Source: Rikenellaceae bacterium (GTDB lineage: Bacteria > Bacteroidota > Bacteroidia > Bacteroidales > Rikenellaceae). From it: a stretch of DNA of 64,000 bases. The notes under the pieces are model-generated. The model made no database searches, was not told the DNA's origin, and was given only the letters and a program-made list of their open reading frames with translations. Numbering within the stretch: position 1 is the first letter of the stretch; each line of letters opens with the position of its first letter. The translations under genes and the position numbers were made by a program. Shown one piece after another: positions 1-64,000 of this stretch. Where the stretch lies: positions 337 through 64,336 of the forward strand of contig JBCQUC010000004.1 of assembly GCA_047174275.1 (NCBI GenBank), written 5' to 3'.

Positions 1-18
1 AATTAAAATTATGTTTAT

Positions 19-819
19 ATGGTCGATAAATTTATAATGGCGGGTCAGACGGCTCTCCATATTTGTGATTCTGAGCATGGTGAGAGGTGCGTGGTGCTAC
101 TGCATGGCTATTTGGAGTCGATGTTGGTGTGGGATAGTTTTGTTCCACTTCTCTATAAAGATATGCGTGTAGTGACGCTCGATCTTCCAGGGCATGGAAT
201 CTCTGTTGTGGAGGGTGAGACCCACACTATGGAGTTCTTGGCGGATAGTGTCGCTGCTGGTCTGAAATCAATTGGGGTCAAGAGCTGCACAGTCGTTGGG
301 CACTCTATGGGCGGATATGTCGCACTCGCTTTTGCGGAGCGTCATGCTGATATGTTGGATGGTTTGGTGATGTTGAGCTCTACGCCATATGCCGATAGTG
401 AGCAGAAGCGTGAGGCTCGTGAGCGCGAAATAGCTCTGGTTCGAGCTGGACGCAAGGAGCTGTTGTCGAAGATTGCCCCTGCGGCAGGTTTCGCAGCGCA
501 GAATCGCCAGCGGATGAAGGAGCATATTGAGGATCTCTCGGAGCAGGTATATATCACAGAGGATGAGGGTGTTATAGCAATACTCAATGGAATGATGCAG
601 CGCAAGGATCAGAGCGAGATGCTTAGAGCGTTGAACCGACCTCAAACATTCATCTTTGGACTAAACGACGACTATATCTCAGTTGAAGTGGCTCAGAAGA
701 TAGCATCGGAGCAGCCTCAAGCTAGTATCGTATGGCTAGAAAATTCGGGTCATATGGGTTTTCTCGAAGAGCCCGAACCTACAGCTAAGGCTATTCGAGA
801 TATCGCATTAATGAGTTAA
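19..819 (+). CDS. Alpha/beta hydrolase
   Basis: HG oxyanion motif (LLHGY), GHSMGG nucleophile elbow, C-terminal SGHMG His. Confidence 0.85.
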
Positions 820-948
820 ATCGACATTTATCTGTTCGCAAAGGGCAAAATGGTGGTAAGAGTCTTTTTAATTCGCAATATTTTAACTATTTTTGTCGCT
901 TATAAAATAAAATCGTAGGAGCAACTTAGCTCCCTTTAAAAAGAATCA

Positions 949-3900
949 ATGAAGTCATACAACACGTCATTTAACAGATGGAATACCCTGCTTGGTTGGG
1001 TGGTATTTGCAATCGCTGCGGTGGTCTACCTCCTGACTATGGAGCCATCATCGAGTTTGTGGGATTGTGGTGAGTTTATCGCAACCTCTTATAAGTTGGA
1101 GGTTGGACACCCTCCAGGAGCACCGCTATTTATGATTTTGGCTCGTATCGCGACTATGTTTGCTCCGTCGACATACTATGTGCCTCATGCGGTGAATGCT
1201 ATGAACTGCTTTGCGAGTGCCTTTACTATTCTGTTTCTGTTCTGGACTATCACCCACCTCGCTCGAAAGATGTTTACACGCGGTGGAGAGGAGTTTACTG
1301 AAGCTAATGGCTGGGCAGCATTGTCGGCTGGTATTATTGGAGCTTTGAGCTACACATTTACCGATACATTCTGGTATTCGGCAGTTGAGGGTGAGGTATA
1401 CGCGCTCTCGTCGATGTTTACAGCTTTGGTTGTCTGGTTGATGCTCCGTTGGGAGGATGAGTCGGATGAACCTCACGCTTTGAGGTGGATTATACTGATC
1501 GCCTATTTGATGGGACTCTCGATTGGTGTGCATATTCTTAATCTGTTGACAATTCCAGCATTGGTGTTTATCTACTACTTCCGTAGATACTCAAAGGTTA
1601 CACTCAAAGGGATCATTGGGGCAACGCTTATATCGGGTGCAATACTCATATTTATCAACGCTTTTGTGTTGTCGCAATCTATCTATTTTGGAGCGATGGT
1701 TGACCTCTTCTTTGTCAATACATTAAATCTTCCAGTGAACTCTGGAATGGTTCTCTACTCGCTGTTGTTGATCGGTGCTTTGGGCTACGCTAGCTACTAT
1801 ACACATCGCCATAGAATGGTTCTCGCAAATGTTATTCTACTGTCGTTGACAATGCTATTTGTTGGATACTCTTCATATGCGTCGGTCACTATTCGAGCGA
1901 TAGCAAACCCTCCGATGAATAGTAATCAACCCGATAATCCACACGCTCTGTTGTCGCTGTTGGGGCGCGATCAGTATGGTTCGAAGCCTGTGATATATGG
2001 TGCGTCGTATGCTGCTCCCGTTGAGGATTATGAGAAACGTGCGGTCTACACTCTGGAGGAGGATGGCAAATATGTTAAAAACGAATTGCTGTCGGGTTAT
2101 GTATATCCAAGTGAGTTTATGAAGCTATTCCCTCGTATGTGGGACTCAAGACGAGGTGAAGCGGGTTATAAACCGTGGGCAGCCTATAGAACCAAGATGG
2201 GTGCAGTGCTCGATGGCGATGGCAATATGGTGCGCGATGCAAATGGTCAGGTTATGATGCAGGAGCAGATGGAGTATGGTAAGGTGGTAAATTATAGAGG
2301 TGAGCAGATCGTTGAGCCGACCTTTGGTGAGAACCTTAACTACTTCTTTAACTACCAGCTGAACTATATGTTCTGGCGATATTTCTTGTGGAATTTCGTC
2401 GGTCGTCAGAGTGATATCCAAGCATCCAAGGTGACAATCTCGGATGGAAATTGGTTGTCGGGAGTTAAATTTATAGATGAGGCTTATCTAGGGCCACAAA
2501 GCAATCTACCTCGCGAAGTTGCCGAGAATAGGGGGCGTAACACCTACTATTTCCTACCATTTTTGTTGGGATTGTTGGGGCTTTTATGGCAACTCAATAG
2601 CGATCAGAAGCGATTCTCGATTGTTATGTGGCTGTTTATTATGATGGGTGTTGCTCTTGTAGTCTACTTTAACACCTCACCTTCGGAGCCTCGCGAGCGC
2701 GATTATGTCTTTGCGGGAGCATTTTATGCCTATTCGATCTGGATTGGCTTTGGAGTGTTGGCTCTGCGAGAGTTGATTGAGGTTGCGACAGGCAAAGGGG
2801 GGCGTGTAGCAATTACGGCTGCAACGCTTGTGTCATTGAGTGTGCCGACGATCTTGGCGTGCGAGAACTGGGATGACCACGATCGTTCGGGGCGTACCAT
2901 CGCGCGAGATATCGGGTGGAACTACCTTCAGTCGACACTTCCAAACTCGATTATCTTGAACTACGGAGATAACGATACATTCCCTTTGTGGTTTAATCAG
3001 GAGGTTGATGGAGTTCGCACCGATGTTAGAATCATGAATACTAGCTATCTGGGTGGAGATTGGTATATCGACCAGATGAAGACTTGGGCAAATGATGCAG
3101 CTCCAGTCCCATTCTCACTGCCACGCAGCAAATACTCATATGTGAATGATCTGATCCCGATTGATGCAAGGGTCTCTCGATCTGTGCCGATCAAGGAGGT
3201 GATGGATTTCATCAAAAATGATGACAAGCGTACACAGATACAACTATCGGATGGTTCGTATACAGATTATGTACCTACAAATAGAATAGCTCTGCCAGTA
3301 AATAGACAAAATGTCCTCGATTCGGGTGTTGTTAAGTTGGAGGATGCCGATAAGATGGTCGATACAATCTACTTCTCGCTGCCTGGTAATACTATCGACA
3401 AGTCGGAGATGATGATCCTCGATATGTTGGCTAACTTCAATTGGGAGCGTCCGATCTACTTCACGCAGGTCTATATCTTGCAGAATTTGGGACTTCTTGA
3501 TTATCTTCAATTCGATGGTTACGCATACCGTTTTGTGCCGATCCCAACGCCATTCAAATCGGTATGGGATATCGGACGTGTCGATCCAGATTACGCTGGT
3601 CCACTCTTGATGGATACATTCAGATTTGGAAATATGAACGATCCGAAGGTCTATGCCGACTATACAGTGCAGTATAATATCGGAGCATCGAAGGCTCGCG
3701 AAGGGTTTGCAAGGGTTGCGATGGCATATATCCAGAGAGGCGACACAGAGAAGGCGATCGAACTTCTGGATAAAGCACTCTATGAGTTGCCAACATGGCA
3801 GTTGAGATTTACAGATGCAAACACAGTGCCTCTAATAGAGGCGTACTACGCAGCTGGAGCACTAGATAAAGGTGACGCACTGCTCACAGAGTATGTCAAC

Positions 3901-4137
3901 AATCTTGTGGAGTATATCGAGTATTACATCACATTTGAGGGTGTGCAGGCAGATATAACAACGCCACTGCTTGACCAGAAACTCGATGAGTTGGAGCAGG
4001 TGTACTATACGGCAGCCTATGCTAAACGCCCAGAGGTATTGAAGTGGTTCAATGATTATTATCGCTCGTTGGGGGCATCCGAAGAGGAGCTTTTGCCAAT
4101 TGGTACAGATACACAGAACTCAGATTTAGGAATTTAA
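949..4137 (+). CDS. DUF2723/TMEM260-like polytopic membrane glycosyltransferase
   Basis: 1062 aa with many TM helices; WDCGEF, VGHPPGAPLF, AVEGEVY, PRERDY and GDNDTFPLW motifs typical of Bacteroidota DUF2723 proteins. Confidence 0.8.
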   Translation: MKSYNTSFNRWNTLLGWVVFAIAAVVYLLTMEPSSSLWDCGEFIATSYKLEVGHPPGAPLFMILARIATMFAPSTYYVPHAVNAMNCFASAFTILFLFWTITHLARKMFTRGGEEFTEANGWAALSAGIIGALSYTFTDTFWYSAVEGEVYALSSMFTALVVWLMLRWEDESDEPHALRWIILIAYLMGLSIGVHILNLLTIPALVFIYYFRRYSKVTLKGIIGATLISGAILIFINAFVLSQSIYFGAMVDLFFVNTLNLPVNSGMVLYSLLLIGALGYASYYTHRHRMVLANVILLSLTMLFVGYSSYASVTIRAIANPPMNSNQPDNPHALLSLLGRDQYGSKPVIYGASYAAPVEDYEKRAVYTLEEDGKYVKNELLSGYVYPSEFMKLFPRMWDSRRGEAGYKPWAAYRTKMGAVLDGDGNMVRDANGQVMMQEQMEYGKVVNYRGEQIVEPTFGENLNYFFNYQLNYMFWRYFLWNFVGRQSDIQASKVTISDGNWLSGVKFIDEAYLGPQSNLPREVAENRGRNTYYFLPFLLGLLGLLWQLNSDQKRFSIVMWLFIMMGVALVVYFNTSPSEPRERDYVFAGAFYAYSIWIGFGVLALRELIEVATGKGGRVAITAATLVSLSVPTILACENWDDHDRSGRTIARDIGWNYLQSTLPNSIILNYGDNDTFPLWFNQEVDGVRTDVRIMNTSYLGGDWYIDQMKTWANDAAPVPFSLPRSKYSYVNDLIPIDARVSRSVPIKEVMDFIKNDDKRTQIQLSDGSYTDYVPTNRIALPVNRQNVLDSGVVKLEDADKMVDTIYFSLPGNTIDKSEMMILDMLANFNWERPIYFTQVYILQNLGLLDYLQFDGYAYRFVPIPTPFKSVWDIGRVDPDYAGPLLMDTFRFGNMNDPKVYADYTVQYNIGASKAREGFARVAMAYIQRGDTEKAIELLDKALYELPTWQLRFTDANTVPLIEAYYAAGALDKGDALLTEYVNNLVEYIEYYITFEGVQADITTPLLDQKLDELEQVYYTAAYAKRPEVLKWFNDYYRSLGASEEELLPIGTDTQNSDLGI

Positions 4138-4302
4138 GGAGACTTCTAATAATTCCCCAAAATACTTTTCCGCTACTATTCACCCCTTTTGCTTTTAGTC
4201 AAAATCGGTGGTAGGGGTCACTACAACCCACTTTGCCTAAAAACAAAATGGATAAATATTAACGAAAAATTATAATCGGGGAATTATTAGAAGTCCCCTT
4301 AA
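4134..4302. mobile_element. Family 3 MITE, copy 1
   Basis: 21-bp TIRs GG(A/G)GACTTCTAATAATTCCCC at 4138-4158 and 4278-4298, TTAA on both flanks; interior is the reverse complement homologue of 10069-10228. Confidence 0.8.
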
Positions 4303-4316
4303 GAGACAATAAATAG

Positions 4317-5798
4317 ATGGATTCAAAACTTTTTTTATATAATACACTAACTCGCTCAAAGCAGGAGTTTGTACCTATCAATCCGCAACATGTAGGTCTA
4401 TATGTCTGTGGCCCAACAGTATATGGTGATCCACATTTGGGGCATGCTCGTCCAGCTGTCACATTCGATCTAATGTTTAGATACCTAAAGGCGATAGGAT
4501 ATAAAGTGCGTTATGTTCGAAACATTACAGATGTCGGACACTTGGAGCATGATGCAGATGAGGGAGAGGACAAAATAGCAAAGAAGGCTCGCCTTGAGAG
4601 GTTAGAGCCAATGGAGGTTGCTCAATACTACACCAATCGATATCGTTCGGCTATGGAGCAGTTGGGAGTGTTGCCTCCATCGATCGAGCCACAGGCATCG
4701 GGACACATCATCGAGCAGATCGAGTTTGTCAAGATGATCTTCGATAAGGGGTTTGCCTATGAGTCGAATGGTTCGATCTACTTCGATGTTATGAAGTATA
4801 ATGAGGTCTATAATTATGGTAAATTGTCGGGTCGTAACCTCGATGATATCCAGACTAATACCCGTTCGTTGGATGGTCAGAGTGACAAAAGATCATCAGT
4901 AGATTTTGCGCTCTGGAAAAAGGCATCACCAGAGCATATCATGCGTTGGCCTTCACCTTGGGGCGATGGTTTCCCGGGGTGGCATATGGAGTGTTCGGCT
5001 ATGAGCACAAAGTATCTTGGAGAGCAGTTTGATATCCATGGTGGTGGTATGGATCTTATGTTCCCACACCATGAGTGTGAGATTGCGCAATCTACAGCGG
5101 CTCTAGGACACGATTCGGCTCACTATTGGGTGCACAATAATATGATAACTATCAATGGTCAGAAGATGGGTAAATCGTTGGGTAACTTTATCACGCTAGA
5201 AGAATTATTTGGAGGCACACACGAACTTTTGGAGCAGGCATACTCTCCGATGACTATCCGTTTCTTTGTGCTTCAGGCTCAATATCGTTCGACGCTTGAC
5301 TTCTCGAATGAGGCGTTGCAGGCGGCAGAGAAGGGGCTTGATCGTTTGATGAAGGGTGTTGATGCACTCTCGAAGATCAAGACATCGGCAGAGTCTACAG
5401 TGAACCCAGAGGAGTTGGCTCAGCGTTGCGAGGCGGCAATGAACGACGATTTGAACTCTCCAATGGTGATCTCGGCACTCTTTGATTGGGTGCGTATCAT
5501 CAACCAATTGGTGGATGGTGCTCAGAAGATCACGGAGGCGGATTTGGATCGTTTGAAGCAGATCGTAAATATGTATGTCGTTGATGTCTTGGGGCTTCGC
5601 GATGAGAAGGCGGCTGGTAGCTCGGTCGGTGGTGCACGTGACTATACAACGCCATTAGTCGAGATGTTACTTGAGATGCGAGCTTCGGCTAAGGCGAATA
5701 AGGAGTGGGCGATGTCGGACAAGATCCGTGATGGTCTCACTGCGGCTGGTATTCGAGTGAAGGATCGCAAGGATGGCGTAGATTGGGAGTTGGAGTAG
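4317..5798 (+). CDS. cysS: Cysteinyl-tRNA synthetase
   Basis: CGPTVY, HLGH (HIGH), PGWHMEC, DIHGGG, HHECE and KMGKS motifs. Confidence 0.97.
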
Positions 5799-6908
5799 AT
5801 GGTTACATCGGAGCAGATAAAGGGTGTTGAGGAGCGCAGGGAGACTCTCTGTCGCTGCCTCGATATTGAGGGTAAGCGAATAGAGCTCCAAAATGAGGAG
5901 GAGCGTACTCAAGAGCCAAATTTTTGGGATGATGCTGAGCTAGCACGCAAACAGCTTCAAAAGGTCGCGGCGATTAAATCGTGGATCGAGGATTATGATA
6001 ATGTGGCTAAAGGCGTTGAGGATCTGAGTCTTATGCCCGAATTTGTCGCAGCAGAACTCTCCAGCGAGGAGGAGTTTGATGCTCTTTATGGGGCTGTTTT
6101 GGAGATGGTCGAGGCTCTGGAGCTGAGAAATATGTTGCGTCGAGAGGAGGATCGATTGGGCGCGATCATAGATATCAATGCAGGAGCAGGAGGCACGGAG
6201 GCACTCGATTGGGCTTCGATGTTGGTGAGAATGTATACACGTTGGGGCGAAGCGCATGGTTTTAAGGTTAAGGTTCTAGACTATCAAGCTGGTGATGAGG
6301 TGGGTGTCAAATCTGCAACGTTGGAGTTTGAGGGTGAGTACGCCTATGGCTATATGAAGTCTGAGAGTGGGGTGCATCGAATGGTGAGACTCTCACCCTT
6401 TAATGCAAATAATAAACGTCAGACAACCTTTGCCTCGATGTTTGTATCTCCATCGGTTGATGATAATATCGAAGTGGTTGTAAATCCATCTGATATCGAG
6501 TGGGATACCTATCGTGCGAGTGGAGCCGGTGGGCAGAATGTCAATAAAGTTGAGACCGCCGTTAGACTTCGTTACCATGCGAAAGATCCAGATACAGGGG
6601 AGTCGATCGACTTTTTGATCGAGAATATGGAGACTCGTTCGCAGTTGATGAACCGCGAAAATGCGATGCGCATCCTAAAATCGAAGCTCTACCAAAGGGA
6701 GCTAGACAAGAGAATGGCAACTCAACAGGCACTCGAAGCGACGAAGAAACGTATTGAGTGGGGCTCTCAAATTCGAAGTTACGTCTTTGATGATAGACGC
6801 GTCAAAGATCATAGAACAGGTTGGCAAACATCAGATGTTGAGCGAGTTATGGATGGAGATCTCGATCCATTTATTAAGGCATATCTTATGGAGTTTGGGG
6901 CTCAGTAG
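5799..6908 (+). CDS. prfB: Peptide chain release factor 2 (continuous ORF, no programmed frameshift)
   Basis: SPF stop-recognition motif (RLSPF), GAGGQ, IEWGSQIRSY. Confidence 0.95.
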   Translation: MVTSEQIKGVEERRETLCRCLDIEGKRIELQNEEERTQEPNFWDDAELARKQLQKVAAIKSWIEDYDNVAKGVEDLSLMPEFVAAELSSEEEFDALYGAVLEMVEALELRNMLRREEDRLGAIIDINAGAGGTEALDWASMLVRMYTRWGEAHGFKVKVLDYQAGDEVGVKSATLEFEGEYAYGYMKSESGVHRMVRLSPFNANNKRQTTFASMFVSPSVDDNIEVVVNPSDIEWDTYRASGAGGQNVNKVETAVRLRYHAKDPDTGESIDFLIENMETRSQLMNRENAMRILKSKLYQRELDKRMATQQALEATKKRIEWGSQIRSYVFDDRRVKDHRTGWQTSDVERVMDGDLDPFIKAYLMEFGAQ

Positions 6909-6974
6909 AGTCGCTGAGTCTACGTAGTAGGTAAAATATCATCCATTATTGTTTTATTTCATAAAATAAATCCG

Positions 6975-6982
6975 TAACTTTG
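6975..6982 (+). promoter_or_regulatory. Bacteroidota housekeeping -7 promoter element for nifA
   Basis: TAACTTTG matches the TAnnTTTG consensus, about 95 bp upstream of nifA. Confidence 0.55.
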
Positions 6983-7074
6983 CAATAGCGTAATGTTGTT
7001 ATTGTGAGGGCTCTATTCGCTTGTTCGTCTTTGACAACTATTACTATTATGTGTTGGCTTGTAAATGTGAATGA

Positions 7075-8640
7075 ATGATGGAGAGATTTTGTAGTAATGG
7101 AGAGGGAGGTTGTGTTAAAGTTCGAGAGTTGGATATACTCCTCGAAATAACCTCCATGTTGAGCAGCAAGGATATTGATCTAAATGCTGTGATTAATCTA
7201 TTAGCCGAACATTTGGACGTATATCGGCTTTTTCTAACTATCCTCAATCGAGAGAGTCAAAATATTCTAATTGAGGGTGCTTATGGACTATCCGATGCAG
7301 AGAAACGTGATGGAGTCTACCATATTGGGGAGGGTATCATCGGAAAGGTAATTGCAACTGGAGAGCCATATATGATCCCTAACGTTGCGGAGTCTGCGGA
7401 GTTTCTGAACCGCACGAAAGCACCTCTTAACAGTAAAGGTAATTACACCTCATTTATATGTATTCCCGTTAAATATAAGGGCGAAGTGGTTGGTACACTG
7501 AGCTTTCATAAATTGGTTGAGCAGACAAATGTCATGTTTGACGATGAGATGCGATTGCTGCATATTGTCGCAGGTATGGTTGGTCGAACAGTTCGTCGTC
7601 GACAGGAGTACTTCGAGGAGATGGAGAAGCTCAAACGAGAGAATAGTCGTCTACGTAACAATATAATCAGTTATACAACTCAACCAGACAACATTAAAGG
7701 AAAGTCAGGCAAGATGAGTGAGGTCTTCTCGCTTATTGAGAGTGTTGCGGCGACCGATGCAACGGTGATTATTCGCGGTGAGAGTGGTGTGGGAAAGGAG
7801 TTGGTTGCGGATGCAATCCATAGCGGTAGTGTGCGTCGAGACAAACCGTTTATTAAGGTCAATTGTGCGGCACTTCCCGATAGCCTCATTGAGAGTGAGA
7901 TCTTTGGACACGAGAAGGGTGCATTTACAGGTGCTACTCAGCGACATATTGGTCGTTTTGAGGCGGCAAATGGTGGTACAATATTTCTCGATGAGTTGGG
8001 CGATGTTCCAGCATCGACTCAGATCAAACTTCTTCGAGTGCTTCAAGAGCGTGAAATTCAGAGGTTGGGAAGCTCAGAGACTATAAAGGTCGATGTTCGA
8101 GTGATCTGCGCAACCAATAGAAATCTGGAGAAGATGATCGCCGATGGTGAGTTTCGAGAGGATCTATACTATCGACTCAATGTGTTTCCTATCTATATTC
8201 CACCCCTTCGAGAGAGAATCAACGATATCCCTGTTCTTGTTGACCACTTTATCGAGAAGTTCAACAATAGATACAATCGAAAAGTTAAGCGCATAACATC
8301 AATGGCGATTGATACCTTGATTATGTATAATTGGCCTGGAAATATCCGAGAGTTGGAGAACTGTATGGAGCGAGCCTATATTCTTAGTCAAGAGGGTGTT
8401 ATCAGAGTCCACAATCTTCCGCCAACACTTCAAACGGCAGCTTCGTCTCAGACCGCAGCAAAGGGTAGCCTAGGTATAATAATGGGTAATCTGGAGAAGC
8501 AGGTGATCGTCGATGCCCTTATATCGACCAAAGGAAATATCGCAAAGGCGGCAGAGTCGCTATCTATAACAGAGAGAATTATGGGTCTTAGGATCTCGAA
8601 ATATGAGATCGATCCGAAACGCTATAAACCACAAAAATAG
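7075..8640 (+). CDS. nifA: NifA-type sigma54 enhancer-binding protein (GAF-AAA+-HTH)
   Basis: N-terminal [11 protein letters not shown] Walker A, GAFTGA loop, [21 protein letters not shown]-terminal HTH; nif context. The start may be 7078. Confidence 0.9.
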
Positions 8641-8645
8641 AGATA

Positions 8646-9116
8646 ATGGAACTTACATTTGAGATATGTGACTACTCAAATCCAGCACATTTGACCGCTG
8701 TAGCGGATCTTTTGCAGGGATATATGGCCGACCCGATGGGGGAGCATCGACCACACAATAAATTGGAGCAACTTCGGTTGGTTGATGGTTTGGCTAACCA
8801 TCCAGCTTCATTCGTACTTCTTGCTTGTGTCGAGGATCAAGCTATAGGATTTGCAACCTGTTTCGAACTATTCTCGACATTTGAGATTAAGCCATTCATA
8901 AATATCCACGATTTTTTCGTCTTGCCTTCCTATAGGGGGCATGGTATCGGACGTGCAATGTTGGAACATATCTCGGAGATTGCAGTCGAGAAAAAGTGTT
9001 GCAAGGTCTCTTTGGAGGTGCGTACAGACAATGCGGTGGCGCAGGGACTATACCGAAGTGTAGGGTTTGGCGAGGCAAATCCCGATATGTTGTTTTGGGT
9101 GAAAACCTTTTATTAG
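8646..9116 (+). CDS. GNAT-family N-acetyltransferase
   Basis: Acetyl-CoA motif A (V-LPSYRGHGIGRAML) and NAVAQGLYRSVGF; 5 bp after the nifA stop. Confidence 0.88.
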   Translation: MELTFEICDYSNPAHLTAVADLLQGYMADPMGEHRPHNKLEQLRLVDGLANHPASFVLLACVEDQAIGFATCFELFSTFEIKPFINIHDFFVLPSYRGHGIGRAMLEHISEIAVEKKCCKVSLEVRTDNAVAQGLYRSVGFGEANPDMLFWVKTFY

Positions 9117-9413
9117 TGTTCGATAAAAATCCAACAAACCTTTGTAATGCACTGTAATATAACAGATTGTATGCGTTTGTAAAATCAGGGACTTGCTTTT
9201 GCGAATAGTCCCATTTGAGATACGAAATTGAAAATTTCGTCATCCTGAACTTGTTTCAGGATCTCAGCAAATGACAATGTAGTCACAGTAGTGTGTTAAT
9301 AAACAATAGTTTAGTAAATGGTGTAGGGATCCTGAAACAAGTTCAGGATGACGAAATTTTCAATTTCGTATCTCACGTATGACTTGCTAGAAACGTTTTA
9401 TCAGACACTAATA
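9111..9413. mobile_element. Family 1 nested REP-doublet element, copy A
   Basis: Outer TIR TTAGTGT(C/T)(C/T)GATAAAA with TA flanks; inverted REPs GTCATCCTGAACTTGTTTCAGGATC(T/C)C around a 60-nt spacer (9266-9325). Confidence 0.85.
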
Positions 9414-9430
9414 AAAAAACTTTAGAGGAT

Positions 9431-9670
9431 ATGAGTATTCAGAATGCAATAAATTTCTTGGCACGAGTTCAATCAGATGATGATTATAGACAATCGTGCT
9501 ACAAATTTCGAACGAAACAAGACCTCATGGAATATATACAGCAGGAGGGCTATAGCTTTTCGGATGGGGAGTTTGAAAATGCTATAAACCATCTCCTGCT
9601 GCGATGCTCAGATGCGTCACAGGGGTACGAAGTGCACCACCTGCAAAGCTGGTTTAGTCTGTTTCAGTAG
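9431..9670 (+). CDS. Nif11-like small protein
   Basis: MSIQNAINFLARVQSDDDYRQ...QEGYSFS-E resembles the Nif11 pattern (MS...FL..V..D..LR...GY.FT.EE); AGAGGA ribosome-binding site. Confidence 0.7.
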   Translation: MSIQNAINFLARVQSDDDYRQSCYKFRTKQDLMEYIQQEGYSFSDGEFENAINHLLLRCSDASQGYEVHHLQSWFSLFQ

Positions 9671-10061
9671 CCGATTTTAGTCGTTCGGTTACCAAATCTT
9701 TTAGTTCATTTAGACCCTCGATCATCCTATCAATTTGTGGATTGTCGGGGGTTCTGTATCCAAAGTCATCAATCGAGCAGATACCTTCGAACGAGCCTAC
9801 CAAGACAGCTGTCTTTCTAAGGCTGAGGCTCAAATCTGGCTCGAAATCGTTCACTTCGCGATAGAGCATAAGCGGAAGATGACTCGTTGCAATTGAGTCG
9901 TGGTGCGCCAACCATGCTATCATAAACTTCTCGAAACATATTGCTATCATATTGTATAGCAGATCGTTGTCGAATTTGCGATTCGGATTGCTAAATGATG
10001 ATGTTATTGTGTTGAGGTAACTATTAGCAAAGTCATAGTTATCTTTGGCTAACTCTTTCAT
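9654..10061 (-). CDS. Hypothetical protein with possible HEPN-like fold
   Basis: 135 aa, helical; ICFEKFMIAWL and TSHLPLML resemble the HEPN 'EK.LKA.L' and 'THDL..L' motifs. Confidence 0.6.
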   Translation of the reverse strand: MKELAKDNYDFANSYLNTITSSFSNPNRKFDNDLLYNMIAICFEKFMIAWLAHHDSIATSHLPLMLYREVNDFEPDLSLSLRKTAVLVGSFEGICSIDDFGYRTPDNPQIDRMIEGLNELKDLVTERLKSATETD

Positions 10062-10064
10062 AGT

Positions 10065-10232
10065 TATAGGGGAGTTCTAATAATTCCCTAATTTTAATTT
10101 TTAGTTAATAATTGCCCATTTTTGATTTTGCAAAAGTGGGTTGTAGTGGCTCTACCACCGATTTTTGAAAAATCGAAAAGGGGTGGTTAGTAACTGAAGG
10201 GTATTTTAGGGAATTATTAGAACTCCCCTATA
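10065..10232. mobile_element. Family 3 MITE, copy 2
   Basis: TIRs GGGGAGTTCTAATAATTCCC at both ends (element 10069-10228), TATA on both flanks. Confidence 0.8.
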
Positions 10233-11349
10233 TTGTTTTGTATATTGACAATAGTTCCGTAGGCTCTAAATCTCGTTTGTTGAGTGTGCACCAACGGCGT
10301 ACCTCCTCCAGAAGTCGAGGCAGGATCTCATCTCGGCAGACAACTCCCAACTCCTCTAGTGCAGATTTGAGGGTCGCCATACACGTATGTTTTCCTATCT
10401 TAAATCGACGCTCTGTGAGCCCAATCTCTTCGGCTTTGATAAGTTGATATGTTGATCGATCGCGTTTTAGATACTTCGTGTGGATCCCACTCTCGTGTGT
10501 TAAAACGAGCTCTCCGACAATAGGCTTCGATACGCTGTTTTTGCGTCCCGATATTCTCTCAACATAGCTGCAAATCGAAGGGAATAGAGTCTTGTTGAGC
10601 CCAGTTGTGATACCTGTACTCTTCTCTATAGCCATCACAACCTCCTCCATCGCTGCGTTTCCAGCCCTCTCGCCCAATCCATTAACTGTTGTGCTGAGAG
10701 CATCTGCCCCTGCCATCCATGCCGCTATCGTATTCGCACACGCCATTCCCAAGTCGTTGTGGGCGTGAAACTCAATCGAAATATCAGGGCTGAGATCCCT
10801 TATCGGGCGAATTAGATCTTGTGTCGAGAATGGGTTGAGCAGACCAACTGTATCTGCTAGGCGTATCCTCTTAGCTCCACTCTTAATTGTCTCAAATGCA
10901 AACTCCTCAAGGAAATGGCTGTTAGCACGAGAGGCATCTTGAGCCCCGACACTTACATAATCGAATGTCTCGTAACTCCTCGTAACAATCTCTTGAATCT
11001 CCTTGAGCACCCATTTACGACTCTTACCCATCACTCCAAGCAGTTTGTCTGAGACAGGGAACGATAGATGTATTCCATCCACGCCACTCTTACGTGCAAG
11101 TTCGATCTCCGAAGGCATAGCTCTGCACCATGCCAACATCCTAGCATCGAAATTTGCATCGGTTATCGCCTTGATCTCTTCGATCGCAGCACACCCCATT
11201 GCTGGGGTTCCAACCTCAAACTCACTGACTCCCGCTTCACACAACATCGAGACTAGAGCGAACTTTTCATCGAGGGTAAATGCTACCCCCGACGCTTGTT
11301 CACCGTCACGAAGTGTAGTGTCTACAAATATAGGGTGCTTATAACTCAT
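10228..11349 (-). CDS. nifV: Homocitrate synthase
   Basis: DTTLRDGEQ, LADTVG, HAHNDLGMA, NGLGERAGNA, HESGIH; nif context. Confidence 0.92.
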   Translation of the reverse strand: MSYKHPIFVDTTLRDGEQASGVAFTLDEKFALVSMLCEAGVSEFEVGTPAMGCAAIEEIKAITDANFDARMLAWCRAMPSEIELARKSGVDGIHLSFPVSDKLLGVMGKSRKWVLKEIQEIVTRSYETFDYVSVGAQDASRANSHFLEEFAFETIKSGAKRIRLADTVGLLNPFSTQDLIRPIRDLSPDISIEFHAHNDLGMACANTIAAWMAGADALSTTVNGLGERAGNAAMEEVVMAIEKSTGITTGLNKTLFPSICSYVERISGRKNSVSKPIVGELVLTHESGIHTKYLKRDRSTYQLIKAEEIGLTERRFKIGKHTCMATLKSALEELGVVCRDEILPRLLEEVRRWCTLNKRDLEPTELLSIYKTI

Positions 11350-11358
11350 ATATGCTCT

Positions 11359-11667
11359 TTAGTCACTAATCAAATACTTCTCGCATGCCTCTCCATCTTC
11401 GAGCGCATCAAGGATCTCGTCGATCGCATCCTCGCTATCCACGCCGCCATACCAGAAATTTAGAGGTTGGATAACCATTGCTGGTCCTTGTGAACATACA
11501 TTTAGACAGGCTGTAGTGCTTACCACGACATCTAGTCCGCGGTCGCTTGTCTCCTCGACAATATATTGTAAAAGTTGTGGTGCTCCCTTTTTGTTGCAAA
11601 CACCCAATGCCTCGCCGCTAACTCTGTACGAGTTGCATAGCAGAATGTGATACTGTGGCTTTTTCAT
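11359..11667 (-). CDS. Thioredoxin-like [2Fe-2S] ferredoxin
   Basis: LLCNSYR..C..KG and TACLNVCSQGP..WYG pattern. Confidence 0.88.
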   Translation of the reverse strand: MKKPQYHILLCNSYRVSGEALGVCNKKGAPQLLQYIVEETSDRGLDVVVSTTACLNVCSQGPAMVIQPLNFWYGGVDSEDAIDEILDALEDGEACEKYLISD

Positions 11668-11752
11668 ACCCTGATAATTTTAATGTTAGTTGGTTATTCT
11701 GTTTTGTATTTACTACTTGTTGAAATATAAGTTTTGCTCCGCATTGGAGATT

Positions 11753-11867
11753 GTTGATAGGTGGATGAAATTTTGAAGATGGCGTAGAGGGCTCTGGAAG
11801 GAGCATACTTTAAGTATGTGACTGAAGAGAACTCTATGGTATCTTTAAAATTTCGCCGCCTTGCAAC
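11753..11867 (-). repeat. Family 2 stem-loop/REP element, copy a (after nifB)
   Basis: Imperfect terminal IRs GTTGATAGGTGG...CCGCCTTGCAAC around a central palindrome GCATACTT-T-AAGTATG-TGAC; the shared flank extends to about 11730. Confidence 0.8.
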
Positions 11868-11887
11868 AATCTCTGTTGTGAAGTGGA

Positions 11888-13141
11888 TCAACCGCATCCC
11901 ATTGCGTTCCCCTTGCAGTTTGATCCGCACTTGAAAGCGTCGCGTTTGGCTATAGACTTAATTACGCGGTTGCTATAGATTCCATCCAATCCCTCATCTA
12001 TAAGTCCTGTCATCTCAACAACATTGAGCCCAGAGCTCTTTAGAACCTTAAGTGGTTTGTCACCTACGCCACTTACAAGTAGTGCGCGACAATCTGAAAG
12101 CATCTTTGAGAGCATCTCCCAGCGGATATCACCCAATCCACGATCTGGAGTTTTGCGACTCTCGACCCACTTAAATCCATTTGGCGTTTGGCGATAAATA
12201 TTGAGTGAAGCAGCCTCTCCAAGATGCATATTTACAAGCATACCCTCATTTGTAGCTACGGCAACATATGGACGACTATCTGTGTCAACATCCGAACGCT
12301 GAGCATACTCGCTCATCAGAGCATGCGCTTCGCTCATATCCTGTCCCAAAAGACCAGCGGCATCCGCACGACACCTTGCGCAGTGGCTCATAAGTTTAAG
12401 GTGGTCTGACGCTAATGTGCGAACACGGAAGACCATCTTTGGATCAGGTTGCTCTAGATTCTCGAAAGCGGTGTCGGCAACAGGGATAAGCGGAATGCAG
12501 TTTATAACATCAGCACCCAATTCAGAGCATACTCTAGCAACCTCCTTGATCCCATCCTCGTTGATCGTTGGGATTATAATACTGTTGATCTTTACAGTTA
12601 TACCCTTCGCCTTTAGCTTTGGGATACATGCTAACTGCTTGTCGAGGAGTCTCTTTGCTCCATCTTCGCCTCGATAGATATGCTTTCCATCGCGAACCCA
12701 TTTGTAGATCTTCGCAAGAACCTTTGTGTCGATACTATTTATTGTGATGGTTACGTGGCTAACATTTAGCTCAGCAATCTCATCAATATATGGCTCTAGA
12801 CCAAGTCCATTTGTTGATAGGCAGAAGATCTTATCAGGGAATCTCTCGTGTGCAAGACGCATAGTCTCAAGAGTCTCCTCAGGGTTTGCAAATGGGTCTC
12901 CAGGGCCTGCAATACCAATTACCGACAGGTTTGGCATACGCTTATCGAGCTCCTCAAGATAACCTACAGATTGTTTTGGTGTGAGAATTGTCGATGTCAC
13001 TCCTGGGCGACTCTCGCTTACGCAATCATATTTGCGATTGCAATAGTTGCACTGAATATTGCACTTTGGCGCAACGGGTAGGTGTACTCGTGCGTGGGTA
13101 TGTTTTGCTTCAGCGTCGAAGCATGGGTGCTTGTGTTCCAT
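11888..13141 (-). CDS. nifB: FeMo-cofactor radical SAM protein NifB with C-terminal NifX-like domain
   Basis: HPCF, PKCNIQCNYC (CxxxCxxC), ESRPGV, IAGPGDP, HCARCRADA. Confidence 0.97.
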   Translation of the reverse strand: MEHKHPCFDAEAKHTHARVHLPVAPKCNIQCNYCNRKYDCVSESRPGVTSTILTPKQSVGYLEELDKRMPNLSVIGIAGPGDPFANPEETLETMRLAHERFPDKIFCLSTNGLGLEPYIDEIAELNVSHVTITINSIDTKVLAKIYKWVRDGKHIYRGEDGAKRLLDKQLACIPKLKAKGITVKINSIIIPTINEDGIKEVARVCSELGADVINCIPLIPVADTAFENLEQPDPKMVFRVRTLASDHLKLMSHCARCRADAAGLLGQDMSEAHALMSEYAQRSDVDTDSRPYVAVATNEGMLVNMHLGEAASLNIYRQTPNGFKWVESRKTPDRGLGDIRWEMLSKMLSDCRALLVSGVGDKPLKVLKSSGLNVVEMTGLIDEGLDGIYSNRVIKSIAKRDAFKCGSNCKGNAMGCG

Positions 13142-13145
13142 GATC

Positions 13146-14450
13146 TTAAATGTATTTATACCCTACGGGTGAGTTCTCTTGTTTATACTCTATTAATGCG
13201 TTTACAACTCTATCAAATAGCTCTTGTGTGCCTCGATATCCGATCTTTAACTGACGAGCAGCTCCAAAACGGTCGTGGATCGGGAATCCAACACGTATGA
13301 TTGGGATCTTTAGTTCGCGAGCTATATAGTAACCTTTGCTGCTTCCCATCATAATGTCGGGTTTGATCTGGTTGAGTTTGGCGTGTATCGACTCAAAATC
13401 TGTATCGGTGAACGAATAGACCTCAAGTCCAATCTCCTTGCACCATGCTGATAGTGCCGAGACCAAATCTGCCTCTCCGTAGATTGCGATCTTTTTGCCG
13501 AATAGATATTTGTGAGCATCTACATACGCATCTATCAATCGTCCACGCTCCATCTGATACTTCTTTGGGATCTCAACTCCATACTCAGCACTGAGACACT
13601 CCATAAATCTATCCGAAGCCTCTATGCCAATTGGAATCGGCATCTGGGTGTTTTTTACTCCGCAATCACTCTCCAGCCACTCTCCACCTGTTGGGATACG
13701 CCCGCTCTCGGATGTACGTTTGTAGAACTGGTTGAATCTCTCTCCAAACTCAATGACAGCCTTTGCATCTCCACACTCCTCAATCTCTTTGAGTGGTGTT
13801 CCTCCACTTGGAATAAGTTGATACTCCGCTGTATATACATTGTCGAGTGACTCGCTGTAGTCGGGAAATACCGTCCCCGTAACACCAAAGTCAGCGATGA
13901 TCTCCTTGATATATCTGATATCGGCAGGTGTCACCATTCCTGGTAGAACAACTAGCTTCTCGGTTCGCTTAGTTGACTTTGCGAGTGTCTTTAATGCTGA
14001 GAGAACCGTATTGTGAAACCCTTCGGCATGCGATCCACAGTAGCTAGGTGTCGAACTATGGATAAATGCTGGAAGATTATCCGACATCTTTGCATCGCGG
14101 TAGTTTCTGATGTGACCTGGGATATCCTCACCAATTGTCTCCGAGAGACATGTAGAGGCGATTCCGATCACCTTTGGGTGGTACTGTTTTATTATATTGT
14201 CTATTCCTGTTATGAAGTTTTTACTTCCTCCATATACCGTCGACTCCTCCGAAAAGTTGCTCGATGCAATATCTACGGGCTCTTTGTAGTGGCTAATCAT
14301 ATATCGGCGGATATATGTTGCACACCCTTGTGATCCGTGAATAAGCGGAACACAACCCTCAATCCCCTTGAATACCAACGATGCTCCAAGTGGGGCGCAA
14401 AGTTTGCAAGCGTTGCGCGACGATACGTATGTTTTATCCTCTGTTTTCAT
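13146..14450 (-). CDS. nifN: Nitrogenase cofactor scaffold NifN
   Basis: CAPLGA, HGSQGCATY, TCLSETIGED, GFPIHDR. Confidence 0.92.
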   Translation of the reverse strand: MKTEDKTYVSSRNACKLCAPLGASLVFKGIEGCVPLIHGSQGCATYIRRYMISHYKEPVDIASSNFSEESTVYGGSKNFITGIDNIIKQYHPKVIGIASTCLSETIGEDIPGHIRNYRDAKMSDNLPAFIHSSTPSYCGSHAEGFHNTVLSALKTLAKSTKRTEKLVVLPGMVTPADIRYIKEIIADFGVTGTVFPDYSESLDNVYTAEYQLIPSGGTPLKEIEECGDAKAVIEFGERFNQFYKRTSESGRIPTGGEWLESDCGVKNTQMPIPIGIEASDRFMECLSAEYGVEIPKKYQMERGRLIDAYVDAHKYLFGKKIAIYGEADLVSALSAWCKEIGLEVYSFTDTDFESIHAKLNQIKPDIMMGSSKGYYIARELKIPIIRVGFPIHDRFGAARQLKIGYRGTQELFDRVVNALIEYKQENSPVGYKYI

Positions 14451-15792
14451 CGCTCTCCCTCCTATTTGTTTTTGTAAATTTCCATACTGGAGTCATCGCT
14501 GTGGCGTAGATCTCCTTTGCAAAGTTCAACATCCCCTCGTATCCTGCAAGAGCCTCTTTGCGTTCGTGGTTGTGGTCACAAAAACCGAGTCCAATCTTGT
14601 AGGCTATCGGGCGTTCCTTCACACCTCCGATGAATATATCAGCCTCTTTCTCCTTTACGAAGTGGGAGAGCTCAATAGGGTTCGAGTCATCGACGATCAC
14701 AGTCCCCTCGTCACAAAGATTCTTTATGAGCTCATAATCTTCGGTAGAGCCAGTTTGAGATCCGATGATAACAGTCTTTACTCCGATGAGTCGAAGAGCC
14801 TTCACCAAAGAGATCGCTTTGAATGCTCCGCCGACATATATCGCAGCTCGCTTACCCTCCAAAGCCTCTTTGTATGGTTTTAGTGCAGGGAGCAGTCGAG
14901 TCATCTCGTCGCGGACAATTTCGCGAGCCCTCTCCATCATCTCGTCATCTTTGAAGAATCGAGCAACTTCGTATAGCGCATCGCTCATATCCTCAATTCC
15001 GAAGTATGATACATGCATAAATGGTGTGCCATACTCCTCTTTCATCATCTTGGCAAGGTGGATCATCGAGCCAGAACACTGCACAACATTGAGCCCCGCT
15101 TTGTGGGCGTTGCGAATATCATCGACACGTCCATCGCCAGTGATTGTTGCATTTACGTGGACTCCCATTCGCTTGTAGTATTCGAGCAGAATCCAGAGTT
15201 CACCCGCAAGGTTGAAATCTCCCAAAATATTTATACTCTTCTTGGGAATGTCGCCATCTCCTGTGCCGACCAACTTAAAGAGTGATTCACAAGCTACTTT
15301 GTAGCCATCTTTTTTCGAGCCCTGAAAACCTGGAGCTTGAACAGGTATTGTTGTGACACCAGTCTCCTCGGTCACCTGTTTACAGATCTGCTCAACATCA
15401 TCGCCAATCACACCTACGATACATGTCGTATAGACAAATGCCGCCTTTGGCTGGTGTGCTGCGATAAGCTCTATGAGCGAAGCGTATAACTTCTTTTCGC
15501 CGCCGAAGATTACATCTTTCTCTTGAAGGTCGGTCGAAAAACTTGTTCTGTGAAGTTCGGGCCCCGATGAAAGTGACCCTCGAATGTCCCAAGTGTATGC
15601 AGCGCAACCTATTGGGCCATGAATTATGTGTAAAGCATCCGCAATGGGGTATAGCACAACTCGTGATCCGCAAAAGACACACGCTCGTTGACTCATACTT
15701 CCTGCAAGACTCACTTTGCCAGCCTGAACAGTTGGTGCATCTGCGCCACTTGTCGAGACTTGCCTCTCCCTCTCCTTTAAAATGTGAGCCAT
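14434..15792 (-). CDS. nifE: Nitrogenase cofactor scaffold NifE
   Basis: RACVFCGSR, HGPIGCAAY, TCIVGVIGDD, VQCSGS. Confidence 0.93.
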   Translation of the reverse strand: MAHILKERERQVSTSGADAPTVQAGKVSLAGSMSQRACVFCGSRVVLYPIADALHIIHGPIGCAAYTWDIRGSLSSGPELHRTSFSTDLQEKDVIFGGEKKLYASLIELIAAHQPKAAFVYTTCIVGVIGDDVEQICKQVTEETGVTTIPVQAPGFQGSKKDGYKVACESLFKLVGTGDGDIPKKSINILGDFNLAGELWILLEYYKRMGVHVNATITGDGRVDDIRNAHKAGLNVVQCSGSMIHLAKMMKEEYGTPFMHVSYFGIEDMSDALYEVARFFKDDEMMERAREIVRDEMTRLLPALKPYKEALEGKRAAIYVGGAFKAISLVKALRLIGVKTVIIGSQTGSTEDYELIKNLCDEGTVIVDDSNPIELSHFVKEKEADIFIGGVKERPIAYKIGLGFCDHNHERKEALAGYEGMLNFAKEIYATAMTPVWKFTKTNRRESDENRG

Positions 15793-15808
15793 AACATTGA
15801 TTTTTTTG

Positions 15809-16086
15809 TATTAGTGTCCGATAAAACTTTCCTAGCAGTCCCATGTGAGATACGAAATTGAAAATTTCGTCATCCTGAACTTGTTTCAGGATCCCTGCAT
15901 TATTGATTAAGTTGTTGTGTGCTAATGTATTACAGGGGTTGTGTTGTCGTTTGCTGAGATCCTGAAACAAGTTCAGGATGACGAAATTTTCAATTTCGTA
16001 TCTCAAGTGAGACTATTAAGCCCCTAATTCCACAAACATATACAATCTGTTACAAAGGTTTGTCGGGTTTTTGTCGGACAGTAATA
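15809..16086. mobile_element. Family 1 nested REP-doublet element, copy B (nifK-nifE gap)
   Basis: Same layered IRs as copy A in the opposite orientation; 60-nt spacer; TA flanks. Confidence 0.85.
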
Positions 16087-16105
16087 ATTTTTTTTGTTTT
16101 GTTAA

Positions 16106-16148
16106 TTCGAAGATCTCAACCCTCTAATTTGAGGTTGAAATCTTCGAA
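16106..16148 (-). promoter_or_regulatory. Stem-loop immediately 3' of nifK
   Basis: TTCGAAGATCTCAACCCTC-TAATTT-GAGGTTGAAATCTTCGAA, 9 bp after the nifK stop; no U-tract on the minus strand. Confidence 0.6.
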
Positions 16149-16157
16149 AATATTGTA

Positions 16158-17537
16158 TTACATTTGGAACTCAATAGTCTCCTCTGTGCACTCTCTATCA
16201 CGGTGAGATAGAAGCTCATGGATGATTGAAGTTACCATGTTCGCAGCTCCCTTATAACCAGTCTTAGCGAAGTAGTTGTGACCAGCACGATCGGCGATTG
16301 GGAATCCCATACGATAGAATGGTGTGTTCTCGTCGCGAGCGATATACTTACCATAAGTATTTCCGATCAACAAATCAACACCCTCTTGTTTGATCCACTG
16401 GTGAAGTTGGAACATATCGGCATTTGCACCGCTCTTCCACTTAGCCTCTGGGATATCCTTTAGTAGCTCAGCCATACGCTCCTCGAACTCCTTACCTGGA
16501 GTACCCGTTACGATGTATACTGGACGCATATCCATAGATACAAGGAACTCAACCATTGGGATAAGTGTGTCTGGATCGCCCCACAATGCTACACGCTTGC
16601 CATACAAGTGAACCGAAGCATCTGAGATCAAATCGAGCAACTGACCGCGCTCGTAAGTCAACTCATCCGATACTGGAACGTTTGCGTGGCGGCTGATAGA
16701 TGTCAAGAAACGATCTGTAGCCAAGAATCCGATTGGAATATCAAGAACCTCGAATGGAACTTTACACTGATTCTCCATCTTGATACAAGCGTCGGTTGTA
16801 GTGTATGAACCCAAACCTACAGATACCTTGCTGTCACCGCTTAGGCGGATATCTGCAATTTTAGCACCTCCATCTGGGTACATCTTGTATGTTCCAGTCA
16901 TTGGCCCATCCAATACTCCTGTCATATCTGGGAACATGAATGTGCGACTCTCCATAACCTTGCAAAGTCTCTTGATCTCAGCTTGATCCGATGGCTCCAT
17001 CCAACCCGAAATAAGGTTGATTACGTTGCGTCTCTTGCCTGTTTTTGTGGCAAACGACTTCACCATCGAAGTTACCTGATTTGCATATCCAGTGACGTGT
17101 GTTCCAACATAACTTGGTGTGTTACAGTAGATAACCTCCTTGCCAGCTGGGATAAATCCATCTTCTGCAGCCTTCGATACAATCTGAGTCATATCATCAC
17201 CAATTGTCTCCGAAAGACAAGTTGTGTGAACTGCGATAACCTCTGGGTCGTAAGTTGTGAAGATCGTATTGATCGCCTGAACCAAGTTGGCAGAACCTCC
17301 AAATACTGAAGAACCCTCAGAGAATGAACTTGTAGCTGCCATGATTGGCTCTTTGAAGTGACGTGTAAGTGCACTTCGGTGGTATGAGCAACATCCTTGT
17401 GAACCGTGGCTATGTGGCAAACACCCGTGGATACCGAGTGCCGCGTACATTGCACCAACTGGTTGACAAGTCTTTGCTGGGTTGACCGTCAGAGCTTTTC
17501 TTTCGATCTCCTTATCTGTTGTGTGTCTTAATAACAT
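16158..17537 (-). CDS. nifK: Nitrogenase MoFe protein beta chain
   Basis: NPAKTCQPVGA, HGSQGCCSY, TTCLSETIGDD P-cluster ligands. Confidence 0.97.
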   Translation of the reverse strand: MLLRHTTDKEIERKALTVNPAKTCQPVGAMYAALGIHGCLPHSHGSQGCCSYHRSALTRHFKEPIMAATSSFSEGSSVFGGSANLVQAINTIFTTYDPEVIAVHTTCLSETIGDDMTQIVSKAAEDGFIPAGKEVIYCNTPSYVGTHVTGYANQVTSMVKSFATKTGKRRNVINLISGWMEPSDQAEIKRLCKVMESRTFMFPDMTGVLDGPMTGTYKMYPDGGAKIADIRLSGDSKVSVGLGSYTTTDACIKMENQCKVPFEVLDIPIGFLATDRFLTSISRHANVPVSDELTYERGQLLDLISDASVHLYGKRVALWGDPDTLIPMVEFLVSMDMRPVYIVTGTPGKEFEERMAELLKDIPEAKWKSGANADMFQLHQWIKQEGVDLLIGNTYGKYIARDENTPFYRMGFPIADRAGHNYFAKTGYKGAANMVTSIIHELLSHRDRECTEETIEFQM

Positions 17538-17550
17538 AATCTTTCCCTCT

Positions 17551-19179
17551 TTAATTTAGTACATAGCTTGCCTCAACATATGCCTCACGCTCCCATGGTG
17601 CCTTCAAATATTTGTGAAGTGTAGCGCATGAGATCATCTCGATATCTTTGTAGAAGTTGATAGCACCTGCAAATCCTGCATATGGGCCACCAGAATCGTA
17701 GTTGTGAAGCATCTTCAATGGAATACCCATCTTCTGAGCAACATACTTCTCCTTGATACCTGCACAGAATACATCTGGGTGGTATAGCTCGATCAACTTC
17801 TCCATCTCGTAGTGGCTCAAATCGTCGATAACGAGTGTGCCCTTCTGCATATCTGCCATAAGTCCCTCGTAGTCGTTGAACTCGCCGCCATTCGAGATCT
17901 TTGTCAAGTGCTCATCTGGTTTACGCTTGTTGTAACGCTCCTCATCTTTGTAGACTGTGATCTCCTCGATGTTACGGCTATCGGCATCAACTTGGATTGT
18001 TGGAATCACGCGGCGACCCTCGTAGTCATCACGGTGACCGAACTCATATCCAGCTGCAAGAGTTGTCATACCCAACTCGTTGAATAGCTCTTGGTAGTGG
18101 TGAGCGCGAGATCCACCGACAAACAACATCGCTGTCTTGCCAACTGTCTTTTTGCGAGCCTGCTCAGCTGCAGCCTCAACACGTACCATCTCCTCAGCGA
18201 TAACCTTCTCGATCTGGTCGATAAGCTCCTGATCCTCGAAGTACTCTCCGATTTTGCGAAGTGATTTAGCTGTTGCCTCAGCACCGATGAAGTTACACTT
18301 AGTCCAAGGAATACCGAACGATGTATTCAACATCTCAGCTACGTAGTTGATTGAACGGTGACACATAACAAGACTCAAATCTGCTGTGTGAGCACGCTCA
18401 AACTTAGTCATTGTAGCATTTCCCGACATTGTAGCGATTAGCTCAATTCCGCAACGATCCATCAAATCCTCAATTACGAAAGCGTCACCTCCGATGTTGT
18501 ACTCTCCAAGCAGATTGACACGATACTTGTGCTTGCCCTCGATTGTGTCATCCTTACCGATACAGTTCTTGTAGAGCTGATTGTTCGCGATGTGGTGACC
18601 AGCCGACTGAGATACTCCACGATATCCCTCGCAAGAGAAACCGATGATGTTAACCCCAGGGAACTCCTCCTCCATCTGGCGAGCTACACGGTGAACATCA
18701 TCACCGATAAGACCTACAGGACAAGTTGAGAATACTCCGATCGCCTTTGGGTGGAATAGCTCCATCGCCTCGCGGATCGCCTGCTTTAGCTTCTCCTCAC
18801 CACCGAATACGATGTTTGAGTCCTGCATATCAGTTGAGAAACAGTATGGGATGTAGTTCTCATCCATGTCAGACTCTGGGCGAGTCTGGTTACGACGTGT
18901 AAGCCATGAGTAGAATCCGCAACCGATCGGGCCGTGTGTGATATTTACGATATCACGAGTTGGTCCCATGATTACTCCCTTACAACCTGCGTAAGTACAA
19001 CCACGCTGTGTGATGATACCTGGCACTGTACGTACATTGGCTTGGATCTTTGGGATCAGATCTGGGTCGTTTACGGCAACCGCCTTAGAACGTTTTTTTG
19101 CTACCTTCTTCGGGTACTTCTCAGCTACCGCCTCGACGAACTCCGAAAAATCTGGTAATTTCTTTATATCTTCTTTCAT
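17551..19179 (-). CDS. nifD: Nitrogenase MoFe protein alpha chain (long, group II type)
   Basis: RGCTYAGC, HGPIGCG, TCPVGLIGDD, SAGHHIAN, MCHRSINY, GGSRAHHY, LHNYDSGGPY; about 50-aa insertion (RVIPTIQVDADSRNIEE...). Confidence 0.97.
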   Translation of the reverse strand: MKEDIKKLPDFSEFVEAVAEKYPKKVAKKRSKAVAVNDPDLIPKIQANVRTVPGIITQRGCTYAGCKGVIMGPTRDIVNITHGPIGCGFYSWLTRRNQTRPESDMDENYIPYCFSTDMQDSNIVFGGEEKLKQAIREAMELFHPKAIGVFSTCPVGLIGDDVHRVARQMEEEFPGVNIIGFSCEGYRGVSQSAGHHIANNQLYKNCIGKDDTIEGKHKYRVNLLGEYNIGGDAFVIEDLMDRCGIELIATMSGNATMTKFERAHTADLSLVMCHRSINYVAEMLNTSFGIPWTKCNFIGAEATAKSLRKIGEYFEDQELIDQIEKVIAEEMVRVEAAAEQARKKTVGKTAMLFVGGSRAHHYQELFNELGMTTLAAGYEFGHRDDYEGRRVIPTIQVDADSRNIEEITVYKDEERYNKRKPDEHLTKISNGGEFNDYEGLMADMQKGTLVIDDLSHYEMEKLIELYHPDVFCAGIKEKYVAQKMGIPLKMLHNYDSGGPYAGFAGAINFYKDIEMISCATLHKYLKAPWEREAYVEASYVLN

Positions 19180-19190
19180 AGGAATCTTAT

Positions 19191-19556
19191 TTAATCGAGT
19201 GTGATATCTCCAGTCTCACCTGTGCGGACACGAACTGATTCGAATGTGTTGACCACGAAGATCTTACCATCTCCACTCTTGCCCGTTTGGTTAACCTTAA
19301 TAATTGTCTCTACAGCCAAATCCTTCTTGTCGTCAGTTACAACAAGCGTAATCATACGCTTAGATTTTAGACGTGGATTCTGCTGAATATGCTCGTGGTG
19401 CTCAGGGTCGATACCCTCAGCCTTCTCCAAATCGCCGTGACCCTTACCACGTCCCACAACTGGAAGAGCTGTGAACGATGGTAGATCGACTGCAGAGAGA
19501 GCCTCCTTAGTCTCGGTCATCTTCGCGATACGGATGATTGCCATTATTAACTTCAT
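19191..19556 (-). CDS. nifI2: NifI2, PII-like nitrogenase switch-off protein
   Basis: GRGKG, PKR-like SKRMI, TGKSGDGKIFV, RVRTGE; located between nifH and nifD. Confidence 0.88.
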   Translation of the reverse strand: MKLIMAIIRIAKMTETKEALSAVDLPSFTALPVVGRGKGHGDLEKAEGIDPEHHEHIQQNPRLKSKRMITLVVTDDKKDLAVETIIKVNQTGKSGDGKIFVVNTFESVRVRTGETGDITLD

Positions 19557-19588
19557 AGTAATCTAATTTATTAGTCGTTTTTTGTAAA

Positions 19589-19630
19589 GTTGATAGGTGG
19601 ATGAAATTTGAAATTTCGTCGCATTGCAAC
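19589..19630 (-). repeat. Family 2 element, internally deleted copy b (after nifI1)
   Basis: GTTGATAGGTGGATGAAATTT-GAAATTTCGTCGCATTGCAAC: only the terminal arms remain. Confidence 0.7.
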
Positions 19631-19631
19631 T

Positions 19632-19958
19632 TTACACCTCCATGAATCCTGAAGAGATAGTATAGCACTCCTCAACTGGTGTAACGAAGATCTTACCATC
19701 TCCGAACTGTCCTGTTGCGCTAGAGCGAGCTGAGTTTATGATTGTCTCAATCACAAAATCTTTGTCCTTCTTTTTGATAGTAATCATCAACATCTCCTTT
19801 GGAAGCTCATCATACGTTACGTTTCCAGCCTTGATACCACGCTGCTTACCACGTCCATATACTGCGATCTTTGTAACGGCTGGGAATCCAGCGTCCATCA
19901 ACGACTTCATTACTACTGCCGATTTTTCTGGTCTTACGATTGCTCTAATTAAATACAT
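19632..19958 (-). CDS. nifI1: NifI1, PII-like nitrogenase switch-off protein
   Basis: AIVRPEK, GRGKQRG, YDELPKEML, GQFGDGKIFV. Confidence 0.88.
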   Translation of the reverse strand: MYLIRAIVRPEKSAVVMKSLMDAGFPAVTKIAVYGRGKQRGIKAGNVTYDELPKEMLMITIKKKDKDFVIETIINSARSSATGQFGDGKIFVTPVEECYTISSGFMEV

Positions 19959-19996
19959 TGTCTTGATTTTTTATTTGGTTTGTGTTTTGCTCAAAA

Positions 19997-20111
19997 GTTG
20001 ATAAGTGGATGAGATCTTGTGCATCGTAAGCTGGCGGAGGAGGGAGCATACTTTGGGTATGTGACCGATTGCCGACAGCTTGGGATGTGCAAGATCTCAC
20101 CACCTTGCAAC
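19997..20111 (-). repeat. Family 2 element, copy c (after nifH)
   Basis: GTTGATAAGTGG...GAGCATACTTTGGGTATGTGAC...CCACCTTGCAAC with divergent inner arms. Confidence 0.75.
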
Positions 20112-20117
20112 TTTTGT

Positions 20118-20975
<858 letters not shown>

Positions 20976-21008
20976 TTAAGTTATCTATTTTCTTATGCTG
21001 TTTAATCT

Positions 21009-21024
21009 TGCATTAAGTGTGCCA
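21009..21024 (-). promoter_or_regulatory. Sigma54 (-24/-12) promoter of nifH
   Basis: Minus strand TGGCAC-ACTTA-ATGCA with correct GG-N10-GC spacing, about 65 bp upstream of the ATG. Confidence 0.85.
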
Positions 21025-21155
21025 AAAAGTCTACTTGGATGAAATAAATTCAAAATTATTTTGTAATACTCTGTTTTATAGCGAGTTGTAGTCGTGGTAT
21101 TTTTTGACTGATTTTTGGTTTAAATAATCTGAGTTATTAAGTATATTTAAAATAT

Positions 21156-21197
21156 TACATTTCTGTAGCTTTTCTTATGTGGATGTAGCAAAATGTA
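21156..21197. promoter_or_regulatory. Candidate activator-binding region of the nifH promoter
   Basis: TACA-TTTC-TGTA at 21156-21167 plus TGTA half-sites at 21184 and 21194. Confidence 0.5.
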
Positions 21198-21298
21198 GGA
21201 AATTGGTTTTGAATGTTATTTTTGTCTGCTAATTTTTATTTAGCACTTTCGTTGCATCACGTTTAGACTCTGAGAGGGTCGCTATTTTGAATCACCTT

Positions 21299-21539
21299 TA
21301 TTAGTGTTCGATAAAACTTTTCTAGCAGTCCTACTTGAGATACGAAATTGAAAATTTCGTCATCCTGAACTTGTTTCAGGATCTCTACATCATTGAGTAA
21401 GCTATTGCTTATTAGTATATTACAGAGGCGATATTGTCATTTGCTGAGATCCTGAAACAAGTTCAGGATGACGAATCCGTTGGATTCGATAACATGGTGC
21501 CAATAAAGTTGTTACAAGTGTTGTTATCGGACACTGATA
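21299..21539. mobile_element. Family 1 nested REP-doublet element, copy C
   Basis: Outer TIRs with TA flanks, REP doublet, 60-nt spacer; an extra REP remnant follows at 21545-21557. Confidence 0.85.
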
Positions 21540-21570
21540 AACTCGTTTCAGGATCTCCGCAGAGCTAATT

Positions 21571-22320
21571 TTAATATGTTACAGTCGAAAGCCTACACTC
21601 TATAATAGAGTTGCATTTTTTGTGTCGTTTAAAGAAGAAGGATCTTCCGCCACAACTCTCCGTATGTGTCGATATAACTCGATCCTCCCCCTTTGAAAAT
21701 CCAAAGTGTAGGATTGAGGTCGCCATAGCTGTAATATCTGCTGGGTCGTGACACACCATTAGTGTGATGCTTCCAAGCATTTTGTGTGCCTGCTTGATAC
21801 TCTCTCTGAGTGACTCCTTTAACTCCCAATCTAGGGCGGAGAATGGTTCATCGAGTAGCAACATTGATGGCTCTGAAGCTATCGCACGAGCCAAAGCGAC
21901 ACGTTGCTTCTGCCCACCTGAGAGCTGTTGAGGGTATCGAGAGTGGAGTGCGCCGATATTGAAACACTCAAGCAACTCCATTATCTTCTGTTCATCTTTG
22001 TTTGGTTGAGCGTACAGAATCTGCTCAAATACCGTCATATTTGGAAATAGCGCAAAATCCTGAAACATCAACCCTGTTCTACGCTTCGATGCTGGCACAA
22101 ATATTCTCTTGTCGGTGTCGCACCACACCTCTCCATCAAATACTACACGACCTCTGTGAGGCTTCACAAGCCCCGATATAATCCTTAGTAGGGTAGTCTT
22201 GCCAATTCCCGATGCACCCTGCAAACAGACAATATCCCCCAAATTTAGATCTGCACGTACCTCCAAAAGAGATCTACCTTCGACTGTGTAGAGTGGCTGT
22301 TTGATATCAATTTCCAACAT
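21571..22320 (-). CDS. modC: Molybdate ABC transporter ATPase
   Basis: GASGIGKT, LSGGQKQRVALARA, LLLDEPF; mod context. Confidence 0.9.
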   Translation of the reverse strand: MLEIDIKQPLYTVEGRSLLEVRADLNLGDIVCLQGASGIGKTTLLRIISGLVKPHRGRVVFDGEVWCDTDKRIFVPASKRRTGLMFQDFALFPNMTVFEQILYAQPNKDEQKIMELLECFNIGALHSRYPQQLSGGQKQRVALARAIASEPSMLLLDEPFSALDWELKESLRESIKQAHKMLGSITLMVCHDPADITAMATSILHFGFSKGEDRVISTHTESCGGRSFFFKRHKKCNSIIECRLSTVTY

Positions 22321-23002
22321 AATCGTTTTGGTTTTTGTGTGACCTATTATTGAAACTGTAGATTATTGTGAGTAGTACCACTGCGATTACAAATAGCACA
22401 ATCGAGTATCTATTTGCATTATCATATTGGAGTGCCTGCACCTGATCGTATATTGCAATTGATGCTACGCGAGTCTCGCCTGGGATATTTCCACCAACCA
22501 TAATTATAACACCAAACTCACCGATGCAGTGTGCAAACGATAGGGCTAGCGATGTTATAATAGATGGCATCATATTGGGAAGTAGGACTCGAAAGAATAT
22601 GCTTAACTTTGATTTGCCCAATGTCTCGGCGGCATCGCTCAAATTTCGAGGTATAGAGATAAACCCCGATTGAAGGGGTTGAATCATGATCGGGAGTCCA
22701 AAGAGGACGCTACCAATCAATATCCCCTCGAAGCTAAATGCGAGTCGACTATCGAATGTCTCGTACCACCAAGTGCCAAACCATGAGTTTGGGCTATATA
22801 ACATAAGTAGGTAGAATCCCAAAACTATTGGTGGCAACACCATCGGAATGCTAATCAGTGCCTCGATAAGAGAGCGCGCAAAGAAGCGTTTGTATGCCAA
22901 AAAATAGGCTATCGGCAACCCTATTATAAATAGTATTGCCGTAGTGCTAAATGCGAGTTTGCCAGTGAGGAGTAGTGTCTCCCAAAAATCTGCGTCATTC
23001 AT
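22307..23002 (-). CDS. modB: Molybdate ABC transporter permease
   Basis: PMVLPPIVLGFYLL, EAA-like AAETLG, GEFG, GNIPGETR. Confidence 0.93.
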   Translation of the reverse strand: MNDADFWETLLLTGKLAFSTTAILFIIGLPIAYFLAYKRFFARSLIEALISIPMVLPPIVLGFYLLMLYSPNSWFGTWWYETFDSRLAFSFEGILIGSVLFGLPIMIQPLQSGFISIPRNLSDAAETLGKSKLSIFFRVLLPNMMPSIITSLALSFAHCIGEFGVIIMVGGNIPGETRVASIAIYDQVQALQYDNANRYSIVLFVIAVVLLTIIYSFNNRSHKNQNDYVGN

Positions 23003-23071
23003 GAAATTTCCCCCAAAATTTATAAATTAGAGATTATTGCAAAACGGTAGTTTTGCTCCGCTATGGAGAGT

Positions 23072-23185
23072 GTTGATAGGTGGATGAAAATTTAAAGATG
23101 GCGTAGAGGGCCCTGAAAGGAGCATACTGAAGTATGTGACTGAAGAGAACTCTGCGTTATCTTTGAATTTTCGCCGCCTTGCAAC
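23072..23185 (-). repeat. Family 2 element, copy d (after modA)
   Basis: Near-identical to copy a, including the left flank AGTTTTGCTCCGC. Confidence 0.8.
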
Positions 23186-23193
23186 GCTCTCAA

Positions 23194-23946
23194 TTATTTT
23201 ACTATATCGTATCCGTACTTCAACCATATGGGCTTCGACTCTGCGGATAGTACAAAGTCCCGAAACTTTATAGCCTCAAGATTCTCTATTTTTTGCTTAA
23301 CCACAACACAGCTCTGAATTATTGGGCTGTATAGGTTGTCTGGAATAATATACGTATATCCATTGTTTTGAGCCGTTGGTGATCTGTGTTGGGATAGGGC
23401 AATCACTCCAAGATCTGCATTGCCCGAGAATACATACTGTGCAGTAGCTCCGATATTCTCTCCATATATAATCTTTGATTTTACATCGTTATATATTCCT
23501 ATGTTGTTCAACATCTCAATGGCGTGTACTCCATATGGTGCGGCGTTTGGATTTGCGATGGCTATTCTGTGTGATTTGTTGAGCGTCAATGCGTCGAGCC
23601 CGATCTGTGAGATATCTATTGAGCGGCTATATAGGAGTAGTTTTCCGCATGCATAGGGTCTCACTTCGCCTGTTGTGTAGCCTCCGCTCTTTAGTTTGAG
23701 TGCATAATCTTCATCTGCGGAGAAGAATAGGTCGTAGCCTGCGCCATTCACGATCTGTTGCACCAACATTCCAGATCCTCCGTAGTTGATATTGATTGCA
23801 ACTTTTGGGTTGCTCTCTATATATATAGACTTGATCTCATCCATTGCATCGCGAACGTTTGCGGCAGCGGCAATGCTTACAACACTCTGGGCATAGGTAT
23901 TGGCTGAAAAGACAATACAGATAATAAATAATAGGGCTCTCTTCAT
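23194..23946 (-). CDS. modA: Molybdate-binding periplasmic protein
   Basis: Signal peptide, AAAAN, GGSGML.QQI.NGA.YDLFFSA, ANP.AAPYG. Confidence 0.93.
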   Translation of the reverse strand: MKRALLFIICIVFSANTYAQSVVSIAAAANVRDAMDEIKSIYIESNPKVAININYGGSGMLVQQIVNGAGYDLFFSADEDYALKLKSGGYTTGEVRPYACGKLLLYSRSIDISQIGLDALTLNKSHRIAIANPNAAPYGVHAIEMLNNIGIYNDVKSKIIYGENIGATAQYVFSGNADLGVIALSQHRSPTAQNNGYTYIIPDNLYSPIIQSCVVVKQKIENLEAIKFRDFVLSAESKPIWLKYGYDIVK

Positions 23947-23976
23947 ATCATAAAATAATTTATTATATATGATAGA

Positions 23977-23991
23977 GCATTATCTGTGCCA
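23977..23991 (-). promoter_or_regulatory. Sigma54 (-24/-12) promoter of modA
   Basis: Minus strand TGGCAC-AGATA-ATGC; flank TTTATT-N2-ATCCA-N6-CTTTT shared with the nifH promoter. Confidence 0.8.
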
Positions 23992-24113
23992 AAAAGGTGT
24001 GGTGGATATAATAAAAAGATTTTTTAAGGGGTTGTTGTTTGATAATCAGTGTGTTATCAATAGGGGTGTATTGAAGATGAAAACACCTTTAAAGAGCTAG
24101 ATTTGAAAAATAT

Positions 24114-24146
24114 TACATAAATGTAGGCTCTCGTTACAGATATGTA
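24114..24146. promoter_or_regulatory. Candidate activator-binding region of the modA promoter
   Basis: Two TACA-N4-TGTA palindromes at 24114-24125 and 24135-24146. Confidence 0.55.
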
Positions 24147-24222
24147 AGAAAAAACTCGCAAAAGATCTGTGTCGAAATTGTTCAATACTCATCTTTTGCG
24201 AGTTATATTTAGGGGGGGAGAC

Positions 24223-24786
24223 CTAGAACTTATACGAGAATCCCATATTAACAATCGAGATACCGTAACCGATCTCACTGTTGATTGCAAAGTTCCTGAA
24301 TATATAGTATCGAGCACCAACATGGACATTATAGACTATCCCTTTGTCGGCTCCGCTGACTTTGTCACCGATGATAAGCTCAACATCGTCATCGTCCCAA
24401 TTAACATAGGTGAGTCGAAAGTCGTATCCTATGCGGAATCCTCCATAAAGATCCAACCTCTTCACATTTGTCTTGCGGTGATAATTTGCACCTACAGCGA
24501 CAAATATATCATCATAATCGAATGTTCCATATGTATCATCTTTGTCTGCTCCATACTGTATATCGTCTTTGCTCCATGCGTAGCCCAGATATCCATTGAG
24601 TCCAATTGATGATTTCTCATTGATGTTGTAGACTCCGACCTCGTAGGATAGTGATAGTGGGCAGTCATAAATATTGCTGTAGCCAGCACTTACAGATAGT
24701 ACTTTCGAACCCTTTTTGAAGTTCTGAGCCGATGCTACCGATACAAAGCAGAGCATTGAAGCGACTAAAAATAGAATTTTTCTCAT
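24223..24786 (-). CDS. Outer-membrane beta-barrel protein
   Basis: Signal peptide (ASA-Q), alternating aromatic beta-strands, C-terminal GFSYKF. Confidence 0.8.
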   Translation of the reverse strand: MRKILFLVASMLCFVSVASAQNFKKGSKVLSVSAGYSNIYDCPLSLSYEVGVYNINEKSSIGLNGYLGYAWSKDDIQYGADKDDTYGTFDYDDIFVAVGANYHRKTNVKRLDLYGGFRIGYDFRLTYVNWDDDDVELIIGDKVSGADKGIVYNVHVGARYYIFRNFAINSEIGYGISIVNMGFSYKF

Positions 24787-24962
24787 GTTAAGTTTTTTTA
24801 ATTTCGCTGGATTTATGTTTTATATAACGTTATTCCACCCGACAAAGATATGTATAAGTTTGCGAATAGTGAAATTTTTTCTCTAAAACGTAATATCAAC
24901 ATATTTTGTATTGCTCTATTTGATAAATATAACTAAAAAATAGTATATTTGCGTAAAATTGT

Positions 24963-25727
24963 GTGGTTATGATATATAATTATCGTGGTCAAGATATATT
25001 CGTCGAGGTGAGCGGTGAGGGTGATGCACTATTGTTACTTCATGGATGGGGGTGTGACCACTCTGTATATAGGCGTTGTGTGGAGTATCTTGCAACTTCA
25101 TATCGAGTCTACAACTTTGATCTGCCTGGTTTTGGTAGCTCTCAAGAGCCTACGGAGGTGTGGGGGACGCAAGATTATGCGGATATGATTCGCCAATTCA
25201 TATTGGATCAAAATATTATATCGCCATCATTTATGGGACACTCCTTTGGTGGACGAGTCTCTATTTTGTATGCTTCGCAGCATGAGGCGAACCGAATTGT
25301 ATTGATCGACTCCGCAGGAATAGTTCCGAAACGTAGCTTGGAGTACTACGCTAAGGTCTACTCTTATAAACTCTTCAAGCGAATATGTTATAAGATTTTG
25401 TCAAAGGAGAGAGCCGAAGCTCTGATTGAGAGCCGCAGAAAAGGCTCTGGGTCAGCAGATTACAACAACGCCTCGCCAATGATGCGCCAAGTGATGTCGA
25501 AGGTTGTAAACGAGGATCTAAAGAGCGTTATGCCTCAAATAAAGGCATCGACACTTCTGTTTTGGGGCGATCTGGACACCGCAACTCCACTCTCAGATGC
25601 CAAGACAATGGAGCAATTGATTCCCGATTCTGGTCTTGTGGTGGCAGAGGGGTGTGGACACTTCTCGTTTGCGGAGATGCCAGTGCTCTTCGATTCAGTG
25701 ATTAAGAGTTTCTTTCAAATTAACTAA
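24963..25727 (+). CDS. Alpha/beta hydrolase
   Basis: LLHGWG, DLPGFG, GHSFGG, WGDLDTATP, GHFSF. Confidence 0.88.
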   Translation: MVMIYNYRGQDIFVEVSGEGDALLLLHGWGCDHSVYRRCVEYLATSYRVYNFDLPGFGSSQEPTEVWGTQDYADMIRQFILDQNIISPSFMGHSFGGRVSILYASQHEANRIVLIDSAGIVPKRSLEYYAKVYSYKLFKRICYKILSKERAEALIESRRKGSGSADYNNASPMMRQVMSKVVNEDLKSVMPQIKASTLLFWGDLDTATPLSDAKTMEQLIPDSGLVVAEGCGHFSFAEMPVLFDSVIKSFFQIN

Positions 25728-25730
25728 TTT

Positions 25731-27284
25731 ATGATTTTTATTCTATATATTATAACTTTCTGTCTCTGTTTTGCAGCTGTTGCTAAACATGATATCCATA
25801 TGTTTCAACACAACTCATATCGCATTGAGCGTTATCATCGTTGGTGGATCAGGGGAAATATAATCTCTTATAGACGTTGGTGGTTTATACTTGTTCTGTT
25901 GTTCTCGTTTAGCGTGTGGACTCAGCCAATTGCAATTGTTGTGATGGCGTTCTATATCTACAGAAGATTCCAGATCAAACATAAAATTCCGTTGGTTGTT
26001 ACGAGTCGTGTGAAGCGTCTCTTTGCAACCACTATGTTGTTGACTATGGGGGTTGTAGCTGTTGAGTATTTGAAGCTCGACCATAAATTGTTGCCTCCGA
26101 TTTTGAGTGTGATATTGTTCCTATCGAATGGCTTTATGCTGTTGGCAGATATAATCAACACTCCCGTAGAGATGATTATCAAAAGGTGGTACTATAACGA
26201 TGCAAAAAAGATTCTAAAATCCCATAACCGACTGATAATTATCGGTGTGACAGGTAGTTACGGTAAGACAAGTGTTAAAAACTACCTCTATCGAATGTTG
26301 AGTGAGAGGTATAATGTCTTGGTTACTCCAGGGAATTACAATACAACAATGGGCGTTGTAAGGAGTGTTCGTGAACATCTTCGTCCTCAACATCAGATCT
26401 TTATTGTCGAGATGGGGGCAAAGCAGCGAGGTGATATTCGCGAAATTTGTAATTTGGTAAATCCAACTATCGGTATTGTAAGCTCTGTTGGTGAGGCTCA
26501 CCTTGAGACCTTCAAAAGTGTTGAGAATATTCAAAAGACGAAGTTCGAACTTATTGAGGCGTTGCCTGAAAATGGAGTTGGTGTGGTTAATTTCGACTCT
26601 AAGAGCATTCGAAACTATAAGGATTTTAACGCTAAATGTAAGGTGTTAAGCTACTCGGTAGAGGATAGTTCGGCAGATTTCCAAGCAAAGAGTGTGCGTT
26701 ATAGTGCTTCTGGCTTATCTTTTGATCTAGCTGTTGGAGGTGAGTTGTGCAGCTTCAATTCGCACCTTTTGGGCGAAGGCAATGTCTTGAATCTAGTTGC
26801 AGGAGTCGTTGTTGCTAACCACTTGAAAGTTCCAACAAAGGGGATCAAAATTGCGATATCGCAGTTGAAGCCTGTGGAGCATCGCCTCTCAATGAAGAGA
26901 ACAGGAGGGTTGACAATCCTCGATGATGCCTACAACTCAAATCCAGATGGAGCGCGAATGGCACTCAATGTCTTGCGCGATTTTGAGCGTGGCGCAGAGA
27001 GTCGACGAATCGTCGTAACTCCAGGGTTCGTCGAGATGGGGGCGAGTCAATATGATGCAAATTATAACCTCGGTAGAGCGATGGCAGATAGTTGCGACTA
27101 TGCAATTGTTGTCAACAAGCTCAATCGAGAGGCGATATGCAAGGGGTTGAAGGATGCTGGATTTAGCGATGACAAGCTCTTTGTTGCAAACTCCCTAAAT
27201 ATGGCGCGTCGACACCTCTCTGGAGTCCTTAAAGTGGGCGATGTGGTATTGTATGAAAATGATTTACCAGATTCTTTTAAATAA
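25731..27284 (+). CDS. murF: MurF-like Mur ligase with N-terminal membrane segments
   Basis: IGVTGSYGKTSVK, VEMGA, DDAYNSNP; about 140-aa hydrophobic N-terminus. Confidence 0.85.
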   Translation: MIFILYIITFCLCFAAVAKHDIHMFQHNSYRIERYHRWWIRGNIISYRRWWFILVLLFSFSVWTQPIAIVVMAFYIYRRFQIKHKIPLVVTSRVKRLFATTMLLTMGVVAVEYLKLDHKLLPPILSVILFLSNGFMLLADIINTPVEMIIKRWYYNDAKKILKSHNRLIIIGVTGSYGKTSVKNYLYRMLSERYNVLVTPGNYNTTMGVVRSVREHLRPQHQIFIVEMGAKQRGDIREICNLVNPTIGIVSSVGEAHLETFKSVENIQKTKFELIEALPENGVGVVNFDSKSIRNYKDFNAKCKVLSYSVEDSSADFQAKSVRYSASGLSFDLAVGGELCSFNSHLLGEGNVLNLVAGVVVANHLKVPTKGIKIAISQLKPVEHRLSMKRTGGLTILDDAYNSNPDGARMALNVLRDFERGAESRRIVVTPGFVEMGASQYDANYNLGRAMADSCDYAIVVNKLNREAICKGLKDAGFSDDKLFVANSLNMARRHLSGVLKVGDVVLYENDLPDSFK

Positions 27285-27293
27285 AAGTAGAGT

Positions 27294-28490
27294 ATGAAAG
27301 TTAATGTAGGAGTGGTCTTTGGTGGTCGCTCGGTAGAGAATGAGATCTCGGTTGTCACAGCAAATCAGGTGATTAATGCTATGGATAGCGAGAGATATAA
27401 TATAATTCCGATCTTTATAAGCAAATCGGGAAAGTGGTATAGCGGAGAGCAACTTCTGGATCTTAAGCGATACAAAGATATGACAAGCCTGCTCGCTGAG
27501 TGCGAAGAGGTCTATATTCGTCCGATCTATGGAGACTCTAATCTATATAGGTGTAAAAAGTCGATGTTTGGAACAGATGTCGTTGCAAGTTTGGATGTTG
27601 TTGTGCCGACGCTCCATGGAACAAACTGCGAGGATGGCACTTTCCAAGGTGTGATAGAGTTCGCAGGTATTCCATATGCAGGGTGTAATACACTAGCATC
27701 GGCAAATGGAATGGATAAGATCACCATGAAGATGATACTTACGGAGTGTGGCATTCCAGTGGTTGATTATGCGTGGTTCTGCGACAAGGAGTGGATGGAT
27801 GATAGCGAGAGTGTTATTGAGAGTGTTGAGGATAAGTTAGGCTATCCAGTTATTGTGAAGCCTGCTAACTCTGGATCGAGCATTGGAATCAAGGCAGCTC
27901 ACAATAGAGAGGAGCTAGAGGATGCAATCGAGAATGCAATATCTTTCACAACACGTATTATTGTGGAGCGATTTGTAGCTAACCTAAAGGAGGTAAACTG
28001 TTCGATATTAGGTGATTACTACGATTGTGAGGCATCGGTATGCGAAGTGCCACTCCGAAATGGTGAGATACTCTCTTACGAAGATAAATATATGGGAGGC
28101 GGAGCGAAACAGGGCTCTAAGGGTATGCAGTCGACTGTTCGAGAGATCCCTGCTAATCTGCCTGATGATGTGACAGATTTTATACAGTGTACAGGTTGTC
28201 AGACCTTCAAGGCGTTGTCTTGTGATGGTGTGGCGCGTATCGACTTTATTATAGATCAAGATACGGATCAAATATATGTTAATGAGATCAATACTATTCC
28301 TGGTTCATTGTCGTTCTATTTGTGGGAGGCATCGGGAGTTAGCTTCACTAAATTGATGGATCGTGTCATCGACCTTGCATTTAAGCGTCAGAGAGAGTAT
28401 AGCCACAAAGTTGTAGATTTCGGAGGTAACATCTTCGCAGCCCAAAGTAGTGGCGGAGCTAAGATGGGCGGAGCAAAATACAAGAAATAG
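27294..28490 (+). CDS. ddl: D-alanine--D-alanine ligase
   Basis: FGGRSVE, LHGTNCEDG, VKPANSGSSIG, SYEDKY, ARIDF, NEINTIPG. Confidence 0.93.
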   Translation: MKVNVGVVFGGRSVENEISVVTANQVINAMDSERYNIIPIFISKSGKWYSGEQLLDLKRYKDMTSLLAECEEVYIRPIYGDSNLYRCKKSMFGTDVVASLDVVVPTLHGTNCEDGTFQGVIEFAGIPYAGCNTLASANGMDKITMKMILTECGIPVVDYAWFCDKEWMDDSESVIESVEDKLGYPVIVKPANSGSSIGIKAAHNREELEDAIENAISFTTRIIVERFVANLKEVNCSILGDYYDCEASVCEVPLRNGEILSYEDKYMGGGAKQGSKGMQSTVREIPANLPDDVTDFIQCTGCQTFKALSCDGVARIDFIIDQDTDQIYVNEINTIPGSLSFYLWEASGVSFTKLMDRVIDLAFKRQREYSHKVVDFGGNIFAAQSSGGAKMGGAKYKK

Positions 28491-28505
28491 ATGCAATATA
28501 TTGAT

Positions 28506-28710
28506 TGTTAGTGTCCGAAAAAACTTTTCTAGCACTCCCATGTGAGATGCGAAATTGAAAATTTCGTCATCCTGAACTTGTTTCAGGATCTCTGCATCAT
28601 TGAGTAAGTTGTATTGTCGTTTGCTGAGATCCTGAAACAAGTTCAGGATGACGACTCTTTCAGAGTCGAGACGAGTCGAGACGTGCTGCAAAGGTTTTGT
28701 CGGACAAATA
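28506..28710. mobile_element. Family 1 element, copy D (shortened spacer, collapsed right arm)
   Basis: REP doublet around a 33-nt spacer; degenerate outer TIRs. Confidence 0.8.
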
Positions 28711-28757
28711 AATCCAAGAATAAGAGGTTACCCTCCCCCATACATAATATATAACAG

Positions 28758-28792
28758 AAATCGGCTGCTCTCATCAAAGAGGCAGCCGATTT
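28758..28792 (-). terminator. Intrinsic terminator after fba
   Basis: AAATCGGCTGC-TCTCATCAAAGAG-GCAGCCGATTT hairpin. Confidence 0.65.
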
Positions 28793-28824
28793 TATTACCT
28801 GAAGGTGATTACCTATTGTAAGGA

Positions 28825-29817
28825 TTAAGCCTTTCCAGCTGATCCCAATACGTTCTCACACTTGTGCTTGTACAACTTCTTCAACTCGTCACGAGCTGGG
28901 CCTAGGTACTTGCGTGGGTCGAACTCAGCAGGGTTGCTGTTGAAGATACGACGTACAGCAGCAGTCATAGCCAAACGACCATCTGAGTCGATGTTGATCT
29001 TACATACTGCACTTGCAGCAGCCTCACGAAGCTGTGACTCTGGAATACCAATTGCATCCTTCAAAGCACCACCATTAGCGTTGATCTCAGCAACATACTC
29101 CTGTGGTACAGAAGATGCTCCGTGAAGAACGATAGGGAATCCTGGGATACGAAGCTCGATCTCCTTCAAGATGTCGAAACGAAGTGCTGGTGGAACAAGG
29201 ATACCCTCCTCGTTGCGTGTGCACTGCTCTGGCTTGAACTTGTTAGCTCCGTGTGAAGTTCCAATTGAGATAGCAAGTGAATCTACACCTGTCTTCTTTA
29301 CGAAATCCTCAACCTGATCTGGCTCAGTGTATGTGTGGTGCTCAGCGCATACATCATCCTCAACACCAGCCAATACTCCTAGCTCACCCTCAACTGTTAC
29401 GTCGTGTGCGTGTGCGTACTCGACAACCTTCTTTGTAAGAGCAACGTTCTCATCATATGAAAGGTGTGATCCGTCGATCATTACAGAAGAGAATCCCATA
29501 TCAACACAGCTCTTGCACAACTCGAAAGAGTTACCGTGGTCAAGGTGCAATACGATTGGAATATTCTTTCCCAACTCCTTAGCATACTCAACAGCTCCCT
29601 GAGCCATGTAGCGAAGAAGTGTCTGGTTAGCGTAGTTACGCGCACCTGAAGATACCTGAAGGATAACTGGTGAAGATGCCTCAACACAACCCTGAACGAT
29701 TGCCTGCATCTGCTCCATGTTGTTGAAGTTGAATGCTGGGATAGCGTAGCCACCCTCAAATGCCTTCTTGAAGATCTCCTTAGAGTTAACAAGACCTAGC
29801 TCTTTGTATGATACCAT
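28825..29817 (-). CDS. fba: Class II fructose-1,6-bisphosphate aldolase
   Basis: AFNFNN, LHLDHG, VMIDGS, EGELG, GTSHG, VLHGAS, KINIDSD. Confidence 0.96.
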   Translation of the reverse strand: MVSYKELGLVNSKEIFKKAFEGGYAIPAFNFNNMEQMQAIVQGCVEASSPVILQVSSGARNYANQTLLRYMAQGAVEYAKELGKNIPIVLHLDHGNSFELCKSCVDMGFSSVMIDGSHLSYDENVALTKKVVEYAHAHDVTVEGELGVLAGVEDDVCAEHHTYTEPDQVEDFVKKTGVDSLAISIGTSHGANKFKPEQCTRNEEGILVPPALRFDILKEIELRIPGFPIVLHGASSVPQEYVAEINANGGALKDAIGIPESQLREAAASAVCKINIDSDGRLAMTAAVRRIFNSNPAEFDPRKYLGPARDELKKLYKHKCENVLGSAGKA

Positions 29818-29971
29818 AATCTTTTTAATTAAAATTTATTTTGTGTGAAATATTACCTTTTATTCTTTGATCTTGGCAAATTTAATAAAATTTCTCAACA
29901 TCTCATAAATTATCGGGGGAAAAAGAGAAATAATACTACATTTGTCACCTTTTTAGCCACAATGCCCCTCT

Positions 29972-31408
29972 TTACTCCTTTAACACTTTGTCTCTAGCAG
30001 CCTCGGGAATTGTGCTTTTGTAGAACTCCTTTAGCTTCTCGTGGTACTGTAGATATCCCATCATGCTACATGGAATATTACTCTCATTCCACTTGTCCCA
30101 TAGCGTTTTTAGCTCCTCAGCTCTCTTGATATCTTTTTTGCTGCGGTTGATAATATCGTTCTCCTCGCCCAAATCATCTGGTAGATAGTATTGCTCTGGT
30201 TTGCCATTGCCTTTTCCTAAAACCTGCTTTGTGCCATCAGAGCCAAGTACCGCCCAAACCGAACCACTGCGCCAGAATATCGCTTCGTGTGGAGCTCCCT
30301 TCTCTTCGCCTGTGACAAATGGGATCAGATTAACACCCTCCATTGCTGGAGCACTCTCTGCATCTGCCCCTGCAAGAGCAACCGCCGTGCGCGAGATATC
30401 GAGTGCATTGACTGGATAGTTATACTCGATGCCACCCTTTACTTTCGCTGGCCAACATAGAATATATGGTACATGGTGACCACCTTCGTATGTGCTACCC
30501 TTACCTGCTCTGTATGGAGTGTTGTCGGTGAAGCTCGATAGTTTACTATTGGCTTTCTCTTGAGGCCCACCGTTGTCGCTTGTGAAGAATATAATTGTAT
30601 TTTCGTATAGTCCGTTTCTCTTTAGTGCATCGACAACCGTTCCAATGCCGCGATCCATAACATCTACCATCGCTGCATATGTCCTCTTTCTTTTATCTTC
30701 GATATGCGAATATCTCTCAATATCCTCTTTCGGAGCTTGAAGAGGTGTGTGTGGTGCATTGTATGCTAGATACAGAAAGAATGGATTATCTTTGTTGTCC
30801 TCGACAAATCGAACGGCATCTTCGCTAAATGCTGTTGTGATATATCCATCGAATGTGGCAGGCTTCGTATTTCGGATTAACTCCTGCTCATACGCCTCCC
30901 ACACCCTTTTCGACTTATTAATGCTGAAGTAGTCGTGTCCACCTCCCAAAAATCCATAGAAATAATCAAATCCTCTATTCATCGGGTTGTGTAGCTCCGT
31001 AGCTCCCAAATGCCACTTTCCAATGATACCAGTGGTGTAGCCAACCTCTTGGAGTCGTGCAGGGAATAATTTTTCATCTGTGCTGATTCCCATATATGGA
31101 TTGTCAGGGTCGTATGCAGGGTTGGTCTCAAATCCAAATCGCTGTTGGTAGCGTCCCGACATAAGCGCAGCGCGGCTAGGGCCAGAGAATGGGTGGTTGC
31201 AGTGTCCATTTGTGAATATAACTCCCGACTCAGCGAGTTTGTTGAGGTTTGGTGTCTGGATCGGAGTCTCTCCCGTAAAACCAACATCGTTATAGCCTAA
31301 GTCATCAGCTAGGATTACGATGATGTTTGGGCGTGTTTGATCTGCCGCTTGAGTGGCTTGTGTTGTTACGGCACACAGCGACCCCAATAGTAGTAGTCTT
31401 TTGTCCAT
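29972..31408 (-). CDS. Secreted Ser-type formylglycine sulfatase (S1 family)
   Basis: LADDLG, SGPSRAALMSGRY, GKWHLG, APHTP, SDNGG. Likely start MDKRLL at 31408; the track start at 31516 runs through a terminator. Confidence 0.9.
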   Translation of the reverse strand: MDKRLLLLGSLCAVTTQATQAADQTRPNIIVILADDLGYNDVGFTGETPIQTPNLNKLAESGVIFTNGHCNHPFSGPSRAALMSGRYQQRFGFETNPAYDPDNPYMGISTDEKLFPARLQEVGYTTGIIGKWHLGATELHNPMNRGFDYFYGFLGGGHDYFSINKSKRVWEAYEQELIRNTKPATFDGYITTAFSEDAVRFVEDNKDNPFFLYLAYNAPHTPLQAPKEDIERYSHIEDKRKRTYAAMVDVMDRGIGTVVDALKRNGLYENTIIFFTSDNGGPQEKANSKLSSFTDNTPYRAGKGSTYEGGHHVPYILCWPAKVKGGIEYNYPVNALDISRTAVALAGADAESAPAMEGVNLIPFVTGEEKGAPHEAIFWRSGSVWAVLGSDGTKQVLGKGNGKPEQYYLPDDLGEENDIINRSKKDIKRAEELKTLWDKWNESNIPCSMMGYLQYHEKLKEFYKSTIPEAARDKVLKE

Positions 31409-31472
31409 GGTATATTTGTTTAGGTTTTTAGCAAAAATAGTATAATATTCTCTTTTGTACAACTTATAGAGG

Positions 31473-31511
31473 CAAAAAAAAAGAGTGCCTCCAGAAAAAC
31501 TGGGGACACTC
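31473..31511 (-). terminator. Intrinsic terminator after rpsA
   Basis: GAGTGCCTCCAG-AAAAA-CTGGGGACACTC with an A-run on the + strand (U-tract on the mRNA). Confidence 0.75.
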
Positions 31512-31541
31512 CTCAAATATTTAGTTTCGAAAAAGTAGAGA

Positions 31542-33323
31542 CTACTTCTCGTTTCTCTCCATTGCAGCCTTCAACTCAGCAAGACCTGCGATATCACCAA
31601 GTGTAGTCTTCTCTACAGATGCGTTTAGCTTCTTAACAGCTGACTTAGCAACATCTGCTGCTGCACGCTTCTCAGCCATCTCAGCCTTAGCCTCACCACG
31701 CTTGATATCCTCAGCGATACGTGTGTGTGACAATGTGATACGCTTAGTAGCCTTAGAGAACTCGATCACCTTGAACCGCATCTTCTCACCTACAACTGGA
31801 GTTGTGTTATCCTCTTTAACAAGTTGGCGTGAAGGAGCAAATCCCTCTACATTCTCGCTCAAAGATACTACAGCACCCTTATCGTTGATCTCTGTGATTG
31901 TACCCTCTTGGATAGAGTTTACACCGAATTGGCTCTCGAACTCATTCCATGGGTTCTCCTCCAACTGCTTGTGACCCAAGCTCAAACGACGGTTGTCTTT
32001 GTCGATCTCAAGCACAACAACATCGATTGGAGCACCAACTGTTGTGAACTCACCTGGGTGCTTCACCTTCTTAGTCCAGCTCAAATCTGAGATGTGGATA
32101 AGACCGTCGATACCCTCCTCGATCTCAACGAATACACCGAAGTTTGTGAAGTTACGAACCTTTGAGTTGCACTTTGTACCAACTGGGTACTTAGCCTCGA
32201 TTCCGTCCCATGGATCTGGAGTCAACTGCTTGATACCAAGTGACATCTTGCGCTCCTCGCGATCAAGAGTCAAGATCACAGCCTCGATAGTGTCACCAAC
32301 CTTCATGAAGTCCTGAGCAGAACGTAGGTGTTGGCTCCAAGACATCTCAGATACGTGGATAAGACCCTCAACACCTGTTGCGATCTCAACGAATGCACCA
32401 TAGTCAGCCATTACAACCACGCGACCCTCAACCTTATCACCTACAGAAAGCTCTGCACTCAAAGCCTCCCATGGGTGTGGAGTAAGCTGCTTCAATCCAA
32501 GAGCGATACGCTTCTTAGCGTCATCGAAGTCAAGGATAACAACGTTGATCTTCTGATCCAAAGTAACGATCTCATCTGGATGGCTTACGCGACCCCATGA
32601 AAGATCTGTGATGTGGATAAGACCATCTACGCCACCAAGGTCGATAAATACACCATATGATGTGATGTTCTTAACTGTACCCTCAAGGATCTGTCCCTTC
32701 TCAAGCTTAGACATGATAATCTGCTTCTGGATCTCAAGCTCAGCCTCGATAAGAGCCTTGTGAGAAACAACAACATTGCGGAACTCCTGGTTGATCTTAA
32801 CAACCTTGAACTCCATAGTCTTATCTACATAGATATCGTAGTCGCGGATTGGCTTCACATCGATCTGAGAACCTGGCAAGAAAGCCTCTATTCCGAATAC
32901 ATCAACGATCATACCACCCTTAGTGCGGCACTTGATGTAACCCTTGATGATCTCGTCCTTCTCCAAAGCCTCGTTAACACGATCCCAAGATTTAAGCTGA
33001 CGAGCCTTCTTGTGAGATAGAGCAAGCTGACCGTTACGATCCTCTGCTGACTCCACATAAACCTCAACAACATCGCCTGCTGCGATCTCTGGGTTATAGC
33101 GGAACTCCGAGATTGAGATTACACCCTCACTCTTATAACCGATGTTGATAACAACCTCGCGCTTTGTTACTGTTGTTACTGTACCATCTACAACCTCGCC
33201 TACAGCGACATTAGAGAGGGTTTTGTCATACGCCTCAGCGATAGACTCTTTGCTCTGATCGTAAACTGCTGATTCGTTCTCGAATGCTGACCAGTCAAAA
33301 TTTTCGTTCTGTGTGTTTTCCAT
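31542..33323 (-). CDS. rpsA: 30S ribosomal protein S1
   Basis: Repeated S1 domains (YGVFIDLGGVDGLIHI..LSW). Confidence 0.97.
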   Translation of the reverse strand: MENTQNENFDWSAFENESAVYDQSKESIAEAYDKTLSNVAVGEVVDGTVTTVTKREVVINIGYKSEGVISISEFRYNPEIAAGDVVEVYVESAEDRNGQLALSHKKARQLKSWDRVNEALEKDEIIKGYIKCRTKGGMIVDVFGIEAFLPGSQIDVKPIRDYDIYVDKTMEFKVVKINQEFRNVVVSHKALIEAELEIQKQIIMSKLEKGQILEGTVKNITSYGVFIDLGGVDGLIHITDLSWGRVSHPDEIVTLDQKINVVILDFDDAKKRIALGLKQLTPHPWEALSAELSVGDKVEGRVVVMADYGAFVEIATGVEGLIHVSEMSWSQHLRSAQDFMKVGDTIEAVILTLDREERKMSLGIKQLTPDPWDGIEAKYPVGTKCNSKVRNFTNFGVFVEIEEGIDGLIHISDLSWTKKVKHPGEFTTVGAPIDVVVLEIDKDNRRLSLGHKQLEENPWNEFESQFGVNSIQEGTITEINDKGAVVSLSENVEGFAPSRQLVKEDNTTPVVGEKMRFKVIEFSKATKRITLSHTRIAEDIKRGEAKAEMAEKRAAADVAKSAVKKLNASVEKTTLGDIAGLAELKAAMERNEK

Positions 33324-33463
33324 TTGTGGAAATTTTTGCGATACAATCGCCCGTTAAATTTAGTTTTGTGACCCACCAAAAGATAAGTCGGGCGCAAATA
33401 TAGTGAATCTTTTGTTGATTCACAATACTTTGCGCCCTTTTTATATGGAATTTAGAAAGATTT

Positions 33464-33913
33464 TTAGATCAAAACCTTAACAATAGCCTTTTTTACAACT
33501 CCCTCGCCGATCATCGGTGCGTGACCATCCTCTGGCATCAATATCGTGAACTGACCAGGGACAATAGAGTATGTGCATTGGTGTGCATCGTTAAAGAACT
33601 GAACATCCTTCGCATCGTCGAACTCTCCAACAGGATCTGTAAGCACTGCGCGCTCTGTCCATCCGAACCTCTCCTCCTTACCAACAAGTAGGATCTGGAT
33701 ATCAGCATACTTATTGTGGATCTCCAACTTTGCATCCTCTGGCTTTTTGAGCTCTCGCTCCATGATGTTTACAAAGATCTCATCTCCATCGAGTGGATTT
33801 TTACCTACTGGCAAAGCCATAAGGTCAGTCTGAGCAAGTAGCTCAAATGCACGTTTCATACGTGGGCAGACTCCATAGTAGAGCTCTGCATTCTTCATTG
33901 AATCTAGTATCAT
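33464..33913 (-). CDS. YhcH/YjgK/YiaL-family protein
   Basis: MILD.., EIHNKYADIQ, F..D, PEDGHAP. Confidence 0.88.
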   Translation of the reverse strand: MILDSMKNAELYYGVCPRMKRAFELLAQTDLMALPVGKNPLDGDEIFVNIMERELKKPEDAKLEIHNKYADIQILLVGKEERFGWTERAVLTDPVGEFDDAKDVQFFNDAHQCTYSIVPGQFTILMPEDGHAPMIGEGVVKKAIVKVLI

Positions 33914-33938
33914 AACAGTTATTTTTAAGTGTGTTAGC

Positions 33939-35051
33939 CTATTTTTCTATCTTTATCTGTGTCATTATCGGTAGGTGATCCGAGAATAGGGTCTCTTTGT
34001 CGACCATATAGTTGTATGGTGTAATCCCCTCTCCAACCAATATATAATCTATTCGGAGTGTATTGTAGAACCCTCTAAAGGTGTATGAATATCCATTTCC
34101 ACTCTCTTGGAAGGCATCCTTTAACCCTCTTGACATAACATTGTATGTGTGAGACATCGGCGTATCGTTGAAATCTCCGCACACCACAACAGGGTATGGC
34201 GACTTAGATATCACCATCGTAATAGTATCAATCTGTTTGCTTCGCTCCTTTGAGCTATTGTTGAAACGAGATATCATATTGCGAAGTTTGTTGTTTCGAA
34301 GTGTATCCTTCACCAACTGCTTCGATGTTAGATAGTCATTATCTTCGGCACTGATAGTTGTAGAGTGGAGATGGCAGTTGAATACTCGTATTGTATCCTT
34401 TTGAATCACAATGTCAGCCCACATTGCACGCTTCATCTCCTCTTTTTTAGCGTCTTTAAATATATTTTCTTTTCTGATTATTGGATAGCGGCTATATATC
34501 GCAAGGGGTTTAAATTCAGCTTTATTGAGCTTGTTAAGGCTCTTTTTCATCTCTTTCGAGAACCTCTTAACAACATCGGTATACTCTTGAAAGCAGATTA
34601 TATCGGGCTTCTGCTCCTCTAGATATGGCGACATCTCATCTGCCCACTGTTTGTCATCATTGTAAAAGTTTCGAACATTATAGCTCATCACCGTTGGTAG
34701 CTTTTTATGGCTATCCAATCCATAATTTGTGGTGAAGTTCATATTGACAAATAGCGATATGCGATTCACTCCACACATAAGAATTATAACCATCGGTATT
34801 GCATATAGCCACTTCCACTTTATGATCCAAAATAGAGCTAGAATTAGATTGGCGATATATACCGCAGGGGCTATCAGTCCCAAAATGGGGAATATCCAAC
34901 TGACCGAAGGGTCAACTGTCGGTGCTATTAGAGTGAGTATAAGGGCGATAGATGCAATAATAGATACAATCAGCATTATGCTACTCGCTAAATATCTAAA
35001 AACTACCTTAATGAGTGAACGACCCTCTCCACTCTGTTTTGAACTTTTCAT
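33939..35051 (-). CDS. Endonuclease/exonuclease/phosphatase-family membrane protein
   Basis: N-terminal TMs; SYNV, DIICFQE, CGDFND, RIDYI, SDHLP. Confidence 0.88.
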   Translation of the reverse strand: MKSSKQSGEGRSLIKVVFRYLASSIMLIVSIIASIALILTLIAPTVDPSVSWIFPILGLIAPAVYIANLILALFWIIKWKWLYAIPMVIILMCGVNRISLFVNMNFTTNYGLDSHKKLPTVMSYNVRNFYNDDKQWADEMSPYLEEQKPDIICFQEYTDVVKRFSKEMKKSLNKLNKAEFKPLAIYSRYPIIRKENIFKDAKKEEMKRAMWADIVIQKDTIRVFNCHLHSTTISAEDNDYLTSKQLVKDTLRNNKLRNMISRFNNSSKERSKQIDTITMVISKSPYPVVVCGDFNDTPMSHTYNVMSRGLKDAFQESGNGYSYTFRGFYNTLRIDYILVGEGITPYNYMVDKETLFSDHLPIMTQIKIEK

Positions 35052-35063
35052 TACTCTCGTTTT

Positions 35064-35666
35064 TTAGTAGCGTATTTTGCCTTTGTATCTCCAATATGTA
35101 AGCAGGATAAAGCCCCATAACATTCCACCCAAGTGTGCGAAATGAGCCACATTATCCCCGATACTATTTCTCCAACCAAGATACAACTCCAATGCACCAT
35201 ACAACATCACAAAGTATTTGGCTTTAATCGGAATAGGTGGTATCAGCAGCATAATAACAGCATTTGGATGCAAAACGCCAAATGCAAGAAGAAGTCCAAA
35301 GACCGCTCCCGAAGCACCAACGGTGATAGAGAATGGATACAACATACCAAGAGCAACCTGCAACAGTCCAGCCCCAATACCACACACCATATAATAGGTG
35401 AGGAATCTACGAGATCCCAACTCATACTCTAGGGTGCGACCAAACATCCAGAGCGCAAACATATTAAAGAATAGATGAGAGAGGTCACCATGTAGAAACA
35501 TATAGGTGATTAACTGATATGGCATAAAATCCGAAGATTGAATGGTGTGTAGCCCTAAAAAGTATTTTAAAATAGGAAATAGAGTTCCAGCCATCAATCC
35601 CAAACAGTTTATAATTAGCAGATTGAGCACTGTCGGTGGTGCCATATTTCTAAATGAATTCATCAT
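35064..35666 (-). CDS. Rhomboid intramembrane serine protease
   Basis: FLHG..HL.FNM, GASGA, AHFAHLGG. Confidence 0.92.
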   Translation of the reverse strand: MMNSFRNMAPPTVLNLLIINCLGLMAGTLFPILKYFLGLHTIQSSDFMPYQLITYMFLHGDLSHLFFNMFALWMFGRTLEYELGSRRFLTYYMVCGIGAGLLQVALGMLYPFSITVGASGAVFGLLLAFGVLHPNAVIMLLIPPIPIKAKYFVMLYGALELYLGWRNSIGDNVAHFAHLGGMLWGFILLTYWRYKGKIRY

Positions 35667-35685
35667 AATTTTCTCTATGTTTTAT

Positions 35686-35895
35686 TATTAGTGTCCGATA
35701 AAACTTTTCTAGCAGTCCCGTTTGAGATACGAAATTGAAAATTTCGTCATCCTGAACTTGATTCAGGATCTCTGCGTTATCAACAAGTGTTTATTAATTA
35801 GTGCATTAATCTATAATATTATTATTTGCTGAGATCCTGAAACAAGTTCAGGATGACGTTCCTTGCGGAACGTATCTCAAGTGGGACTATTGGTA
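35686..35895. mobile_element. Family 1 element, copy E (right outer TIR absent)
   Basis: Left TIR, inner arms on both sides, REP doublet, 58-nt spacer. Confidence 0.8.
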
Positions 35896-35916
35896 AAAAC
35901 ATTCACTACTCTTTGA

Positions 35917-37905
35917 TTATCCTAAATGTTTTTTAATATCCTCTTTCGTTATTTGCCACATAATAGCCTTTCCACTTGGCGAAAGCCCTACATCTCCATC
36001 TGAAAGGAGCTGCAAAATCAACTCTTTTGCCTGTTGTGGTGATATATTGTGGTTTGCAGTCCCATGTGTGCTACTCTTCGCCATAATCTTGGCTACTCTG
36101 TCACGTCGTTGCTCCGCCAAATCCTCTGGAGTCGCCATTAGCTGCAACAGATCGTAGATCAAACGATCAACATTATCACTTGTTACATCTGCTGGTAACC
36201 CCTTTACACTGATAACCCCTTTTTTGATATAGTCTATATCGAGACCCAACATCGAAAACTCGATTGCATGCTCCTCCATAAGCGAGTACTCCTCGTTCGA
36301 GAGCCGAAGCTCAATTGGGAATAGTATCTGTTGACTTACACTCTCTCCATCCTTTAGTATTGTGATATAGTGGTTGTAGAGTAGTCGCTCCTTGGCGCGT
36401 CGTAGATCTATCACCGACATATTAGCACCAATCTTGCACCAAGCATAGCACCCTCCAACAACCGTTACATCCTGAATATCTGGAATCTCAACTACTGGTG
36501 GAGTCGTAGACTCTATCTCATCGTAGTTTGCAGTGTCAAATGGTAGTGGCTCGTATTCGGGCTCTTGTGTAACGCTCTCAACATTGCTTCCACTCTCAAT
36601 ATCGTAGAAGTTCTCCCAACTCGCATCGACGCTGTTTTTCAGAGCAGAGTATTTACCACCTCCGCCACCGCTCTTTCTCTTGGGCTCACTCCTTTGTGGA
36701 GTTGTGATAGGCTCATACTCTATAGCTCCCCTCTCGTCGTAGTTATCGATACGTTCTGCAAAGGTGCTTCGAGCAGCCTCACCCACCTCAAACTCAACCT
36801 CGAAAGGGTTGTAGCTGCTATTCGATACAGCTGTAGGTTCTGCATAGCTCACCCCTTTTTGAGCCACTGGGATCTCAATATCGCTACTGTTATCAAACTC
36901 CATAAGTGGCATCGCTCCAGTCTTTGCAAGTGACTCTCGAACCGCAGCGTTGAGGATCTGCCAAATAGCACTCTCATCCTCGAACTTCACCTCGGTCTTT
37001 TGAGGGTGAACATTTACATCCACCTTGTCGGGAGCGACCTCAAAGAATAGAAAGTAGGCAGGGTTAAGCCCCGGCACAATCAACTTCTCGTAGCCTCGCA
37101 TGATCGCTTTGTTGAGATACGACGATCGAAAGATACGCCCATTAACAAACATATATTGGTCACTCGAACTCTTTTTGGCAGCTGCTGGGCGACCGATATA
37201 TCCGCTGATCTTCACAATAACGGTCTCAGCGTGGATCTCCAACAGATTTTTTTTGATATTTCGACCTACAACATCTACAATTCGCCCAGCTGTCGAGCTA
37301 GGAGGAAGTTTATAGATCGGACTATCATCTGCATATAGCTCGAAACTTTTGTCGGGGTTGCTGATCGCAATACACCGAAACTCCTCCTTTATATGGTTTG
37401 AGCTCGTTGTCTCCTTCTCCAAGAATCTTTTGCGAGCAGGCAAGAAGTGAAATAGATTGCGCACACAAAACTGCGAACCCTTTTCACAAAGTATCGGTGT
37501 TTGATCCGAAAATCGTCCATTGTCGATAATAGTCAAAGTGCCCATTTCAGCATCCGAAGTACGCGATTTGAGCTCTACACGAGCCACCGCCGCAATCGAG
37601 GCAAGTGCCTCACCTCTAAATCCAAAGGTGTGCAGAGCATATAGATCCTCTGCCCTTTTGATCTTACTCGTTGCATGTCGATCAAACGACATTCGAGCAT
37701 CATTTGGTGACATTCCAACTCCGTTATCTACAATCTGGATAAGTTCGTGCCCCCCCTTGCGATAGTTAACTATCACCTCTGTAGATCCAGCGTCGATAGA
37801 GTTCTCCATCATCTCCTTAACTACAGACGCAGGGCGATTCACCACCTCTCCGGCGGCGATCTGATTTGCAATATTTTCGGGCAGTAGCCTTATCCTATCC
37901 TCCAT
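35917..37905 (-). CDS. mutL: DNA mismatch repair protein MutL
   Basis: NQIAAGEV, KEMMENSIDAG, DNGVG, HATSKI, GFRGEALAS, DVNVHP.K.EV. Confidence 0.96.
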   Translation of the reverse strand: MEDRIRLLPENIANQIAAGEVVNRPASVVKEMMENSIDAGSTEVIVNYRKGGHELIQIVDNGVGMSPNDARMSFDRHATSKIKRAEDLYALHTFGFRGEALASIAAVARVELKSRTSDAEMGTLTIIDNGRFSDQTPILCEKGSQFCVRNLFHFLPARKRFLEKETTSSNHIKEEFRCIAISNPDKSFELYADDSPIYKLPPSSTAGRIVDVVGRNIKKNLLEIHAETVIVKISGYIGRPAAAKKSSSDQYMFVNGRIFRSSYLNKAIMRGYEKLIVPGLNPAYFLFFEVAPDKVDVNVHPQKTEVKFEDESAIWQILNAAVRESLAKTGAMPLMEFDNSSDIEIPVAQKGVSYAEPTAVSNSSYNPFEVEFEVGEAARSTFAERIDNYDERGAIEYEPITTPQRSEPKRKSGGGGGKYSALKNSVDASWENFYDIESGSNVESVTQEPEYEPLPFDTANYDEIESTTPPVVEIPDIQDVTVVGGCYAWCKIGANMSVIDLRRAKERLLYNHYITILKDGESVSQQILFPIELRLSNEEYSLMEEHAIEFSMLGLDIDYIKKGVISVKGLPADVTSDNVDRLIYDLLQLMATPEDLAEQRRDRVAKIMAKSSTHGTANHNISPQQAKELILQLLSDGDVGLSPSGKAIMWQITKEDIKKHLG

Positions 37906-38325
37906 TTACTCCTCTTTTGTTGGGTCGTAGTCGTTTGGAACTATCGTGATCGGTGTGGTTGGGTTGAACTCCTCATACTCGTAGAGTGGTTGCTCCACCC
38001 TTGTCGATGACTCTTCGGAGAGTCCAAACATCTCGATTAATTTGTCGTACAGAAGAGTTCCCATATATGTAATGATTACAATCACTGCAATTGAGACCCA
38101 CATCTTTGCCGAATTATTTTTGCTCCTGCTAGCATTTCGAATGCTTCGAGCATCTCGTTGCCTGCGTATATATTGCCCTGGTTGATACTCCTCATTTTTG
38201 CTGTCGCGACGCTTACCAAACATCTCCTCGCGACGCTGTTCACGAGCCTCTTTCGAAGGGTCGTAGTAACGAGGTGTATATTTGAATGAATTAGCTCTGC
38301 GCTTAAAAGGTGTGAAGGCTCCCAT
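37906..38325 (-). CDS. Hypothetical single-TM protein
   Basis: Fills the dnaJ-mutL gap exactly; F.Y.PRYYDP basic N-terminus, one TM. Confidence 0.7.
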   Translation of the reverse strand: MGAFTPFKRRANSFKYTPRYYDPSKEAREQRREEMFGKRRDSKNEEYQPGQYIRRQRDARSIRNASRSKNNSAKMWVSIAVIVIITYMGTLLYDKLIEMFGLSEESSTRVEQPLYEYEEFNPTTPITIVPNDYDPTKEE

Positions 38326-38355
38326 GGCTTTTAATGTTTTATGAAGTTTAATACT

Positions 38356-39528
38356 CTACCGAAAGAAGTTCTTCATTCTCTCGAATATGTTTTGGTTCTT
38401 CACCGACTCAGCTCTCTCGAACGATGGTAGTTTATCGAGCTTCTCGACCAACTTACGCTCCTCCGAAGAGAGGCTATTTGGAATGGTGATATCAACCACA
38501 ACCAAGATATCTCCGCGTCCATAACCATTCACATCTGGAAGTCCCTTGCCACTCAGACGAAGCACCTTGCCTGCGTGTGTACCTGGAGCGATCTTGATCT
38601 TCGCACGTCCATCAATCGTTGGGATCTCGACCGTGCCACCTAGTATCGCCATTGTAACGGTGATGTTGAGGTTGTGGATCAGATCATTTCCATCGCGAAT
38701 CAACTCTGGATTTGTCTCCTCCTCGATAACTACCTGCAAATCACCATTAATACCACCATGAACAGCGGCATTTCCCTTGCCCGAAACTTTGAGAGCCATA
38801 CCCTCACCAACTCCAGCTGGGATCCTCACCTCTATAATCTCTTCGCCCTTGATTGCTCCATTCCCCGAACACTTATCACACTTCTCGGTAATAATCTTAC
38901 CTGTACCATTACAAGTTGGGCAGACACCTTGAGTCTGAATACGTCCGAAGAATGAGTTCTCGACACGCATCACATATCCCGAACCGTTACATGTGTGGCA
39001 AGTTGCATATGATGATGAATCCTTAGCACCTGTACCGCCACACTTATCGCAGGCGATCATCTTCGAGATCTTGAGCTTCTTGGTAACACCCTCCGAGATC
39101 TCTTGAAGGGTAAGTTTCACCTTTACGCGAATATCACTTCCGCGGTTGACTCTCTGCCCACCGCGTGTATATCCACCTCGACTGCCACCGCCTCCAGCAA
39201 AGTGACCTCCGAAGATATCACCAAACTGTGAGAAGATATCATCCATCGAGAAGCCGCCACCACTGTAGCCGCCATATCCGCCACCGCCACTAGCAGCACC
39301 GCCCATTCCAGCGTGTCCGAATTGGTCGTAACGAGCGCGCTTCTGGTCGTCCGATAGTACATCATACGCCTCAGCAGCCTCTTTAAATTTCTCCTCAGCC
39401 GTCTTGTCGTCTGGGTTTTTGTCTGGGTGGAACTTAATCGCAGCCTTGCGATATGCCTTTTTGATCTCGTCGGCGTTTGCACTCTTCGCAACGCCTAAGA
39501 CCTCATAGTAATCTCTCTTTTCAGCCAT
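38356..39528 (-). CDS. dnaJ: Chaperone DnaJ
   Basis: J-domain HPD, G/F region, four CxxCxGxG repeats. Confidence 0.97.
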
Positions 39529-39532
39529 CTTC

Positions 39533-40114
39533 TTACTCTCCTACAACAACTTTCGCAAAGCGAAGAACCTTCTCGCCCATTTTGTAACCGCTCTGCACCA
39601 CATCAATAATAGTATCTTTTTTCTCCTCGCCAGCTGCAAAACGTGCCACAGCCTCATGAAGATCTGTGTCGAGAGGTAGTCCAATAGCCTCGATCTCAAC
39701 CACTCCGCGAGCCTTCAATGTGTCGGTTAGCTTCTGAGAGATCAACTCAACACCCTCGCGTAGAGTTACAATATCGTCGCTTTTTTGCATTGCACCGACA
39801 GCACGCTGCATATCATCAACCACAGGGAGGAATGCCTTAACAACATCTGATCCACCGCTCTGCACCAAATCCATCTTCTCTTTGAGTGTGCGTTTGCGGT
39901 AGTTGTCGAACTCAGCTTGTAGGCGAATATAACGATCTTTCCAGTCGATATTCTCCTCCTTTGGAGCTGCACTCTCCTCTGCCATTGTGTCACCCTCCGC
40001 GCTCTCCTCTGCCATTGTGTCAGCCGTTGTCTCGTCTGATGTTGGATTCTCTGGAGTCTCGTTGTTGATTTGCTCTTCGTTAAGTTCTTGATCTTGAATC
40101 TTTTGCGTTGTCAT
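39533..40114 (-). CDS. grpE: Nucleotide exchange factor GrpE
   Basis: [29 protein letters not shown]. Confidence 0.95.
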
Positions 40115-40180
40115 ATATATCTGTTTTGTATTTTTTTCTTATTATATTTGCAAATTATGCGCCAAATTTACCTCTGTCAT

Positions 40181-40891
40181 CTATCCAATGATAAAAATCG
40201 TCGGTTTTTTATTCATATCTGGCTTTTGAGTAGCTCTCCACTCCTTCACACTCTTGGTTGCGATACTCTCCGCTGGGTCGGTAATATCTATAGCGATGGT
40301 CAGTTTTGTCAATGGAGCAAGCACCGTAAGTAGCTGATCGAAGAGCTTGATATTTCGATATGGAGCCTCGATAAATAGCTGCGATTGTCGCTCCATTTGA
40401 GCTCTCTTCTCGAAGCCTCTAATTGCACGACTCCGCTCAGGCTCTTTGATCGGAAGATACCCATTGAAGGCAAACGACTGCCCATTGAGCCCCGAAGCCA
40501 TCATAGCCATTATGATCGAAGAGGGCCCAACCAAAGGGACAACTTTAACCCCTTTTCGGTGGCAAGCCTCGACAACAAGAGCTCCAGGGTCGGCAACAGC
40601 AGGCACTCCAGCCTCGGAGATCACACCAGCCGAACGCCCCTTAACAATGATATCGACCATCGCCTCAATCTCCTGTGCAGAGGTGGTATGTTCACTTAGC
40701 TCGCGAAACTCCAGAGAGTCTATCGGACGCTCAATCTTCGCCTTTGACAGAAAACGACGAGCCGAACGAAGATTCTCGACGATGAAGTAGTCCAACGAGT
40801 CGATCACCGCTTTATTCGCCGCTGGAGTCACATCGTAGACCGCTGTCTGCTCACTTATTGGGCAGGGTATTAAATATAATGTTCCTTTCAT
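40181..40891 (-). CDS. RsmI-like SAM-dependent methyltransferase
   Basis: ISEAGVPAVADPG, VVPLVGPSS, F.F.GYLP, IEAPYRN. Confidence 0.85.
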   Translation of the reverse strand: MKGTLYLIPCPISEQTAVYDVTPAANKAVIDSLDYFIVENLRSARRFLSKAKIERPIDSLEFRELSEHTTSAQEIEAMVDIIVKGRSAGVISEAGVPAVADPGALVVEACHRKGVKVVPLVGPSSIIMAMMASGLNGQSFAFNGYLPIKEPERSRAIRGFEKRAQMERQSQLFIEAPYRNIKLFDQLLTVLAPLTKLTIAIDITDPAESIATKSVKEWRATQKPDMNKKPTIFIIG

Positions 40892-40892
40892 T

Positions 40893-43244
40893 CTACTCTT
40901 TTAGGTATATTCTCTTTACTCGTTTTGATATTGATGTGAGCACTTCGTAGCTTATTGTGTCGAGTCTCTTTGCAATATCCTCTGCTGTGTTGCCTTTTTC
41001 GGGAGAGAATATTATAACCTCATCACCCTCCTGAACACCCTCTATATCAGTTATATCTATCATGCAGCTATCCATACATATTCGACCGATAGTTGGTGCT
41101 TTCTCACCATTAATGATTACGCTCCAGCCTCTACACCCTAAATGTCGATTCATTCCATCGGCGTATCCTATCGGGATCGTAGCAATCCTGCTTTTGCGTT
41201 TTGTTACACTAGCTCCGCCATAGCCAATTAATTGTTTAGCTGCTAGCTCTCGAATCTGAACTATCCGACTCTTTAATGTCGATATTGGGGTCAATCCATC
41301 GCACCCAAATCCATAGAGCCCGATCCCTAAACGACACATATCGAATTGAATTTCGGGGTAGTTTATTATCCCTGCCGAGTTTGCAATATGTCGAATAATA
41401 GGGTAGGGTAGTGCCGTTTGCAACCTGCCACTCATCGCCTCAAATTTGGCAACTTGATCTTGGGTATTATACGTCCCCTCCTCTCCCATATCGGCCGATG
41501 AGAGGTGCGAAAATATCGAGGCAACACTTACTACCTCTTTGAGTGCGAGGAGTTGTGTCGTAAGCTCCTCTATGTCATTCTCTTCAAATCCAAGTCGATG
41601 CATTCCAGAGTCGATCTTGATATGTATCGGATACCCCCTCTCTCCATGAGCCGACACCGCAGCAGCAAATGCACGAAGCGACTTAAATGAATATATCTCA
41701 GGCTCTAGCTTCGAATCAACCATCTGTGAGAAGCTACCATCGTCGGCATTAAGCACAATGATCGGCATCGTTATACCGCGCTCTCGAAGCCTACTCCCCT
41801 CGTCGGCAAATGCAACTGCAAGGTAATCAACCCCCTCATGTTGAAGAGTCTGTGCGATCTCAACCTCTCCAGCTCCATAGCTGCTCGCCTTGACCATAGC
41901 TGTCAGCTTTGTCTTTGGTTTTAGGTGCGAGCGGTAGAGGTTTAAGTTCTGTATCATGGCGTTAAGGTCAACCTCCAACGTTGTGGTGTGACTCTGACGC
42001 GCAAGCGTATGGCTAATCTTCTCGAAACGGCTCTCTCGACTCCCCTTTATTAGGATCGTGCGATTTGTGTAGTCATCTGCCGTGATCTTTGAGATCAACT
42101 CCTCGGTGGTGGCGTAAAACTTCGCCTCGCAGTGAAATAACTCTGCCCACTCCGCGATTTTAGCTCCAACGCCAATCAACCGACCAACATGTGCACGTTT
42201 TAGAGCCGAAGCAACTTTTTGGTATAGGATTTTATCCTCGATACCACTCTGTAGAATATCCGACAGAATGATTGTTGTCTCGCCTCCCGAAGCTATCGAT
42301 TGTAGGGTGTCGAGTGCAATAACGAGTGAATTTATGTCGGAGGTATAGCTATCATTTATAATTGTCGAGCCGTTGAGCCCCTCAATTAACTCCAACCTCA
42401 TTGCGATAGGGGTGATAGACTCCTCCTTAACCCTTTGAATCCCCAATGTGTGACATAAAGCCTCTACGATCTGCCAATTCTTTTGCGATGCTATATCCTG
42501 AAAACTCCCTTTCGGGAACTCTGAGGCATCTATATACCTTTTGTTCGAGTAGATCATATGCGATATTAGCTCTCTATATTCGCTGTTATAGATCACCATT
42601 TCGGCTCTCTTCGCAAGTATCATCTTCTCCTCTATCTTCTGCTCCATCGAGCTAAAACCCTCTTGGTGGGCATCTCCGATTGAGGTTATAATGGTGATAT
42701 TTGGTCGGATCATCTCCTCCAATCGCGCCATCTCGTTGGGTCTGGATATTCCAGCCTCGATAAGTGCAATATCCTCATCGCCACCTATCATAAGCAGCGA
42801 CAGCGCAACACCTAGTTGGGAGTTGTAGCTGCGAGGTGACCTAAATATTTTGAGTGACTCTGTTGCCACTTGTGCAATCCACTCCTTAACAACGGTCTTT
42901 CCATTCGAGCCAGTGATTCCAACAACAACCCCTTTGAACTTCGAACGGTGGTCGGCTGCAAGTCTCTGTAGAGCCTCGATTGCGGAGTCAACAACTACAT
43001 ATGAGCAGCCGTTTAGGATCTCCACCTCTTCTCGCTCCACCAAAAACGAGACCACTCCGCGATTAACCATCTGCGGGATAAAATCATGAGAGTCATGATT
43101 AACCCCTCGCATAGCGACAAAGAGCGTCTCCGAGCCAGCGGCAGATCCTCTGGAGTCTACCACCACCTCATTAACCACCTGGTCAGCCCCTCGAAGAGTG
43201 CCACCAGTGATCCTTGCTATATCGCTTAATCTATAATTCATCAA
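40893..43244 (-). CDS. alr: Bifunctional MurF-domain/alanine racemase
   Basis: N-terminal GITGSNGKT..KE Mur domain; C-terminal MVKASSYG (PLP Lys), KIDSGMHRLG, IGYADG, GRICMD. Confidence 0.93.
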   Translation of the reverse strand: MMNYRLSDIARITGGTLRGADQVVNEVVVDSRGSAAGSETLFVAMRGVNHDSHDFIPQMVNRGVVSFLVEREEVEILNGCSYVVVDSAIEALQRLAADHRSKFKGVVVGITGSNGKTVVKEWIAQVATESLKIFRSPRSYNSQLGVALSLLMIGGDEDIALIEAGISRPNEMARLEEMIRPNITIITSIGDAHQEGFSSMEQKIEEKMILAKRAEMVIYNSEYRELISHMIYSNKRYIDASEFPKGSFQDIASQKNWQIVEALCHTLGIQRVKEESITPIAMRLELIEGLNGSTIINDSYTSDINSLVIALDTLQSIASGGETTIILSDILQSGIEDKILYQKVASALKRAHVGRLIGVGAKIAEWAELFHCEAKFYATTEELISKITADDYTNRTILIKGSRESRFEKISHTLARQSHTTTLEVDLNAMIQNLNLYRSHLKPKTKLTAMVKASSYGAGEVEIAQTLQHEGVDYLAVAFADEGSRLRERGITMPIIVLNADDGSFSQMVDSKLEPEIYSFKSLRAFAAAVSAHGERGYPIHIKIDSGMHRLGFEENDIEELTTQLLALKEVVSVASIFSHLSSADMGEEGTYNTQDQVAKFEAMSGRLQTALPYPIIRHIANSAGIINYPEIQFDMCRLGIGLYGFGCDGLTPISTLKSRIVQIRELAAKQLIGYGGASVTKRKSRIATIPIGYADGMNRHLGCRGWSVIINGEKAPTIGRICMDSCMIDITDIEGVQEGDEVIIFSPEKGNTAEDIAKRLDTISYEVLTSISKRVKRIYLKE

Positions 43245-43276
43245 TTAATTCATTTTTGCCAAATTAGGGGCTTGCC

Positions 43277-43536
43277 TTTGTACCATGTTTCGACTCTGAA
43301 AGAGTCGTCATCCTGAACTTGATTCAGGATCTCCCGAATTTCGCCAAAGGCGGAATCTCGGGAACATTATCAAATTTTTGTAATACTCTCTTTTTCTACG
43401 TATTCTCTTCGTGCCCGAGATTTAGTTTCACTAAATTCGGGAGATCCTGAATCAAGTTCAGGATGACGAATCCGTTGGATTCGATAACATGCTACCAATA
43501 GAGTTACTCCTGTCATCCTTTTATCGGACACGAATA
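43277..43536. mobile_element. Family 1 element, copy F (different spacer with extra nested IRs)
   Basis: REP doublet (TGATTC variant) enclosing CCCGAATTT/AAATTCGGG inverted arms; right outer TIR present. Confidence 0.8.
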
Positions 43537-43539
43537 AAA

Positions 43540-46044
43540 TTAATTAAATTCAACTACCGTGATTCCAGAGCCACCTCTGTCCGCGTGTGCATCGACAGCC
43601 CGACCAACATCTGGAACGCTCATTAAGTATCGTCGTATCTCCTCCTTTAGAGCTCCAGTCCCCTTTCCATGAAGAATAGCAACGGAGCTTACACCCATCA
43701 TCAAAGCGTCATCAATAAAGTTCTGAACCATATCCAGAGCCTCCGATGCCCGTTTCCCTCGAACATCGATGTTATCCTTGAAGTTTAACTTTCTGCTCGA
43801 TATATCGACCGAGATACGAGTTCGAGGTATTACAGGTTTTGTTGCACGCTTATACTCTGAGTTCGATACCACACTCAAAGAGTCTAGATTGACCGTGGTA
43901 AAAATCTGACCAAAGGCAACTTGCGCCTTTTTGCCCTTAATCGAATGAACCTCCCCCAATGTCTCTTGACCCTCTATTCTCACCTTCGAACCAACCGTAA
44001 CCTCTGCTGGCTTCTCTGGTTCGGGGGTGATCTCTTCGATCTGCTCTGCGCCCTGCCTCTCTCTTCTCTCTTTGCGTTTTTGTTTTCGTCTTTCGAGCCT
44101 CTCCATCTCGCGAAGCACCGCAGCCTCTTTGTCTGCCTCCTCTTGTTTGCGACTCTCCACACTCTCTTTGAATGTGTCGAACTCTTTGCGCGCTAAACGG
44201 GTTAACTCCTTTTCGGCTTGTGACTCGCGTATTGTCTTGATCGTGCTCTCGATCTGCTTATTTGCCTCTGCAATTAGAGCCTTCGCCTCAGCTTTAGCCT
44301 TCGCTATAATTGCATTACGCTCCTCTCGGATCTTTGAGAGTTGATCGGAGTAGTTTTGCTCCAACATCTCCACTTTGCGATCTGTATGTCTAATTCTCTC
44401 TCGCTTCTGCTCCCAATAACGTTTGTCACGTGCAATTTCGCGAAGCTGCTTTTCGAGGTTTATATGTTCGCTACCCGCTTTGTCGCTTGCTGCTCGAATA
44501 ATATCCTCTGGAAGTCCGATCTTGCGTGCAATCTCAATTGCAAACGAGCTACCTGGTTTTCCCATCTCCAGTTTGAAGAGTGGGCGTATATTCTGCACAT
44601 CGAAGCTCATAGCTCCATTTGCGATGCCAGCGGTCGATGATGCGTAATACTTAATATTGGAGTAGTGGGTAGTTATCACACCATAAGCCCCTTTGGATAG
44701 CAACCTATCAAGTATCGCCTCGGCAATAGCACCTCCAATTACAGGCTCTGTTCCCGATCCGAACTCATCGATCAATACCAACGATCTATCACAAGCACCA
44801 GCGATCATACTCTTCATATTGTAGAGGTGCGACGAGTATGTCGATAGATCATTGTCGATCGACTGCTCATCTCCAATATCAATATATAGAGACTCAAAGA
44901 TCGGAAGCTCAGAGTTTTCAGAGGCAGGGACTAAAAATCCACACTGAAACATATACTGCACAATCCCCGTGGTCTTGAGGCATACCGATTTACCTCCTGC
45001 ATTTGGGCCCGAGATAACCAATATATGCTTTTCGCGGTCAATCTCCAGATCCAACGGTACAATCTCTCTGTTGTTTGCCTTTAGAGTCTGAGCCAAAAGT
45101 GGATGCCTTGCAGAACGAAGCTCCAGATGCCCCTCGTCGGAGATTATAGGCATAACACACTCATTCTCAATTGCCCACATTGCCTTGGCACACAACATAT
45201 CTATATCGCTCAGATAGTCGCTAGCGGTCGCTATATCATCGATGCTTGGACGTATAGACTCCGTGAATGCTGTCAATATCCTAACTATCTCGCGACGCTC
45301 TGCATATTGTAGTTCGCGTAGCTCATTGTTGATCTCAACAACCTCTACAGGCTCGATATAAACGGTCTTTCCTGTTGCCGATTCATCGTGTATAAATCCA
45401 TCCAACTTGCGTTTATTTCCAGCAGCAACGGGGATCACCGCTCGACCATCGCGTATCGAGATCATCGCCTCTGTGTCGACTAGTCCAGCACCCTTTGCCT
45501 GAGCTAAGATCTGTTGCAGACGCTTCGAGGCTCTCGCTTCACGTTCGCGGATCTGTCGACGGATCTGTTGTAGCTCCGACGATGCACTATCCTTTATTAG
45601 ATTGAATTTGTCGACTATCGTATCAATCTGTGCAACAATAGCGGCAAACGAGACTAAATTTTCGCCACGTCTAAGGAGCGAAAGGTAGCTATCTGCACTA
45701 TCCTCCGCTCGCTTGCGAATAAAGCGTGTGATCTCATCTACAGCGACCAACGAACGTCTTAGAGCCACAATCTCCTCCACATCAAGGAAGCTACCGATGA
45801 TCGAGATCTTATTTACAATCCCCTCAATATCGCTATAGCCACCGCGAGGAAATCCGCTCTCCATCATCAACATCGAACGCATCTCGTTGGTCAGCATCAA
45901 GCGCAGAAGTATCTCCTTTTTCTGGTTCGAAAAACCTTGTGATAGAACTTTCTCCGCAGCTGAGGTTATTGTACACTTTGCCGCCACCTGTTCGCGGAGG
46001 CGGTCAAAACTCAATTTTTGCTCAAAATTTTGAGGGTATATCAT
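43540..46044 (-). CDS. mutS2: MutS2 (ATPase plus Smr domain)
   Basis: SGPNAGGKSV, DIGDEQS, DEFGSGTEP, TTHY; Smr domain IDVRG..ILHGKGTG. Confidence 0.95.
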   Translation of the reverse strand: MIYPQNFEQKLSFDRLREQVAAKCTITSAAEKVLSQGFSNQKKEILLRLMLTNEMRSMLMMESGFPRGGYSDIEGIVNKISIIGSFLDVEEIVALRRSLVAVDEITRFIRKRAEDSADSYLSLLRRGENLVSFAAIVAQIDTIVDKFNLIKDSASSELQQIRRQIREREARASKRLQQILAQAKGAGLVDTEAMISIRDGRAVIPVAAGNKRKLDGFIHDESATGKTVYIEPVEVVEINNELRELQYAERREIVRILTAFTESIRPSIDDIATASDYLSDIDMLCAKAMWAIENECVMPIISDEGHLELRSARHPLLAQTLKANNREIVPLDLEIDREKHILVISGPNAGGKSVCLKTTGIVQYMFQCGFLVPASENSELPIFESLYIDIGDEQSIDNDLSTYSSHLYNMKSMIAGACDRSLVLIDEFGSGTEPVIGGAIAEAILDRLLSKGAYGVITTHYSNIKYYASSTAGIANGAMSFDVQNIRPLFKLEMGKPGSSFAIEIARKIGLPEDIIRAASDKAGSEHINLEKQLREIARDKRYWEQKRERIRHTDRKVEMLEQNYSDQLSKIREERNAIIAKAKAEAKALIAEANKQIESTIKTIRESQAEKELTRLARKEFDTFKESVESRKQEEADKEAAVLREMERLERRKQKRKERRERQGAEQIEEITPEPEKPAEVTVGSKVRIEGQETLGEVHSIKGKKAQVAFGQIFTTVNLDSLSVVSNSEYKRATKPVIPRTRISVDISSRKLNFKDNIDVRGKRASEALDMVQNFIDDALMMGVSSVAILHGKGTGALKEEIRRYLMSVPDVGRAVDAHADRGGSGITVVEFN

Positions 46045-46067
46045 CTAAAACTCTCTCTTCTTACTTT

Positions 46068-47081
46068 TTATTTGCTCGCTTTGCGTGCATCGTTTACAGC
46101 ATCTTTCTCCCTCTCAACAGCATCTTTTATCATGCGCTTCTCCGCTTTGATCTCCTGTTTAAGGGCACTGCGACCAAATACCGATACATTGATATACCTT
46201 GCTGGATTATCCTTGAAATCATAGAGCAGCGAGTCTAGATTTGCAGTTGCTGATGTCAAATTCAGATACAACTCTTCGTCGTTGAGGATTCTACCCATTG
46301 TGCCCTCTGGATTGTTGAGCTGAGCCATCAGGGTGTTGATCTGATCGAGTGATTTCGAGAGTGATGTTCCCACCTGCGCTTCACTAAGATCTGTCGATAG
46401 AGTGTTGATATTTCTGATTATACTGTCGATCTGTGGAGCTCTCTCGCCCATCGTCTCCGACAACTTCGAGAAGCCACCAACCATTGTTGTTAGACTCTGT
46501 TGATTCTGCTCGACGAGTATATTTAGATTTGCCGATAGGGCATCCATATTACTCAACATATTTGTTATATTTTGAGTGTTTCCTTCGAGTAGGATGTTCA
46601 AATTTTCGAGTGTCGTTGATAGCTCCGAAGTGACATTATTGATACGCTCTTTGAGGAACTCCAATTCAGAACTAGCTGTATCTAAGATCCCCTTGTCGCG
46701 ACTCGACGGAACCTCGTCGCCTGCCGAAAGGAACTCATCGCTATCTCCTAGTATCAACTCAATTGCTGTAGGCCCCATAATGCTGCTGTTGTAGATTCGA
46801 GCCACAGAGTTTTTTGGAATCCTGATGTTGTTTTTGACCATAAGTCGAAGAACAACATCTGCGTTATAAGTTGGATTGAGTATTATCTCGCTAACACTTC
46901 CCACCTTGACACCTTTGATAAGGACTGGCGAAGAGTTCTGTACGCCATCTATCTGGTCATAGCTAGCATAGTATTCAATGTCGCTACTAAATAGGTCTGT
47001 GCCACTAAGAAAGCGTATACCACCCCACGCTGCTAGGATCATTAGAATTGTGAAAATACCAATCTTAACCTCTTTTTTCAT
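46068..47081 (-). CDS. MlaD/MCE-family protein
   Basis: N-terminal TM KE.KIG, V.IKGVKVG.V..I, C-terminal coiled coil. Confidence 0.85.
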   Translation of the reverse strand: MKKEVKIGIFTILMILAAWGGIRFLSGTDLFSSDIEYYASYDQIDGVQNSSPVLIKGVKVGSVSEIILNPTYNADVVLRLMVKNNIRIPKNSVARIYNSSIMGPTAIELILGDSDEFLSAGDEVPSSRDKGILDTASSELEFLKERINNVTSELSTTLENLNILLEGNTQNITNMLSNMDALSANLNILVEQNQQSLTTMVGGFSKLSETMGERAPQIDSIIRNINTLSTDLSEAQVGTSLSKSLDQINTLMAQLNNPEGTMGRILNDEELYLNLTSATANLDSLLYDFKDNPARYINVSVFGRSALKQEIKAEKRMIKDAVEREKDAVNDARKASK

Positions 47082-47104
47082 TATTATCTAACTTTAAATT
47101 TTAA

Positions 47105-48172
47105 TTACTTACCAAACGTTGTGATGTATGCATCTTTGAATGACAGCTTTACGCTCTTTAGATCAGCATCAGCCTCCGCCTTGGTCGCATATTTACCTAT
47201 GCAATATCTATACTTATATTTGCCTGTTGAGGTAATAAACCACTGTTGTCCTACATATGACTTAAATTGACGGTCGTTGTCTGCTAGGACTTTAGTCGAA
47301 GAGAGTATCTGGATCGTATACCCTTTTTTGAGTTCGCTTTTGCCTCTGTTTGGAGATGTTGTAGGTGTGGTGGTAGATGCAGATGATCCAGATGTTCTAT
47401 TAATCATCTCGATATATGCATCAATTCCATCGAAGATCGATCGAGCAATCTCCTGCTGTCCCTTCGTGGATGTCATATATGCCAACTCTTTGGCGTTGCT
47501 CATAAATCCGATCTCGGTCAGAACACATGGCATATCTGTTCCATATAGCACCATGATTGGTTGGCGACGAAGATCTCGAACTTTTCTGTTGTGTTTTCCG
47601 TAGCTGGTCTGTATCAAACGAGCCAGAGCTTCGCTATATTGCCCATATGTGAATTGCAGATTCTGGATATATGCCCTAACTATAGCAGCTGTCTTTTGAT
47701 CCGACATATCGATCAGATACTCCGCATTTGCGGTGTATAGAGCGGTATCGTTGCGTTGTTTTTCGAGCGATGACTCTCCCATAATAATCGTCTCAGCTCC
47801 ATATGCCGATGTGTTGGATGCAGCGTTGGCGTGTATCGAGATAAATATATCGCCGTTTGCATCATTGGCAATTTTGGAGCGAGCTCCTAGATCCTCACGT
47901 AGGACTGTTGAGAGATGTTTGTCTGTTGTTCGAGTGAATATAACCTTTATATTGGGGTGCTCTTTTTTGATGATATCTCCTAGCTTCAGAGCTACCGCTA
48001 AGTTGATCTCTTTTTCGGTTACACCTTTGTATTGTGCGCCAGGAAAATTACCACCATGACCAGGGTCTATAATTATGGTTTTAACCCCCTGAGCACAAGT
48101 GTGTTGAGGGGCGAAAACTGATGTAAGCAGAAGGATGGCTATTGCAGCTTTGAAAAAAAAATGGGTTTTCAC
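47105..48172 (-). CDS. N-acetylmuramoyl-L-alanine amidase (Amidase_3)
   Basis: IDPGHGG, EKEINL, ISIHAN, VLTEIGF. Confidence 0.92.
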   Translation of the reverse strand: MKTHFFFKAAIAILLLTSVFAPQHTCAQGVKTIIIDPGHGGNFPGAQYKGVTEKEINLAVALKLGDIIKKEHPNIKVIFTRTTDKHLSTVLREDLGARSKIANDANGDIFISIHANAASNTSAYGAETIIMGESSLEKQRNDTALYTANAEYLIDMSDQKTAAIVRAYIQNLQFTYGQYSEALARLIQTSYGKHNRKVRDLRRQPIMVLYGTDMPCVLTEIGFMSNAKELAYMTSTKGQQEIARSIFDGIDAYIEMINRTSGSSASTTTPTTSPNRGKSELKKGYTIQILSSTKVLADNDRQFKSYVGQQWFITSTGKYKYRYCIGKYATKAEADADLKSVKLSFKDAYITTFGK

Positions 48173-48246
48173 GTCTTTAAATAAGGGCTATATATATAAT
48201 TTTAACTATATTTGTCGTTTGTAAATCAAGCCTTCTGGCCACTCTG

Positions 48247-50949
48247 ATGGGTATTTTCTATCCGTCATGTGGTCTTGTAAAGGTATGTAAATTTTGTTTT
48301 GCCGACTCTGTCGGCAAAGTTACATTTTTTTTTGAGATTTTGTATAAATTTAAGATAAAATATCTCCTTTCGCTACTTATCATGCTATTTTCTGTAGAGT
48401 TGGTAATTGGTGAGGATACTCTTCCTACGCTTGTTGAGGAGGAGTCGCTAGCTGTTGATCGTGACACTACTGTGGTGAACAGACCGAAACCTCGAAATCT
48501 GCTTGATGATGTAATGAAGGGGCAGAATGAGGACTCTCTCTACTATGATGTGAAGGGGCAGACGGTCTACATCTACAATCAGGGAGATATAACATACCAA
48601 AACAAGGGGTTAAAGGCGGATCTTATGAGAATAGATATGGCTCGAAATGAGATCTTCGCCTATGGTAAGCAGATCGATTCACTCGGAACGACAATCACTA
48701 CGCAGCCAGTCTTTGTGGATGGCGGAACATCATACACAATGGATACAATCACCTACAACCTTAAGAGCGAAAAGGCAAAGATCAAGGGTGTGGCGACGCA
48801 AGAGAGCGATGGATGGTTGGTAGGATATGATGTGAAGAAGATGAAGGATAACACGATCAATATCAAGGGTGGTAAGTATACCACTTGCGACCATACGGAT
48901 CATCCTCACTTCTATTTGGCGATGACCAAGGCGAAGGTGATGCCAGGGCAAAAGGTTATCTCAGGGCCTGCTTATTTTGTTATGGAGGATGTGCCGATCT
49001 ACTTTTTGGGTATCCCAGAGGGTTTCTTCCCGATCAATTCAGGGCCTCGTTCGGGTCTTTTGATGCCTTCGTATGGAGAGGATGGGTCGAAGGGATTCTT
49101 CTTGCGTGATCTGGGCTACTACTTTACAATCAACGACTATATGGATCTGGCAGTTACAGCTGGTATCTACTCTTATGGATCGTGGGAACTTAATACATCA
49201 TCAAAGTATATTAAGAAGTATAAATATTCGGGAAACTTTACCCTCAATTATGCTAGCACCGTGCTTGGTGAGTTTGGAGATGACGACTACACAAAACAGA
49301 ACGCATTTAAGATCCAGTGGTCGCACTCCCAAGATGCAAAGGCGAGTTTGAGTTCGACATTCTCTGCCTCGGTAAACTTCTCGACGAGTGGATATAGCAA
49401 ATATTCGGCAACTACGCTCTCTGATATGTTGACAAGCCAAACTAACTCCTCGATCTCCTACTCCAAGAGTTGGGACAATGTATCGTTGTCGACAAGTATG
49501 TCCATATCTCAATACTCCGAGACAGCATCTATTTCGATGACACTTCCAACGGCGGTTTTAAGTGTTTCGCGATTCTACCCATTCAAATTTGGTGACACTA
49601 TCGGCGATGACAAGTGGTATGAGAAGATCTCGATGACCTATACGGGAAAGATGACAAATAGCCTCTCAACTACCGAGAGTGAGATCTTTACCAAATCCTC
49701 GTTAGACAACATGAAGCATGGTATCGAACACAGCATCCCAGTCTCAGCATCGTTTAGTTTATTCGACTATATCAACATCACACCAAGTGTGAGTTATACG
49801 GAGAAGTGGTACTTCAAACGCGAGATGCAGGAGTGGAATCCAGTAACTAACGAGATCGACACAATGGATCCAGAGTATGGATTCTATCGTCTCTACAACT
49901 ATAGCACTTCAGCTTCGGCTTCAACCACAATCTATGGAATGTATCAAGCTCGCAAAAAGGAGAATCCAGTGCAGGCGATTCGACATACCTTAACTCCAAC
50001 TGTGGGAATCTCATATGCTCCAGACTTCTCAAGTCAGAAATATGGCTATCAGGCGACTGTGCAGAGTGACTCTTTAGGAACAACGAAAACCTACTCACCA
50101 TACACCAATAACGCATATGGAGTTCCATCATCGGGTCGTAATATGTCGGCTACATTCTCTCTGTCACAGAATTTGGAGATGAAGGTTCTCTCGAAGCGCG
50201 ACACATCGGGTGTGAAGAAGGTGACTCTTATAGATCAGTTGAGCTTGAGTGGATCGTATAACTTCTTGGCAGATTCGATGAAGCTCTCGACAATTCCAGT
50301 CTCTTTTAGAACGACGCTGTTCGGAAACTTCGGATTGAACCTCTCATTTACACTCGATCCTTATAGAGTGAGTCCAGAGGGTAAACGTTACGATAAACTA
50401 TTCTTCCCAGGGCGTATCACCTCTACCTCTTGGTCGTATGGTTACACCTTTAAATCGCGAGAGGATAAGTCGAAGACGGCTATAAATGATATTAATAGTA
50501 TTCCAGCGGAGTATTTTAACCCATTCTCAGATCCGTATGGTACGATGGATCCGATTTTGAGGCGACAATATATGGCAGCCTCCTATTATGACTTCTCGAT
50601 ACCTTGGAATCTGGGATTTAACTATGTTATTAGTTATGGAGTCACCTATACTGATAATGGTACGACAGGATACGAACCCAATATAACCCAATCGGTTAGT
50701 TTTAATGGCTCGGTGAATCTGACAGATAAGATGGGACTCACCTTTACGGGAGGTTACGATATAAAGAATATGGAGTTGACAACATCGTCGGTCTCGATAT
50801 CGCGTGATCTGCACTGTTGGCAGATGTCTTTTTCGTGGATTCCATTCGGATATTATCGAAGCTGGAGCTTCAATATTGGGGTGAAGTCGTCGGCACTGGC
50901 AGATATCAAGTATGATAAGAGCCAGAGTATGTATGATAATCTATACTAA
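48247..50949 (+). CDS. LptD-like outer-membrane LPS assembly protein
   Basis: YTTCD..PHFY, large beta-barrel, DLHCWQM.F.W.PFG; the true start may be the TTG at 48340. Confidence 0.8.
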   Translation: MGIFYPSCGLVKVCKFCFADSVGKVTFFFEILYKFKIKYLLSLLIMLFSVELVIGEDTLPTLVEEESLAVDRDTTVVNRPKPRNLLDDVMKGQNEDSLYYDVKGQTVYIYNQGDITYQNKGLKADLMRIDMARNEIFAYGKQIDSLGTTITTQPVFVDGGTSYTMDTITYNLKSEKAKIKGVATQESDGWLVGYDVKKMKDNTINIKGGKYTTCDHTDHPHFYLAMTKAKVMPGQKVISGPAYFVMEDVPIYFLGIPEGFFPINSGPRSGLLMPSYGEDGSKGFFLRDLGYYFTINDYMDLAVTAGIYSYGSWELNTSSKYIKKYKYSGNFTLNYASTVLGEFGDDDYTKQNAFKIQWSHSQDAKASLSSTFSASVNFSTSGYSKYSATTLSDMLTSQTNSSISYSKSWDNVSLSTSMSISQYSETASISMTLPTAVLSVSRFYPFKFGDTIGDDKWYEKISMTYTGKMTNSLSTTESEIFTKSSLDNMKHGIEHSIPVSASFSLFDYINITPSVSYTEKWYFKREMQEWNPVTNEIDTMDPEYGFYRLYNYSTSASASTTIYGMYQARKKENPVQAIRHTLTPTVGISYAPDFSSQKYGYQATVQSDSLGTTKTYSPYTNNAYGVPSSGRNMSATFSLSQNLEMKVLSKRDTSGVKKVTLIDQLSLSGSYNFLADSMKLSTIPVSFRTTLFGNFGLNLSFTLDPYRVSPEGKRYDKLFFPGRITSTSWSYGYTFKSREDKSKTAINDINSIPAEYFNPFSDPYGTMDPILRRQYMAASYYDFSIPWNLGFNYVISYGVTYTDNGTTGYEPNITQSVSFNGSVNLTDKMGLTFTGGYDIKNMELTTSSVSISRDLHCWQMSFSWIPFGYYRSWSFNIGVKSSALADIKYDKSQSMYDNLY

Positions 50950-50954
50950 ACTTT

Positions 50955-52526
50955 TTGTATATGGAGAATATAAGTGACTATTTGGTTATTGGCTCTGGTG
51001 TGGCTGGTTTGAGCTTTGCTCTGAAGGCAGCCGAGATCGGAGATGTTGTGATTGTTACCAAGGGGGGGATAAGCGATTGCAACACTAATTATGCGCAGGG
51101 TGGAATCTGCTCTGTGACATATGCTCCCGATACATTCGAGAAGCATATCGAAGATACCTTAGTATGTGGAGCTGGAAAGTGCGATCAGGAGGCTGTTGAG
51201 CTTGTTGTTCGACGCGCTCCAGAGTTGATTCAGGATCTGATTAAGTGGGGTACTCGTTTCAATAAGACCGAAGATGGACGCTTTGAGTTGCACCGCGAGG
51301 GTGGACACTCTGAGCATAGAATCCTCCACTATGAGGATCTAACAGGTGCGGAGATCGAGAGAGCGTTGGTGGAGAGCGTCCGCCAACATCCGCGTATCAA
51401 GATCTTAGAGAACCACTATGCAATTGACCTTCTGACACAACACCATTTGGGTGAGTTTGTGACTCGCCACACTCGTGGTTTGGCCTGCTTTGGTGCTTAT
51501 GTATTGGATCTTAAGAGCGAGAAGATCTCTACGATGTTGGCTAAATTTACAGTTGTGGCATCGGGCGGTTGTGGTCATATCTACCACACAACAACTAATC
51601 CAGAGGTTGCAACGGGCGATGGTATTGCGATGTGCCATCGAGCAAAGGCGACGATCCAGAATATGGAGTTTATACAGTTTCATCCAACATCACTCTACAA
51701 CCCTGGTGAGAGACCATCGTTCCTAATTACGGAGGCGATGCGTGGATATGGAGCTATTCTAAGACTTCAAAATGGTAAGGAGTTTATGGATCGTTATCAT
51801 TCGATGTTGTCCCTCGCACCGCGTGATGTTGTGGCTCGTTCGATCGACCACGAGATGAAGATTAGCGGAGAGGAGTTTGTATATCTGGATGTTCGACACA
51901 AGGATGCAGAGCAGACAAAGACTCACTTCCCAAATATCTACGAGAAGTGTAGATCAATAGGAATAGACATCACGAAGGATATGATCCCTGTAGCCCCTGC
52001 GGCACACTATTGCTGTGGAGGAGTCAAAGTTGACACCGATGGAAAAACCACAATCAAGAGGTTGTATGCCCTTGGGGAGAGCTCTTGCACGGGGCTTCAT
52101 GGAGCAAATCGTTTGGCTTCGAACTCATTGATCGAGGCGTTGGTATATGCAGATCAAGCGGTAAAACATACAGCATCGAGATTCGATAAGGTTCAGATCC
52201 AGAGTGGAATCCCAGATTGGGATTTTGATGGTACGAGCTCTGCTGAGGAGATGATCTTGGTGACTCAAAACAAAAAAGAGCTACAGCAGATAATGTCAAA
52301 TTATGTTGGTATTGTCCGTTCGAATCTGCGTCTGCAACGTGCGATGGTTCGACTCTCGACAATTTGGCACGAGACAGAAGAGCTCTACAACAAAACAACC
52401 CCAAATAAGGAGTTGTGTGAACTTAGAAATATGATTGCTGTGGCATACCTCACAATCAAGCAGGGCGAAGCTCGACACGAGTCAGTCGGCTTGCACTACA
52501 CAATAGACTATCCACCCAAAAAATAG
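50955..52526 (+). CDS. nadB: L-aspartate oxidase
   Basis: IGSGVAGL, AQGGI, REGGHS..RI.H, QFHPT, PAAHY.CGG, HGANRLASNSL. Confidence 0.96.
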   Translation: MYMENISDYLVIGSGVAGLSFALKAAEIGDVVIVTKGGISDCNTNYAQGGICSVTYAPDTFEKHIEDTLVCGAGKCDQEAVELVVRRAPELIQDLIKWGTRFNKTEDGRFELHREGGHSEHRILHYEDLTGAEIERALVESVRQHPRIKILENHYAIDLLTQHHLGEFVTRHTRGLACFGAYVLDLKSEKISTMLAKFTVVASGGCGHIYHTTTNPEVATGDGIAMCHRAKATIQNMEFIQFHPTSLYNPGERPSFLITEAMRGYGAILRLQNGKEFMDRYHSMLSLAPRDVVARSIDHEMKISGEEFVYLDVRHKDAEQTKTHFPNIYEKCRSIGIDITKDMIPVAPAAHYCCGGVKVDTDGKTTIKRLYALGESSCTGLHGANRLASNSLIEALVYADQAVKHTASRFDKVQIQSGIPDWDFDGTSSAEEMILVTQNKKELQQIMSNYVGIVRSNLRLQRAMVRLSTIWHETEELYNKTTPNKELCELRNMIAVAYLTIKQGEARHESVGLHYTIDYPPKK

Positions 52527-52544
52527 ATAAATTTTACAGAAATA

Positions 52545-54128
52545 ATGACACAACACGAAGAGATAATTAGACGAAGAACCTTTGCTGTAATCGCCCATCC
52601 AGATGCTGGTAAGACAACCCTAACAGAGAAACTGCTCCTCTTTGGAGGTGCGATCCATGTTGCGGGAGCTGTCAAGAGCAACAAGATCAAAAAGGGGGCT
52701 ACATCAGACTTTATGGAGATCGAGAGACAGCGTGGTATCTCGGTGGCGACATCTGTTATGGGTTTTGAGTATAAGGGTGCGAAGATCAACATCTTGGATA
52801 CTCCAGGTCATGAGGATTTTGCGGAGGATACATTTAGAACGTTGACAGCCGTAGACTCTGTGATTATTGTGATCGATGGAGCTAAGGGAGTTGAGTCGCA
52901 GACGTTGAAGTTGATGAATGTCTGCCGTATGCGCAAAACCCCAGTTATCGTCTTTGTGAATAAGATGGATAGACCCTGTAAAGAGCCATTTGACCTGTTG
53001 GACGATATCGAGAAGGAGCTTCAAATTAGGGTGCGTCCATTGTCGTTCCCGATTTCGAGTGGCCCGACATTTAAGGGTGTCTACAATCTATACAACCATA
53101 ACCTCTCGTTATTTACCTCTGATGAGCGTCAAACGGCGGCAGCTGAGACTGTTGAAATCGCAGATATTATGCAGCCAGAGTTGGATGATTATATCGAGGA
53201 GCGTTATGCAAATCAGATCCGCGAAGATATCGAGATCGTTGAGGGGGTATACGATGAGTTTGATCGTGATGCCTACCTACGAGGTGAGTTAGCACCAGTA
53301 TTTTTTGGTTCAGCGGTGAATAATTTTGGAGTGCGTGAGTTGTTGGAGTGTTTTATTGAGGTTGCGCCATCACCACGCCTTGCAACAACAGAGACCCGAA
53401 ACATCGACCCAGAGGAGGCTAAATTGTCGGGCTTTATCTTTAAGATCCATGCAAATATGGATCCGAACCACCGCAACCGTATCGCCTTTATGAAGATATG
53501 TTCGGGAACATTTGAACGAAATAAAAATTATCTGCATGTGCGTAGTGGCAAGCAGATGAAGTTCTCATCTCCAACGGCATTTATGGCGGAGAAGAAGTCA
53601 ATCATCGATGAGGCTTTCCCAGGGGATATCGTTGGTCTACACGATGCTGGTAACTTCGCGATTGGAGATACATTTACTGAGGGTGAGAAGTTGAAATTTA
53701 CGGGAATACCATCATTTGCACCTGAGCAGTTCCGATATATCGAGAATGCAGATCCTATGAAGTTCAAGCAGCTTGCAAAGGGTGTCGATCAGCTTATGGA
53801 TGAGGGTGTTGCACAGCTGTTTACATCGAGTCTGAACGGACGAAAGATCATCGGAACAGTTGGTGCACTTCAGTTTGAGGTTATCCAATATCGTCTGGAG
53901 CATGAGTATACAGCAGCGTGTAGATGGGAGCCAATCTCGATCTATAAGGCGTGTTGGATCACAAGCGACAATGCAGAGCAGTTGGCAGATTTCAAGCGTA
54001 GAAAACATACAAATATGGCGGTTGACAAACATGGTCGCGATGTCTTTTTAGCAGATACAAGCTACGGTTTGGCACTTGCTCAGGAGAACTTCAAAGATGT
54101 CAATTTCGCATTCACTTCAGAGTTTTAA
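52545..54128 (+). CDS. prfC: Peptide chain release factor 3
   Basis: [33 protein letters not shown]. Confidence 0.97.
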
Positions 54129-54131
54129 AGT

Positions 54132-56000
54132 ATGCTTAACTACCTAACAGTTGATAACTTAACAAAGAGTTATGGAGATTTAATCCTCTTCGAGAAGATC
54201 AATTTCACGATCGGAGAGGGTGAGCGAGTGGGCTTAATTGCACGCAATGGTGCAGGAAAGAGCACGTTGCTTACAACACTTATGTCGGGTGAAGATCTGG
54301 AGGGTGGTGAGGTGACATTTATGCGCGATCTTCGTGTCGCCTATCTTGTTCAAGAGCCCTCTTTCCCGGGGAATCTATCGGTCTTGGAGGCTTGTTTTAC
54401 GGGAGAGAGCCCTGCGTTGAGGGTGATCTCGGAGTATGAGCGAGCTATGAGCATCGGAGATGATAGAGCCATTCAAGAGGCGGTCTCAAAGATGGATGAG
54501 TTTGCGGCATGGGACTATGAATCGAAGATCAAAAATATACTCTCACAGCTCAAAATCAATGAGTTTGATAAGAAGATCTCGATGTTGTCGGGTGGTCAAT
54601 TGAAGCGTGTAGCATTAGCAAATGCACTCATCAACGAACCTGAACTGTTGATCCTTGATGAGCCTACGAACCACCTTGACCTCGATGTTACGATGTGGTT
54701 GGAGAGCTACTTGACAAGTAGTCGAATATCACTCTTGATGGTGACCCACGATCGTTACTTCTTGGATCGAGTCTGCAATAGAATCTTGGAGATCGACGAG
54801 CAGAAGATATTCTCATACCGCGGAAACTATAGCTACTACCTCGAAAAGCGAGAGGAGCGCAAATCGGCAGCGGCACAGCAGCAAGCGAGCGACGAAAATC
54901 TCTACCGCAAGGAGTTAGAGTGGATGCGTCGTCAACCTCAGGCGCGAGCTACAAAGGCAAGGTCTCGAATAGAGAGCTTCTATGATCTGGAGGATAGATT
55001 GCGACGTGAAAGAGAGCAGGGTAGCGTGAAGCTCGATGTCAAGGCGACATATATCGGAAAGAAGATCTTCGAGGTTGAGAATCTCAATAAAGCGTATGGC
55101 GATCGGGTGATTCTGAAAGATTTCTCATATCTATTTTCGAGATACGAGAAGATGGGGATCGTCGGTGAGAATGGAGTTGGTAAGTCTACATTCTTGAAGA
55201 TGTTGATGGGGGAGGTTGCTCCCGATAGTGGAAAGATCGACATTGGGCAGACCGTTAAATTTGGCTACTATTCGCAGGCTGGAATCACATTTGATAACGA
55301 TGCAAAGGTGATAGATGTGGTGAGTGATATCGCTGAATCGATCGATCTGGGCGATGGGCGAAAACTATCGGCATCTCAATTTCTGCAATACTTTCTCTTC
55401 GATCCAAAGGTGCAACACAACTTCGTTGGACGTTTGAGTGGGGGTGAGCGTCGTAGACTCTATCTGTGTACGGTGTTGATGCAAAATCCCAACTTCTTGA
55501 TCCTTGATGAGCCTACCAATGACCTCGATATCATGACTTTGCAGGTTCTGGAGGAGTATCTACAACACTTCTCGGGGTGTGTGATCGTAGTCTCGCATGA
55601 TCGTTACTTTATGGATAAGGTGGCGGATCATCTGTTGGTCTTTGAGGGCGAGGGCAGGGTGAAAGATTTTCCATCGTCATATACCGATTTCTTGGTCTGG
55701 CGCGACCTTAAAGCGCAGCAGGAGCAGCCATCTCGCGAGACAAAAAAGGAGTCAACGCCCCAACCCAAAAAGGAGAGCACTCAATCGAATAAGCTGAGCT
55801 TCAAGGAGAAACGAGAGTTGGAGCAGATCGAGAAAGAGCTTCCAGAGCTAGAGGCTCGAAAGGCGGAGCTAGAGCAGGAGTTAAGCAGCGGAGCTCTATC
55901 TGTGGCGGATCTAACCGCTAAATCGGAGCAGATTTCGTCAATCATAGATGAGATCGACGAGAAGAGTATGCGTTGGTTGGAACTAAGCGAGAGGTGTTAA
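54132..56000 (+). CDS. ABC-F family ATPase (Uup-like)
   Basis: Two ABC domains, no TM domain, C-terminal coiled coil LSFKEKRE. Confidence 0.92.
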   Translation: MLNYLTVDNLTKSYGDLILFEKINFTIGEGERVGLIARNGAGKSTLLTTLMSGEDLEGGEVTFMRDLRVAYLVQEPSFPGNLSVLEACFTGESPALRVISEYERAMSIGDDRAIQEAVSKMDEFAAWDYESKIKNILSQLKINEFDKKISMLSGGQLKRVALANALINEPELLILDEPTNHLDLDVTMWLESYLTSSRISLLMVTHDRYFLDRVCNRILEIDEQKIFSYRGNYSYYLEKREERKSAAAQQQASDENLYRKELEWMRRQPQARATKARSRIESFYDLEDRLRREREQGSVKLDVKATYIGKKIFEVENLNKAYGDRVILKDFSYLFSRYEKMGIVGENGVGKSTFLKMLMGEVAPDSGKIDIGQTVKFGYYSQAGITFDNDAKVIDVVSDIAESIDLGDGRKLSASQFLQYFLFDPKVQHNFVGRLSGGERRRLYLCTVLMQNPNFLILDEPTNDLDIMTLQVLEEYLQHFSGCVIVVSHDRYFMDKVADHLLVFEGEGRVKDFPSSYTDFLVWRDLKAQQEQPSRETKKESTPQPKKESTQSNKLSFKEKRELEQIEKELPELEARKAELEQELSSGALSVADLTAKSEQISSIIDEIDEKSMRWLELSERC

Positions 56001-56001
56001 T

Positions 56002-56412
56002 ATGGCTGCTAGTTGCGAAATATGTGGAGAGCCGATACCTCCGCACTCTCGTATCTGCCCTAATTGCCTCCTGAATGCCTCTTACTCAGCTGAAATCCAA
56101 GGGTTTGAATCACCTGTTAAGATGCTATCAATAATGAGATCTTCGGTCGATGAGTATCTCTCGATCAAATCTCCAAAAATATGGAGTGATAGGGTAGAGT
56201 CTCGGGAGATAATTGCAACCTTTGAGTGCGTTCGAGATGTTGTGATGATCGCCTTTGGTGATAACTCCGATGTTGTGGATGCAGTTGCAGCGATGGAGGA
56301 TCTCTTCTATGAGAGAATAGAACAACACCGACAATACCAAAAGCGTTGTCGGTGTCTGCTTATTATATCTGTTATAGCCCTGATATTCTCTTTATTTGCG
56401 CTAATTTATTGA
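56002..56412 (+). CDS. Hypothetical zinc-ribbon protein with C-terminal TM
   Basis: CEICG..CPNC at the N-terminus, hydrophobic C-terminus; starts 1 bp after the ABC-F stop. Confidence 0.6.
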   Translation: MAASCEICGEPIPPHSRICPNCLLNASYSAEIQGFESPVKMLSIMRSSVDEYLSIKSPKIWSDRVESREIIATFECVRDVVMIAFGDNSDVVDAVAAMEDLFYERIEQHRQYQKRCRCLLIISVIALIFSLFALIY

Positions 56413-59032
56413 GTGCTTCAAGAGGGGTTAATGAGTCTATATCTAACCCTTTAACTTGGTTGCGAATCTCGATAAGCACAGGGTCATCGAGCTGGAACAT
56501 AGAGAGTTGAATGCCACCTCTGTTTTTGTCGGCTGTTGCGATCTTTGGCGCAATATCTCTGTCTGTTGTATCCCCACTTCTGTGCTCTAATTCCAAGTTT
56601 TTGAGAATCTCATCGGCACGCGAGACCACCGATGTTGGCATTCCTGCCATTCTTGCAACATGGATTCCGAAGGATCTCTCGGCACTTCCTCGCTCCAATT
56701 TACGTACAAAGATAATCGTATTCTCCATCTCTTTGACACTCACATGGTAATTTTTCACGCGTGGACATAGCTCCTCCATCTCGTTGAGCTCATGGTAGTG
56801 TGTCGCAAATAGAGTCTTGGCGCGAGCAGTAGGGTGGTTGTGCAGATACTCCACCATCGCCCACGCGATCGAGATTCCATCATAAGTGCTTGTTCCACGT
56901 CCGATCTCATCGAGCAGAACAACGCTTCGATCCGATATATTATTTAGAATCGATGCCGACTCCAACATCTCCACCATAAATGTCGACTCTCCTTGCGATA
57001 TATTATCCGAAGCACCAACACGTGTAAATATCTTATCAACAACCCCAATCTCAGCCGATGCCGCAGGGACAAAAGAGCCCATCTGAGCCATCAATATAAT
57101 AAGTGCAGTTTGGCGAAGAAGAGCCGATTTACCCGACATATTCGGGCCAGTTATCATGATTATCTGCTGCTCTTCATCATCCAAAATAACATCGTTTGGC
57201 ACATATTTCTCGCCAATTGGCATCAAGGTCTCGATCACTGGGTGTCGCCCCTGTTTGATCTCGATTCGTTTTCCGTCGGTGAGTTGAGGGCGCGTATATC
57301 GACCCTCGCACGCCATTCTCGCGAAGGATTGGAGGATGTCGACTCTCGCTATAGATTGTGCATTTCGTTGAAGCGATGCTAGAGATCGGGTTATAAACTC
57401 AATTATTTGTGCAAATAATCTCTGTTCGATCTCTATTATTCGACCCTCTGCACCGAGGATCTTCTCTTCGTACTCCTTTAATTCAGCTGTGATATATCGC
57501 TCCGCAGATGTAAGGGTCTGTTTTCTGACCCACTCTTCGGGAACACAATCTTTGTGTGTATTTCGAACCTCTATATAGTAACCAAATACATTGTTGAAGC
57601 TGATCTTAAGCGATGGAATGCCAGTGCGTTGACTCTCTCGCTCAACGATCTTCTGTAACACATCTTTTCCGTGGAGTGCCACTCGACGCAGATCATCGAG
57701 CTCTGGATCGACACCGTCAGCTATCACACCACCCTTTAAGATATTATTTTGTGGATCGGGATATATCTCCTCAGCAAGGCGTTTGTGGATCTCGGGAAGT
57801 GGATCTATCGACGATGATAGGTCGCTAATAACTTGAACTTCGGAGCTCTCCAATACATCTTTTAATTGGAGGATAGCCTCCAATGAACACTTTAGCTGAA
57901 CCAACTCGCGCGGTGTAACTCTTTGAGCTGCAATACGCGCCGCAATCCTCTCAATGTCGCCAATGAGAGCAATCTGATCCTCGATACTCATCGCTAAGTC
58001 TCGATCCATAACCATCGCTGAAACTATGTCTAAGCGACGATTTATCCTCTCAACATTGCGAATAGGCATCGCAACCCAACGACGCAACATTCTACCCCCC
58101 ATCGGTGTGCGAGTCCTATCAATTACATTTGCAAAGCCTACACGTCCCTCTGAGCCATCCGTAGATCCACCCTGAGCAAAGAGCTCCAAATTTCGTATCG
58201 TGAATCTATCAATCCAGACATGTTCGCTCTCGTCAATTCTCGATATCGAGTTGATATGCGCAATCTGTTTATGCTCCGTAAATTCGAGATATGCAAGTGT
58301 CGCTCCAGCGGCAGAGATTGCATTTCCCATACGCTCGACACCAAATCCTTTGAGCGATTTTGTTCCAAATTGAGCAGATAGTTTCTCGCGGCTCACATCC
58401 TCCGAGAAGAGCCACTCATCGAGTTTATAGGTGTATAATTTGTGCCCAAAGGCGTTCGCAAAACGTAGATCGTGCCCTCTTTGGTATAGAACCTCTTTTG
58501 GCGCGAAGTTCGAGATTAATTTATCAACATATGCATCACTTCCCTCCGAACAGTAGAACTCTCCAGTCGATATATCGAGAAAAGCAACTCCTGTGCTCTT
58601 ATCCCCGAAATATACCGATGCCAGATATCTATTCTCCTTGGTTGTGAGTGAGTTTTCGCCCATTACAACACCAGGGGTTACAAGCTCCACAACACCGCGT
58701 TTGACTAACCCTTTGACCATCTTTGGATCTTCCAATTGCTCACAAATAGCAACTCGCGCACCTGCACGAACCAACTTCGGAAGGTAGGTCTCAACAGAGT
58801 GGTATGGGAATCCTGCTAACTCCACAAAGCTAGCTGCTCCATTGGCACGTCGTGTTAGGGTGATACCAAGAATTTGGCTGGCGCGTATAGCATCCTCGCC
58901 AAATGTCTCGTAGAAATCTCCCACGCGAAAGAGTAGTATAGCATCGGGGTGTACCGCCTTGATGTTGTAGTATTGCTTCATCAAAGGTGTCTCGACATAT
59001 TTTTTCTCAGCTTTTTTTTGCTCTTTGCTCAC
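56372..59032 (-). CDS. mutS: DNA mismatch repair protein MutS
   Basis: TPLMKQY, FRVGDFYE, TGPNMSGKS, DEIGRGTST, FATHYHEL. Confidence 0.97.
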   Translation of the reverse strand: MSKEQKKAEKKYVETPLMKQYYNIKAVHPDAILLFRVGDFYETFGEDAIRASQILGITLTRRANGAASFVELAGFPYHSVETYLPKLVRAGARVAICEQLEDPKMVKGLVKRGVVELVTPGVVMGENSLTTKENRYLASVYFGDKSTGVAFLDISTGEFYCSEGSDAYVDKLISNFAPKEVLYQRGHDLRFANAFGHKLYTYKLDEWLFSEDVSREKLSAQFGTKSLKGFGVERMGNAISAAGATLAYLEFTEHKQIAHINSISRIDESEHVWIDRFTIRNLELFAQGGSTDGSEGRVGFANVIDRTRTPMGGRMLRRWVAMPIRNVERINRRLDIVSAMVMDRDLAMSIEDQIALIGDIERIAARIAAQRVTPRELVQLKCSLEAILQLKDVLESSEVQVISDLSSSIDPLPEIHKRLAEEIYPDPQNNILKGGVIADGVDPELDDLRRVALHGKDVLQKIVERESQRTGIPSLKISFNNVFGYYIEVRNTHKDCVPEEWVRKQTLTSAERYITAELKEYEEKILGAEGRIIEIEQRLFAQIIEFITRSLASLQRNAQSIARVDILQSFARMACEGRYTRPQLTDGKRIEIKQGRHPVIETLMPIGEKYVPNDVILDDEEQQIIMITGPNMSGKSALLRQTALIILMAQMGSFVPAASAEIGVVDKIFTRVGASDNISQGESTFMVEMLESASILNNISDRSVVLLDEIGRGTSTYDGISIAWAMVEYLHNHPTARAKTLFATHYHELNEMEELCPRVKNYHVSVKEMENTIIFVRKLERGSAERSFGIHVARMAGMPTSVVSRADEILKNLELEHRSGDTTDRDIAPKIATADKNRGGIQLSMFQLDDPVLIEIRNQVKGLDIDSLTPLEALNKLAQIKRISGL

Positions 59033-59054
59033 GGTGTTGAATTTTTGTTGTTTT

Positions 59055-59333
59055 TATTAGATGAAATTTTCTAGCAGTCCCACTTGAGATACGTTCCGCA
59101 AGGAACGTCATCCGAACTTGTTTTATTAGTGTCCGATAAAAGTTTGCGATTTATGTTGGTACCTCGTTTCGACTCACCAGAGTCGTCATCCTGAACTTGT
59201 TTCAGGATCCCTAACTATCAGTGTTTCAGATTCTTTGTAGAGATCCTGAAACAAGTTCAGGATGACGAATCCGTTGGATTCGATAACGTGGTGCCAATAA
59301 ATTTGCCGTTACTCTTTTTTTTAGATGCCAATA
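59055..59333. mobile_element. Family 1 element copy G (59124-59333) adjoining or inserted into a truncated copy (59055-59123)
   Basis: Left arm plus a broken REP, then a fresh TA-TTAGTGTCCGATAAAA terminus and a full REP doublet. Confidence 0.75.
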
Positions 59334-59376
59334 AATTTCTCTAAAATGTTTAAATAACCCACAAAGGTATGAAAAA

Positions 59377-60792
59377 TTATTCGAAAAATCGCTCATCAAA
59401 TCCCACAAGATATAACTTATCGGTTGCACGCGAAAAAGCCGTGTATAGCCATCGAAGCATATCGAGTGACATCTGCTCATCGCCAAATATACATCGATCT
59501 ACAAATACAGCGCGCCACTGACCACCCTGCGCCTTGTGACAGGTCACTGCATATGAAAACTTAATCTGCAAGGCGTTGAAATACTCATTCGCTCGTATCT
59601 GTTTTAGCCTCTCAATTCGACTCTTTATCTCGGTGTAATCCTGCTCAACTTGGTAGAATAGCTCTCGACTACGCTCTTGGCTGAGTGATGGAGAGTCGCT
59701 ATGGATTGTTTCGAGCAGTATCTTGCATGTCATCTCCATATCATCATAATCTCCAAATGAGAGTGTAGCTTCGGCAAACTGGAATCCATATAGCTCCTCG
59801 AATCGACGAATGCGCTCAATTCGAGCCACATCTCCGTTGGCAATAAATCCCATCTTGCAATCTGCATTTCGCTCTGTGTAGAAATAATTATTCTTGACAA
59901 TCATCAACATATCTCCACTCTCGATCGCCTCCTCCGCACATAAGGTATAACGTCGAACCCCCTCGTTATACCGATTTGCGCGTTTATTAGATCTGGTGAT
60001 TATAATAGTCTCGTCTCGCCCATATTTGTCGTAACAATCCTGCATCTTTTCGGTAAACTCTCCCGCTTCAATGCACTCAATCTCTGGGTACTCCATCGCG
60101 AGTTTTGGAATCTCGTAGATCCCACGCTCCATCATGCAGCGTATGAGTGTTGCGTTGAAGAGTATCCCCGATGTAGCCTCTTGGCGAACCACCTCATCCA
60201 TAGTGTGATAGCTAATATCTCCATATCTGCGCATGAAGTTTTCGTCCAATGCTGGGCTATAATCCGAACCAACAGGAGGCAGCTGTGCATTATCTCCAAC
60301 GATCATCAAACGACAATCTCTGCCACTACGAACATACTGTATCAAATCGTCCAGAAGAGACCCCGATCCAAATTGAGCCCCTCCACTCTGATTATATGAG
60401 AGCATCGAAGCCTCATCAACAATATACAACATATCATGGTTCTTGTTGAAGTCGAGCGTGAACCTTGATTCATATTGCGCATTTGTATTTTCGCGATAGA
60501 TATGTTTGTGGATTGTAAATGCCGCCTTTTTTGAGTAACGAGATAGTACATTTGCAGCTCGACCAGTCGGCGCAAGTAGGGTAGTGGCTATCTTTAGATC
60601 GCTCAGAGCAGATACCAAAGCGGCAATAATTGTCGTTTTTCCAGTTCCTGCATAACCATTTAGTATAAAAATTGTTTCAGATTGACCATTAGTTAGCCAT
60701 TCTGAGACTCTTTCCACTATTATTTTTTGGTTAATAGTTGGATTAAAACAAATTTTAGTGTAAATTTGTTGTGTTATTTCGTTTTTATACAT
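59377..60792 (-). CDS. RecD-like SF1 helicase / ATP-dependent nuclease
   Basis: GYAGTGKTT, APTGRAA, DEASM, GD.AQLPPV, YAVTCHKAQG; likely start MYKNE at 60792. Confidence 0.88.
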   Translation of the reverse strand: MYKNEITQQIYTKICFNPTINQKIIVERVSEWLTNGQSETIFILNGYAGTGKTTIIAALVSALSDLKIATTLLAPTGRAANVLSRYSKKAAFTIHKHIYRENTNAQYESRFTLDFNKNHDMLYIVDEASMLSYNQSGGAQFGSGSLLDDLIQYVRSGRDCRLMIVGDNAQLPPVGSDYSPALDENFMRRYGDISYHTMDEVVRQEATSGILFNATLIRCMMERGIYEIPKLAMEYPEIECIEAGEFTEKMQDCYDKYGRDETIIITRSNKRANRYNEGVRRYTLCAEEAIESGDMLMIVKNNYFYTERNADCKMGFIANGDVARIERIRRFEELYGFQFAEATLSFGDYDDMEMTCKILLETIHSDSPSLSQERSRELFYQVEQDYTEIKSRIERLKQIRANEYFNALQIKFSYAVTCHKAQGGQWRAVFVDRCIFGDEQMSLDMLRWLYTAFSRATDKLYLVGFDERFFE

Positions 60793-60881
60793 AATCGTCG
60801 GTGGATATAGTGGGTGTTGGCTATGAAATGAGTGACAAGATACGAATAATTTAGAAAACAAATTTAAAACAAATACTTAAT

Positions 60882-61517
60882 ATGAGAAAGATTTTTCAAT
60901 TAGTTCTTGCCGTGGCAATTCTGTCATTGGTTTATGTTATCTATGTGTTGATCTCAACACCTATTCAGTTCGAGAATGATAAGGCGAAGATTGAGGCGTC
61001 TGTTGTTGAGCGTATCAAGGATATCCGCCTTGCTGAGCGTGCTTACAAGAGTAAGTATCAAACTTTTACTGGTAACTTCGATACCTTGATCCACTTCGTA
61101 CTTAACGACTCCCTAACAATGGAGCGTAAGATTGTGGATGAGGATGACTCTGTAGCAATGGCAAATCTTAAGGCTGAAGGTCGTAAGAATGTTGAGACTT
61201 TCCAGGTGGCAGTTATTGATACAGTGTTCGCGCCAAAGCGTCTTACAAAGGCTCAAATCGAGGCTTTGCGCTTTATCCCAGGTACAGGCAATAAGACTGA
61301 GTATATCCTTGATGCAGGTAAGATCACAACTGAGAGTAAGATCGTAATTCCTATTGTAGAGTGTAAAGCTCCTTATGTAAGCTATCTTGATACATTGTTG
61401 TATCGTCAGGAGATTATCAATTTGATCGATAACGACGTTAACAACTATAACAAGTATCCTGGTATTAAGTTCGGATCTATGGAGGGTGGTAACAATGAGG
61501 CAGGAAACTGGGAGTAA
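60882..61517 (+). CDS. Conserved Bacteroidota hypothetical protein with N-terminal membrane anchor
   Basis: N-terminal TM, ERIKDIR.AE.AY, C-terminal GSM..NN.AGNWE; upstream of DUF3822 and rsmD. Confidence 0.75.
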   Translation: MRKIFQLVLAVAILSLVYVIYVLISTPIQFENDKAKIEASVVERIKDIRLAERAYKSKYQTFTGNFDTLIHFVLNDSLTMERKIVDEDDSVAMANLKAEGRKNVETFQVAVIDTVFAPKRLTKAQIEALRFIPGTGNKTEYILDAGKITTESKIVIPIVECKAPYVSYLDTLLYRQEIINLIDNDVNNYNKYPGIKFGSMEGGNNEAGNWE

Positions 61518-62130
61518 CCAACCCGATAATGTCATAACGATCTCCGTTCGGCTTATGTCGAACGGAGATCCTTTTCTCATATCTAACTATATTCACAGTT
61601 CAGGCAGTGTGGAAGATGCCTTTTTGAGGGTTGAATTGCTCTCAAAAAGGGCTCTTTTAGTGCCAACTGAGCTCTTGGAGAAGAGTTCGAAGGAGCAAGA
61701 GTTGAAAGTTGTCGGGATTGCAGTTGCCGCTGATGAGGATATAGTAACTATTGTCGATCGAGACCTTACAGTTCTTGTCGTCGCTCCACGAGAGTTAACT
61801 TCGAGCCTAGAGACAGAGTTTGCAGGGCGATATGAATTTACAACTCCATTGTTGCGCCGCCCAGTGAGCGATAAAGCTCATATGATACTCGATGTGTGTG
61901 ATGAACTTGCAACTGTCAAGATCTATGATAAAGATCGGAAGTTGCGATTTGTTGATGTCTATGATGCACAGTCGACTGCCTCGATAATATTTTGGGTGCA
62001 ACGTCTCTCGTCTGTGATGAAATTGAGTGGCTATACATTATATATATATAGAGGAGATGCCACTTTGAGTCGTTTGTTAAATAAGAATTTCAAAAATACA
62101 CTGTATGCGAATAATAAGCGGTCAATATAA
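61486..62130 (+). CDS. DUF3822-like protein
   Basis: Position between the conserved hypothetical gene and rsmD; divergent sequence; start uncertain. Confidence 0.55.
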   Translation: MVTMRQETGSNQPDNVITISVRLMSNGDPFLISNYIHSSGSVEDAFLRVELLSKRALLVPTELLEKSSKEQELKVVGIAVAADEDIVTIVDRDLTVLVVAPRELTSSLETEFAGRYEFTTPLLRRPVSDKAHMILDVCDELATVKIYDKDRKLRFVDVYDAQSTASIIFWVQRLSSVMKLSGYTLYIYRGDATLSRLLNKNFKNTLYANNKRSI

Positions 62131-62641
62131 GGGTCGATTAATTACCCCACCAAAGAATCTTCGAGCACGTCCAACAACCGATTTTGCAAAGGAGAATCTA
62201 TTTAATGTGTTGCAGTGTATCGTTGATTTTGAGGAGTGTGATGTTTTGGATCTTTTTGCGGGTACAGGGTCGATTAGTTATGAGTTTGCGTCGAGGGGTG
62301 CAAAGAGTGTGACATCGGTCGAGATAAACAGTGTGCATTATAATTTTATTCGACGAACGGCGGCAGATCTGGGAATTGATAATCTGTATGCAGTAAAGGC
62401 GAATGTGTTTTTGTATTTGAAGAGTTGTGCAAAGCGATTTGATATAATTTTTTCAGATGCACCGTATGATCTGGAGGGTAGTGAATCGGTGATAGATTTA
62501 GTTTTTGAGAATGATTTGCTTTCGGATGATGGATTGTTTGTTTTTGAGCACTCAAAAGGTATTGAATTTAGCAGACATCCACAGTTCTGGCAATCAAGGA
62601 GTTATGGGAGTGTCCAGTTCTCGTTTTTCAAAAAGAGCTAA
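62105..62641 (+). CDS. rsmD: 16S rRNA m2G966 methyltransferase
   Basis: MRIISG..KG, RPTTD.AKE.LFN, LDLFAGTGS. Confidence 0.93.
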   Translation: MRIISGQYKGRLITPPKNLRARPTTDFAKENLFNVLQCIVDFEECDVLDLFAGTGSISYEFASRGAKSVTSVEINSVHYNFIRRTAADLGIDNLYAVKANVFLYLKSCAKRFDIIFSDAPYDLEGSESVIDLVFENDLLSDDGLFVFEHSKGIEFSRHPQFWQSRSYGSVQFSFFKKS

Positions 62642-62719
62642 AAAAGTTTAAACTTTCACTAGAAAAAATTTGCATAAAAGAAAAATAAGTTCTATCTTTG
62701 CAACGCAATCAACAAGAAC

Positions 62720-62793
62720 GGTGCGTTAGTTCAGTTGGTTAGAATACGTGCCTGTCACGCACGGGGTCAGGGGTTCGAGTCCCCTACGCACCG
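62720..62793 (+). tRNA. tRNA-Asp(GTC)
   Basis: Acceptor stem GGTGCGT/ACGCACC, anticodon arm CGTGC-CTGTCAC-GCACG, GGTTCGAGTCC T-arm; CCA not encoded; TATCTTTG promoter element upstream. Confidence 0.96.
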
Positions 62794-62818
62794 CTAAGGT
62801 TTCCGAACCTTACACGCT

Positions 62819-62855
62819 AAAGTCTTCAGTATTAAGTTACTGAGGACTTTTTTTT
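62819..62855 (+). terminator. Intrinsic terminator after tRNA-Asp
   Basis: AAAGTCTTCAGTA-TTAAGT-TACTGAGGACTTT followed by a T-run. Confidence 0.8.
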
Positions 62856-62873
62856 GTGCCTTTGCCACAGATC

Positions 62874-63074
62874 TTACGACAAGTTTACGACACGATATGA
62901 CACTTTCTCGTAACTAAAACGTAACCTATTCCAAAAAAACGACAATAGGTTACGATTTAGACAGAAAATAGGTTACGATTTAATGCACATCATCTTGATT
63001 TGTAATGACATAACTACTTTGAACTTATGCCGAAAAAGCAAGCGACAGCGACAACTTTACGACATACTATGACA
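62874..63074. repeat. Direct-repeat cluster, candidate integrase arm-type sites
   Basis: AATAGGTTACGATTTA at 62944 and 62967; TTTACGACA-N3-TATGACA at 62884 and 63056. Confidence 0.6.
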
Positions 63075-63151
63075 ACGTAGCCAAGTTACAAAATCTATAC
63101 ATCTCGCTAAAATATTTCAATATACATTTGTACTATTAAAACGAGAAGAGT

Positions 63152-64000
63152 ATGACAAGAACTACATTCAAGGTCGCTTTCTTTTTGAAAAGAACGGCTC
63201 GAAAGAAAAATGGATTGATGCCTATTATGGCTCGCATCACGATCAACAATAAGATGGCGCACTTCAGCACCAAGCTCGAAGTGGACGAAAAGATGTGGGA
63301 CATCTCGGCTACTAAAGCTAAAGGTCAAAGCGAAGAGAGCAAACGCATCAACAATGTCTTAGAGACGATAAAGTTTCAGATCACCAACATATATAATAGT
63401 GAGAACGCCAGAGGTGCATCTCCTACCGCTACTATCGTCAAGAATCTATTCTTTGGTATAGATAATAGTCAAGATACCCTACTGCGCTTATTTGAGAAGA
63501 ATAACGAGGATATGAGACGTCTTGTAGGTGTCAGCACTACACTTGCTAACTACAAGAAGTATGAACTCGCTAAAAGACGCTTGACTGAGTTTTTAAAGTA
63601 TAGGTATCAAATTGATGACATTCGTCCAAAAGATCTAAAGCCTGACTTCACTCGTGAATACGAGATCTTCCTACGAACAGAACGCAACCTAAGTCATAAT
63701 GTTGCTGCAAAGATGATTCAGTACCTAAAGAAGATCGTCTCGATAGCATTCAATAGCGGAGTGATCCCAACCAATCCATTTGCCGCATATAAGATCAAGA
63801 TGCAGAAGGTTGATCGAGGCTATCTAACGAAAGAGGAGTTAGAGATTATAATGACAAAGGAGATAGATGTAGAACGTCTCGACCATTTGCGAGATGTATT
63901 CTTATTCTGTTGCTGGACTGGATTGTCGTATATTGATGTTCACGGTCTTAAACGATCAAATTTGCGTGCGACGATGAATGGTGAAGTGTGGATTACTACC
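63152..64000 (+). CDS. Tyrosine integrase, Bacteroidota arm-binding/SAM-like type (partial, runs off the window)
   Basis: Absent from the ORF track; my translation reads MTRTTFKVAFFLKR...KNGLMPIMARITI...NPFAAYK...RGYLTKEEL...RDVFLFCCWTGLSYIDV, open to the window end. Confidence 0.9.
   Translation, partial: MTRTTFKVAFFLKRTARKKNGLMPIMARITINNKMAHFSTKLEVDEKMWDISATKAKGQSEESKRINNVLETIKFQITNIYNSENARGASPTATIVKNLFFGIDNSQDTLLRLFEKNNEDMRRLVGVSTTLANYKKYELAKRRLTEFLKYRYQIDDIRPKDLKPDFTREYEIFLRTERNLSHNVAAKMIQYLKKIVSIAFNSGVIPTNPFAAYKIKMQKVDRGYLTKEELEIIMTKEIDVERLDHLRDVFLFCCWTGLSYIDVHGLKRSNLRATMNGEVWITT

Follow-up and report, generated by a model that had tools for sequence, protein, structure and literature searches.

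The window, the 64-kb stretch of DNA analysed here, very probably carries a complete anaerobe-type Mo-nitrogenase regulon of Bacteroidales architecture in a small, low-GC Alistipes, where it would be a ~17-kb insertion relative to the sister species and a recombinant from a shared cassette pool. We put at about even the chance that co-resident Alistipes species and neighbouring Rikenellaceae genera, all of one habitat, share the nif-mod cassette as a circulating and recombining module, which is re-sited in the chromosome and patched segment by segment without recognisable mobility genes. If this is true, what maintains diazotrophy in the guild is gene flow, not vertical inheritance followed by loss. 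Such exchange matters when nifH phylogeny serves to decide which taxa of a gut metagenome are diazotrophs, and hosts with protein-poor diets may gain nitrogen from N2-fixing gut Bacteroidales.

Host genome and published background

The window's genome (G000) is a 2.21-Mb, 43.8% GC Rikenellaceae MAG in 116 contigs. It belongs to a genus of 376 species, among them closed 3-4-Mb genomes, that is consistent with Alistipes; the 'Alistipes-like' guess of a preliminary description, made from the letters alone, was right. The host is consistent with the small-genome, low-GC Alistipes published from fish gut (PMC11748540). Facimoto 2024 reported nifHDK and nifA in Alistipes of Kyphosus sydneyanus that have low GC and genomes of ~2.2 Mb, with nif genes restricted to one Alistipes group in the hindgut, and N2-fixing activity in this gut was reported at the community level only (PMC11748540, citing its ref. 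40). Those genomes resemble ours in family, by all indications in genus, in size, in low GC and in nifH/D/K/A, and the NifD of the K. sydneyanus Rikenellaceae MAG L129 is 87% identical to the window's NifD. That report is limited to KEGG presence/absence and maps neither the locus nor its insertion site; cassette phylogeny and repeats are not part of it. Metatranscriptomes of the K. sydneyanus hindgut have been published as BioProject PRJNA1029302. Inoue 2015 described the cluster architecture of Bacteroidales nif genes and leaned to mainly vertical descent within the order (PMC4356463). Diazotrophy is therefore not unprecedented here, as the preliminary description had said: the trait is published for fish-gut Alistipes, the cluster type for Bacteroidales, and the locus is of the ordinary anaerobe type. 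Because N2 fixation by Alistipes has been proposed since 2024, the locus in itself adds only one well-annotated example; new here is a recombinant cassette placed at a site that is empty in the closest relative.

Gene content of the locus

All named ORFs are uninterrupted (Table 1). The minus-strand order is nifH-I1-I2-D-K-E-N-B-fdx-nifV-HEPN-like, plus modABC; the minimum set nifHDKENB is present and intact (6/6), and prfB and an OMP gene flank the cluster, where the preliminary description had placed it. Paludibacter propionicigenes, Dysgonomonas gadei and 'Ca. Azobacteroides' have a like arrangement, nifH, two glnB-like genes, DKENB and a ferredoxin, with nifA and modABC near (PMC4356463). 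Compared with the clusters of Inoue 2015, the window adds nifV, the HEPN-like gene, Nif11 and GNAT as mapped conserved members; a GNAT gene is likewise part of most of the other Bacteroidales nif loci in the comparison. The predicted fold of the 135-aa HEPN-like protein is helical (pLDDT 87.5) and resembles the HEPN proteins 1WOL, 1UFB and 2HSB (TM 0.65-0.72). An R-x6-H HEPN motif in this protein was rejected, because the Arg is replaced by His in every Rikenellaceae copy and R-x6-H is thus no conserved catalytic motif.

Table 1. Features of the nif-mod locus and its borders (positions in the window).
Feature	Position	Strand	Remarks
prfB	5799-6908		left flank
left border spacer prfB/nifA	6909-7074		single-copy, repeat-free
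putative Bacteroidetes-type -7 box	6975-6982		TAACTTTG; upstream of nifA
nifA	7075-8640	+	Pfam domains GAF, sigma54-activator AAA+ (GAFTGA, residue 282), HTH_8
GNAT acetyltransferase	8646-9116	+	starts 5 bp past nifA
Nif11-domain ORF	9431-9670	+	79 aa; PF07862, E 3e-9
HEPN-like accessory ORF	9654-10061	-	135 aa, conserved; terminal gene of nifH operon
nifV	10228-11349	-	homocitrate synthase
fdx	11359-11667	-	thioredoxin-like 2Fe-2S ferredoxin
nifB	11888-13141	-	radical SAM CxxxCxxC and C-terminal NifX-like domain; PF04055, PF02579
nifN	13146-14450	-	overlaps nifE
nifE	14434-15792	-	overlaps nifN
nifE/nifK spacer	15793-16157		family-1 palindromic MITE inside; left recombination breakpoint
family-1 palindromic MITE arms	15865-15893, 15958-15986		in nifE/nifK spacer
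nifK	16158-17537	-	
nifD	17551-19179	-	
nifI2	19191-19556	-	PII-family
nifI1	19632-19958	-	PII-family
nifH	20118-20942	-	
predicted sigma54 -24/-12 promoter	21009-21024	-	TGGCACACTTAATGCA; 81 nt upstream of nifH
palindrome TACA-N4-TGTA	21156-21167		about -225 to nifH
modC	21571-22320	-	molybdate ABC transporter
modB	22307-23002	-	molybdate ABC transporter
modA	23194-23946	-	molybdate ABC transporter
right border spacer modA/omp	23947-24222		single-copy
predicted sigma54 promoter	23976-23991	-	TGGCACAGATAATGCT; upstream of modA
two TACA-N4-TGTA palindromes	24114-24125, 24135-24146		upstream of modA
beta-barrel OMP gene	24223-24786		right flank; PF13505

Type and integrity of the nitrogenase

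NifH has the P-loop GKGGIGKS at 8-15, Cys94 and Cys131 (Av 97, 132), the motifs CAGRG at 94 and VCGGFA at 130, and Arg97 (Av 100). The P-cluster ligands Cys61, Cys87 and Cys153 and the FeMo-co ligands Cys273 and His492 (Av 275, 442) are found in NifD together with an SQSAGHH motif; Cys24, Cys49, Cys107 and Ser142 are present in NifK, and NifB has CxxxCxxC at residue 27. The preliminary description had claimed nifHDKENB, nifV, nifA, nifI1/I2, a ferredoxin and modABC to be intact with their cofactor ligands, and every metallocluster ligand was indeed found. NifD residues 16-533 align to the Clostridium pasteurianum alpha chain (4WES/1MIO; E 5e-179, phmmer), and this end-to-end alignment confirmed that the group II insertion seen earlier is the clostridial one of ~50 residues; A. 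vinelandii-type chains align with this NifD only up to residue 387. NifK, with 459 aa and a short N-terminus, aligned with 1MIO_B residues 5-455 (E 4e-169, phmmer). The C. pasteurianum MoFe and Fe proteins (4WES, 1MIO, 1CP2) are thus alike in full-length alignment, alpha insertion, short beta chain and all ligands, but the window's proteins have clearly diverged from them in sequence. To our knowledge, nifI1/I2 are not known between nifH and nifD from C. pasteurianum, unlike in the window's cluster. Two PII-family genes at this position are a feature of the NifI1/NifI2 switch-off of methanogens and other anaerobes, and their function here may be the same. Judged by its ligands, insertion and gene set, the enzyme is a predicted Mo-nitrogenase of the anaerobe type (Raymond group II, that is, NifH cluster III).

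NifH scored 459 bits against TIGR01287 (cut-off 394). NifE, NifB, ModA and ModB also score above NCBIfam equivalog cut-offs, and NifD, NifK, NifN, NifA and NifV slightly under them. The genome has one NifH above cut-off and no second NifD (anf/vnf); it carries rpoN, two amtB and one PFOR, the gene of which is seen as two pieces at contig ends. For every cassette gene with measurable dS, dN/dS is 0.004-0.10, far below 1, showing at the level of sequence that the cassette is under purifying selection. The word 'functional', used of the locus earlier, can be followed as far as ligands, low dN/dS, sigma54 promoters and rpoN/amtB/PFOR carry it.

Promoters and proposed working

Just two sites in the window match TGGCAC-N5-NTGC, one before nifH and one before modA. 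The same element lies ahead of nifH in 8 of 11 Rikenellaceae loci, versus 0.15% of shuffles, and a loosened pattern matched 9/36 loci, all except one from Rikenellaceae. In the 330 nt before nifH no canonical NifA site (TGT-N10-ACA) was found; the palindrome TACA-N4-TGTA is there instead, at about -225, and is conserved across Bacteroidales families. The GAF/AAA+ (GAFTGA)/HTH activator, rpoN in the genome and the -24/-12 promoters together point to a NifA/sigma54 regulon.

We infer nitrogenase activity and the following regulatory logic. NifA would be made from an ordinary Bacteroidetes promoter and, together with sigma54, would switch on two promoters, one for the operon from nifH to the HEPN-like gene and one for modABC. 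Molybdate would be brought in by ModABC, FeMo-co would be assembled by NifB, NifEN and NifV, and N2 would be reduced by NifH and NifDK with electrons from PFOR and ferredoxin. Once fixed nitrogen is available, NifI1/I2 would shut off the enzyme.

The insertion site is empty in the sister species

The closest relative of G000 is the sister species G296 (CysS 95%), in which prfB, omp and a hydrolase gene are contiguous, the site is empty, and nif lies on another contig. G296 is collinear with window positions 4317-6901 and 24925-40678; homology with its empty site ends at 6901 on the left and starts again at 24925 on the right, and the intervening omp gene is only 48% identical with that of G296. 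Relative to G296, a ~17-kb block would have been inserted between prfB and the OMP gene. The flanks of nif in G296 map inside two separate G000 contigs, C75 and C55, so rearrangement was involved; a reciprocal empty site in G000 for the G296 nif location was not found. The genes that flank the cassette in G000 are beside it in 0 of 10 nif+ relatives examined, and the flanks of the reference loci G297, G290 and G412 are not shared with the other relatives. In these three loci the neighbours are Dak1, FGE-sulfatase, porin, TonB receptor, ABC ATPase, glycoside hydrolase and aldolase genes. Because synteny decays fast in this group, the differing flanks of distant relatives are weak evidence alone, and it is the comparison of G000 with G296 that makes a strong case.

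By composition the cassette cannot be told from its genome (GC 44.2 vs 43.8%, and the 35th percentile for tetranucleotide distance), and its load of the lineage-specific MITE is the genome average, which argues that it is resident at the species level. An island inherited vertically at the prfB-OMP site would also share these properties, would show no integrase or att repeats, and would agree with the mainly vertical descent favoured by Inoue 2015 (PMC4356463). Against it stand the empty site in G296, with nif elsewhere, and the lack of flanks common to any relative. The synteny at prfB in nif+ relatives thus does not support the 'long-resident island' of the preliminary description, and the cassette does not appear to be an old fixture of this chromosomal site.

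A nif block mis-joined into an Alistipes contig during assembly or binning would be conceivable, since the MAG is in 116 contigs and its community includes many related species, and since the breakpoints fall in repeat-bearing spacers. However, both outer junctions and the internal breakpoint were recovered at 99.98-100% identity in Logan single-run contigs (four runs) and in another MAG's 109-kb contig. The runs in which this sequence occurs are SRR26879384, SRR26879386, SRR26557943 and SRR27046595. An identical NifK is on four 50-200-kb contigs; one of them repeats the window's arrangement of nifK, spacer and nifE, and the remaining three appear similar. Both flanks continue one G296-collinear backbone. 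Contig chimerism, which the preliminary description had named as a finding that would overturn its reading, was looked for and is excluded, and such an artefact is extremely improbable.

The cassette is a mosaic of two lineages

NifD is found in 13 of the 376 species of the genus, 11 of these among the 14 genomes G288-G301, and in 3 of the 31 genera of Rikenellaceae. The Nif proteins are monophyletic with those of Bacteroidales, sister to the Paludibacter clade. The nucleotide similarity switches at 15.8-16.05 kb and again in or near nifH. Between these points lies a 'type-2' segment, host-clade and G296/G297-like (16158-20942; nifK, nifD, nifI2, nifI1 and nifH); nifE to nifA form a 'type-1', G290/G412-like segment, and modABC (21571-23946) is of the G290-like lineage. 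In the HDK tree G000 and G296 are nested in the G297-type clade (support 99), and in the ENB tree they join G290 (100) and G412 (96). Trees with the groupings exchanged are rejected by AU tests (p 8.7e-10, 1.5e-58 and 3.3e-4).

The host tree, built from two genes only (CysS and PrfB), places G000 and G296 with the type-2 carriers. In the comparison of NifHDK with the host, proposed earlier as a check, nifH-K agrees with the host, as vertical inheritance would have it; the ENB and mod segments conflict with both HDK and host. Moreover, between G000 and G296 the dS values of nifA, nifV and fdx have reached saturation, against a backbone dS of 1.0-1.9, and G290 has a NifD more similar to the one of G412, another genus (89%), than to those of its congeners (81-83%). 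With these results, a vertically inherited island at the prfB-OMP site is unlikely.

The reading that we prefer is that a G290/G412-like cassette (nifA to nifE, and modABC) carries a nifK-nifH core of the host clade's own type, and that the cassette may come from a nif pool which a single sub-clade of Alistipes has in common with nearby genera of Rikenellaceae. The direction of the segment exchange and its mechanism are inferred here. Confinement to one sub-clade (13/376), differing sites even in sister species and the two-lineage mosaic argue for exchange among co-resident species. In contrast to the view of Inoue 2015, the history of nif within Alistipes thus appears to be recombinational, not simply vertical.

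Repeats and mobility

No integrase, transposase or conjugation genes were found in the flanks of the window's locus or of those in G290, G297 and G412. The outer borders have no direct, inverted or att repeats, each border spacer occurs only once in the genome, and there is no tRNA at the insertion site. The preliminary description had likewise seen no integrase or att repeats. The locus is not a classical genomic island or integrative element; only its presence/absence polymorphism versus the sister species is island-like. The nif island of Pseudomonas stutzeri A1501 is a self-contained nif region in one lineage, and the same site is empty in close relatives. The window's cassette is likewise self-contained, but at 17 kb it is by far the smaller of the two, does not deviate in composition, and would be exchanged among close relatives, not across classes.

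A dedicated mobile element carrying the cassette, be it an ICE, a transposon or a MITE-flanked composite, would explain why the location differs in each species. The genome has ~730 arms of a palindromic MITE, with three copies in the cassette, and family-1 MITEs bracket nifK to nifH. However, besides the missing mobility genes, border repeats and tRNA, the age of the family-1 MITE counts against such an element, which we consider quite unlikely. G296 has the mosaic, yet its nifE-nifK spacer is 57 bp long and MITE-free, and no family-1 arms were found in the 37.6 kb of G296 sequence examined, suggesting that the family-1 MITE post-dates the exchange. For the same reason, MITEs were rejected as the cause of the recombination. 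In the window the spacers are filled by three MITE families, and the seven MITE insertions in operon spacers could attenuate transcription.

An intact cassette of known kind

ORF listing and NCBIfam scans found all of the nif, ferredoxin and mod genes named in the preliminary description, uninterrupted, at window 7075-23946. The source genome (G000) measures 2.21 Mb in 116 contigs and is 98.9% complete; the window covers positions 337-64336 of its contig C13. Contig chimerism at the locus borders, a concern raised in that description, was ruled out by independent contigs that span both junctions. An exact-protein look-up recovered the prfB-nifA-GNAT junction in one Logan single-run contig and the hydrolase-omp-modA junction in two others, and a second MAG has the entire right half on a 109-kb contig, all at 99.98-100% identity to the window. 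An identical NifK occurs on four 50-200-kb contigs, of which the one displayed shares the nifK-spacer-nifE layout of the window and the remaining three were flagged as similar places.

Cofactor ligands were checked by phmmer against PDB chains and by motif positions. NifH has the P-loop, both 4Fe-4S cysteines and Arg100; NifD has the three P-cluster cysteines, Gln191/His195 and the FeMo-co ligands Cys273 and His492; NifK has Cys24, Cys49, Cys107 and Ser142; and NifB has the radical-SAM motif and a NifX-like tail. The group II insertion reported for NifD (Raymond group II, that is, NifH cluster III) holds, because the protein aligns end to end with the C. pasteurianum alpha chain, ~50-residue insertion included, whereas alignments with A. 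vinelandii-type chains end at residue 387. Only one NifH lies above the family cut-off in G000 and no second NifD was found in the genome; therefore, there is no alternative nitrogenase.

Programmed +1 frameshifting is common in bacterial prfB; the prfB beside the cassette, at window 5799-6908, shows no sign of it.

Coordinates and layout of the features (window positions unless another sequence is named)
Feature	Position	Strand	Remarks
Left flank			cysS-prfB
prfB	5799-6908	+	single unbroken 369-aa ORF, starting directly after the cysS stop
nifA, GNAT gene, 79-aa Nif11-domain ORF (PF07862)		+	GNAT gene 5 bp behind nifA
nifH, nifI1, nifI2, nifD, nifK, nifE, nifN, nifB, 2Fe-2S ferredoxin, nifV, 135-aa ORF		-	
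135-aa HEPN-like ORF	9654-10061	-	
modA-modB-modC		-	separate operon ahead of the nifH operon
Right flank			beta-barrel OMP gene, then alpha/beta-hydrolase, murF-like gene, ddl
TGGCAC-N5-NTGC	21009-21024	-	81 nt upstream of nifH
TGGCAC-N5-NTGC	23976-23991	-	45 nt upstream of modA
TACA-N4-TGTA	21156-21167		upstream of nifH
TACA-N4-TGTA (two)	24114-24146		upstream of modA
PFOR gene ends	G000:C25:15092-15595 and G000:C31:2-976		middle unassembled
Family 1	9235-9356, 15865-15986, 21355-21476, 28562-28656, 35742-35861, 43303-43471, 59181-59270		
Family 2	11753-11867, 19985-20132, 23072-23185		spacers fdx/nifB, nifI1/nifH, modB/modA
Family 2, nif contig of G296 (L021)	11297-11425, 13463-13598, 13946-14059		spacers nifK/nifD, nifI2/nifI1, nifI1/nifH
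Family 3	10062-10227		spacer 135-aa ORF/nifV
Family 3	4137-4299		spacer TMEM260-like gene/cysS
Porin-like gene, nif locus of G290	L037:1278-2408		between nifH and modC

Regulation and functional context

NifA has GAF, AAA+ (with GAFTGA) and HTH domains, and rpoN, two amtB genes and a PFOR (nifJ-like) gene split over two contig ends are present in G000. The element TGGCAC-N5-NTGC has only two sites in the 64-kb window, ahead of nifH and modA, and lies upstream of nifH in 8 of 11 Rikenellaceae loci versus 0.15% of shuffled regions. The canonical TGT-N10-ACA site is absent from the nifH upstream region. A TACA-N4-TGTA palindrome (chance occurrence 1.35% per region) stands at about -150 to -240 before nifH and is kept in Alistipes, Paludibacter, Dysgonomonas and termite-gut MAGs; the sequences in which it precedes nifH include L112, L114-L116, L125, L127, L131, L132, L139, L145 and others, from several Bacteroidales families. 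The palindrome is a candidate site for NifA binding in Bacteroidales and may take the place of TGT-N10-ACA. The dN/dS values of the cassette genes between G000 and relatives are 0.004-0.10 where dS is measurable. The nif/mod regulon is real, intact and of a known kind, and it is probably functional.

Most of the Bacteroidales nif loci compared contain a homologue of the 135-aa ORF; the product of this ORF matches no Pfam family. A confident AlphaFold model (pLDDT 87.5) has five helices, and its best PDB matches are the HEPN-domain proteins 1WOL, 1UFB and 2HSB (TM 0.65-0.72, with weak E-values), suggesting a HEPN-like fold. The motifs RFDN, EK, GxFExICS and FGY(R/K)xP are invariant. An R-x6-H stretch considered as a HEPN motif is not kept in Rikenellaceae.

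Distribution and earlier reports

The nearest database entries to NifD are labeled 'MAG: Rikenellaceae bacterium' (92-95%), followed by many Bacteroidales MAGs at ~80% and Paludibacter at 78%; a Rikenellaceae MAG from Kyphosus sydneyanus (L129) has a NifD 87% identical. The genus of G000, which is consistent with Alistipes, comprises 376 species in the collection, closed 3-4-Mb genomes among them. NifD is found in 13 of the 376 species (3/149 among high-quality genomes) and in 3 of 31 genera of the family sample, and 11 of the 14 nearest kin by CysS identity, ranked within the genus (G288-G301), carry nif.

The presence of nif in such Alistipes is already in the literature, because hindgut Alistipes of K. 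sydneyanus with low-GC genomes of ~2.18 Mb and with nifHDK and nifA have been described by Facimoto et al. (2024, PMC11748540), who cite prior community-level nifH expression and N2 fixation, and the Bacteroidales layout (nifH, two glnB-like genes, DKENB and a ferredoxin, with nifA and modABC nearby) by Inoue et al. (2015, PMC4356463).

A lineage-specific cassette site

Tblastn of the window genes against the 25-28-kb nif loci of ten relatives showed the same cassette content, but cysS, prfB, hydrolase, murF or ddl adjoined it in 0/10. The flanks of three reference relatives (G297, G290 and, outside the genus, G412) are not common to other relatives; the genes there are ordinary ones of metabolism and transport, and no integrase or transposase is among them. 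G296, which is the closest relative (CysS 95%, PrfB 93%), shares collinear sequence with the window over 4317-6901 and 24925-40678, and in it an OMP gene alone separates prfB from the hydrolase gene. The nif cassette of G296 was found on a contig of 17.6 kb, the ends of which match interiors of two other G000 contigs, C75 and C55. The ~17-kb nif/mod block is therefore an insertion/deletion difference between sister species.

A mosaic cassette

Identity to relatives shifts along the cluster. In the NifH+D+K tree, G000 and G296 are nested among G297, G292, G298, G294, G295 and G288 (support 99), with G290 and G412 outside. In the NifE+N+B tree they join G290 (100) and G412 (96), against seven G297-type rows (100). 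When the grouping from one segment was tested on the data of the other, AU tests rejected it in each case (p = 8.7e-10 and 1.5e-58, and p = 3.3e-4). A 300-bp sliding window placed one lineage switch in the nifE-nifK spacer (15.8-16.05 kb) and another within or close to nifH, with modCBA again G290-like. The CysS+PrfB host tree places G000 and G296 (100/97) with the G297-type carriers and G290 in another clade. Most backbone genes have a dS of 1.0-1.9 between G000 and G296; the nifH-K values are lower, at 0.24-0.75, and those of nifA, GNAT, nifV and fdx are saturated. The NifD of G290 shares 89% identity with the NifD of G412, from a different genus, versus just 81-83% with congeners. These data are most simply read as a G290/G412-like cassette in which the allele of the host clade has overwritten the nifH-K core, with additional exchange in the left arm; we infer the direction of exchange from these sequences, leaning on a host tree of two genes.

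With the site empty in G296, the flanks not beside the cassette in 10/10 relatives and the cassette mosaic, the 'long-resident island' of the preliminary description should be replaced by a recombinant cassette that comes from a pool common to one Alistipes sub-clade and occupies a lineage-specific site.

Repeats within the cassette

Cassette GC and tetranucleotide composition are in line with the genome. The outer border spacers are single-copy in the genome, and the internal spacers hold three MITE-like families. Family 1 is a palindrome with arms GATCCTGAAACAAGTTCAGGATGACGAAA, of which ~730 occur in the 2.2-Mb genome, or one element in every 6 kb or so; within the cassette it occupies the GNAT-nif11, nifE-nifK and nifH-modC spacers, and an arm is found within 300 bp of 32 of the 232 contig ends. 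Arm density is 0.36 arms/kb in the cassette and 0.33 arms/kb in the genome, and the 37.6 kb of G296 examined contained no arm; the cassette was therefore in the G000 lineage during the expansion, and the MITEs are younger than the mosaic. The family is essentially absent from ~0.5 Mb sampled from 20 relatives. Family 2 (~130 bp, ~25 genome copies) occupies different spacers in G000 and G296, and so moves within the operon, leaving every ORF unbroken. Family 3 is a 166-bp palindrome with about nine genome copies.

Variant layouts in relatives

The G290 locus holds a 376-aa porin-like outer-membrane gene (PF02530/DcaP). The G297 locus (L023/L024) has unrelated ORFs in place of the adjoining nifA, GNAT and nif11. 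The G297-type cassettes with modA, G297 itself excepted, have this gene upstream of nifA on the opposite strand instead of after modB.

Follow-up and report, generated by a model that had tools for sequence, protein, structure and literature searches.

Two convergent nif units of a Bacteroidales bacterium, interrupted by non-autonomous repeats, very probably end in accessory genes

Introduction

Known nitrogen fixers among the Bacteroidales are symbionts of termites, cockroaches and other guts, together with sediment anaerobes. NifW, NifZ, NifX/NafY, NifQ and NifP/CysE are small, nif-linked and often non-essential proteins that aid cofactor assembly or stability; NifP is a hexapeptide-repeat serine acetyltransferase, not a GNAT. 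The Nif11 protein of PF07862 is an uncharacterised nif-cluster protein, named from the nif regions of Azotobacter and cyanobacteria. The nif clusters of Bacteroidetes have been described as nifH-glnB-glnB-nifDKENB-ferredoxin, with nifA and modABC sometimes near (Inoue et al. 2015, PMC4356463). For RiPP leader peptides of the Nif11 type (TIGR03798), bioRxiv 10.64898/2026.08.28.747955 cites Haft et al. 2010.

Here we analyse a 64,000-nucleotide stretch (the window) from a gut-type Bacteroidales bacterium, which hosts a convergent nif locus, and follow up a sequence-only reading of this DNA. The locus includes three small genes, which code for a GNAT, a protein of the Nif11 family and one with a HEPN fold (ORF135); our literature search found no paper tying HEPN, GNAT or the trio to Bacteroidales nif clusters.

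Results

Two predicted nif operons face each other in the window. On the forward strand, a nifA-like sigma-54 activator with GAF, AAA+ and HTH_8 domains according to Pfam (7075-8640) is followed, 5 nt past its stop codon, by a GNAT acetyltransferase of 156 aa (Pfam PF00583, 8646-9116) and then by nif11, which encodes a stand-alone Nif11-domain protein of 79 aa (Pfam PF07862, 9431-9670). On the reverse strand, the genes for a 2Fe-2S ferredoxin, nifB, nifN, nifE, nifK, nifD, nifI2, nifI1 and nifH (11359-20942) make up the structural unit together with the homocitrate synthase gene nifV (10228-11349) and with ORF135 (9654-10061), its final gene. The sequence-only reading had nifA-GNAT-nif11 meeting nifH...nifV and a HEPN-like gene through a 17-bp 3′ overlap, and the ORF coordinates agree: the overlap lies at 9654-9670, contains both stop codons and is identical in length in L098, a relative whose insertion sites are empty. 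Such 3′ overlaps, of 4-35 bp, are present in most Rikenellaceae and Bacteroidaceae loci, and in Bacteroides luti DSM 26991 the length is again 17 bp. Its claim that no terminator separates the operons also holds, as we saw no terminator-like site between the convergent genes and the overlap region had no folding advantage over shuffled sequence (z = 0.09 and -1.6).

Operon boundaries and promoters were deduced from spacing and motifs. A pattern search placed a candidate Bacteroidetes-type -7 box, TAACTTTG, at 6975-6982 on the forward strand, some 93 nt ahead of the start codon of nifA, a motif that is over-represented in the 64-kb window (67 matches against 38 expected). A candidate sigma-54 -24/-12 promoter, TGGCACACTTAATGCA, lies about 65 nt upstream of nifH (21009-21024, reverse strand).

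Each unit carries an insert ahead of its last gene. The first is a 303-bp non-autonomous repeat (TATTAGTG...CACTAATA, 9111-9413) with terminal arms of 21 nt and internal inverted arms of 57 nt. Its genome copies of at least 250 bp number 48, its core is common to about 350 loci, and 9-bp target site duplications (TSDs) flank most of the copies. Another copy is found inside the structural unit, between nifE and nifK (15806-16080). We rejected an enrichment of this repeat in the nif locus, since the core recurs at about 350 loci over 2.2 Mb and three copies in 14.5 kb are then at chance level.

The TSDs of the copy at 9111-9413 are imperfect: the left one (AAAACCTTT, 9102-9110) has diverged from the right one (AAAAAACTT) and agrees with it at 6 of 9 positions. 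The right copy and the TAG behind it (9414-9425, forward strand) correspond to the final three ancestral GNAT codons (K K L) and their stop, as judged from the excision reconstruction and from L098. Indeed, excising the repeat and one TSD copy gives a GNAT ending in ...FWVKKL-TAG, a 5-nt gap (AGGAT) and the nif11 ATG, and the GNAT of relatives ends as this reconstruction does (PDMLFWVKKL* in L098, ...KKL* in G057 and G063). The present last codon and stop of the gene (TAT TAG, 9111-9116) were donated by the end of the repeat. On this point the sequence-only reading, which had the GNAT gene ending in TAA with a 16-nt gap before nif11, has to be corrected, since its TAA (9412-9414) falls within the repeat end and the TSD analysis, the reconstruction and L098 all favour TAG and 5 nt. 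A TSD shifted by 1 nt, which matches at 8 of 9 positions and leaves GNAT stopless, was rejected as well because the GNAT of relatives terminates in KKL*. Bacteroidota make little use of Shine-Dalgarno sequences, and the role of AGAGGA as such a site is therefore doubtful.

The second insert is a 160-bp MITE (GGGGAG...CTCCCC, 10069-10228), whose final base is now the G in the TAG that stops nifV. It is flanked by TATA duplications at 10065-10068 and 10229-10232, the right one containing part of the TAA with which nifV ended ancestrally, and its terminal inverted repeats (TIRs) are perfect over 27 bp when the TSDs are counted in. The genome has eight copies, of which the closest is 98% identical and seven show perfect 4-bp AT-rich TSDs. 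Excision yields ...AAA ACA ATA TAA CT ATG from the end of nifV to the start of ORF135, exactly the nifV-TAA-CT-ATG junction proposed earlier, and the empty-site relative has a similar one (...ATT TAA AT ATG); L098 thus displays both junctions uninterrupted. Both inserts are true dispersed repeats, with TIRs, TSDs, copies elsewhere and no ORF, as in MITEs and other non-autonomous elements. An Rfam scan of 8500-11500 gave sub-threshold matches only, of both hairpins with plant miRNA precursor models, which we discarded as generic long hairpins of no meaning here.

The insertions could have broken the coupling of nif11 and ORF135 in this genome and silenced both in effect, so that decay would have begun here while the families remain functional elsewhere. 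As mRNA, the 303-bp repeat and the MITE fold with -132 and -67 kcal/mol, respectively, and these hairpins now separate nif11 and ORF135 from their upstream partners; we found no recognisable promoter on the sense strand of either repeat (sigma-54 site or -7 box, TAnnTTTG), and the termination-reinitiation coupling allowed by 2 nt at nifV-ORF135 and 5 nt at GNAT-nif11 is gone. However, both ORFs are intact and retain all the invariant residues of their families. The MITE insertion is perhaps recent, given the 98% identity to another copy, and maybe too recent for decay to be visible, so that this test is weak both ways. On balance we hold silencing to be unlikely.

The distribution of the three genes follows that of nif. 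Among 101 genomes of the genus (100 congeners and this one), nifB, GNAT, Nif11 and ORF135 are jointly present in five, this one and four others, and jointly absent from 96, and all four nif-bearing congeners have the same gene order. Homologues of ORF135 turned up in 73 species, with nif genes within 10 kb in 63; in the remaining 10 genomes ORF135 sits amid housekeeping genes and nifB is encoded elsewhere (10/10). At least four layouts are seen among the copies near nif, in which ORF135 follows nifV, diverges from nifH, lies between nifE and nifN or comes after nifA-GNAT. Synteny is kept across many Bacteroidales families, with rearrangements, and outside Rikenellaceae a NifX-like gene stands between GNAT and nif11. 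In an order-wide sample of about 400 genomes (401 with this one), ORF135 matched in 22 of the 37 nifB+ genomes against 1 of the 364 nifB- ones, and Nif11 in 17 against 1. This co-occurrence is inflated by the relatedness of the genomes, which do not count as independent, and by the probable spread of nif as an island. Co-occurrence and conserved synteny with nitrogenase genes, which an operational definition of a nif accessory gene asks for beside co-expression under N limitation and a nitrogenase phenotype on deletion, were both found here, in line with the earlier proposal that GNAT, Nif11 and the HEPN-like protein are genuine nif accessory genes. Moreover, pN of 0.13-0.32, against a saturated pS of 0.64-0.97, indicates non-synonymous constraint as in nifA and nifV.

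The same comparison does not support the proposal that the three genes form a module, at least an obligate one. Many nif+ genomes have ORF135 without Nif11 or Nif11 without ORF135, GNAT is kept where ORF135 is missing, and an ORF135 homologue is missing from 14 to 15 of the 37 genomes with nifB in the order sample. Furthermore, a nifB+ genome of 1.2 Mb, 99% complete, is missing all three, and none of them is therefore universally required.

This reduced genome would also be expected if the three genes were mere passengers on a horizontally transferred nif island, conserved by linkage and with no role in N2 fixation. The patchiness of nif in the genus (4/100 genomes) points in the same direction, as does the mosaic identity of the cluster to that of G057 (96-100% for NifH, NifD and NifK, 64-89% for the other cluster proteins), which suggests block transfer or recombination. 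But linkage does not readily account for genes kept across many families despite rearrangement, for nif-distant ORF135 copies that are still confined to nifB+ genomes in 10 of 10 cases, for constraint at the level of nifA and nifV, or for junctions with nifA and nifV that most lineages keep tight or translationally coupled. We regard the passenger explanation as quite unlikely, and prefer to see GNAT, Nif11 and ORF135 as putative lineage-specific nif accessory genes.

The three proteins match none of the NifW, NifZ, NifX/NafY, NifQ and NifP/CysE families, and PADLOC gave no match for any of them. The GNAT belongs to its family by a wide margin (73.3 bits against PF00583, cut-off 20.7). Among solved structures it comes closest to diamine and thialysine acetyltransferases (E ~1e-9), and with 59.9 bits it stays below the cut-off of 86.4 for RimI (TIGR01575 equivalog). 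Nif11 matches PF07862 over residues 1-48 with 37.5 bits (cut-off 23.8), and alignment shows two conserved cysteines, Cys23 and Cys59. In its AF2 model (pLDDT 90.8) the whole 79-aa chain is predicted to form one compact domain of five helices, for which the PDB offered no fold match (best E 2.8); sequence searches of the PDB with Nif11 and with ORF135 gave nothing significant. Nif11 is not a RiPP precursor, since it scores below the cut-off of TIGR03798 (31.2 against 32.3 bits), its sequence has no Gly-Gly site and the locus no maturase.

ORF135 of the window matches no Pfam family, HEPN (PF05168) included. Two relatives in alignment A1 do match Pfam HEPN, with E ~1e-3, and the divergent relative P0091 reaches 22.0 bits, which equals the gathering score, whereas others obtain 17.7-19.8 bits. 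The AF2 model (pLDDT 89.5, pTM 0.85) is predicted to be a helical up-down bundle superimposable on solved HEPN domains. Indeed, its top five Foldseek matches in the PDB are all HEPN proteins, with TM 0.55-0.71 and E from 7e-3 to 0.16: 1wol (ST0689), 1ufb (TT1696), 1o3u (TM0613), 2hsb (AF0298) and 3o10 (sacsin HEPN). The fold thus bears out the earlier HEPN-like call. The Rx4-6H motif is absent from all 27 close and 20 extended family members, and a conserved FEGICS-x3-FGYxTP loop fills the corresponding region; in the alignment Y15, F30, E44 and C95 are invariant and H61 nearly so. At every locus that we inspected the neighbours of ORF135 are nifV, nifH, nifE, nif11 or housekeeping genes. We conclude that ORF135 represents a HEPN-fold family for which databases have no model and which, in the genomes searched, is essentially confined to nif+ Bacteroidales. 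It is highly improbable that ORF135 serves as a HEPN toxin or in defence, as what is left of a HEPN-MNT (minimal nucleotidyltransferase) pair that stands at the end of the nif cluster by chance, for although its fold matches include the MNT-HEPN toxins 7ae6, 6m6u and 8xdj (TM 0.5-0.6), the Rx4-6H motif is absent family-wide, no inspected locus has a nucleotidyltransferase (MNT) neighbour, PADLOC finds nothing and the distribution is bound to nifB.

Discussion

We consider it very probable that this locus is the junction of two convergent nif units, conserved in Bacteroidales, that end in accessory genes. The regulatory unit would be nifA-GNAT-nif11, transcribed probably from a housekeeping-type promoter upstream of nifA, and the structural unit nifH-I1-I2-D-K-E-N-B-fdx-V-ORF135, driven by the putative sigma-54 promoter upstream of nifH. 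All the ancestral junctions would have been tight, with 5 nt between nifA and GNAT, 5 nt between GNAT and nif11, 2 nt between nifV and ORF135 and the 17-bp overlap of the 3′ ends. Two non-autonomous elements would then have inserted exactly at two of these junctions, in a repeat-rich genome, leaving GNAT and NifV essentially intact and placing nif11 and ORF135 each downstream of a long mRNA hairpin.

In this scheme the three genes would be lineage-specific accessory genes rather than passengers, helpful to nitrogenase but not indispensable and forming no obligate trio. What each of them does biochemically is a matter of conjecture. The GNAT would be translationally coupled to NifA and appears to resemble acetyltransferases of small-molecule amines, and Nif11 would be compact, with five helices and a conserved pair of cysteines. 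ORF135 seems to have lost the RNase motif while keeping a Glu/His/Cys set and the FEGICS-x3-FGYxTP loop, and we infer that it binds a ligand or metal and is not catalytic. It would act at the homocitrate/FeMo-cofactor stage, as it usually comes next after nifV.

A broader reading can be put forward tentatively, with somewhat less than an even expectation that all of its parts hold together. ORF135, GNAT and Nif11 would make up a level of nif maturation or regulation that is specific to the lineage, and in which the ORF135 family could be an unrecognised Bacteroidales-specific nitrogenase accessory factor, its HEPN fold turned from an RNase into a Glu/His/Cys binder of ligand or metal. It might work with NifV/NifEN/NifB in homocitrate/FeMo-co handling or, alternatively, as a nucleotide sensor tuning nitrogenase, and through the conserved, terminator-less overlap the regulator and structural operons might also control each other by antisense.

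Descriptions of the Bacteroidales nif genes have so far covered nifHDKENB, two PII genes and a ferredoxin, with nifA in some cases (PMC4356463); our analysis adds three further candidates for accessory genes, for which the comparative signal is strong. For nitrogenase biochemists they are three small, concrete targets in cultivable species, such as Bacteroides luti DSM 26991, Dysgonomonas gadei, Paludibacter spp. and Geofilum rubicundum, and for annotators a marker set for Bacteroidales diazotrophs. MITE-like repeats can, moreover, break translational coupling in nif operons, which bears on the function of nif clusters in MAGs. Our understanding of nitrogenase itself is unchanged unless a phenotype is found.

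When compared with known systems, the two inserts are like MITEs and non-autonomous IS derivatives in their TIRs, their 4-bp and 9-bp TSDs, their many copies and the lack of an ORF, and there is nothing unusual in them. ORF135, like the HEPN proteins of PF05168, is a helical up-down bundle some 130 aa long, at TM 0.65-0.71 and a Foldseek probability of 1.0, but has its own conserved Glu44, His61, Cys95 and FEGICS-x3-FGYxTP loop; it differs from the HEPN RNases (toxins, Cas13, RnlA-type) by the absence of their Rx4-6H catalytic motif and from HEPN-MNT pairs by the absence of an MNT partner. The nif11 gene is nif-linked like its namesakes in PF07862, and its compact five-helix domain with two conserved cysteines sets the protein apart from the RiPP leader peptides of the Nif11 type. 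The three proteins are like NifW, NifZ, NifX/NafY, NifQ and NifP/CysE in their small size and nif linkage. Finally, the core order is that of the clusters of Inoue et al. 2015 (PMC4356463), with two PII genes and a ferredoxin after nifB, whereas nifV-ORF135, GNAT and Nif11 go unmentioned there; the HEPN-fold gene and the convergent nifA-GNAT-(nifX-like)-nif11 unit are new relative to that description.

Results

Convergent operons and their two inserts

Our ORF map and domain searches place nifA (7075-8640, + strand; GAF, sigma-54 AAA+ and HTH_8 domains), a GNAT acetyltransferase gene (8646-9116, +) and the gene of a 79-aa Nif11-domain protein (9431-9670, +) opposite ORF135, an unannotatable frame of 135 aa (9654-10061, -), and nifV (10228-11349, -), after which come, in order, a 2Fe-2S ferredoxin gene, nifB, nifN, nifE, nifK, nifD, nifI2, nifI1 and nifH, all on the minus strand. 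The nif11 and ORF135 frames overlap by 17 bp, with both stop codons inside the overlap; a consensus scan found no terminator-like site between them, and the region does not fold above shuffled sequence (z = 0.09 and -1.6). A candidate sigma-54 -24/-12 site, TGGCACACTTAATGCA, stands ~65 nt upstream of nifH, and a candidate Bacteroidetes-type -7 box, TAACTTTG, ~93 nt upstream of nifA. The whole window holds 67 matches to the -7 motif TAnnTTTG, where shuffles predict 38.

Both inserts are mobile repeats of an ordinary MITE-like kind, and the genome is unusually repeat-rich. The MITE between ORF135 and nifV (10069-10228) is 160 bp long, with perfectly complementary 27-nt ends; the 2.2-Mb genome carries seven more, of which the closest is 98% identical; an alignment that takes in the flanks shows that the GGGGA...TCCCC termini are conserved, and perfect 4-bp AT-rich target duplications bound 7 of the 8 copies (TATA at the nif locus). 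The ~300-bp element that separates GNAT from nif11 (9111-9413) has 48 genome copies of at least 250 bp, and its hairpin core is found at about 350 places, or one per ~6 kb of the 2.2 Mb; the ends of the 303-bp element are TATTAGTG...CACTAATA, and clear 9-bp duplications flank most copies. Elsewhere in the window, another MITE copy, 81% identical, lies at 4137-4299 between a 1062-aa ORF (949-4137) and cysS, further core sites of the 303-bp repeat at 15806-16080, 21297-21475, 28505-28662 and 35685-35901, among them a copy that separates nifK from nifE and a partial one upstream of the nifH promoter. The predicted mRNA hairpins reach -132 kcal/mol (z = -13) for the 303-bp insert and -67 kcal/mol (z = -11) for the MITE. 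Rfam searches of the inserts returned sub-threshold matches to generic hairpin models only, and neither a sigma-54 site nor a -7 box was found on the sense strand within either.

Ancestral junctions

Excision of the MITE with one TATA yields ...AAA ACA ATA TAA CT ATG from nifV to ORF135, exactly the nifV-TAA-CT-ATG junction of the sequence-only reading, whose 17-bp overlap also stands. Its other junction, a GNAT gene ending in TAA before a 16-nt gap, has to be replaced: removal of 9111-9413 with one 9-bp copy leaves ...TTT TGG GTG AAA AAA CTT TAG AGGAT ATG, that is, a reconstructed GNAT of 155 aa with the C-terminus FWVKKL*, closed by TAG, and a 5-nt spacer before nif11. The TAA at 9412-9414 belongs to the 303-bp element's own end, not to the gene. 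The closest relative found (L098, ORF135 79% identical), on a contig carrying neither repeat, reads PDMLFWVKKL* TAA GAT ATG from GNAT to nif11 and ...ATT TAA AT ATG from nifV to ORF135, and has the same 17-bp convergent overlap; KKL* ends GNAT in two congeners too. Given the reconstruction and these KKL* ends, the ancestral K-K-L-stop codons are kept at 9414-9425, on the insert's right side. GNAT now ends in KTFY*, a C-terminus read from the left duplicate, which has diverged, on into the element; the duplicates (9102-9110 and 9414-9422) match at 6 of 9 positions, the three mismatches being adjacent, and at most other copies of the element the 9-bp duplications are perfect. For another genome (GCA_047174515.1), whose contig JBCQTZ010000003.1 matches the window at 99.97% identity, the public calls include GNAT and ORF135, not nif11, which is called in L098.

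Association with nif

Of 100 genomes sampled from the genus, four carry nifB, and ORF135, Nif11 and GNAT (E <= 1e-10) occur in exactly those four and in 0 of the 96 others. All four show nifH-I1-I2-D-K-E-N-B-fdx-V-ORF135 facing nif11-GNAT-nifA, with no repeats; their gaps range from -1 to 45 nt, and the convergent ends overlap by 4-35 bp. For all three genes, non-synonymous differences among congeners (pN 0.13-0.32) are far under the saturated synonymous ones (pS 0.64-0.97), likewise for nifA and nifV. Against one congener (G057, contig C6; window 11359-20942), NifH, NifD, NifK, NifI1 and NifI2 are 96-100% identical, and NifE through NifA only 64-89%, a mosaic which suggests that the nifH-K block alone was recently recombined or transferred.

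The order was sampled evenly with 400 genomes; together with this genome, 401 were searched, and nifB was found in 37, one match being weak and interrupted. The ORF135 profile matches 23 genomes, 22 of them nifB+ (the exception is 72% complete), and Nif11 matches 18, of which 17 are nifB+; we give no P value for these non-independent samples. When every GTDB species representative was scanned by pattern, relatives of ORF135 turned up in 73 species, including Rikenellaceae MAGs, Paludibacter, Bacteroides luti, Dysgonomonas, Alkaliflexus, Geofilum, Natronoflexus, Alkalitalea, Breznakibacter, Microbacter and Tannerella. Of the 73, 63 have nif genes no more than 10 kb away, and at least four arrangements occur: ORF135 follows nifV (50 loci), diverges from nifH, sits between nifE and nifN, or follows nifA-GNAT. 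In the remaining 10, ORF135 sits amid housekeeping genes (guaA, DEAD-box helicase, pfkB, mnmE), with nifB elsewhere in all 10 genomes. The GNAT start lies -14 to +57 nt from the nifA stop in most lineages.

Outside Rikenellaceae, a gene of 138-147 aa stands between GNAT and nif11 (L019:11966-12409, L020:12183-12599); it has a weak NifX/NafY-type FeMo-co-binding domain, is followed by further small genes, and appears to have been lost in Rikenellaceae. In the nifV operon of one lineage (L020:10432-10893), a gene for nucleoside-diphosphate kinase and an ORF of 109 aa come after the homologue of ORF135, and a JGI metagenome contig has a Gp49 (HigB-like) toxin gene with a 99-aa partner between nifE and nifK (L019:3634-4273).

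The three proteins

ORF135 matches nothing in Pfam, NCBIfam, PADLOC or PDB sequences, and it belongs to a small family, with 131 of 1.84 billion representatives reaching E <= 1e-3. Its AlphaFold model is confident (pLDDT 89.5), and the five best PDB matches to it are all HEPN domains (1wol, 1ufb, 1o3u, 2hsb and 3o10; TM 0.55-0.71). Divergent relatives, one of which likewise follows nifV, score as high as the Pfam HEPN gathering threshold. The family lacks the Rx4-6H RNase motif, and no nucleotidyltransferase partner is present. Tyr15, Phe30, Glu44 and Cys95 are invariant, Tyr36, His61, Ile94 and Pro105 nearly so, and an FEGICS-x3-FGYxTP loop lies before the last helix.

The Nif11 protein scores above the Pfam model cut-off and below that of the RiPP-precursor model, has conserved Cys23 and Cys59 and no Gly-Gly site, and is predicted to be a single compact five-helix domain, a fold with no counterpart in the PDB. 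The GNAT is generic, its nearest solved relatives being diamine and thialysine acetyltransferases (E about 1e-9).

Discussion

Co-occurrence, synteny and pN/pS provide good support for the proposal of the sequence-only reading that GNAT, Nif11 and ORF135 would be genuine, undescribed nif-associated genes. Each is associated with nif in its own right, and they can be separated and, in at least one lineage, dispensed with, since ORF135 and Nif11 occur apart (order sample: both in 13 genomes, ORF135 only in 9-10, Nif11 only in 4-5) and a 1.2-Mb, 99% complete nifB+ genome of the same order has no detectable homologue of any of the three. This reduced genome probably belongs to an endosymbiont whose nif set is minimal. 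Of five nifB+ genomes lacking an ORF135 match, four have a GNAT orthologue; a broader profile recovers ORF135 in one of these four, and three stay negative. The module that the three genes may form in the sequence-only reading is thus not supported as an obligate one.

At both junctions, near-zero spacers have been replaced by long structured RNA which brings in no recognisable promoter; translational coupling would therefore be lost, and nif11 and ORF135 may be expressed at a lower level in this genome. Both frames are intact and keep every invariant residue. Mutual read-through between the convergent operons, from which antisense RNA could arise as the sequence-only reading proposes, is plausible, because their terminator-less overlap is kept in most Rikenellaceae and in Bacteroidaceae (e.g. 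-17 in B. luti). As for ORF135, we conjecture from its usual position after nifV that it is a non-catalytic ligand- or metal-binder acting at the homocitrate/FeMo-co stage.

GNAT, Nif11 and ORF135 all go unmentioned in the survey of Bacteroidetes nif clusters by Inoue et al. (PMC4356463), and literature searches found no description of these end genes. Of most interest is the HEPN-fold family, nif-restricted and a variant of a known fold class; apart from it, the locus has an ordinary operon architecture that equally ordinary MITE-like repeats have disturbed.

Follow-up and report, generated by a model that had tools for sequence, protein, structure and literature searches.

Seven REP-doublet loci of a Rikenellaceae genome as probable copies of a composite, non-autonomous element with an IS4-family MITE shell

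The window (the whole 64,000-nucleotide stretch of DNA that was analysed) carries seven layered repeat loci, which raises the question of what kind of element they are and how it has spread. A TIR, an arm, a mini-hairpin and a REP had been described at these loci in the first-pass annotation, and all seven (7/7) were found as described. The TIR TTAGTGTCCGATAAAA gave 10 matches at up to 2 mismatches in the window against 0.03 expected from shuffles, at positions 9113, 9396(-), 15811, 16069(-), 21301, 21522(-), 28508, 35688, 43519(-) and 59126. The CGTC-tagged REP 28-mer gave 14 window matches at up to 3 mismatches, forming seven convergent pairs precisely at the seven loci, while shuffles expect 0. 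The loci are quite probably copies of a non-coding, non-autonomous composite, in which a REP doublet with an Ssn-linked core is held in an IS4-family MITE and which has spread and nested in the way proposed below. All the parts are of known kinds and the combination is what is new; it shows one route by which CGTC-tagged REP hairpins can spread. The features are given below with arms (X, Y), mini-hairpins (h1-h5) and spacers (S32, S64, S110). Copies A to G were placed by TIR and REP matches, and copy D also by an arm variant from the genome-wide arm set.

9111..9413, no strand: copy A, full-length composite of 303 bp; TIR, long linker, X, h1, REP(+) 9238-9265, S64 spacer, REP(-) 9326-9353, h1, X', short linker, TIR.
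15809..16086, no strand: copy B; TIR, short linker, X, h1, REP(+) 15868-15895, S64, REP(-) 15956-15983, h1, X', long linker, diverged TIR 16069-16084.
21299..21539, no strand: copy C, chimeric X/Y element; TIR, short linker, X, h1, REP(+) 21358-21385, S64, REP(-) 21446-21473, h4, Y', TIR 21522-21537.
21540..21561, plus strand: half REP core AACTCGTTTCAGGATCTCCGCA, flush with the right-hand end of copy C.
28506..28711, no strand: copy D; TIR 28508-28523, short linker, X, h1, REP(+) 28565-28592, short S64-type spacer, REP(-) 28626-28653, h3, 10-nt tandem duplication, Y-variant arm, degenerate TIR 28695-28711.
35686..35897, no strand: copy E, lacking a right TIR; TIR, short linker, X, h1, REP(+) 35745-35772 (A-type loop), spacer, REP(-) 35831-35858, h2 (CGTTCCTTGCGGAACG), X'.
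43266..43536, no strand: copy F, Y/Y element with both REPs of the A-loop type; linker remnant, Y, h3, REP(+) 43306-43333, S110a spacer, REP(-) 43441-43468, h4, Y', TIR 43519-43534 plus TA.
59055..59123, plus strand: left part of an older element; degenerate TIR, linker, X, h2, 5' half REP core ending in ...GAACTTGTTT.
59124..59305, no strand: copy G, lacking a right TIR; TIR 59126-59141, short linker, Y, h5, REP(+) 59184-59211, S32 spacer, REP(-) 59240-59267, h4, Y'.

The flanks of copy A, AAAACCTTT and AAAAAACTT(T), are nearly identical and fit a 9-bp TSD (TSD list entry C13:9449), and those of copy B are ATTTTTTTG and ATTTTTTTT. The S110a spacer of copy F carries hairpins of its own. The right arm of copy D had been read as collapsed; it is instead made up of h3, the tandem duplication, the arm AGACGTGCTGCAAAGG, which is comparable with a genome-wide Y-arm variant CTTTTGCACCACGTCT, and the degenerate TIR TTTTGTCGGACAAATAA. 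A REP doublet element is indeed present at the last locus, earlier given as 59055/59124, but its first part belongs to the older element, the REP core of which is split at the loop by copy G.

The REP core was analysed over the genome (2.2 Mb). The census revealed 736 cores, one per 3 kb, gathered at up to 3 mismatches, a threshold which inflates core conservation somewhat and cannot yield 99%. Of the neighbouring REP pairs, 337 of 346 are convergent, and the 337 to 344 inverted (convergent) doublets correspond to about 340 element copies. The doublets make up 3.8% of the DNA and about 23% of intergenic regions, and a single one (1/344) is inside a gene. The core consensus is CGTC-ATCCTGAA-CTTG(T/A)-TTCAGGAT-C, with the tag unpaired at the end of the short palindrome CGTCATCCTGAACTTG(T/A)TTCAGGATC, a stem ATCCTGAA/TTCAGGAT, a loop CTTGT or CTTGA and a tail C(T/C)C; the CG of the tag can instead pair inside the adjoining mini-hairpin. 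A compensatory stem variant, CATTCTGAA...TTCAGAATC, is carried by the sister species G064, and the exact 26-mer was found in Sphingomonadales, Bacteroidota, Treponema, Patescibacteria, Sulfurovaceae and others. Judged from its sequence, copy number and intergenic inverted-dimer arrangement, the core is classed as the known CGTC-tagged REP, or 'Ssn-related motif', in accordance with the first reading of it as a CGTC-tagged REP doublet.

The outer layer had been taken for a TA-duplicating IS630-type MITE, which the analysis of its ends contradicted. The MITE is bounded by the 18-bp TIR TATTAGTGTCCGATAAAA, the TA is part of this TIR, and the true duplication is 9 bp. At this setting the overall match was 70% compared to about 40% at other offsets or lengths, and 37 of 81 pairs were at least 8/9 identical. 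The only DDE_3 match, a 104-aa fragment, is unrelated to the TIRs; an IS630/Tc1-mariner MITE was rejected on these grounds. An autonomous IS of 1.43 kb with the same TIR was located in another genus of the same family (G097:C49:1111-2540), where it has a perfect 9-bp TSD, ATTAGGAAT. Its transposase of 403 aa contains DUF4372 and DDE_Tnp_1, scores 194.9 bits with NF033592 (IS4; cut-off 115) and shows the motif YYRRWQIESLFKQLKQ. With TIRs common to an autonomous IS of the IS4 (DDE, YREK) type and a TSD of fixed length, the outer layer is assigned to the IS4-family MITEs. MITEs free of REPs but with the same TIR occur in other genera (69-358 bp), where perfect 9-bp TSDs are found on MITEs, and MITEs without REPs are also present in the host genome. 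No homologue of the cognate IS4 transposase was found in the host assembly (a fragmented MAG, 98.9% complete in 116 contigs), the DDE genes of which are only unrelated IS5-type and fragmentary ones; the cognate gene may have been lost or left unassembled.

At least one TIR at up to 3 edits accompanies 238 of the 344 doublets, compared to 0.7% of control flanks, and the earlier proposal of a REP doublet captured inside a TIR element was right, as the doublet lies within a TIR-bounded transposable element. The proposed unit spans about 200-300 bp and is a non-autonomous mobile composite, with the inverted doublet of the CGTC-tagged REP hairpin at its centre and the IS4-family MITE as its shell. 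Most copies would have arisen by cut-and-paste transposition, in which an IS4 transposase acting in trans moved the complete unit from TIR to TIR, a step suggested by the 9-bp duplications left behind, and the REP doublets would have hitch-hiked with the unit. For the other 106 doublets no TIR is recognisable at up to 3 edits, and the S110b family is flanked by different sequences that lack TIRs; either part of the spread or persistence does not depend on TIRs, or old TIRs have decayed.

These TIR-less copies bring in a REPIN-like alternative, in which the arm-hairpin-REP-spacer-REP-hairpin-arm unit would itself be the mobile element: Ssn GIY-YIG nucleases, or some enzyme not yet known, would move it via ssDNA, no target would be duplicated, and the TIRs would be an occasional add-on. 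X-bounded copies without detectable TIR or TSD, REPs flanking ssn genes in the host and in G064, and the tens of REP doublets in sister species, mostly bare and without arms or TIRs, are consistent with it, as is the resemblance of NTS-ssnA-NTS to an IS pointed out by Chenal et al (PMC11893778). Ssn has, however, been described solely as a nuclease, with no strand-transfer activity (PMC11893778), many of the 'TIR-less' copies retain MITE linker remnants, and the TIR-to-TIR units are flanked by 9-bp TSDs. The large expansion is moreover confined to the genome in which the doublet is inside a MITE, with 736 REPs here; five relatives have 72, 50, 18, 5 and 3, and another 55 have none. This alternative is considered unlikely. 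Empty sites are present in sister species where the host has elements; the entire copy B unit is missing from the orthologous intergenic region in four of them, and at the position of copy D an extra gene stands in place of the element in sister species G053.

Genome-wide, 49 of 312 TIR ends (16%) abut a REP split at its loop, with AACTTG(A/T)TT as the MITE target in the loop. Nested copies arise because of these ends, the preference of the MITE for the REP hairpin loop letting elements land inside one another. IS that target REPs are known from five IS families including IS4 (PMC1525189, Tobes & Pareja 2006). The right end of copy C (C13:21858) is listed among the ends that abut a split REP, and the half REP beside it is what remains of a REP that copy C appears to have entered at the loop.

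The arrangement of the inner layers was analysed in the same census. Next to every tag stands one of five perfect mini-hairpins, the stem of which takes in the CG of the tag, and these form five discrete classes genome-wide (h1-h5); arm X was found solely with h1/h2 and arm Y solely with h3/h4/h5. Eight amplified architectures account for 221 of the 344 doublets (64%), and homodimers of the rarer hairpin types were absent among the doublets of the genome. The arms had been called shuffled, with A, B and E as X-X, C as X-Y and F and G as Y-Y. These pairings stand and the doublet architectures confirm recombined layers genome-wide, but what was read as shuffling comes down to a restricted number of amplified architectures and not free assortment. 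The architecture points to recombination at the REP cores: recombination or deletion between identical 25-nt cores of different or nested copies may have given a handful of chimeras with X/X, X/Y or Y/Y arms, h1-h5 and S32/S64/S110 spacers, each of which would then have been amplified. The layers do occur apart, as had been asked, in REP-less MITEs and the mostly bare doublets of sister species, and MITEs sit in REP loops, which would fit REP, mini-hairpin, arm and TIR each being a mobile element of its own, inserted successively at each locus. Arms and mini-hairpins nearly never occur without an adjoining REP, however (500 X arms against 472 X-bearing h1/h2/h1-inverted half-elements), each arm type goes strictly with its own hairpin classes, and whole 302-bp units have 90% identity and a single TSD. 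No solitary mini-hairpins or arms with insertion signatures of their own were seen, and successive insertion of separate layers is very improbable.

A burst of amplification is supported by a 25-copy, 302-bp family with a median pairwise identity of 90% and a maximum of 97.7%, along with the empty sites and the REP counts of the relatives. Within one 25-copy family mini-hairpin and REP are 99–100% conserved versus 82–91% elsewhere in the element. The mean pairwise identity is 99.5-100% for h1, 98.7-99.7% for REP, 91-94% for X, 88-89% for TIR, 86-87% for linkers and 82% for the spacer. The 41-nt module of mini-hairpin and REP is thus nearly invariant after insertion while the remainder drifts, a constraint which may reflect a substrate of resident Ssn proteins or a useful hairpin at gene 3' ends. 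The second option leads to the view that the elements are kept mainly as gene-end hairpins (terminators, mRNA 3' stabilisers or protein-binding sites) and that their mobility is historical. The doublets occupy intergenic regions unevenly (convergent 53%, tandem 21%, divergent 10%), avoid genes, and combine very strongly conserved hairpin modules with a very stable fold (copy B as ssDNA, -70.7 kcal/mol, z = -13.9), all of which suits this view. Yet orientation to transcription is unbiased (19:19), in sister species the orthologous intergenic regions function with a terminator hairpin of their own and no element, a 3' bias would also be expected if purifying selection removed insertions that disrupt promoters, and RNA is not acted on by SsnA (PMC11893778). 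Host selection as the main cause is improbable, though compatible with the transposition account.

The genes linked to the hairpin were also searched. The host encodes two small GIY-YIG genes of 92 and 98 aa (PF01541, 67-70 bits), at C63:608-832 and C36:50103-50327, with REPs within about 100 nt of each, and G064 has REPs on both flanks of its ssn gene; GIY-YIG genes flanked by the motif had been anticipated. In other phyla a GIY-YIG gene 45-56% identical to the host's lies at most 160 nt from an identical motif in 7 of 9 loci holding a homologue. Y6, Y17 and E64 are in register with residues mutated in N. meningitidis SsnA. By size, residue register and context the two proteins are designated Ssn-like and placed provisionally in the Ssn family. 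Two mobilisation systems on one repeat, as suspected before, are represented by the DDE transposase at the TIRs and the REP/Ssn hairpin system. A RAYT/HUH gene, also anticipated, was not found: PF01797 had no match in the host genome, while controls matched in 6 of 14 genomes. Small GIY-YIG Ssn nucleases of other bacteria bind the motif as ssDNA and cut just 5' of the tag, the cut site of N. meningitidis SsnA being a few nucleotides 5' of it (PMC11893778). This position falls here in the 3' strand of the mini-hairpin, so the hairpin could shield the sites or position the cut. The five stems are unrelated in sequence, always perfectly paired and 99.5-100% conserved in otherwise drifting copies. 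It is a speculative thought that the mini-hairpin is a functional partner of the Ssn nuclease, shielding the genome's own ~700 sites (self-immunity) or positioning the cut, with Ssn nicking driving arm swaps and a gene conversion that keeps the hairpin and REP modules homogeneous. If true, this would be a homing-like system maintaining non-coding repeats in concert with a DDE MITE, for which they are at once cargo and target.

The composite was compared with known systems. CGTC-REPs (Di Nocera et al. 2013, PMC3733652) and Ssn motifs (Chenal et al. 2025, PMC11893778) share with it the 5' CGTC tag, an 8-bp stem starting with AT and a 5-nt loop; hundreds of intergenic copies, mainly inverted dimers with conserved, sometimes structured spacers; the gene 3'-end bias; small single-domain GIY-YIG genes flanked by the repeat; and a preference for heterodimers over homodimers. 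It differs in its very high density, the mini-hairpin at each tag, the DDE-transposon shell around the dimers and a host outside the emphasised groups (alpha-Proteobacteria, Neisseria, Rickettsia/Wolbachia); the term 'Bacteroid' is absent from the 2025 text (PMC11893778), yet the exact motif is in several Bacteroidota genomes. With IS4-family MITEs it has in common the 18-bp TIRs, the 9-bp TSD and the existence of an autonomous IS4 relative that has the same ends, but the transposase is not in its own assembly. REP-targeting IS (IS1397/ISKpn1 of IS3; ISPpu9/10 and IS621 of IS110; ISRm22 of IS4) have a similarly strong insertion preference for REP hairpins (PMC1525189), whereas here the targeting element is a MITE which itself carries a REP doublet, so that each insertion destroys one target and adds two.

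Enterobacterial BIMEs and the NIMEs of Neisseria (mosaic REP/dRS3 arrays) are likewise modular mosaics of a conserved REP and a few alternative flanking or spacer motifs. BIME REPs are, however, of the GTAG type with RAYT transposases, and NIMEs string RS units between dRS3 copies into long arrays, whereas here a single palindromic doublet is bounded by transposon ends with TSDs. In REPINs with RAYT (Bertels & Rainey 2011) the doublet is also the evolving unit, with rare singletons and conserved spacer length; a REPIN/RAYT system was rejected here, as there is no Y1 (HUH) gene by PF01797, the tag is CGTC and not GTAG, and the TSDs are of DDE type. A parallel in layout is given by A. variabilis GTAG-15 and H. 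neapolitanus CGTC-1, whose REP dimers are regularly inside a longer palindrome, one that does not occur without the dimers; a TIR/TSD shell, alternative arms or mini-hairpin classes were not reported, the point not being investigated further there (PMC3733652). The layered design, at first thought unrecognisable, is accounted for by known behaviours, as it follows from REP dimers in longer palindromes (PMC3733652) together with REP-targeting IS (PMC1525189).

The outer motif TTAGTGTCCGATAAAA occurred ten times in the window at up to 2 mismatches against 0.03 expected, and the CGTC-tagged REP 28-mer was found 14 times at up to 3 mismatches against 0 expected. Each of the seven loci named in the first-pass annotation proved to hold one convergent REP pair. 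Reading of these loci also bore out the layer order claimed there, namely TIR, arm, mini-hairpin, REP, spacer and mirror image, together with the X and Y arm types. All copies in the window are intergenic. The assembly holding the window, which lies on contig C13, comprises 2.21 Mb in 116 contigs (43.8% G+C, 98.9% complete) and carries 736 REP cores at up to 3 mismatches. Adjacent cores are convergent in 337 of 346 pairs with the CGTC tags facing outward, and the elements add up to some 84 kb (3.8% of the genome). According to crude ORF calls, an element is present in 53% of convergent, 21% of tandem and 10% of divergent intergenic regions, and a single one falls inside a gene. Their orientation relative to transcription showed no bias (19:19), and the repeats are located at many contig ends. 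At gathering thresholds Rfam returned tRNA only, and a metagenome scan with the X-h1-REP junction as query gave zero matches.

Other repeats were observed in the same stretch. A second, unrelated family of about 145 nt (11730-11873 and 23049-23191, 89-91% identity, with a 25-nt fragment at 19589-19613) lies in every case just downstream of genes. Two segments of about 160 nt in inverted orientation (4137-4299 and 10068-10229, 5.8 kb apart and 74-79% complementary) are intergenic on either side of the block with copy A, and could be another MITE-like repeat. Three diverged direct repeats at 32076-32633 (period 258-261 nt, 66-72% identity) lie in the minus-strand ORF 31542-33323 and are read as an internal domain repeat of the protein, not a mobile element. 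The assignment of ORFs 949-4137 and 4317-5798 to SusC/SusD was wrong; 4317-5798 is cysS.

The identity of the outer shell was examined through its insertion sites. The TA previously taken as the duplicated target of an IS630-type element belongs to an 18-bp TIR, TATTAGTGTCCGATAAAA. With TATTAGTG...CACTAATA taken as the element, the 9-nt stretches flanking it on either side agree at 70%; in 37 of 81 pairs, 8 or more of the 9 positions are identical. All other offsets and lengths gave about 40%, so the TSD is 9 bp and not TA. Eight further genera of the family also have the TIR at low copy, and in one of their genomes (G097) a TIR pair 1,430 bp apart with a perfect 9-bp TSD (ATTAGGAAT) encloses a 403-aa ORF. 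This ORF carries DUF4372 and DDE_Tnp_1 and scores 194.9 bits (cut-off 115) with the NCBIfam model NF033592, 'IS4 family transposase'. The TSD register and this IS4 transposase in an autonomous relative together rule out the IS630 model. Other genera hold 69-358-bp MITEs with the same TIRs, 9-bp TSDs, unrelated interiors and no REP. In the present genome, a TIR lies at the expected distance on at least one side of 238 of 344 doublets and on both sides of 112 (up to 3 edits), compared to 0.7% of flanks for a control pattern. The full-length family of 25 copies of about 302 bp has a median pairwise identity of 90% (range 80-98%). No homologue of the G097 transposase was found in this assembly, where the DDE genes comprise fragments and one IS5-type gene, located at a contig end.

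The REP core belongs to the CGTC-tagged REPs, a superfamily described by Di Nocera et al. 2013 (PMC3733652), and with its 8-bp stem starting AT and 5-nt loop it resembles their family CGTC-2. The exact 26-mer CGTCATCCTGAACTTGTTTCAGGATC is present in more than 100 unrelated genomes, including Sphingomonadales, Colwellia, Sulfurovaceae, many Bacteroidota, Treponema, Patescibacteria, a Heliobacteriaceae MAG, Gastranaerophilaceae and Armatimonadota, and is usually accompanied there by a second, covarying hairpin. The 2013 paper stated that CGTC REPs seemingly have no transposase dedicated to them (PMC3733652). Chenal et al. 2025 reported that small GIY-YIG nucleases, Ssn, bind and cut such repeats (NTS/SRM) in ssDNA form, and that the repeats typically flank the genes for these enzymes (PMC11893778). 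The first-pass annotation had suggested a search for RAYT/HUH or GIY-YIG genes beside the motifs. No RAYT/HUH (Y1) gene was found in the genome, and IS110 and TnpB as mobilisers were likewise without any match. Besides uvrC, two small GIY-YIG genes were identified (92 and 98 aa; PF01541 at 67 and 70 bits), at C36:50103-50327 and C63:608-832, both with REPs within about 100 nt. Their residues Y6, Y17 and E64 are in register with SsnA residues mutated in PMC11893778, and from size, residue register and context the two products are regarded as Ssn-like, putative nucleases. The nearest solved structure is 1ZG2, a UPF0213 GIY-YIG protein (E = 3.6e-4). A homologue with 45-56% identity is present in 9 of 111 loci from other phyla and lies at most 160 nt from the motif in 7 of the 9. 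In the sister species G064 the ssn gene (C8:60194-60460) has REPs on both sides, at 60069-60094 and 60533-60558.

Three further features of these loci were recorded. The start codon of the ssn-like gene on C63 (G000:C63:832-900, minus strand) overlaps the last bases of a MITE right end (…TTTTATCAGATACTATGCGT…), and thus the entire upstream region of the gene is supplied by the element. The homologue in G053, the closest relative (L153, G053:C43:17189-17469), has an in-frame TGA with 63-70% identity on either side and REPs about 200 nt downstream; it may be a pseudogene. Arrays of 2-4 tandem partial copies of the REP 5' half (CGTCATCCTGA plus 7-8 nt) stand immediately 5' of a complete REP at L163, L164 and L167 in G064 and at L029, L035, L059 and L093 in other phyla, which suggests recurrent duplication on the tag side, where Ssn reportedly cuts.

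The layers also occur independently, as REP-less MITEs in this genome and as mostly bare REP doublets in sister species. The doublet is missing from four or more 169-bp MITE copies:
C4:54889-55059, REP-less MITE
C50:44162-44334, REP-less MITE
C79:15746-15918, REP-less MITE
C108:15329-15501, REP-less MITE
Each has its own 9-bp TSD (e.g. ATTTTAAAC, ATAAACAAT) and a single palindrome, X-CGAAATT-TTC-AATTTCG-X', where the REP doublet would be. The copies agree with the family consensus, and their loop TTC is that of the right-hand hairpin. Either an ancestor or a deletion derivative would fit.

REP cores were counted in 60 sampled genus members, besides the 736 of the present genome.
REP cores per sampled genome
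G064: 72
G053: 50
G059: 18
G054: 5
G072: 3
55 other genus members: 0
The doublets of the sister species are mostly bare REP-S32-REP with unique flanks, and TIRs are few or none in those genomes. In G064 the REP also has a second CGTC hairpin as partner; among the G053 half-elements, one carries an X-h1 arm and a degenerate TIR. Because the counts in the relatives are low and their doublets mostly bare, the great expansion is seen only in the genome where the doublet sits inside the MITE. Empty sites in related strains had been proposed as a check, and the closest relatives indeed have short 'empty' intergenic regions at window locus B (15809-16086) and two other loci. The G053 sites opposite TIR-less copies are also empty; with intergenic DNA only about 80% identical, they do not place the boundaries or TSDs of those copies. 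Separately, 17 of the 18 G059 cores lie on one contig (G059:C204, 30.6 kb) whose elements resemble those of the present genome, and this contig may be mis-binned from a similar organism. A third dispersed repeat, GCTCAGCGGAGAGCACTCCGCC...CTCGCTCTCT...CTCCACAGAGAGCGAAA, often adjoins REP elements (G000:C93 ~10978-11070, i.e. L155 279-351; L131 ~4280-4390; many G053 and G059 sites) and is 85-100% identical across sister species without the MITE.

The insertion sites revealed a preference for the REP itself. Of 312 TIR ends, 49 (16%) adjoin a REP core that is interrupted in its loop, each time in the same register, and the commonest 9-mers at these junctions are AACTTGATT, AACTTGTTT and their complements. 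In complete nested cases the loop is duplicated on both sides (e.g. C21:15368-15639, C53:1289-1557). As REP loops make up about 0.3% of the genome, we estimate a preference of about 50-fold. The window holds two such junctions, at 59055-59123/59124 and at the half REP 21540-21561. REP targeting is known in five IS families. IS4 belongs to them by virtue of ISRm22 in S. meliloti (PMC1525189), and that species appears in the list of CGTC REP hosts (PMC3733652). Since the MITE homes to REP loops, every insertion creates further targets.

The interior is built from a limited set of modules. One of five discrete, perfectly paired mini-hairpins lies directly 5' of each REP tag, and its closing CG is the CG of the tag.
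Mini-hairpin classes
h1, CGAAATT-GAA-AATTTCG: 323 half-elements
h2, CGTTCC-GNNA-GGAACG: 128 half-elements
h3, CGACTCT-GAA-AGAGTCG: 96 half-elements
h4, CGAATCC-AAC-GGATTCG: 83 half-elements
h5, CGACTC-ACCA-GAGTCG: 28 half-elements
Arm X (AGTCCCAYTTGAGATA) occurs with h1 and h2 only, and arm Y (TTGGCACC..GTT..) with h3, h4 and h5 only. There are three main spacer families.
Spacer families
S64: ~158 copies, ends CTGCATYAT and TCAGCAAACGA
S32: ~98 copies
S110a/b: ~66 copies, with its own internal hairpins
T-loop REPs pair with S64 and S32 spacers and A-loop REPs with S110, the loop type being nearly always equal in both halves. Of the 344 doublets, 221 have one of eight architectures.
Main architectures
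h1-S64-h2: 44
h1-S64-h1: 42
h3-S32-h1: 39
h2-S64-h1: 33
h1-S64-h4: 18
h3-S110a-h4: 18
h5-S32-h1: 17
S110b family: 10
Zero-spacer doublets number exactly 4. The homodimers h2-h2, h3-h3 and h4-h4 are absent among the doublets against about 21 expected from class counts under random pairing, in line with the preference for heterodimers that was reported for CGTC-2/3 REPs (PMC3733652).

The segments of the element differ markedly in conservation.
Mean pairwise identity per segment, 25-copy family
Mini-hairpin h1: 99.5-100%
REP: 98.7-99.7%
X arms: 91-94%
TIRs: 88-89%
Linkers: 86-87%
Spacer: 82%
The 41-nt mini-hairpin and REP module is thus essentially invariant within copies that have drifted by 10-20%. 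Since only a few arms or TIRs are without a recognisable REP, the invariance is not an effect of ascertainment. Either purifying selection or continual homogenisation is indicated, and the invariance points to a sequence- and structure-specific interaction; Ssn binding would be the constraint. A whole copy folded as ssDNA gave -70.7 kcal/mol (z = -13.9).

The composite would have been amplified by an IS4 transposase acting in trans, and recombination or deletion between identical REP cores may have produced the chimeric architectures. In one possible route, the MITE lands in a REP loop, and a deletion running from the 19-nt half core to the core within the MITE then joins the newer doublet to the older left arm; window 59055-59305, where copy G interrupts an older element, would be an intermediate of this route.

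In the literature searched, no description was found of a MITE both carrying and targeting a REP doublet, of the ensuing burst to one core in every 3 kb, or of an interchangeable, strongly conserved mini-hairpin class built on the tag CG, and no paper prints the REP core sequence. The link between CGTC REPs and Ssn dates only from 2025, and this genome offers a checkable route to hundreds of REP copies: a doublet in an IS4-type MITE has reached about a quarter of intergenic regions, with 9-bp TSDs as receipts. It is also a natural experiment on constraint, and the two resident Ssn-like proteins allow a direct test. The repeats fragment assemblies and adjoin nitrogen-fixation and other operons, which makes them relevant to annotation and to the reading of operon boundaries. 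Every component is of a known kind: the CGTC REP/SRM with Ssn, the IS4 MITE, REP-targeting ISs, mosaic BIME/NIME-like modularity and REP dimers inside longer palindromes.

Follow-up and report, generated by a model that had tools for sequence, protein, structure and literature searches.

Alternative mini-hairpins beside the tags of CGTC repeats carried by IS4-family MITEs in a Rikenellaceae genome

Across a 64,000-nt stretch of a Rikenellaceae genome (the window), inverted repeats recur in which a small perfect hairpin stands directly outside the CGTC tag, in the same place from repeat to repeat and in different sequences. What are these mini-hairpins, and why is their form kept at a fixed position while the sequence changes? 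A sequence-only reading described them as interchangeable and of unrelated sequence, and proposed that they mark a site of single-strand cleavage or joining.

A CGTC-tagged repeat inside IS4-family MITEs

The 24-nt core of the repeat (TCATCCTGAACTTG[T/A]TTCAGGATC) has 737 copies in this 2.2-Mb Alistipes-like (Rikenellaceae) genome (G000), a very high density of about one per 3 kb, and these copies are arranged as 345 inverted pairs and 47 singles. The core forms a hairpin, CGTC-ATCCTGAA-CTTGW-TTCAGGAT-C, with an 8-bp stem starting AT, a 5-nt loop (CTTGT or CTTGA) and the CGTC tag at the end of the palindrome (CGTCATCC..., 736 occurrences); between species its stems covary (ATTCTGAA, ATGCTGAA, ATCCTGGA and ATTGCGGA), and G290 and G291 carry TGTC tag variants. 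Judged by its sequence, the core hairpin belongs to the CGTC-tagged REPs, a class of motif that Ssn GIY-YIG single-strand DNA nucleases recognise. This class was defined by Di Nocera, De Gregorio & Rocco (2013, BMC Genomics 14:522, PMC3733652) and reported in Bacteroidetes and, as dimers inside palindromes, in H. neapolitanus, A. variabilis and T. roseum; the repeats described here share with it the CGTC/TGTC tag (the class also admits CCTC), a stem that begins A-T/T-A and a loop, both within its limits (8–9 bp with a complementary A/T start, and 4–5 nt), a short tail, a predominance of inverted dimers whose spacers are structured, a place between genes that are unidirectional or convergent, and the lack of a RAYT. 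They depart from it in that each tag is bordered by a complete small hairpin, of alternative sequence, in which the tag's own CG is paired (tags are unpaired in the published class), and in that the dimers are the cargo of MITEs with terminal inverted repeats (TIRs) and target duplications, at the density given above.

Within the genus, only a small clade (14 of 376 genomes) carries the core, which is hugely expanded in this species alone, with at most 105 copies elsewhere. Inverted REP doublets, long hairpins, hundreds of copies and lineage-specific expansion are likewise features of REPIN/RAYT systems (Bertels & Rainey 2011, PMC3116915), which differ in having the tag GTAG and a Y1 transposase: PF01797 (Y1/HUH RAYT transposase) found no match in G000 (98.9% complete; controls positive) or in the other five repeat-bearing genomes searched (G291, G068, G057, G298 and G367).

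The REP inverted dimers are carried inside non-autonomous IS4-family MITEs with 19-bp inverted ends and 7-bp target duplications, and it is because of this carriage that the dimers stand at about 370 copies. The MITE TIR (TTATTAGTGTCCGATAAAA, 317 occurrences in G000) matches the end (CATTAGTGTCCCATAAAAA) of a 1.3-kb IS4-family insertion sequence that encodes DUF4372 and DDE_Tnp_1 (NF033592, E = 5e-79), and of 83 complete copies 47 stand between perfect 7-bp direct repeats, compared with 56 of 1,641 (3.4%) in a control with mismatched flanks. A tblastn search of the G000 assembly returned no homologue of the cognate transposase, although a copy may merely be missing from the assembly. The ends of the IS4- and IS5-family genes on a bridging contig are different.

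The window holds seven such loci. Composite A (9109–9413), a complete IS4-type MITE (TIR TTATTAGTGTTCGATAAAA ... TTTTATCAGACACTAATAA), contains a CGTC-REP inverted dimer (cores 9240–9263 and 9328–9351) between AAATT mini-hairpins (9223–9239 and 9352–9368) and folds as a single long hairpin (−129 kcal/mol, z −16). Composite B (15807–16086), between nifK and nifE, also has two AAATT hairpins (15853–15869 and 15982–15998). The arms of the next four are mixed: composite C (21297–21539) combines flank A and AAATT on the left (21343–21359) with flank B1 and AATCC on the right (21472–21488); composite D (28501–28712), the centre of which is short, carries AAATT (28550–28566) and ACTCT (28652–28668); composite E (35671–35913), between a rhomboid-family gene and mutL, carries AAATT (35730–35746) and TTCC (35857–35872); and composite F (43253–43537), with an L-type centre holding two internal hairpins, carries ACTCT (43291–43307) and AATCC (43467–43483). 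Locus G (59050–59320) is nested: next to a TTCC hairpin (59092–59107) comes a REP core whose loop is interrupted by a second MITE (TIR at about 59124), which has ACTC-ACCA (59170–59185) and AATCC (59266–59282) hairpins of its own. Composites E (the whole stretch) and F are missing at the orthologous sites in G057 and GCA_044434065.

A fixed hairpin register inside the MITE arm

All five hairpin variants of the sequence-only reading are present at the sites it cited, some of them displaced by 1–3 nt: CGAAATT-GAA-AATTTCG (seven copies in the window), CGTTCC-GCAA-GGAACG (two), CGACTCT-GAA-AGAGTCG (two), CGAATCC-AAC-GGATTCG (three) and CGACTC-ACCA-GAGTCG (one); dinucleotide shuffles led us to expect none of them. 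The genome-wide catalogue that it called for yields the same five families (AAATT 342, TTCC 128, ACTCT 103, AATCC 83 and ACTC-N4 28), and more than 97% of all copies of each mini-hairpin directly adjoin a core. Its fixed position was borne out as well. Defined as perfect, with a stem of at least 5 bp and a loop of 3–5 nt, and ending exactly at the CG that precedes TCATCC, a 16–17-nt hairpin occurs at 667 of 732 core copies tested (91%) and at 0.7% of random positions, and the register vanishes once the test position is shifted by 3 nt or more.

Each arm is predicted to fold as single-stranded DNA into two adjacent hairpins with only the TC unpaired between them, the closing pair of the mini-hairpin using the CG of the tag; the five variants all give this fold (−10.4 to −12.1 kcal/mol, z −4.1 to −5.2), so that in 91% of arms the tag CG is predicted to be paired. 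The remaining 9% of arms in G000 (K-type ends) have no mini-hairpin, and nor do most REPs in G291, and the mini-hairpin is thus not needed for REP maintenance.

Within the MITE arm, the mini-hairpin forms an internal module between the outer linker and the REP tag, 25–95 nt inside the MITE and 42–45 or about 111 nt inside the TIR. A place at the end of a mobile element, or at an observed joint, is thus not supported: empty sites in relatives lack the whole 245–285-nt composite. It might still serve transposition in cis, either as a subterminal hairpin needed by the IS4-family transposase or because local folding of the arm lets a long palindrome survive replication, long perfect palindromes being known to be unstable (discussed in PMC3733652). 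In keeping with such a role, the hairpin and core are more uniform than the TIR itself, and the MITE shows a preference for hairpin loops as insertion sites, with a split REP loop next to 55 of 317 MITE ends; however, the ends of the parent insertion sequence in other Bacteroidales do without the hairpin-plus-REP module, K-type arms have transposed without a mini-hairpin and solo 175-bp copies with target duplications have no REP dimer. We therefore consider a transposition role very unlikely. IS1397 and ISKpn1 insert into REP (PU) loops, and here too an insertion sequence, or its MITE, targets the REP hairpin loop; what inserts in the present case, however, is an IS4-family MITE, which duplicates 7 bp (ACTTGWT) and is itself a carrier of REP dimers.

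Constrained stems and the linkage of hairpin types

The mini-hairpins are real and under structural constraint. In the same copies, near-invariant stems (minor-allele frequency 0.1–1.6%) adjoin loops (4–17%) and flanks (3–17%) that vary 10- to 100-fold more, and in the TTCC family the loop retains the G and A of GNNA while its two middle bases vary. Paired changes occur within the genome (CGGCTCT..AGAGCCG, nine copies in G000) and between homologous arms of different species (CGGCTC-CCCA-GAGCCG in G292, CGACTC-ACCA-GAGTCG in G000), and other hairpins stand in the same register in G057 (CGGCTTT-GGA-AAAGCCG) and G291 (CGTTACC-CC-GGTAACG). We infer that the stems are retained by selection on pairing and not on sequence, and the proposal that structure is kept while sequence is replaced at a fixed position holds in this respect. 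The description of the variants as unrelated is correct for AAATT and TTCC, but the other three share CGA...TCG and differ by compensated changes. Separately, some of the uniformity of the stems could be due to a recent spread from a small number of master copies, combined with gene conversion.

Hairpin type follows the outer flank. Flank A arms carry AAATT or TTCC and flank B arms carry AATCC, ACTCT or ACTC-N4, with no crosses in about 640 arms, and a few combinations of arm and centre predominate. The hairpins are hence interchangeable within an outer-flank superfamily and not across superfamilies. Relative to centre type, hairpin type is shuffled despite being locked to the flank, and the T/A variant of the core loop tracks the centre and not the hairpin; the simplest explanation for this shuffling would be homology-dependent exchange through the shared 24–26-nt core, in which case hairpins would swap only between arms with shared flanking homology on both sides. 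Free or ongoing swapping is contradicted by this locking and by the TTCC arms, which are nested within one flank haplotype of the AAATT arms, a pattern consistent with a single replacement followed by amplification.

These patterns invite a neutral explanation, in which the hairpins are roleless subfamily pieces of MITE arms that hitch-hiked to high copy number and owe their uniformity to recent bursts and core-seeded gene conversion. The locking of hairpin to linker type, the dominance of a few arm and centre combinations, the single origin of TTCC and the massive expansion in this species only would all fit. A pure burst, however, would freeze all positions equally, whereas the stems are far less variable than their own loops and the adjacent linker; nor would it account for compensated pairs within and between species, or for the independent origin, in G057 and in G291, of unrelated hairpins at this register. 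On this evidence, we consider hitch-hiking unlikely.

The proposed cleavage and joining can be sharpened into a model in which single strands are repeatedly cut and rejoined at the CG|TC junction and the hairpins are the scars or products: an Ssn-like nuclease breaks the strand and fold-back or templated repair writes a new palindrome just 5' of the tag, so that the sequence is replaced and the hairpin form recurs. Several observations agree with this: identity between arm types stops exactly at the tag, all sequence 5' of CGTC differing by arm type or species with only YG retained; where the flanks are identical, AAATT and TTCC differ as whole blocks, none of about 470 copies being intermediate; and a candidate nuclease is present, of a family for which a cut site 3–4 nt 5' of the tag has been reported. 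Repeated scarring nevertheless sits poorly with just five stem families in 737 arms, each amplified along with its linker, and with the apparent single event behind TTCC. Simple fold-back, moreover, predicts REP-hairpin-REP structures with tags on both sides of the hairpin, of which none was seen, the stems predate species splits and two assemblies of the same strain showed no polymorphism. Taken together, these points make the scar model improbable.

Candidate nucleases and a possible role for the mini-hairpin

The Ssn nucleases are single-domain GIY-YIG enzymes of about 94 aa (CDD cd10448; Nat Commun 2025, PMC11893778). SsnA cuts single-stranded DNA 3–4 nt 5' of a CGTC-tagged hairpin, leaves duplex DNA uncut and is inactive on RNA, and the offset, reported for the Neisseria and Wolbachia homologues only, varies by at least 1 nt between homologues (PMC11893778). 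The sequence-only reading had envisaged an HUH or GIY-YIG enzyme; the searches above found no HUH/Y1 transposase, and two single-domain GIY-YIG genes of 91–92 aa lie beside the repeats in G000 (70 and 67 bits against Pfam GIY-YIG, with no other domain). Cores stand on both sides of one (the C63 gene) and a core dimer lies 65 nt downstream of the other (the C36 gene). The best PDB relative is only 1zg2 (E = 0.0025). CGTC hairpins stand on both sides of the closest homologues (58–63% identity, in G058, G068, G287 and G291) but do not bracket more distant ones. Searches of G292, G298 and G367, which carry 13–29 cores, yielded no close GIY-YIG match.

This arrangement is like that of Ssn and its NTS/SRM motifs, in which a gene of this size is flanked by CGTC hairpins and motif-rich genomes encode the enzyme (Nat Commun 2025, PMC11893778). 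It is unlike it in that the stem is AT-richer and, by eye, does not fit the published SRM search string, and in that Rikenellaceae are not known to use such a system in competence. Nor has a hairpin been described that covers the cut site, as one is predicted to do here: for a cut 3–4 nt 5' of the tag, the expected scissile position would lie in the stem of the mini-hairpin, together with half of the tag. In this respect the earlier cleavage-site proposal is supported, as the cut reported for SsnA (PMC11893778) would fall within the mini-hairpin.

The explanation that we tentatively favour is that the mini-hairpin is a cis structure over the predicted Ssn cut site that modulates cleavage by the resident, putative Ssn-like nucleases. 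Its most likely role would be that of a shield, which would explain why any stable hairpin suffices in this exact register. Why a shield should be needed is not evident, given that Neisseria copes with hundreds of motifs that lack one. A more specific version, in which the mini-hairpin is a sequence-free, structure-only ‘cap’ that hides or presents the scissile site, with different caps acquired independently by MITE lineages, is possible but doubtful. If true, the cap would be a cis-encoded modulator of a site-specific single-strand DNA nuclease, and would show that a repeat family in conflict, or in co-operation, with its nuclease can leave a visible trace; as a by-product, it would offer a natural on/off design rule for Ssn enzymes as single-strand DNA tools.

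A role at the RNA level was also weighed. REP and BIME sequences of enterobacteria have been proposed as mRNA 3'-end stabilisers or processing sites, and transcribed mini-hairpins could act likewise: the elements lie behind genes and inside operons, composite B within the nif operon, cores are enriched in convergent contexts (25.6% compared with 11.7% genome-wide) and depleted in divergent ones (5.8% compared with 11.6%), and GCAA, with its closing C-G pair, makes a GNRA tetraloop. Yet both orientations occur in each transcript, which leaves no readable strand preference, the loops include the non-GNRA forms GTTA, GCTA, GATA, AAC and ACCA, the predicted RNA fold of the whole element is one long duplex and not a set of local hairpins, and SsnA does not act on RNA (PMC11893778). 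We regard an RNA-level role as highly improbable.

In architecture, the composites resemble the BIMEs of E. coli, the NIMEs of Neisseria and the BOX elements of S. pneumoniae, which are likewise combinatorial mosaics, located between genes and within operons, in which a small set of short modules surrounds a conserved hairpin unit. They differ from these in having a structure-only hairpin slot and in that IS4-type inverted ends, with 7-bp target duplications, delimit the mosaics and explain their mobility.

A hairpin of fixed register at the CGTC tag

Directly 3' of every named mini-hairpin in the window lies the same 24-nt core, a CGTC-tagged REP (TCATCCTGAACTTG[T/A]TTCAGGATC), and the five hairpin variants distinguished by the sequence-only reading, read directly from the sequence, all occur in the window, each within 3 nt of where that reading had placed it, with none expected by chance. 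In the genome under study (G000; 2.21 Mb in 116 contigs, 43.8% GC, 98.9% complete), the core is present in 737 copies at up to 3 mismatches (345 inverted pairs and 47 singles). A perfect hairpin, mostly with a stem of 7 and a loop of 3 or a stem of 6 and a loop of 4, ends exactly at the CG preceding the core in 667 of the 732 scorable copies, as against 0.7% of random genome positions, and the signal is gone once the register moves by at least 3 nt. The fixed-register hairpin at the CGTC tag is therefore a genuine and statistically overwhelming feature, at a non-random position just outside the tag as had been claimed. The genome-wide catalogue that the earlier reading had proposed as a check comprises, by stem family, 342 AAATT, 128 TTCC, 103 ACTCT, 83 AATCC and 28 ACTC-N4 hairpins; about 9% of the arms (that is, linker, mini-hairpin and core) lack one.

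Within each family in G000, the stems vary little (minor-allele frequency per site of 0.1–1.6%) compared with the loops (4–17%) and the adjacent 16-nt linker (3–17%); the core varies at 0.5–2%, nearly all of it at the T/A site of its loop. The TTCC tetraloop keeps its end G and A and leaves the two middle bases free (GCAA, GTTA, GAAA, GTAA, GCTA and GATA), a compensated pair (CGGCTCT...AGAGCCG) is found in nine ACTCT copies, and the loop is flipped from GAA to TTC in 14 AAATT arms. Other genomes carry hairpins in the same register: CGAAATTTTAATTTCG and CGGCTC-CCCA-GAGCCG in G292, the arm of the latter being homologous to the ACTC-ACCA arm of G000 and hence recording a compensated A-T to G-C change; CGGCTTT-GGA-AAAGCCG together with TTCC- and AAATT-family members in G057; and, in G291, CGTTACC-CC-GGTAACG beside a core whose stem is different and compensated. 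The ssDNA fold predicted for all five window variants consists of two hairpins with only an unpaired TC between them (−10.4 to −12.1 kcal/mol, z −4.1 to −5.2). Near-invariant stems, compensated pairs and the hairpins of other species thus bear out the proposal that structure is kept at this position while sequence differs. A more general rule, that a REP sits just 3' of any hairpin, found no support in G291, where the mean upstream fold energy equals that of the control and the mini-hairpin is present in only one REP subfamily.

CGTC-tagged REPs and candidate Ssn nucleases

The core matches the CGTC-tagged REPs described previously (PMC3733652) in its CGTC tag, 8-bp stem starting with AT, 5-nt loop and short tail, and like them it occurs mostly as inverted dimers with structured spacers and without a RAYT (that is, the Y1 transposase of REPIN systems); REP dimers were also found inside palindromes in that work (Di Nocera et al. 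2013). No match to PF01797 was obtained in six repeat-bearing genomes, and a RAYT/HUH partner was rejected on that basis. Genomic placement agrees as well, with convergent gene pairs making up 25.6% of repeat sites (11.7% genome-wide) and divergent pairs 5.8% (11.6% genome-wide). The core belongs to the CGTC-REP class, except that half of the tag is paired here, its CG being taken up by the mini-hairpin in the predicted fold. The host belongs to the Rikenellaceae and is Alistipes-like; of 376 genomes in the genus, just 14 contain the core (736 copies in G000, then 105, 72, 50, 29, 22 and fewer), with stems that are compensated among species (ATTCTGAA, ATGCTGAA, ATCCTGGA, ATCCCGAA and, with the same loop, ATTGCGGA). 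In G291 its units stand singly or in tandem, and no MITE accompanies them; two loci there (L052, ~17435–17550; L053, 11572–12215) are head-to-tail arrays with a period of 44–64 nt, in which several compensated-stem subfamilies are interleaved and some units directly follow terminator-like hairpins with T runs.

Outside the window, two ORFs of G000 (92 and 91 aa, sharing 60% identity) each encode a single-domain GIY-YIG protein. One (C63:563–841, minus strand) has a REP dimer on one side and a single REP on the other, with CTTGT-loop cores; the second, of 91 aa (C36:50097–50372, plus strand), lies 65 nt upstream of a CTTGA-loop dimer with an L-type centre. The difference in loops is suggestive of two separate pairs of enzyme and motif. 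Within the genus, the nearest homologues (58–63% identity; G058, G068, G287 and G291) all have CGTC hairpins on both sides, the stems of which are compensated in a species-specific manner; this does not hold for homologues at 54% identity or less. We regard the REP-bracketed genes of G000 as candidate members of the Ssn family of GIY-YIG single-strand DNA nucleases. To our knowledge, CGTC-tagged REPs had no known partner enzyme before the Ssn nucleases were described in 2025, and the Ssn system has not been studied in this phylum.

The 94-aa GIY-YIG protein SsnA binds the CGTC hairpin (its target motif, NTS) only as ssDNA and cuts neither dsDNA nor RNA; binding needs the C after the palindrome, and cutting needs the three bases 5' of it (PMC11893778). 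The cut lies upstream of the tag: an oligonucleotide with its tag G at position 26 yields a 20-nt product, and one of 28 nt that begins 3 nt past the cut is bound but not cleaved (PMC11893778). In the G000 arms, the corresponding position would lie within the mini-hairpin, in the 3' half of its stem. We suggest that the mini-hairpin modulates the action of the candidate Ssn at its predicted cut site, most likely by occlusion, as Ssn acts on single strands only; such modulation would account for a free sequence at a fixed register. That the hairpins are instead scars of cleavage and repair is one of the two most serious rivals to this reading, and a role as RNA is a less serious one.

Each part of the arrangement belongs to a known kind (CGTC REP/SRM, Ssn-like GIY-YIG gene, IS4 MITE), and a capped tag with alternative hairpins was not found in PMC3733652, PMC11893778 or the literature searched on REP/RAYT repeats of Bacteroidetes and MITEs of Alistipes. 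The hairpins form a natural series in one register, with differing sequences and compensatory changes, on a predicted cut site and next to two candidate Ssn genes; they bear on what these nucleases do to hundreds of motifs in their own genome, and the question of why hairpins stand at the tag becomes directly approachable by oligonucleotide cleavage. Should the hairpins be irrelevant to cleavage, an ordinary MITE/REP mosaic remains, though an unusually dense and modular one.

Hairpin types, outer linkers and centres

Three centre types separate the paired cores (S, 56 nt; M, 88 nt; L, 133–135 nt), and hairpin types are shuffled against all of them. To this extent the hairpins are interchangeable, as the sequence-only reading had it, but they are strictly tied to the outer linker: among ~640 arms, flank A (AGTCCCAYTTGAGATA) carries AAATT or TTCC only and flank B (TTGGCACC..GTT.T) carries AATCC, ACTCT or ACTC-N4 only, with no hairpin type crossing between the two. 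The pattern fits homology-dependent exchange, in which the common core may serve as the point of recombination between arms and conversion of a hairpin would demand homology on both of its sides. New combinations of outer and inner parts would likewise arise from a site-specific joint at CG|TC, which is not needed to account for the pattern but may still be at work. The T/A variant of the core loop goes with the centre and not with the hairpin in 28 of 28 AAATT-L arms, a count that does not discriminate site-specific exchange at CG|TC from homologous exchange within the core and that may include arms which are not independent events.

The flank haplotypes of TTCC arms are a subset of those found with AAATT arms (position −8 is T in 63 of 67 TTCC and 123 of 200 AAATT arms), and the sequences fit one en-bloc replacement that was then amplified. 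The idea that the hairpin is a target-site duplication of an inserted core–centre–core was rejected, given that it predicts a GAA loop in one arm and a TTC loop in the other, whereas arms read inward show 311 GAA and 14 TTC. No repeat differences were seen in a second assembly (GCA_047174505, 99.986% identical over 22 kb).

Carriage by IS4-type MITEs

The arms are bounded on the outside by a 19-bp terminal inverted repeat (TTATTAGTGTCCGATAAAA; 317 occurrences in G000) that ends 42–45 nt (short side) or ~111 nt (long side) from the core, the mini-hairpin starting 25–28 nt or ~94 nt inside it. Perfect 7-bp direct repeats surround 47 of 83 complete copies; when flanks are mismatched, the figure is 3.4%. 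A 1.3-kb IS, located at contig ends in many Bacteroidales, has an end matching this terminal repeat, and its 387-aa ORF is an IS4-family transposase (DUF4372 + DDE_Tnp_1; NF033592, E = 5e-79); no homologue of it is assembled in G000, and a search of this assembly for multi-copy ORFs, made to find an IS, returned none. In a further arm type (K), a related end (ACTAGTGRTGCGTTAACTTTTCC) abuts the CG plus core directly, without a mini-hairpin.

Two window loci are empty in the closest other species (G057 and GCA_044434065, ~78% DNA identity), where the flanking genes stand 4–8 nt apart and the whole 245- and 285-nt composites (that is, MITEs with a REP inverted dimer) are absent. As terminal repeats and target duplications lie outside the hairpins and the composite is missing as a whole, the mini-hairpins are internal modules of the MITE arms and not termini. 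Neutral hitch-hiking of the hairpins is the other of the two most serious rivals to modulation of Ssn; a cis-requirement for transposition or palindrome stability is less serious. Some ten solo palindromes, each made of flank A, a single mini-hairpin and flank A' (including G000 C4:54887–55061, C79:15744–15918, C50:44160–44334 and C108:~15330), lack the dimer of REP cores, and some of them are complete 175-bp MITEs with target duplications. They represent either an ancestral state without occupant or the outcome of deletion between two mini-hairpins, the stems of which are also direct repeats.

The MITE preferentially inserts into the loop of the CGTC-REP hairpin, and elements are consequently nested: of the 317 terminal repeats, 55 stand directly against an interrupted core (ATCCTGAACTTGWT|terminal repeat), with the 7-bp duplication ACTTGTT or ATCAAGT. 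Such insertions occur at window 59108–59124, genome-wide in G000 and at two loci of G292 (L070 and L071), in which genome the REP has a different stem (ATTGCGGA) and the same loop. This recalls IS1397, which targets the PUs of E. coli. Carriage in IS4-type MITEs, which themselves target REP loops, shows how a REP family can multiply to ~370 copies in 2.2 Mb in the absence of a RAYT.

Several minor features accompany these elements. The long side (window 9109–9220 and many long-side arms genome-wide) contains a conserved ~75-nt module (…CCTTTGTAATGCGCTGTAATATAATAGATTATACATGTTTGTAAAATCAGGGGCTTACTTTT…) with TTTG motifs. The L-type centre at window 43333–43466 holds two more hairpins that share a base (TCCCGAATTT...AATCTCGGGA) and differ at the apex (CGCC-AAA-GGCG and AGT-GAA-ACT), one with a T.G pair, and resembles the two spacer stem-loops of A. 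tumefaciens CGTC-3 dimers. At C104:17437–19484 (L064), two single inverted half-elements (arm plus half an L centre) stand 2 kb apart; the ORF between them is a housekeeping Mrp/NUBPL-type ATPase gene, and this pair was rejected as an autonomous copy. A contig with two IS ends (L129) was likewise discarded, being a TonB-receptor fragment between two IS copies. Contig C204 of another MAG, G063 (L039 and L040), is 99.9–100% identical to C82 and C11 of G000 and bridges both; the bridging 4.4 kb, missing from G000, encodes IS4-family (NF033591) and IS5-family transposases with ends unrelated to the MITE, and the contig is probably binning carry-over from the same organism as G000. Composite repeats also lie within the nif cluster (window 7075–23946: a nifA-like activator, nifHDK, nifEN, nifB and nifV), one of them between nifK and nifE, so that the repeats are tolerated within an operon.
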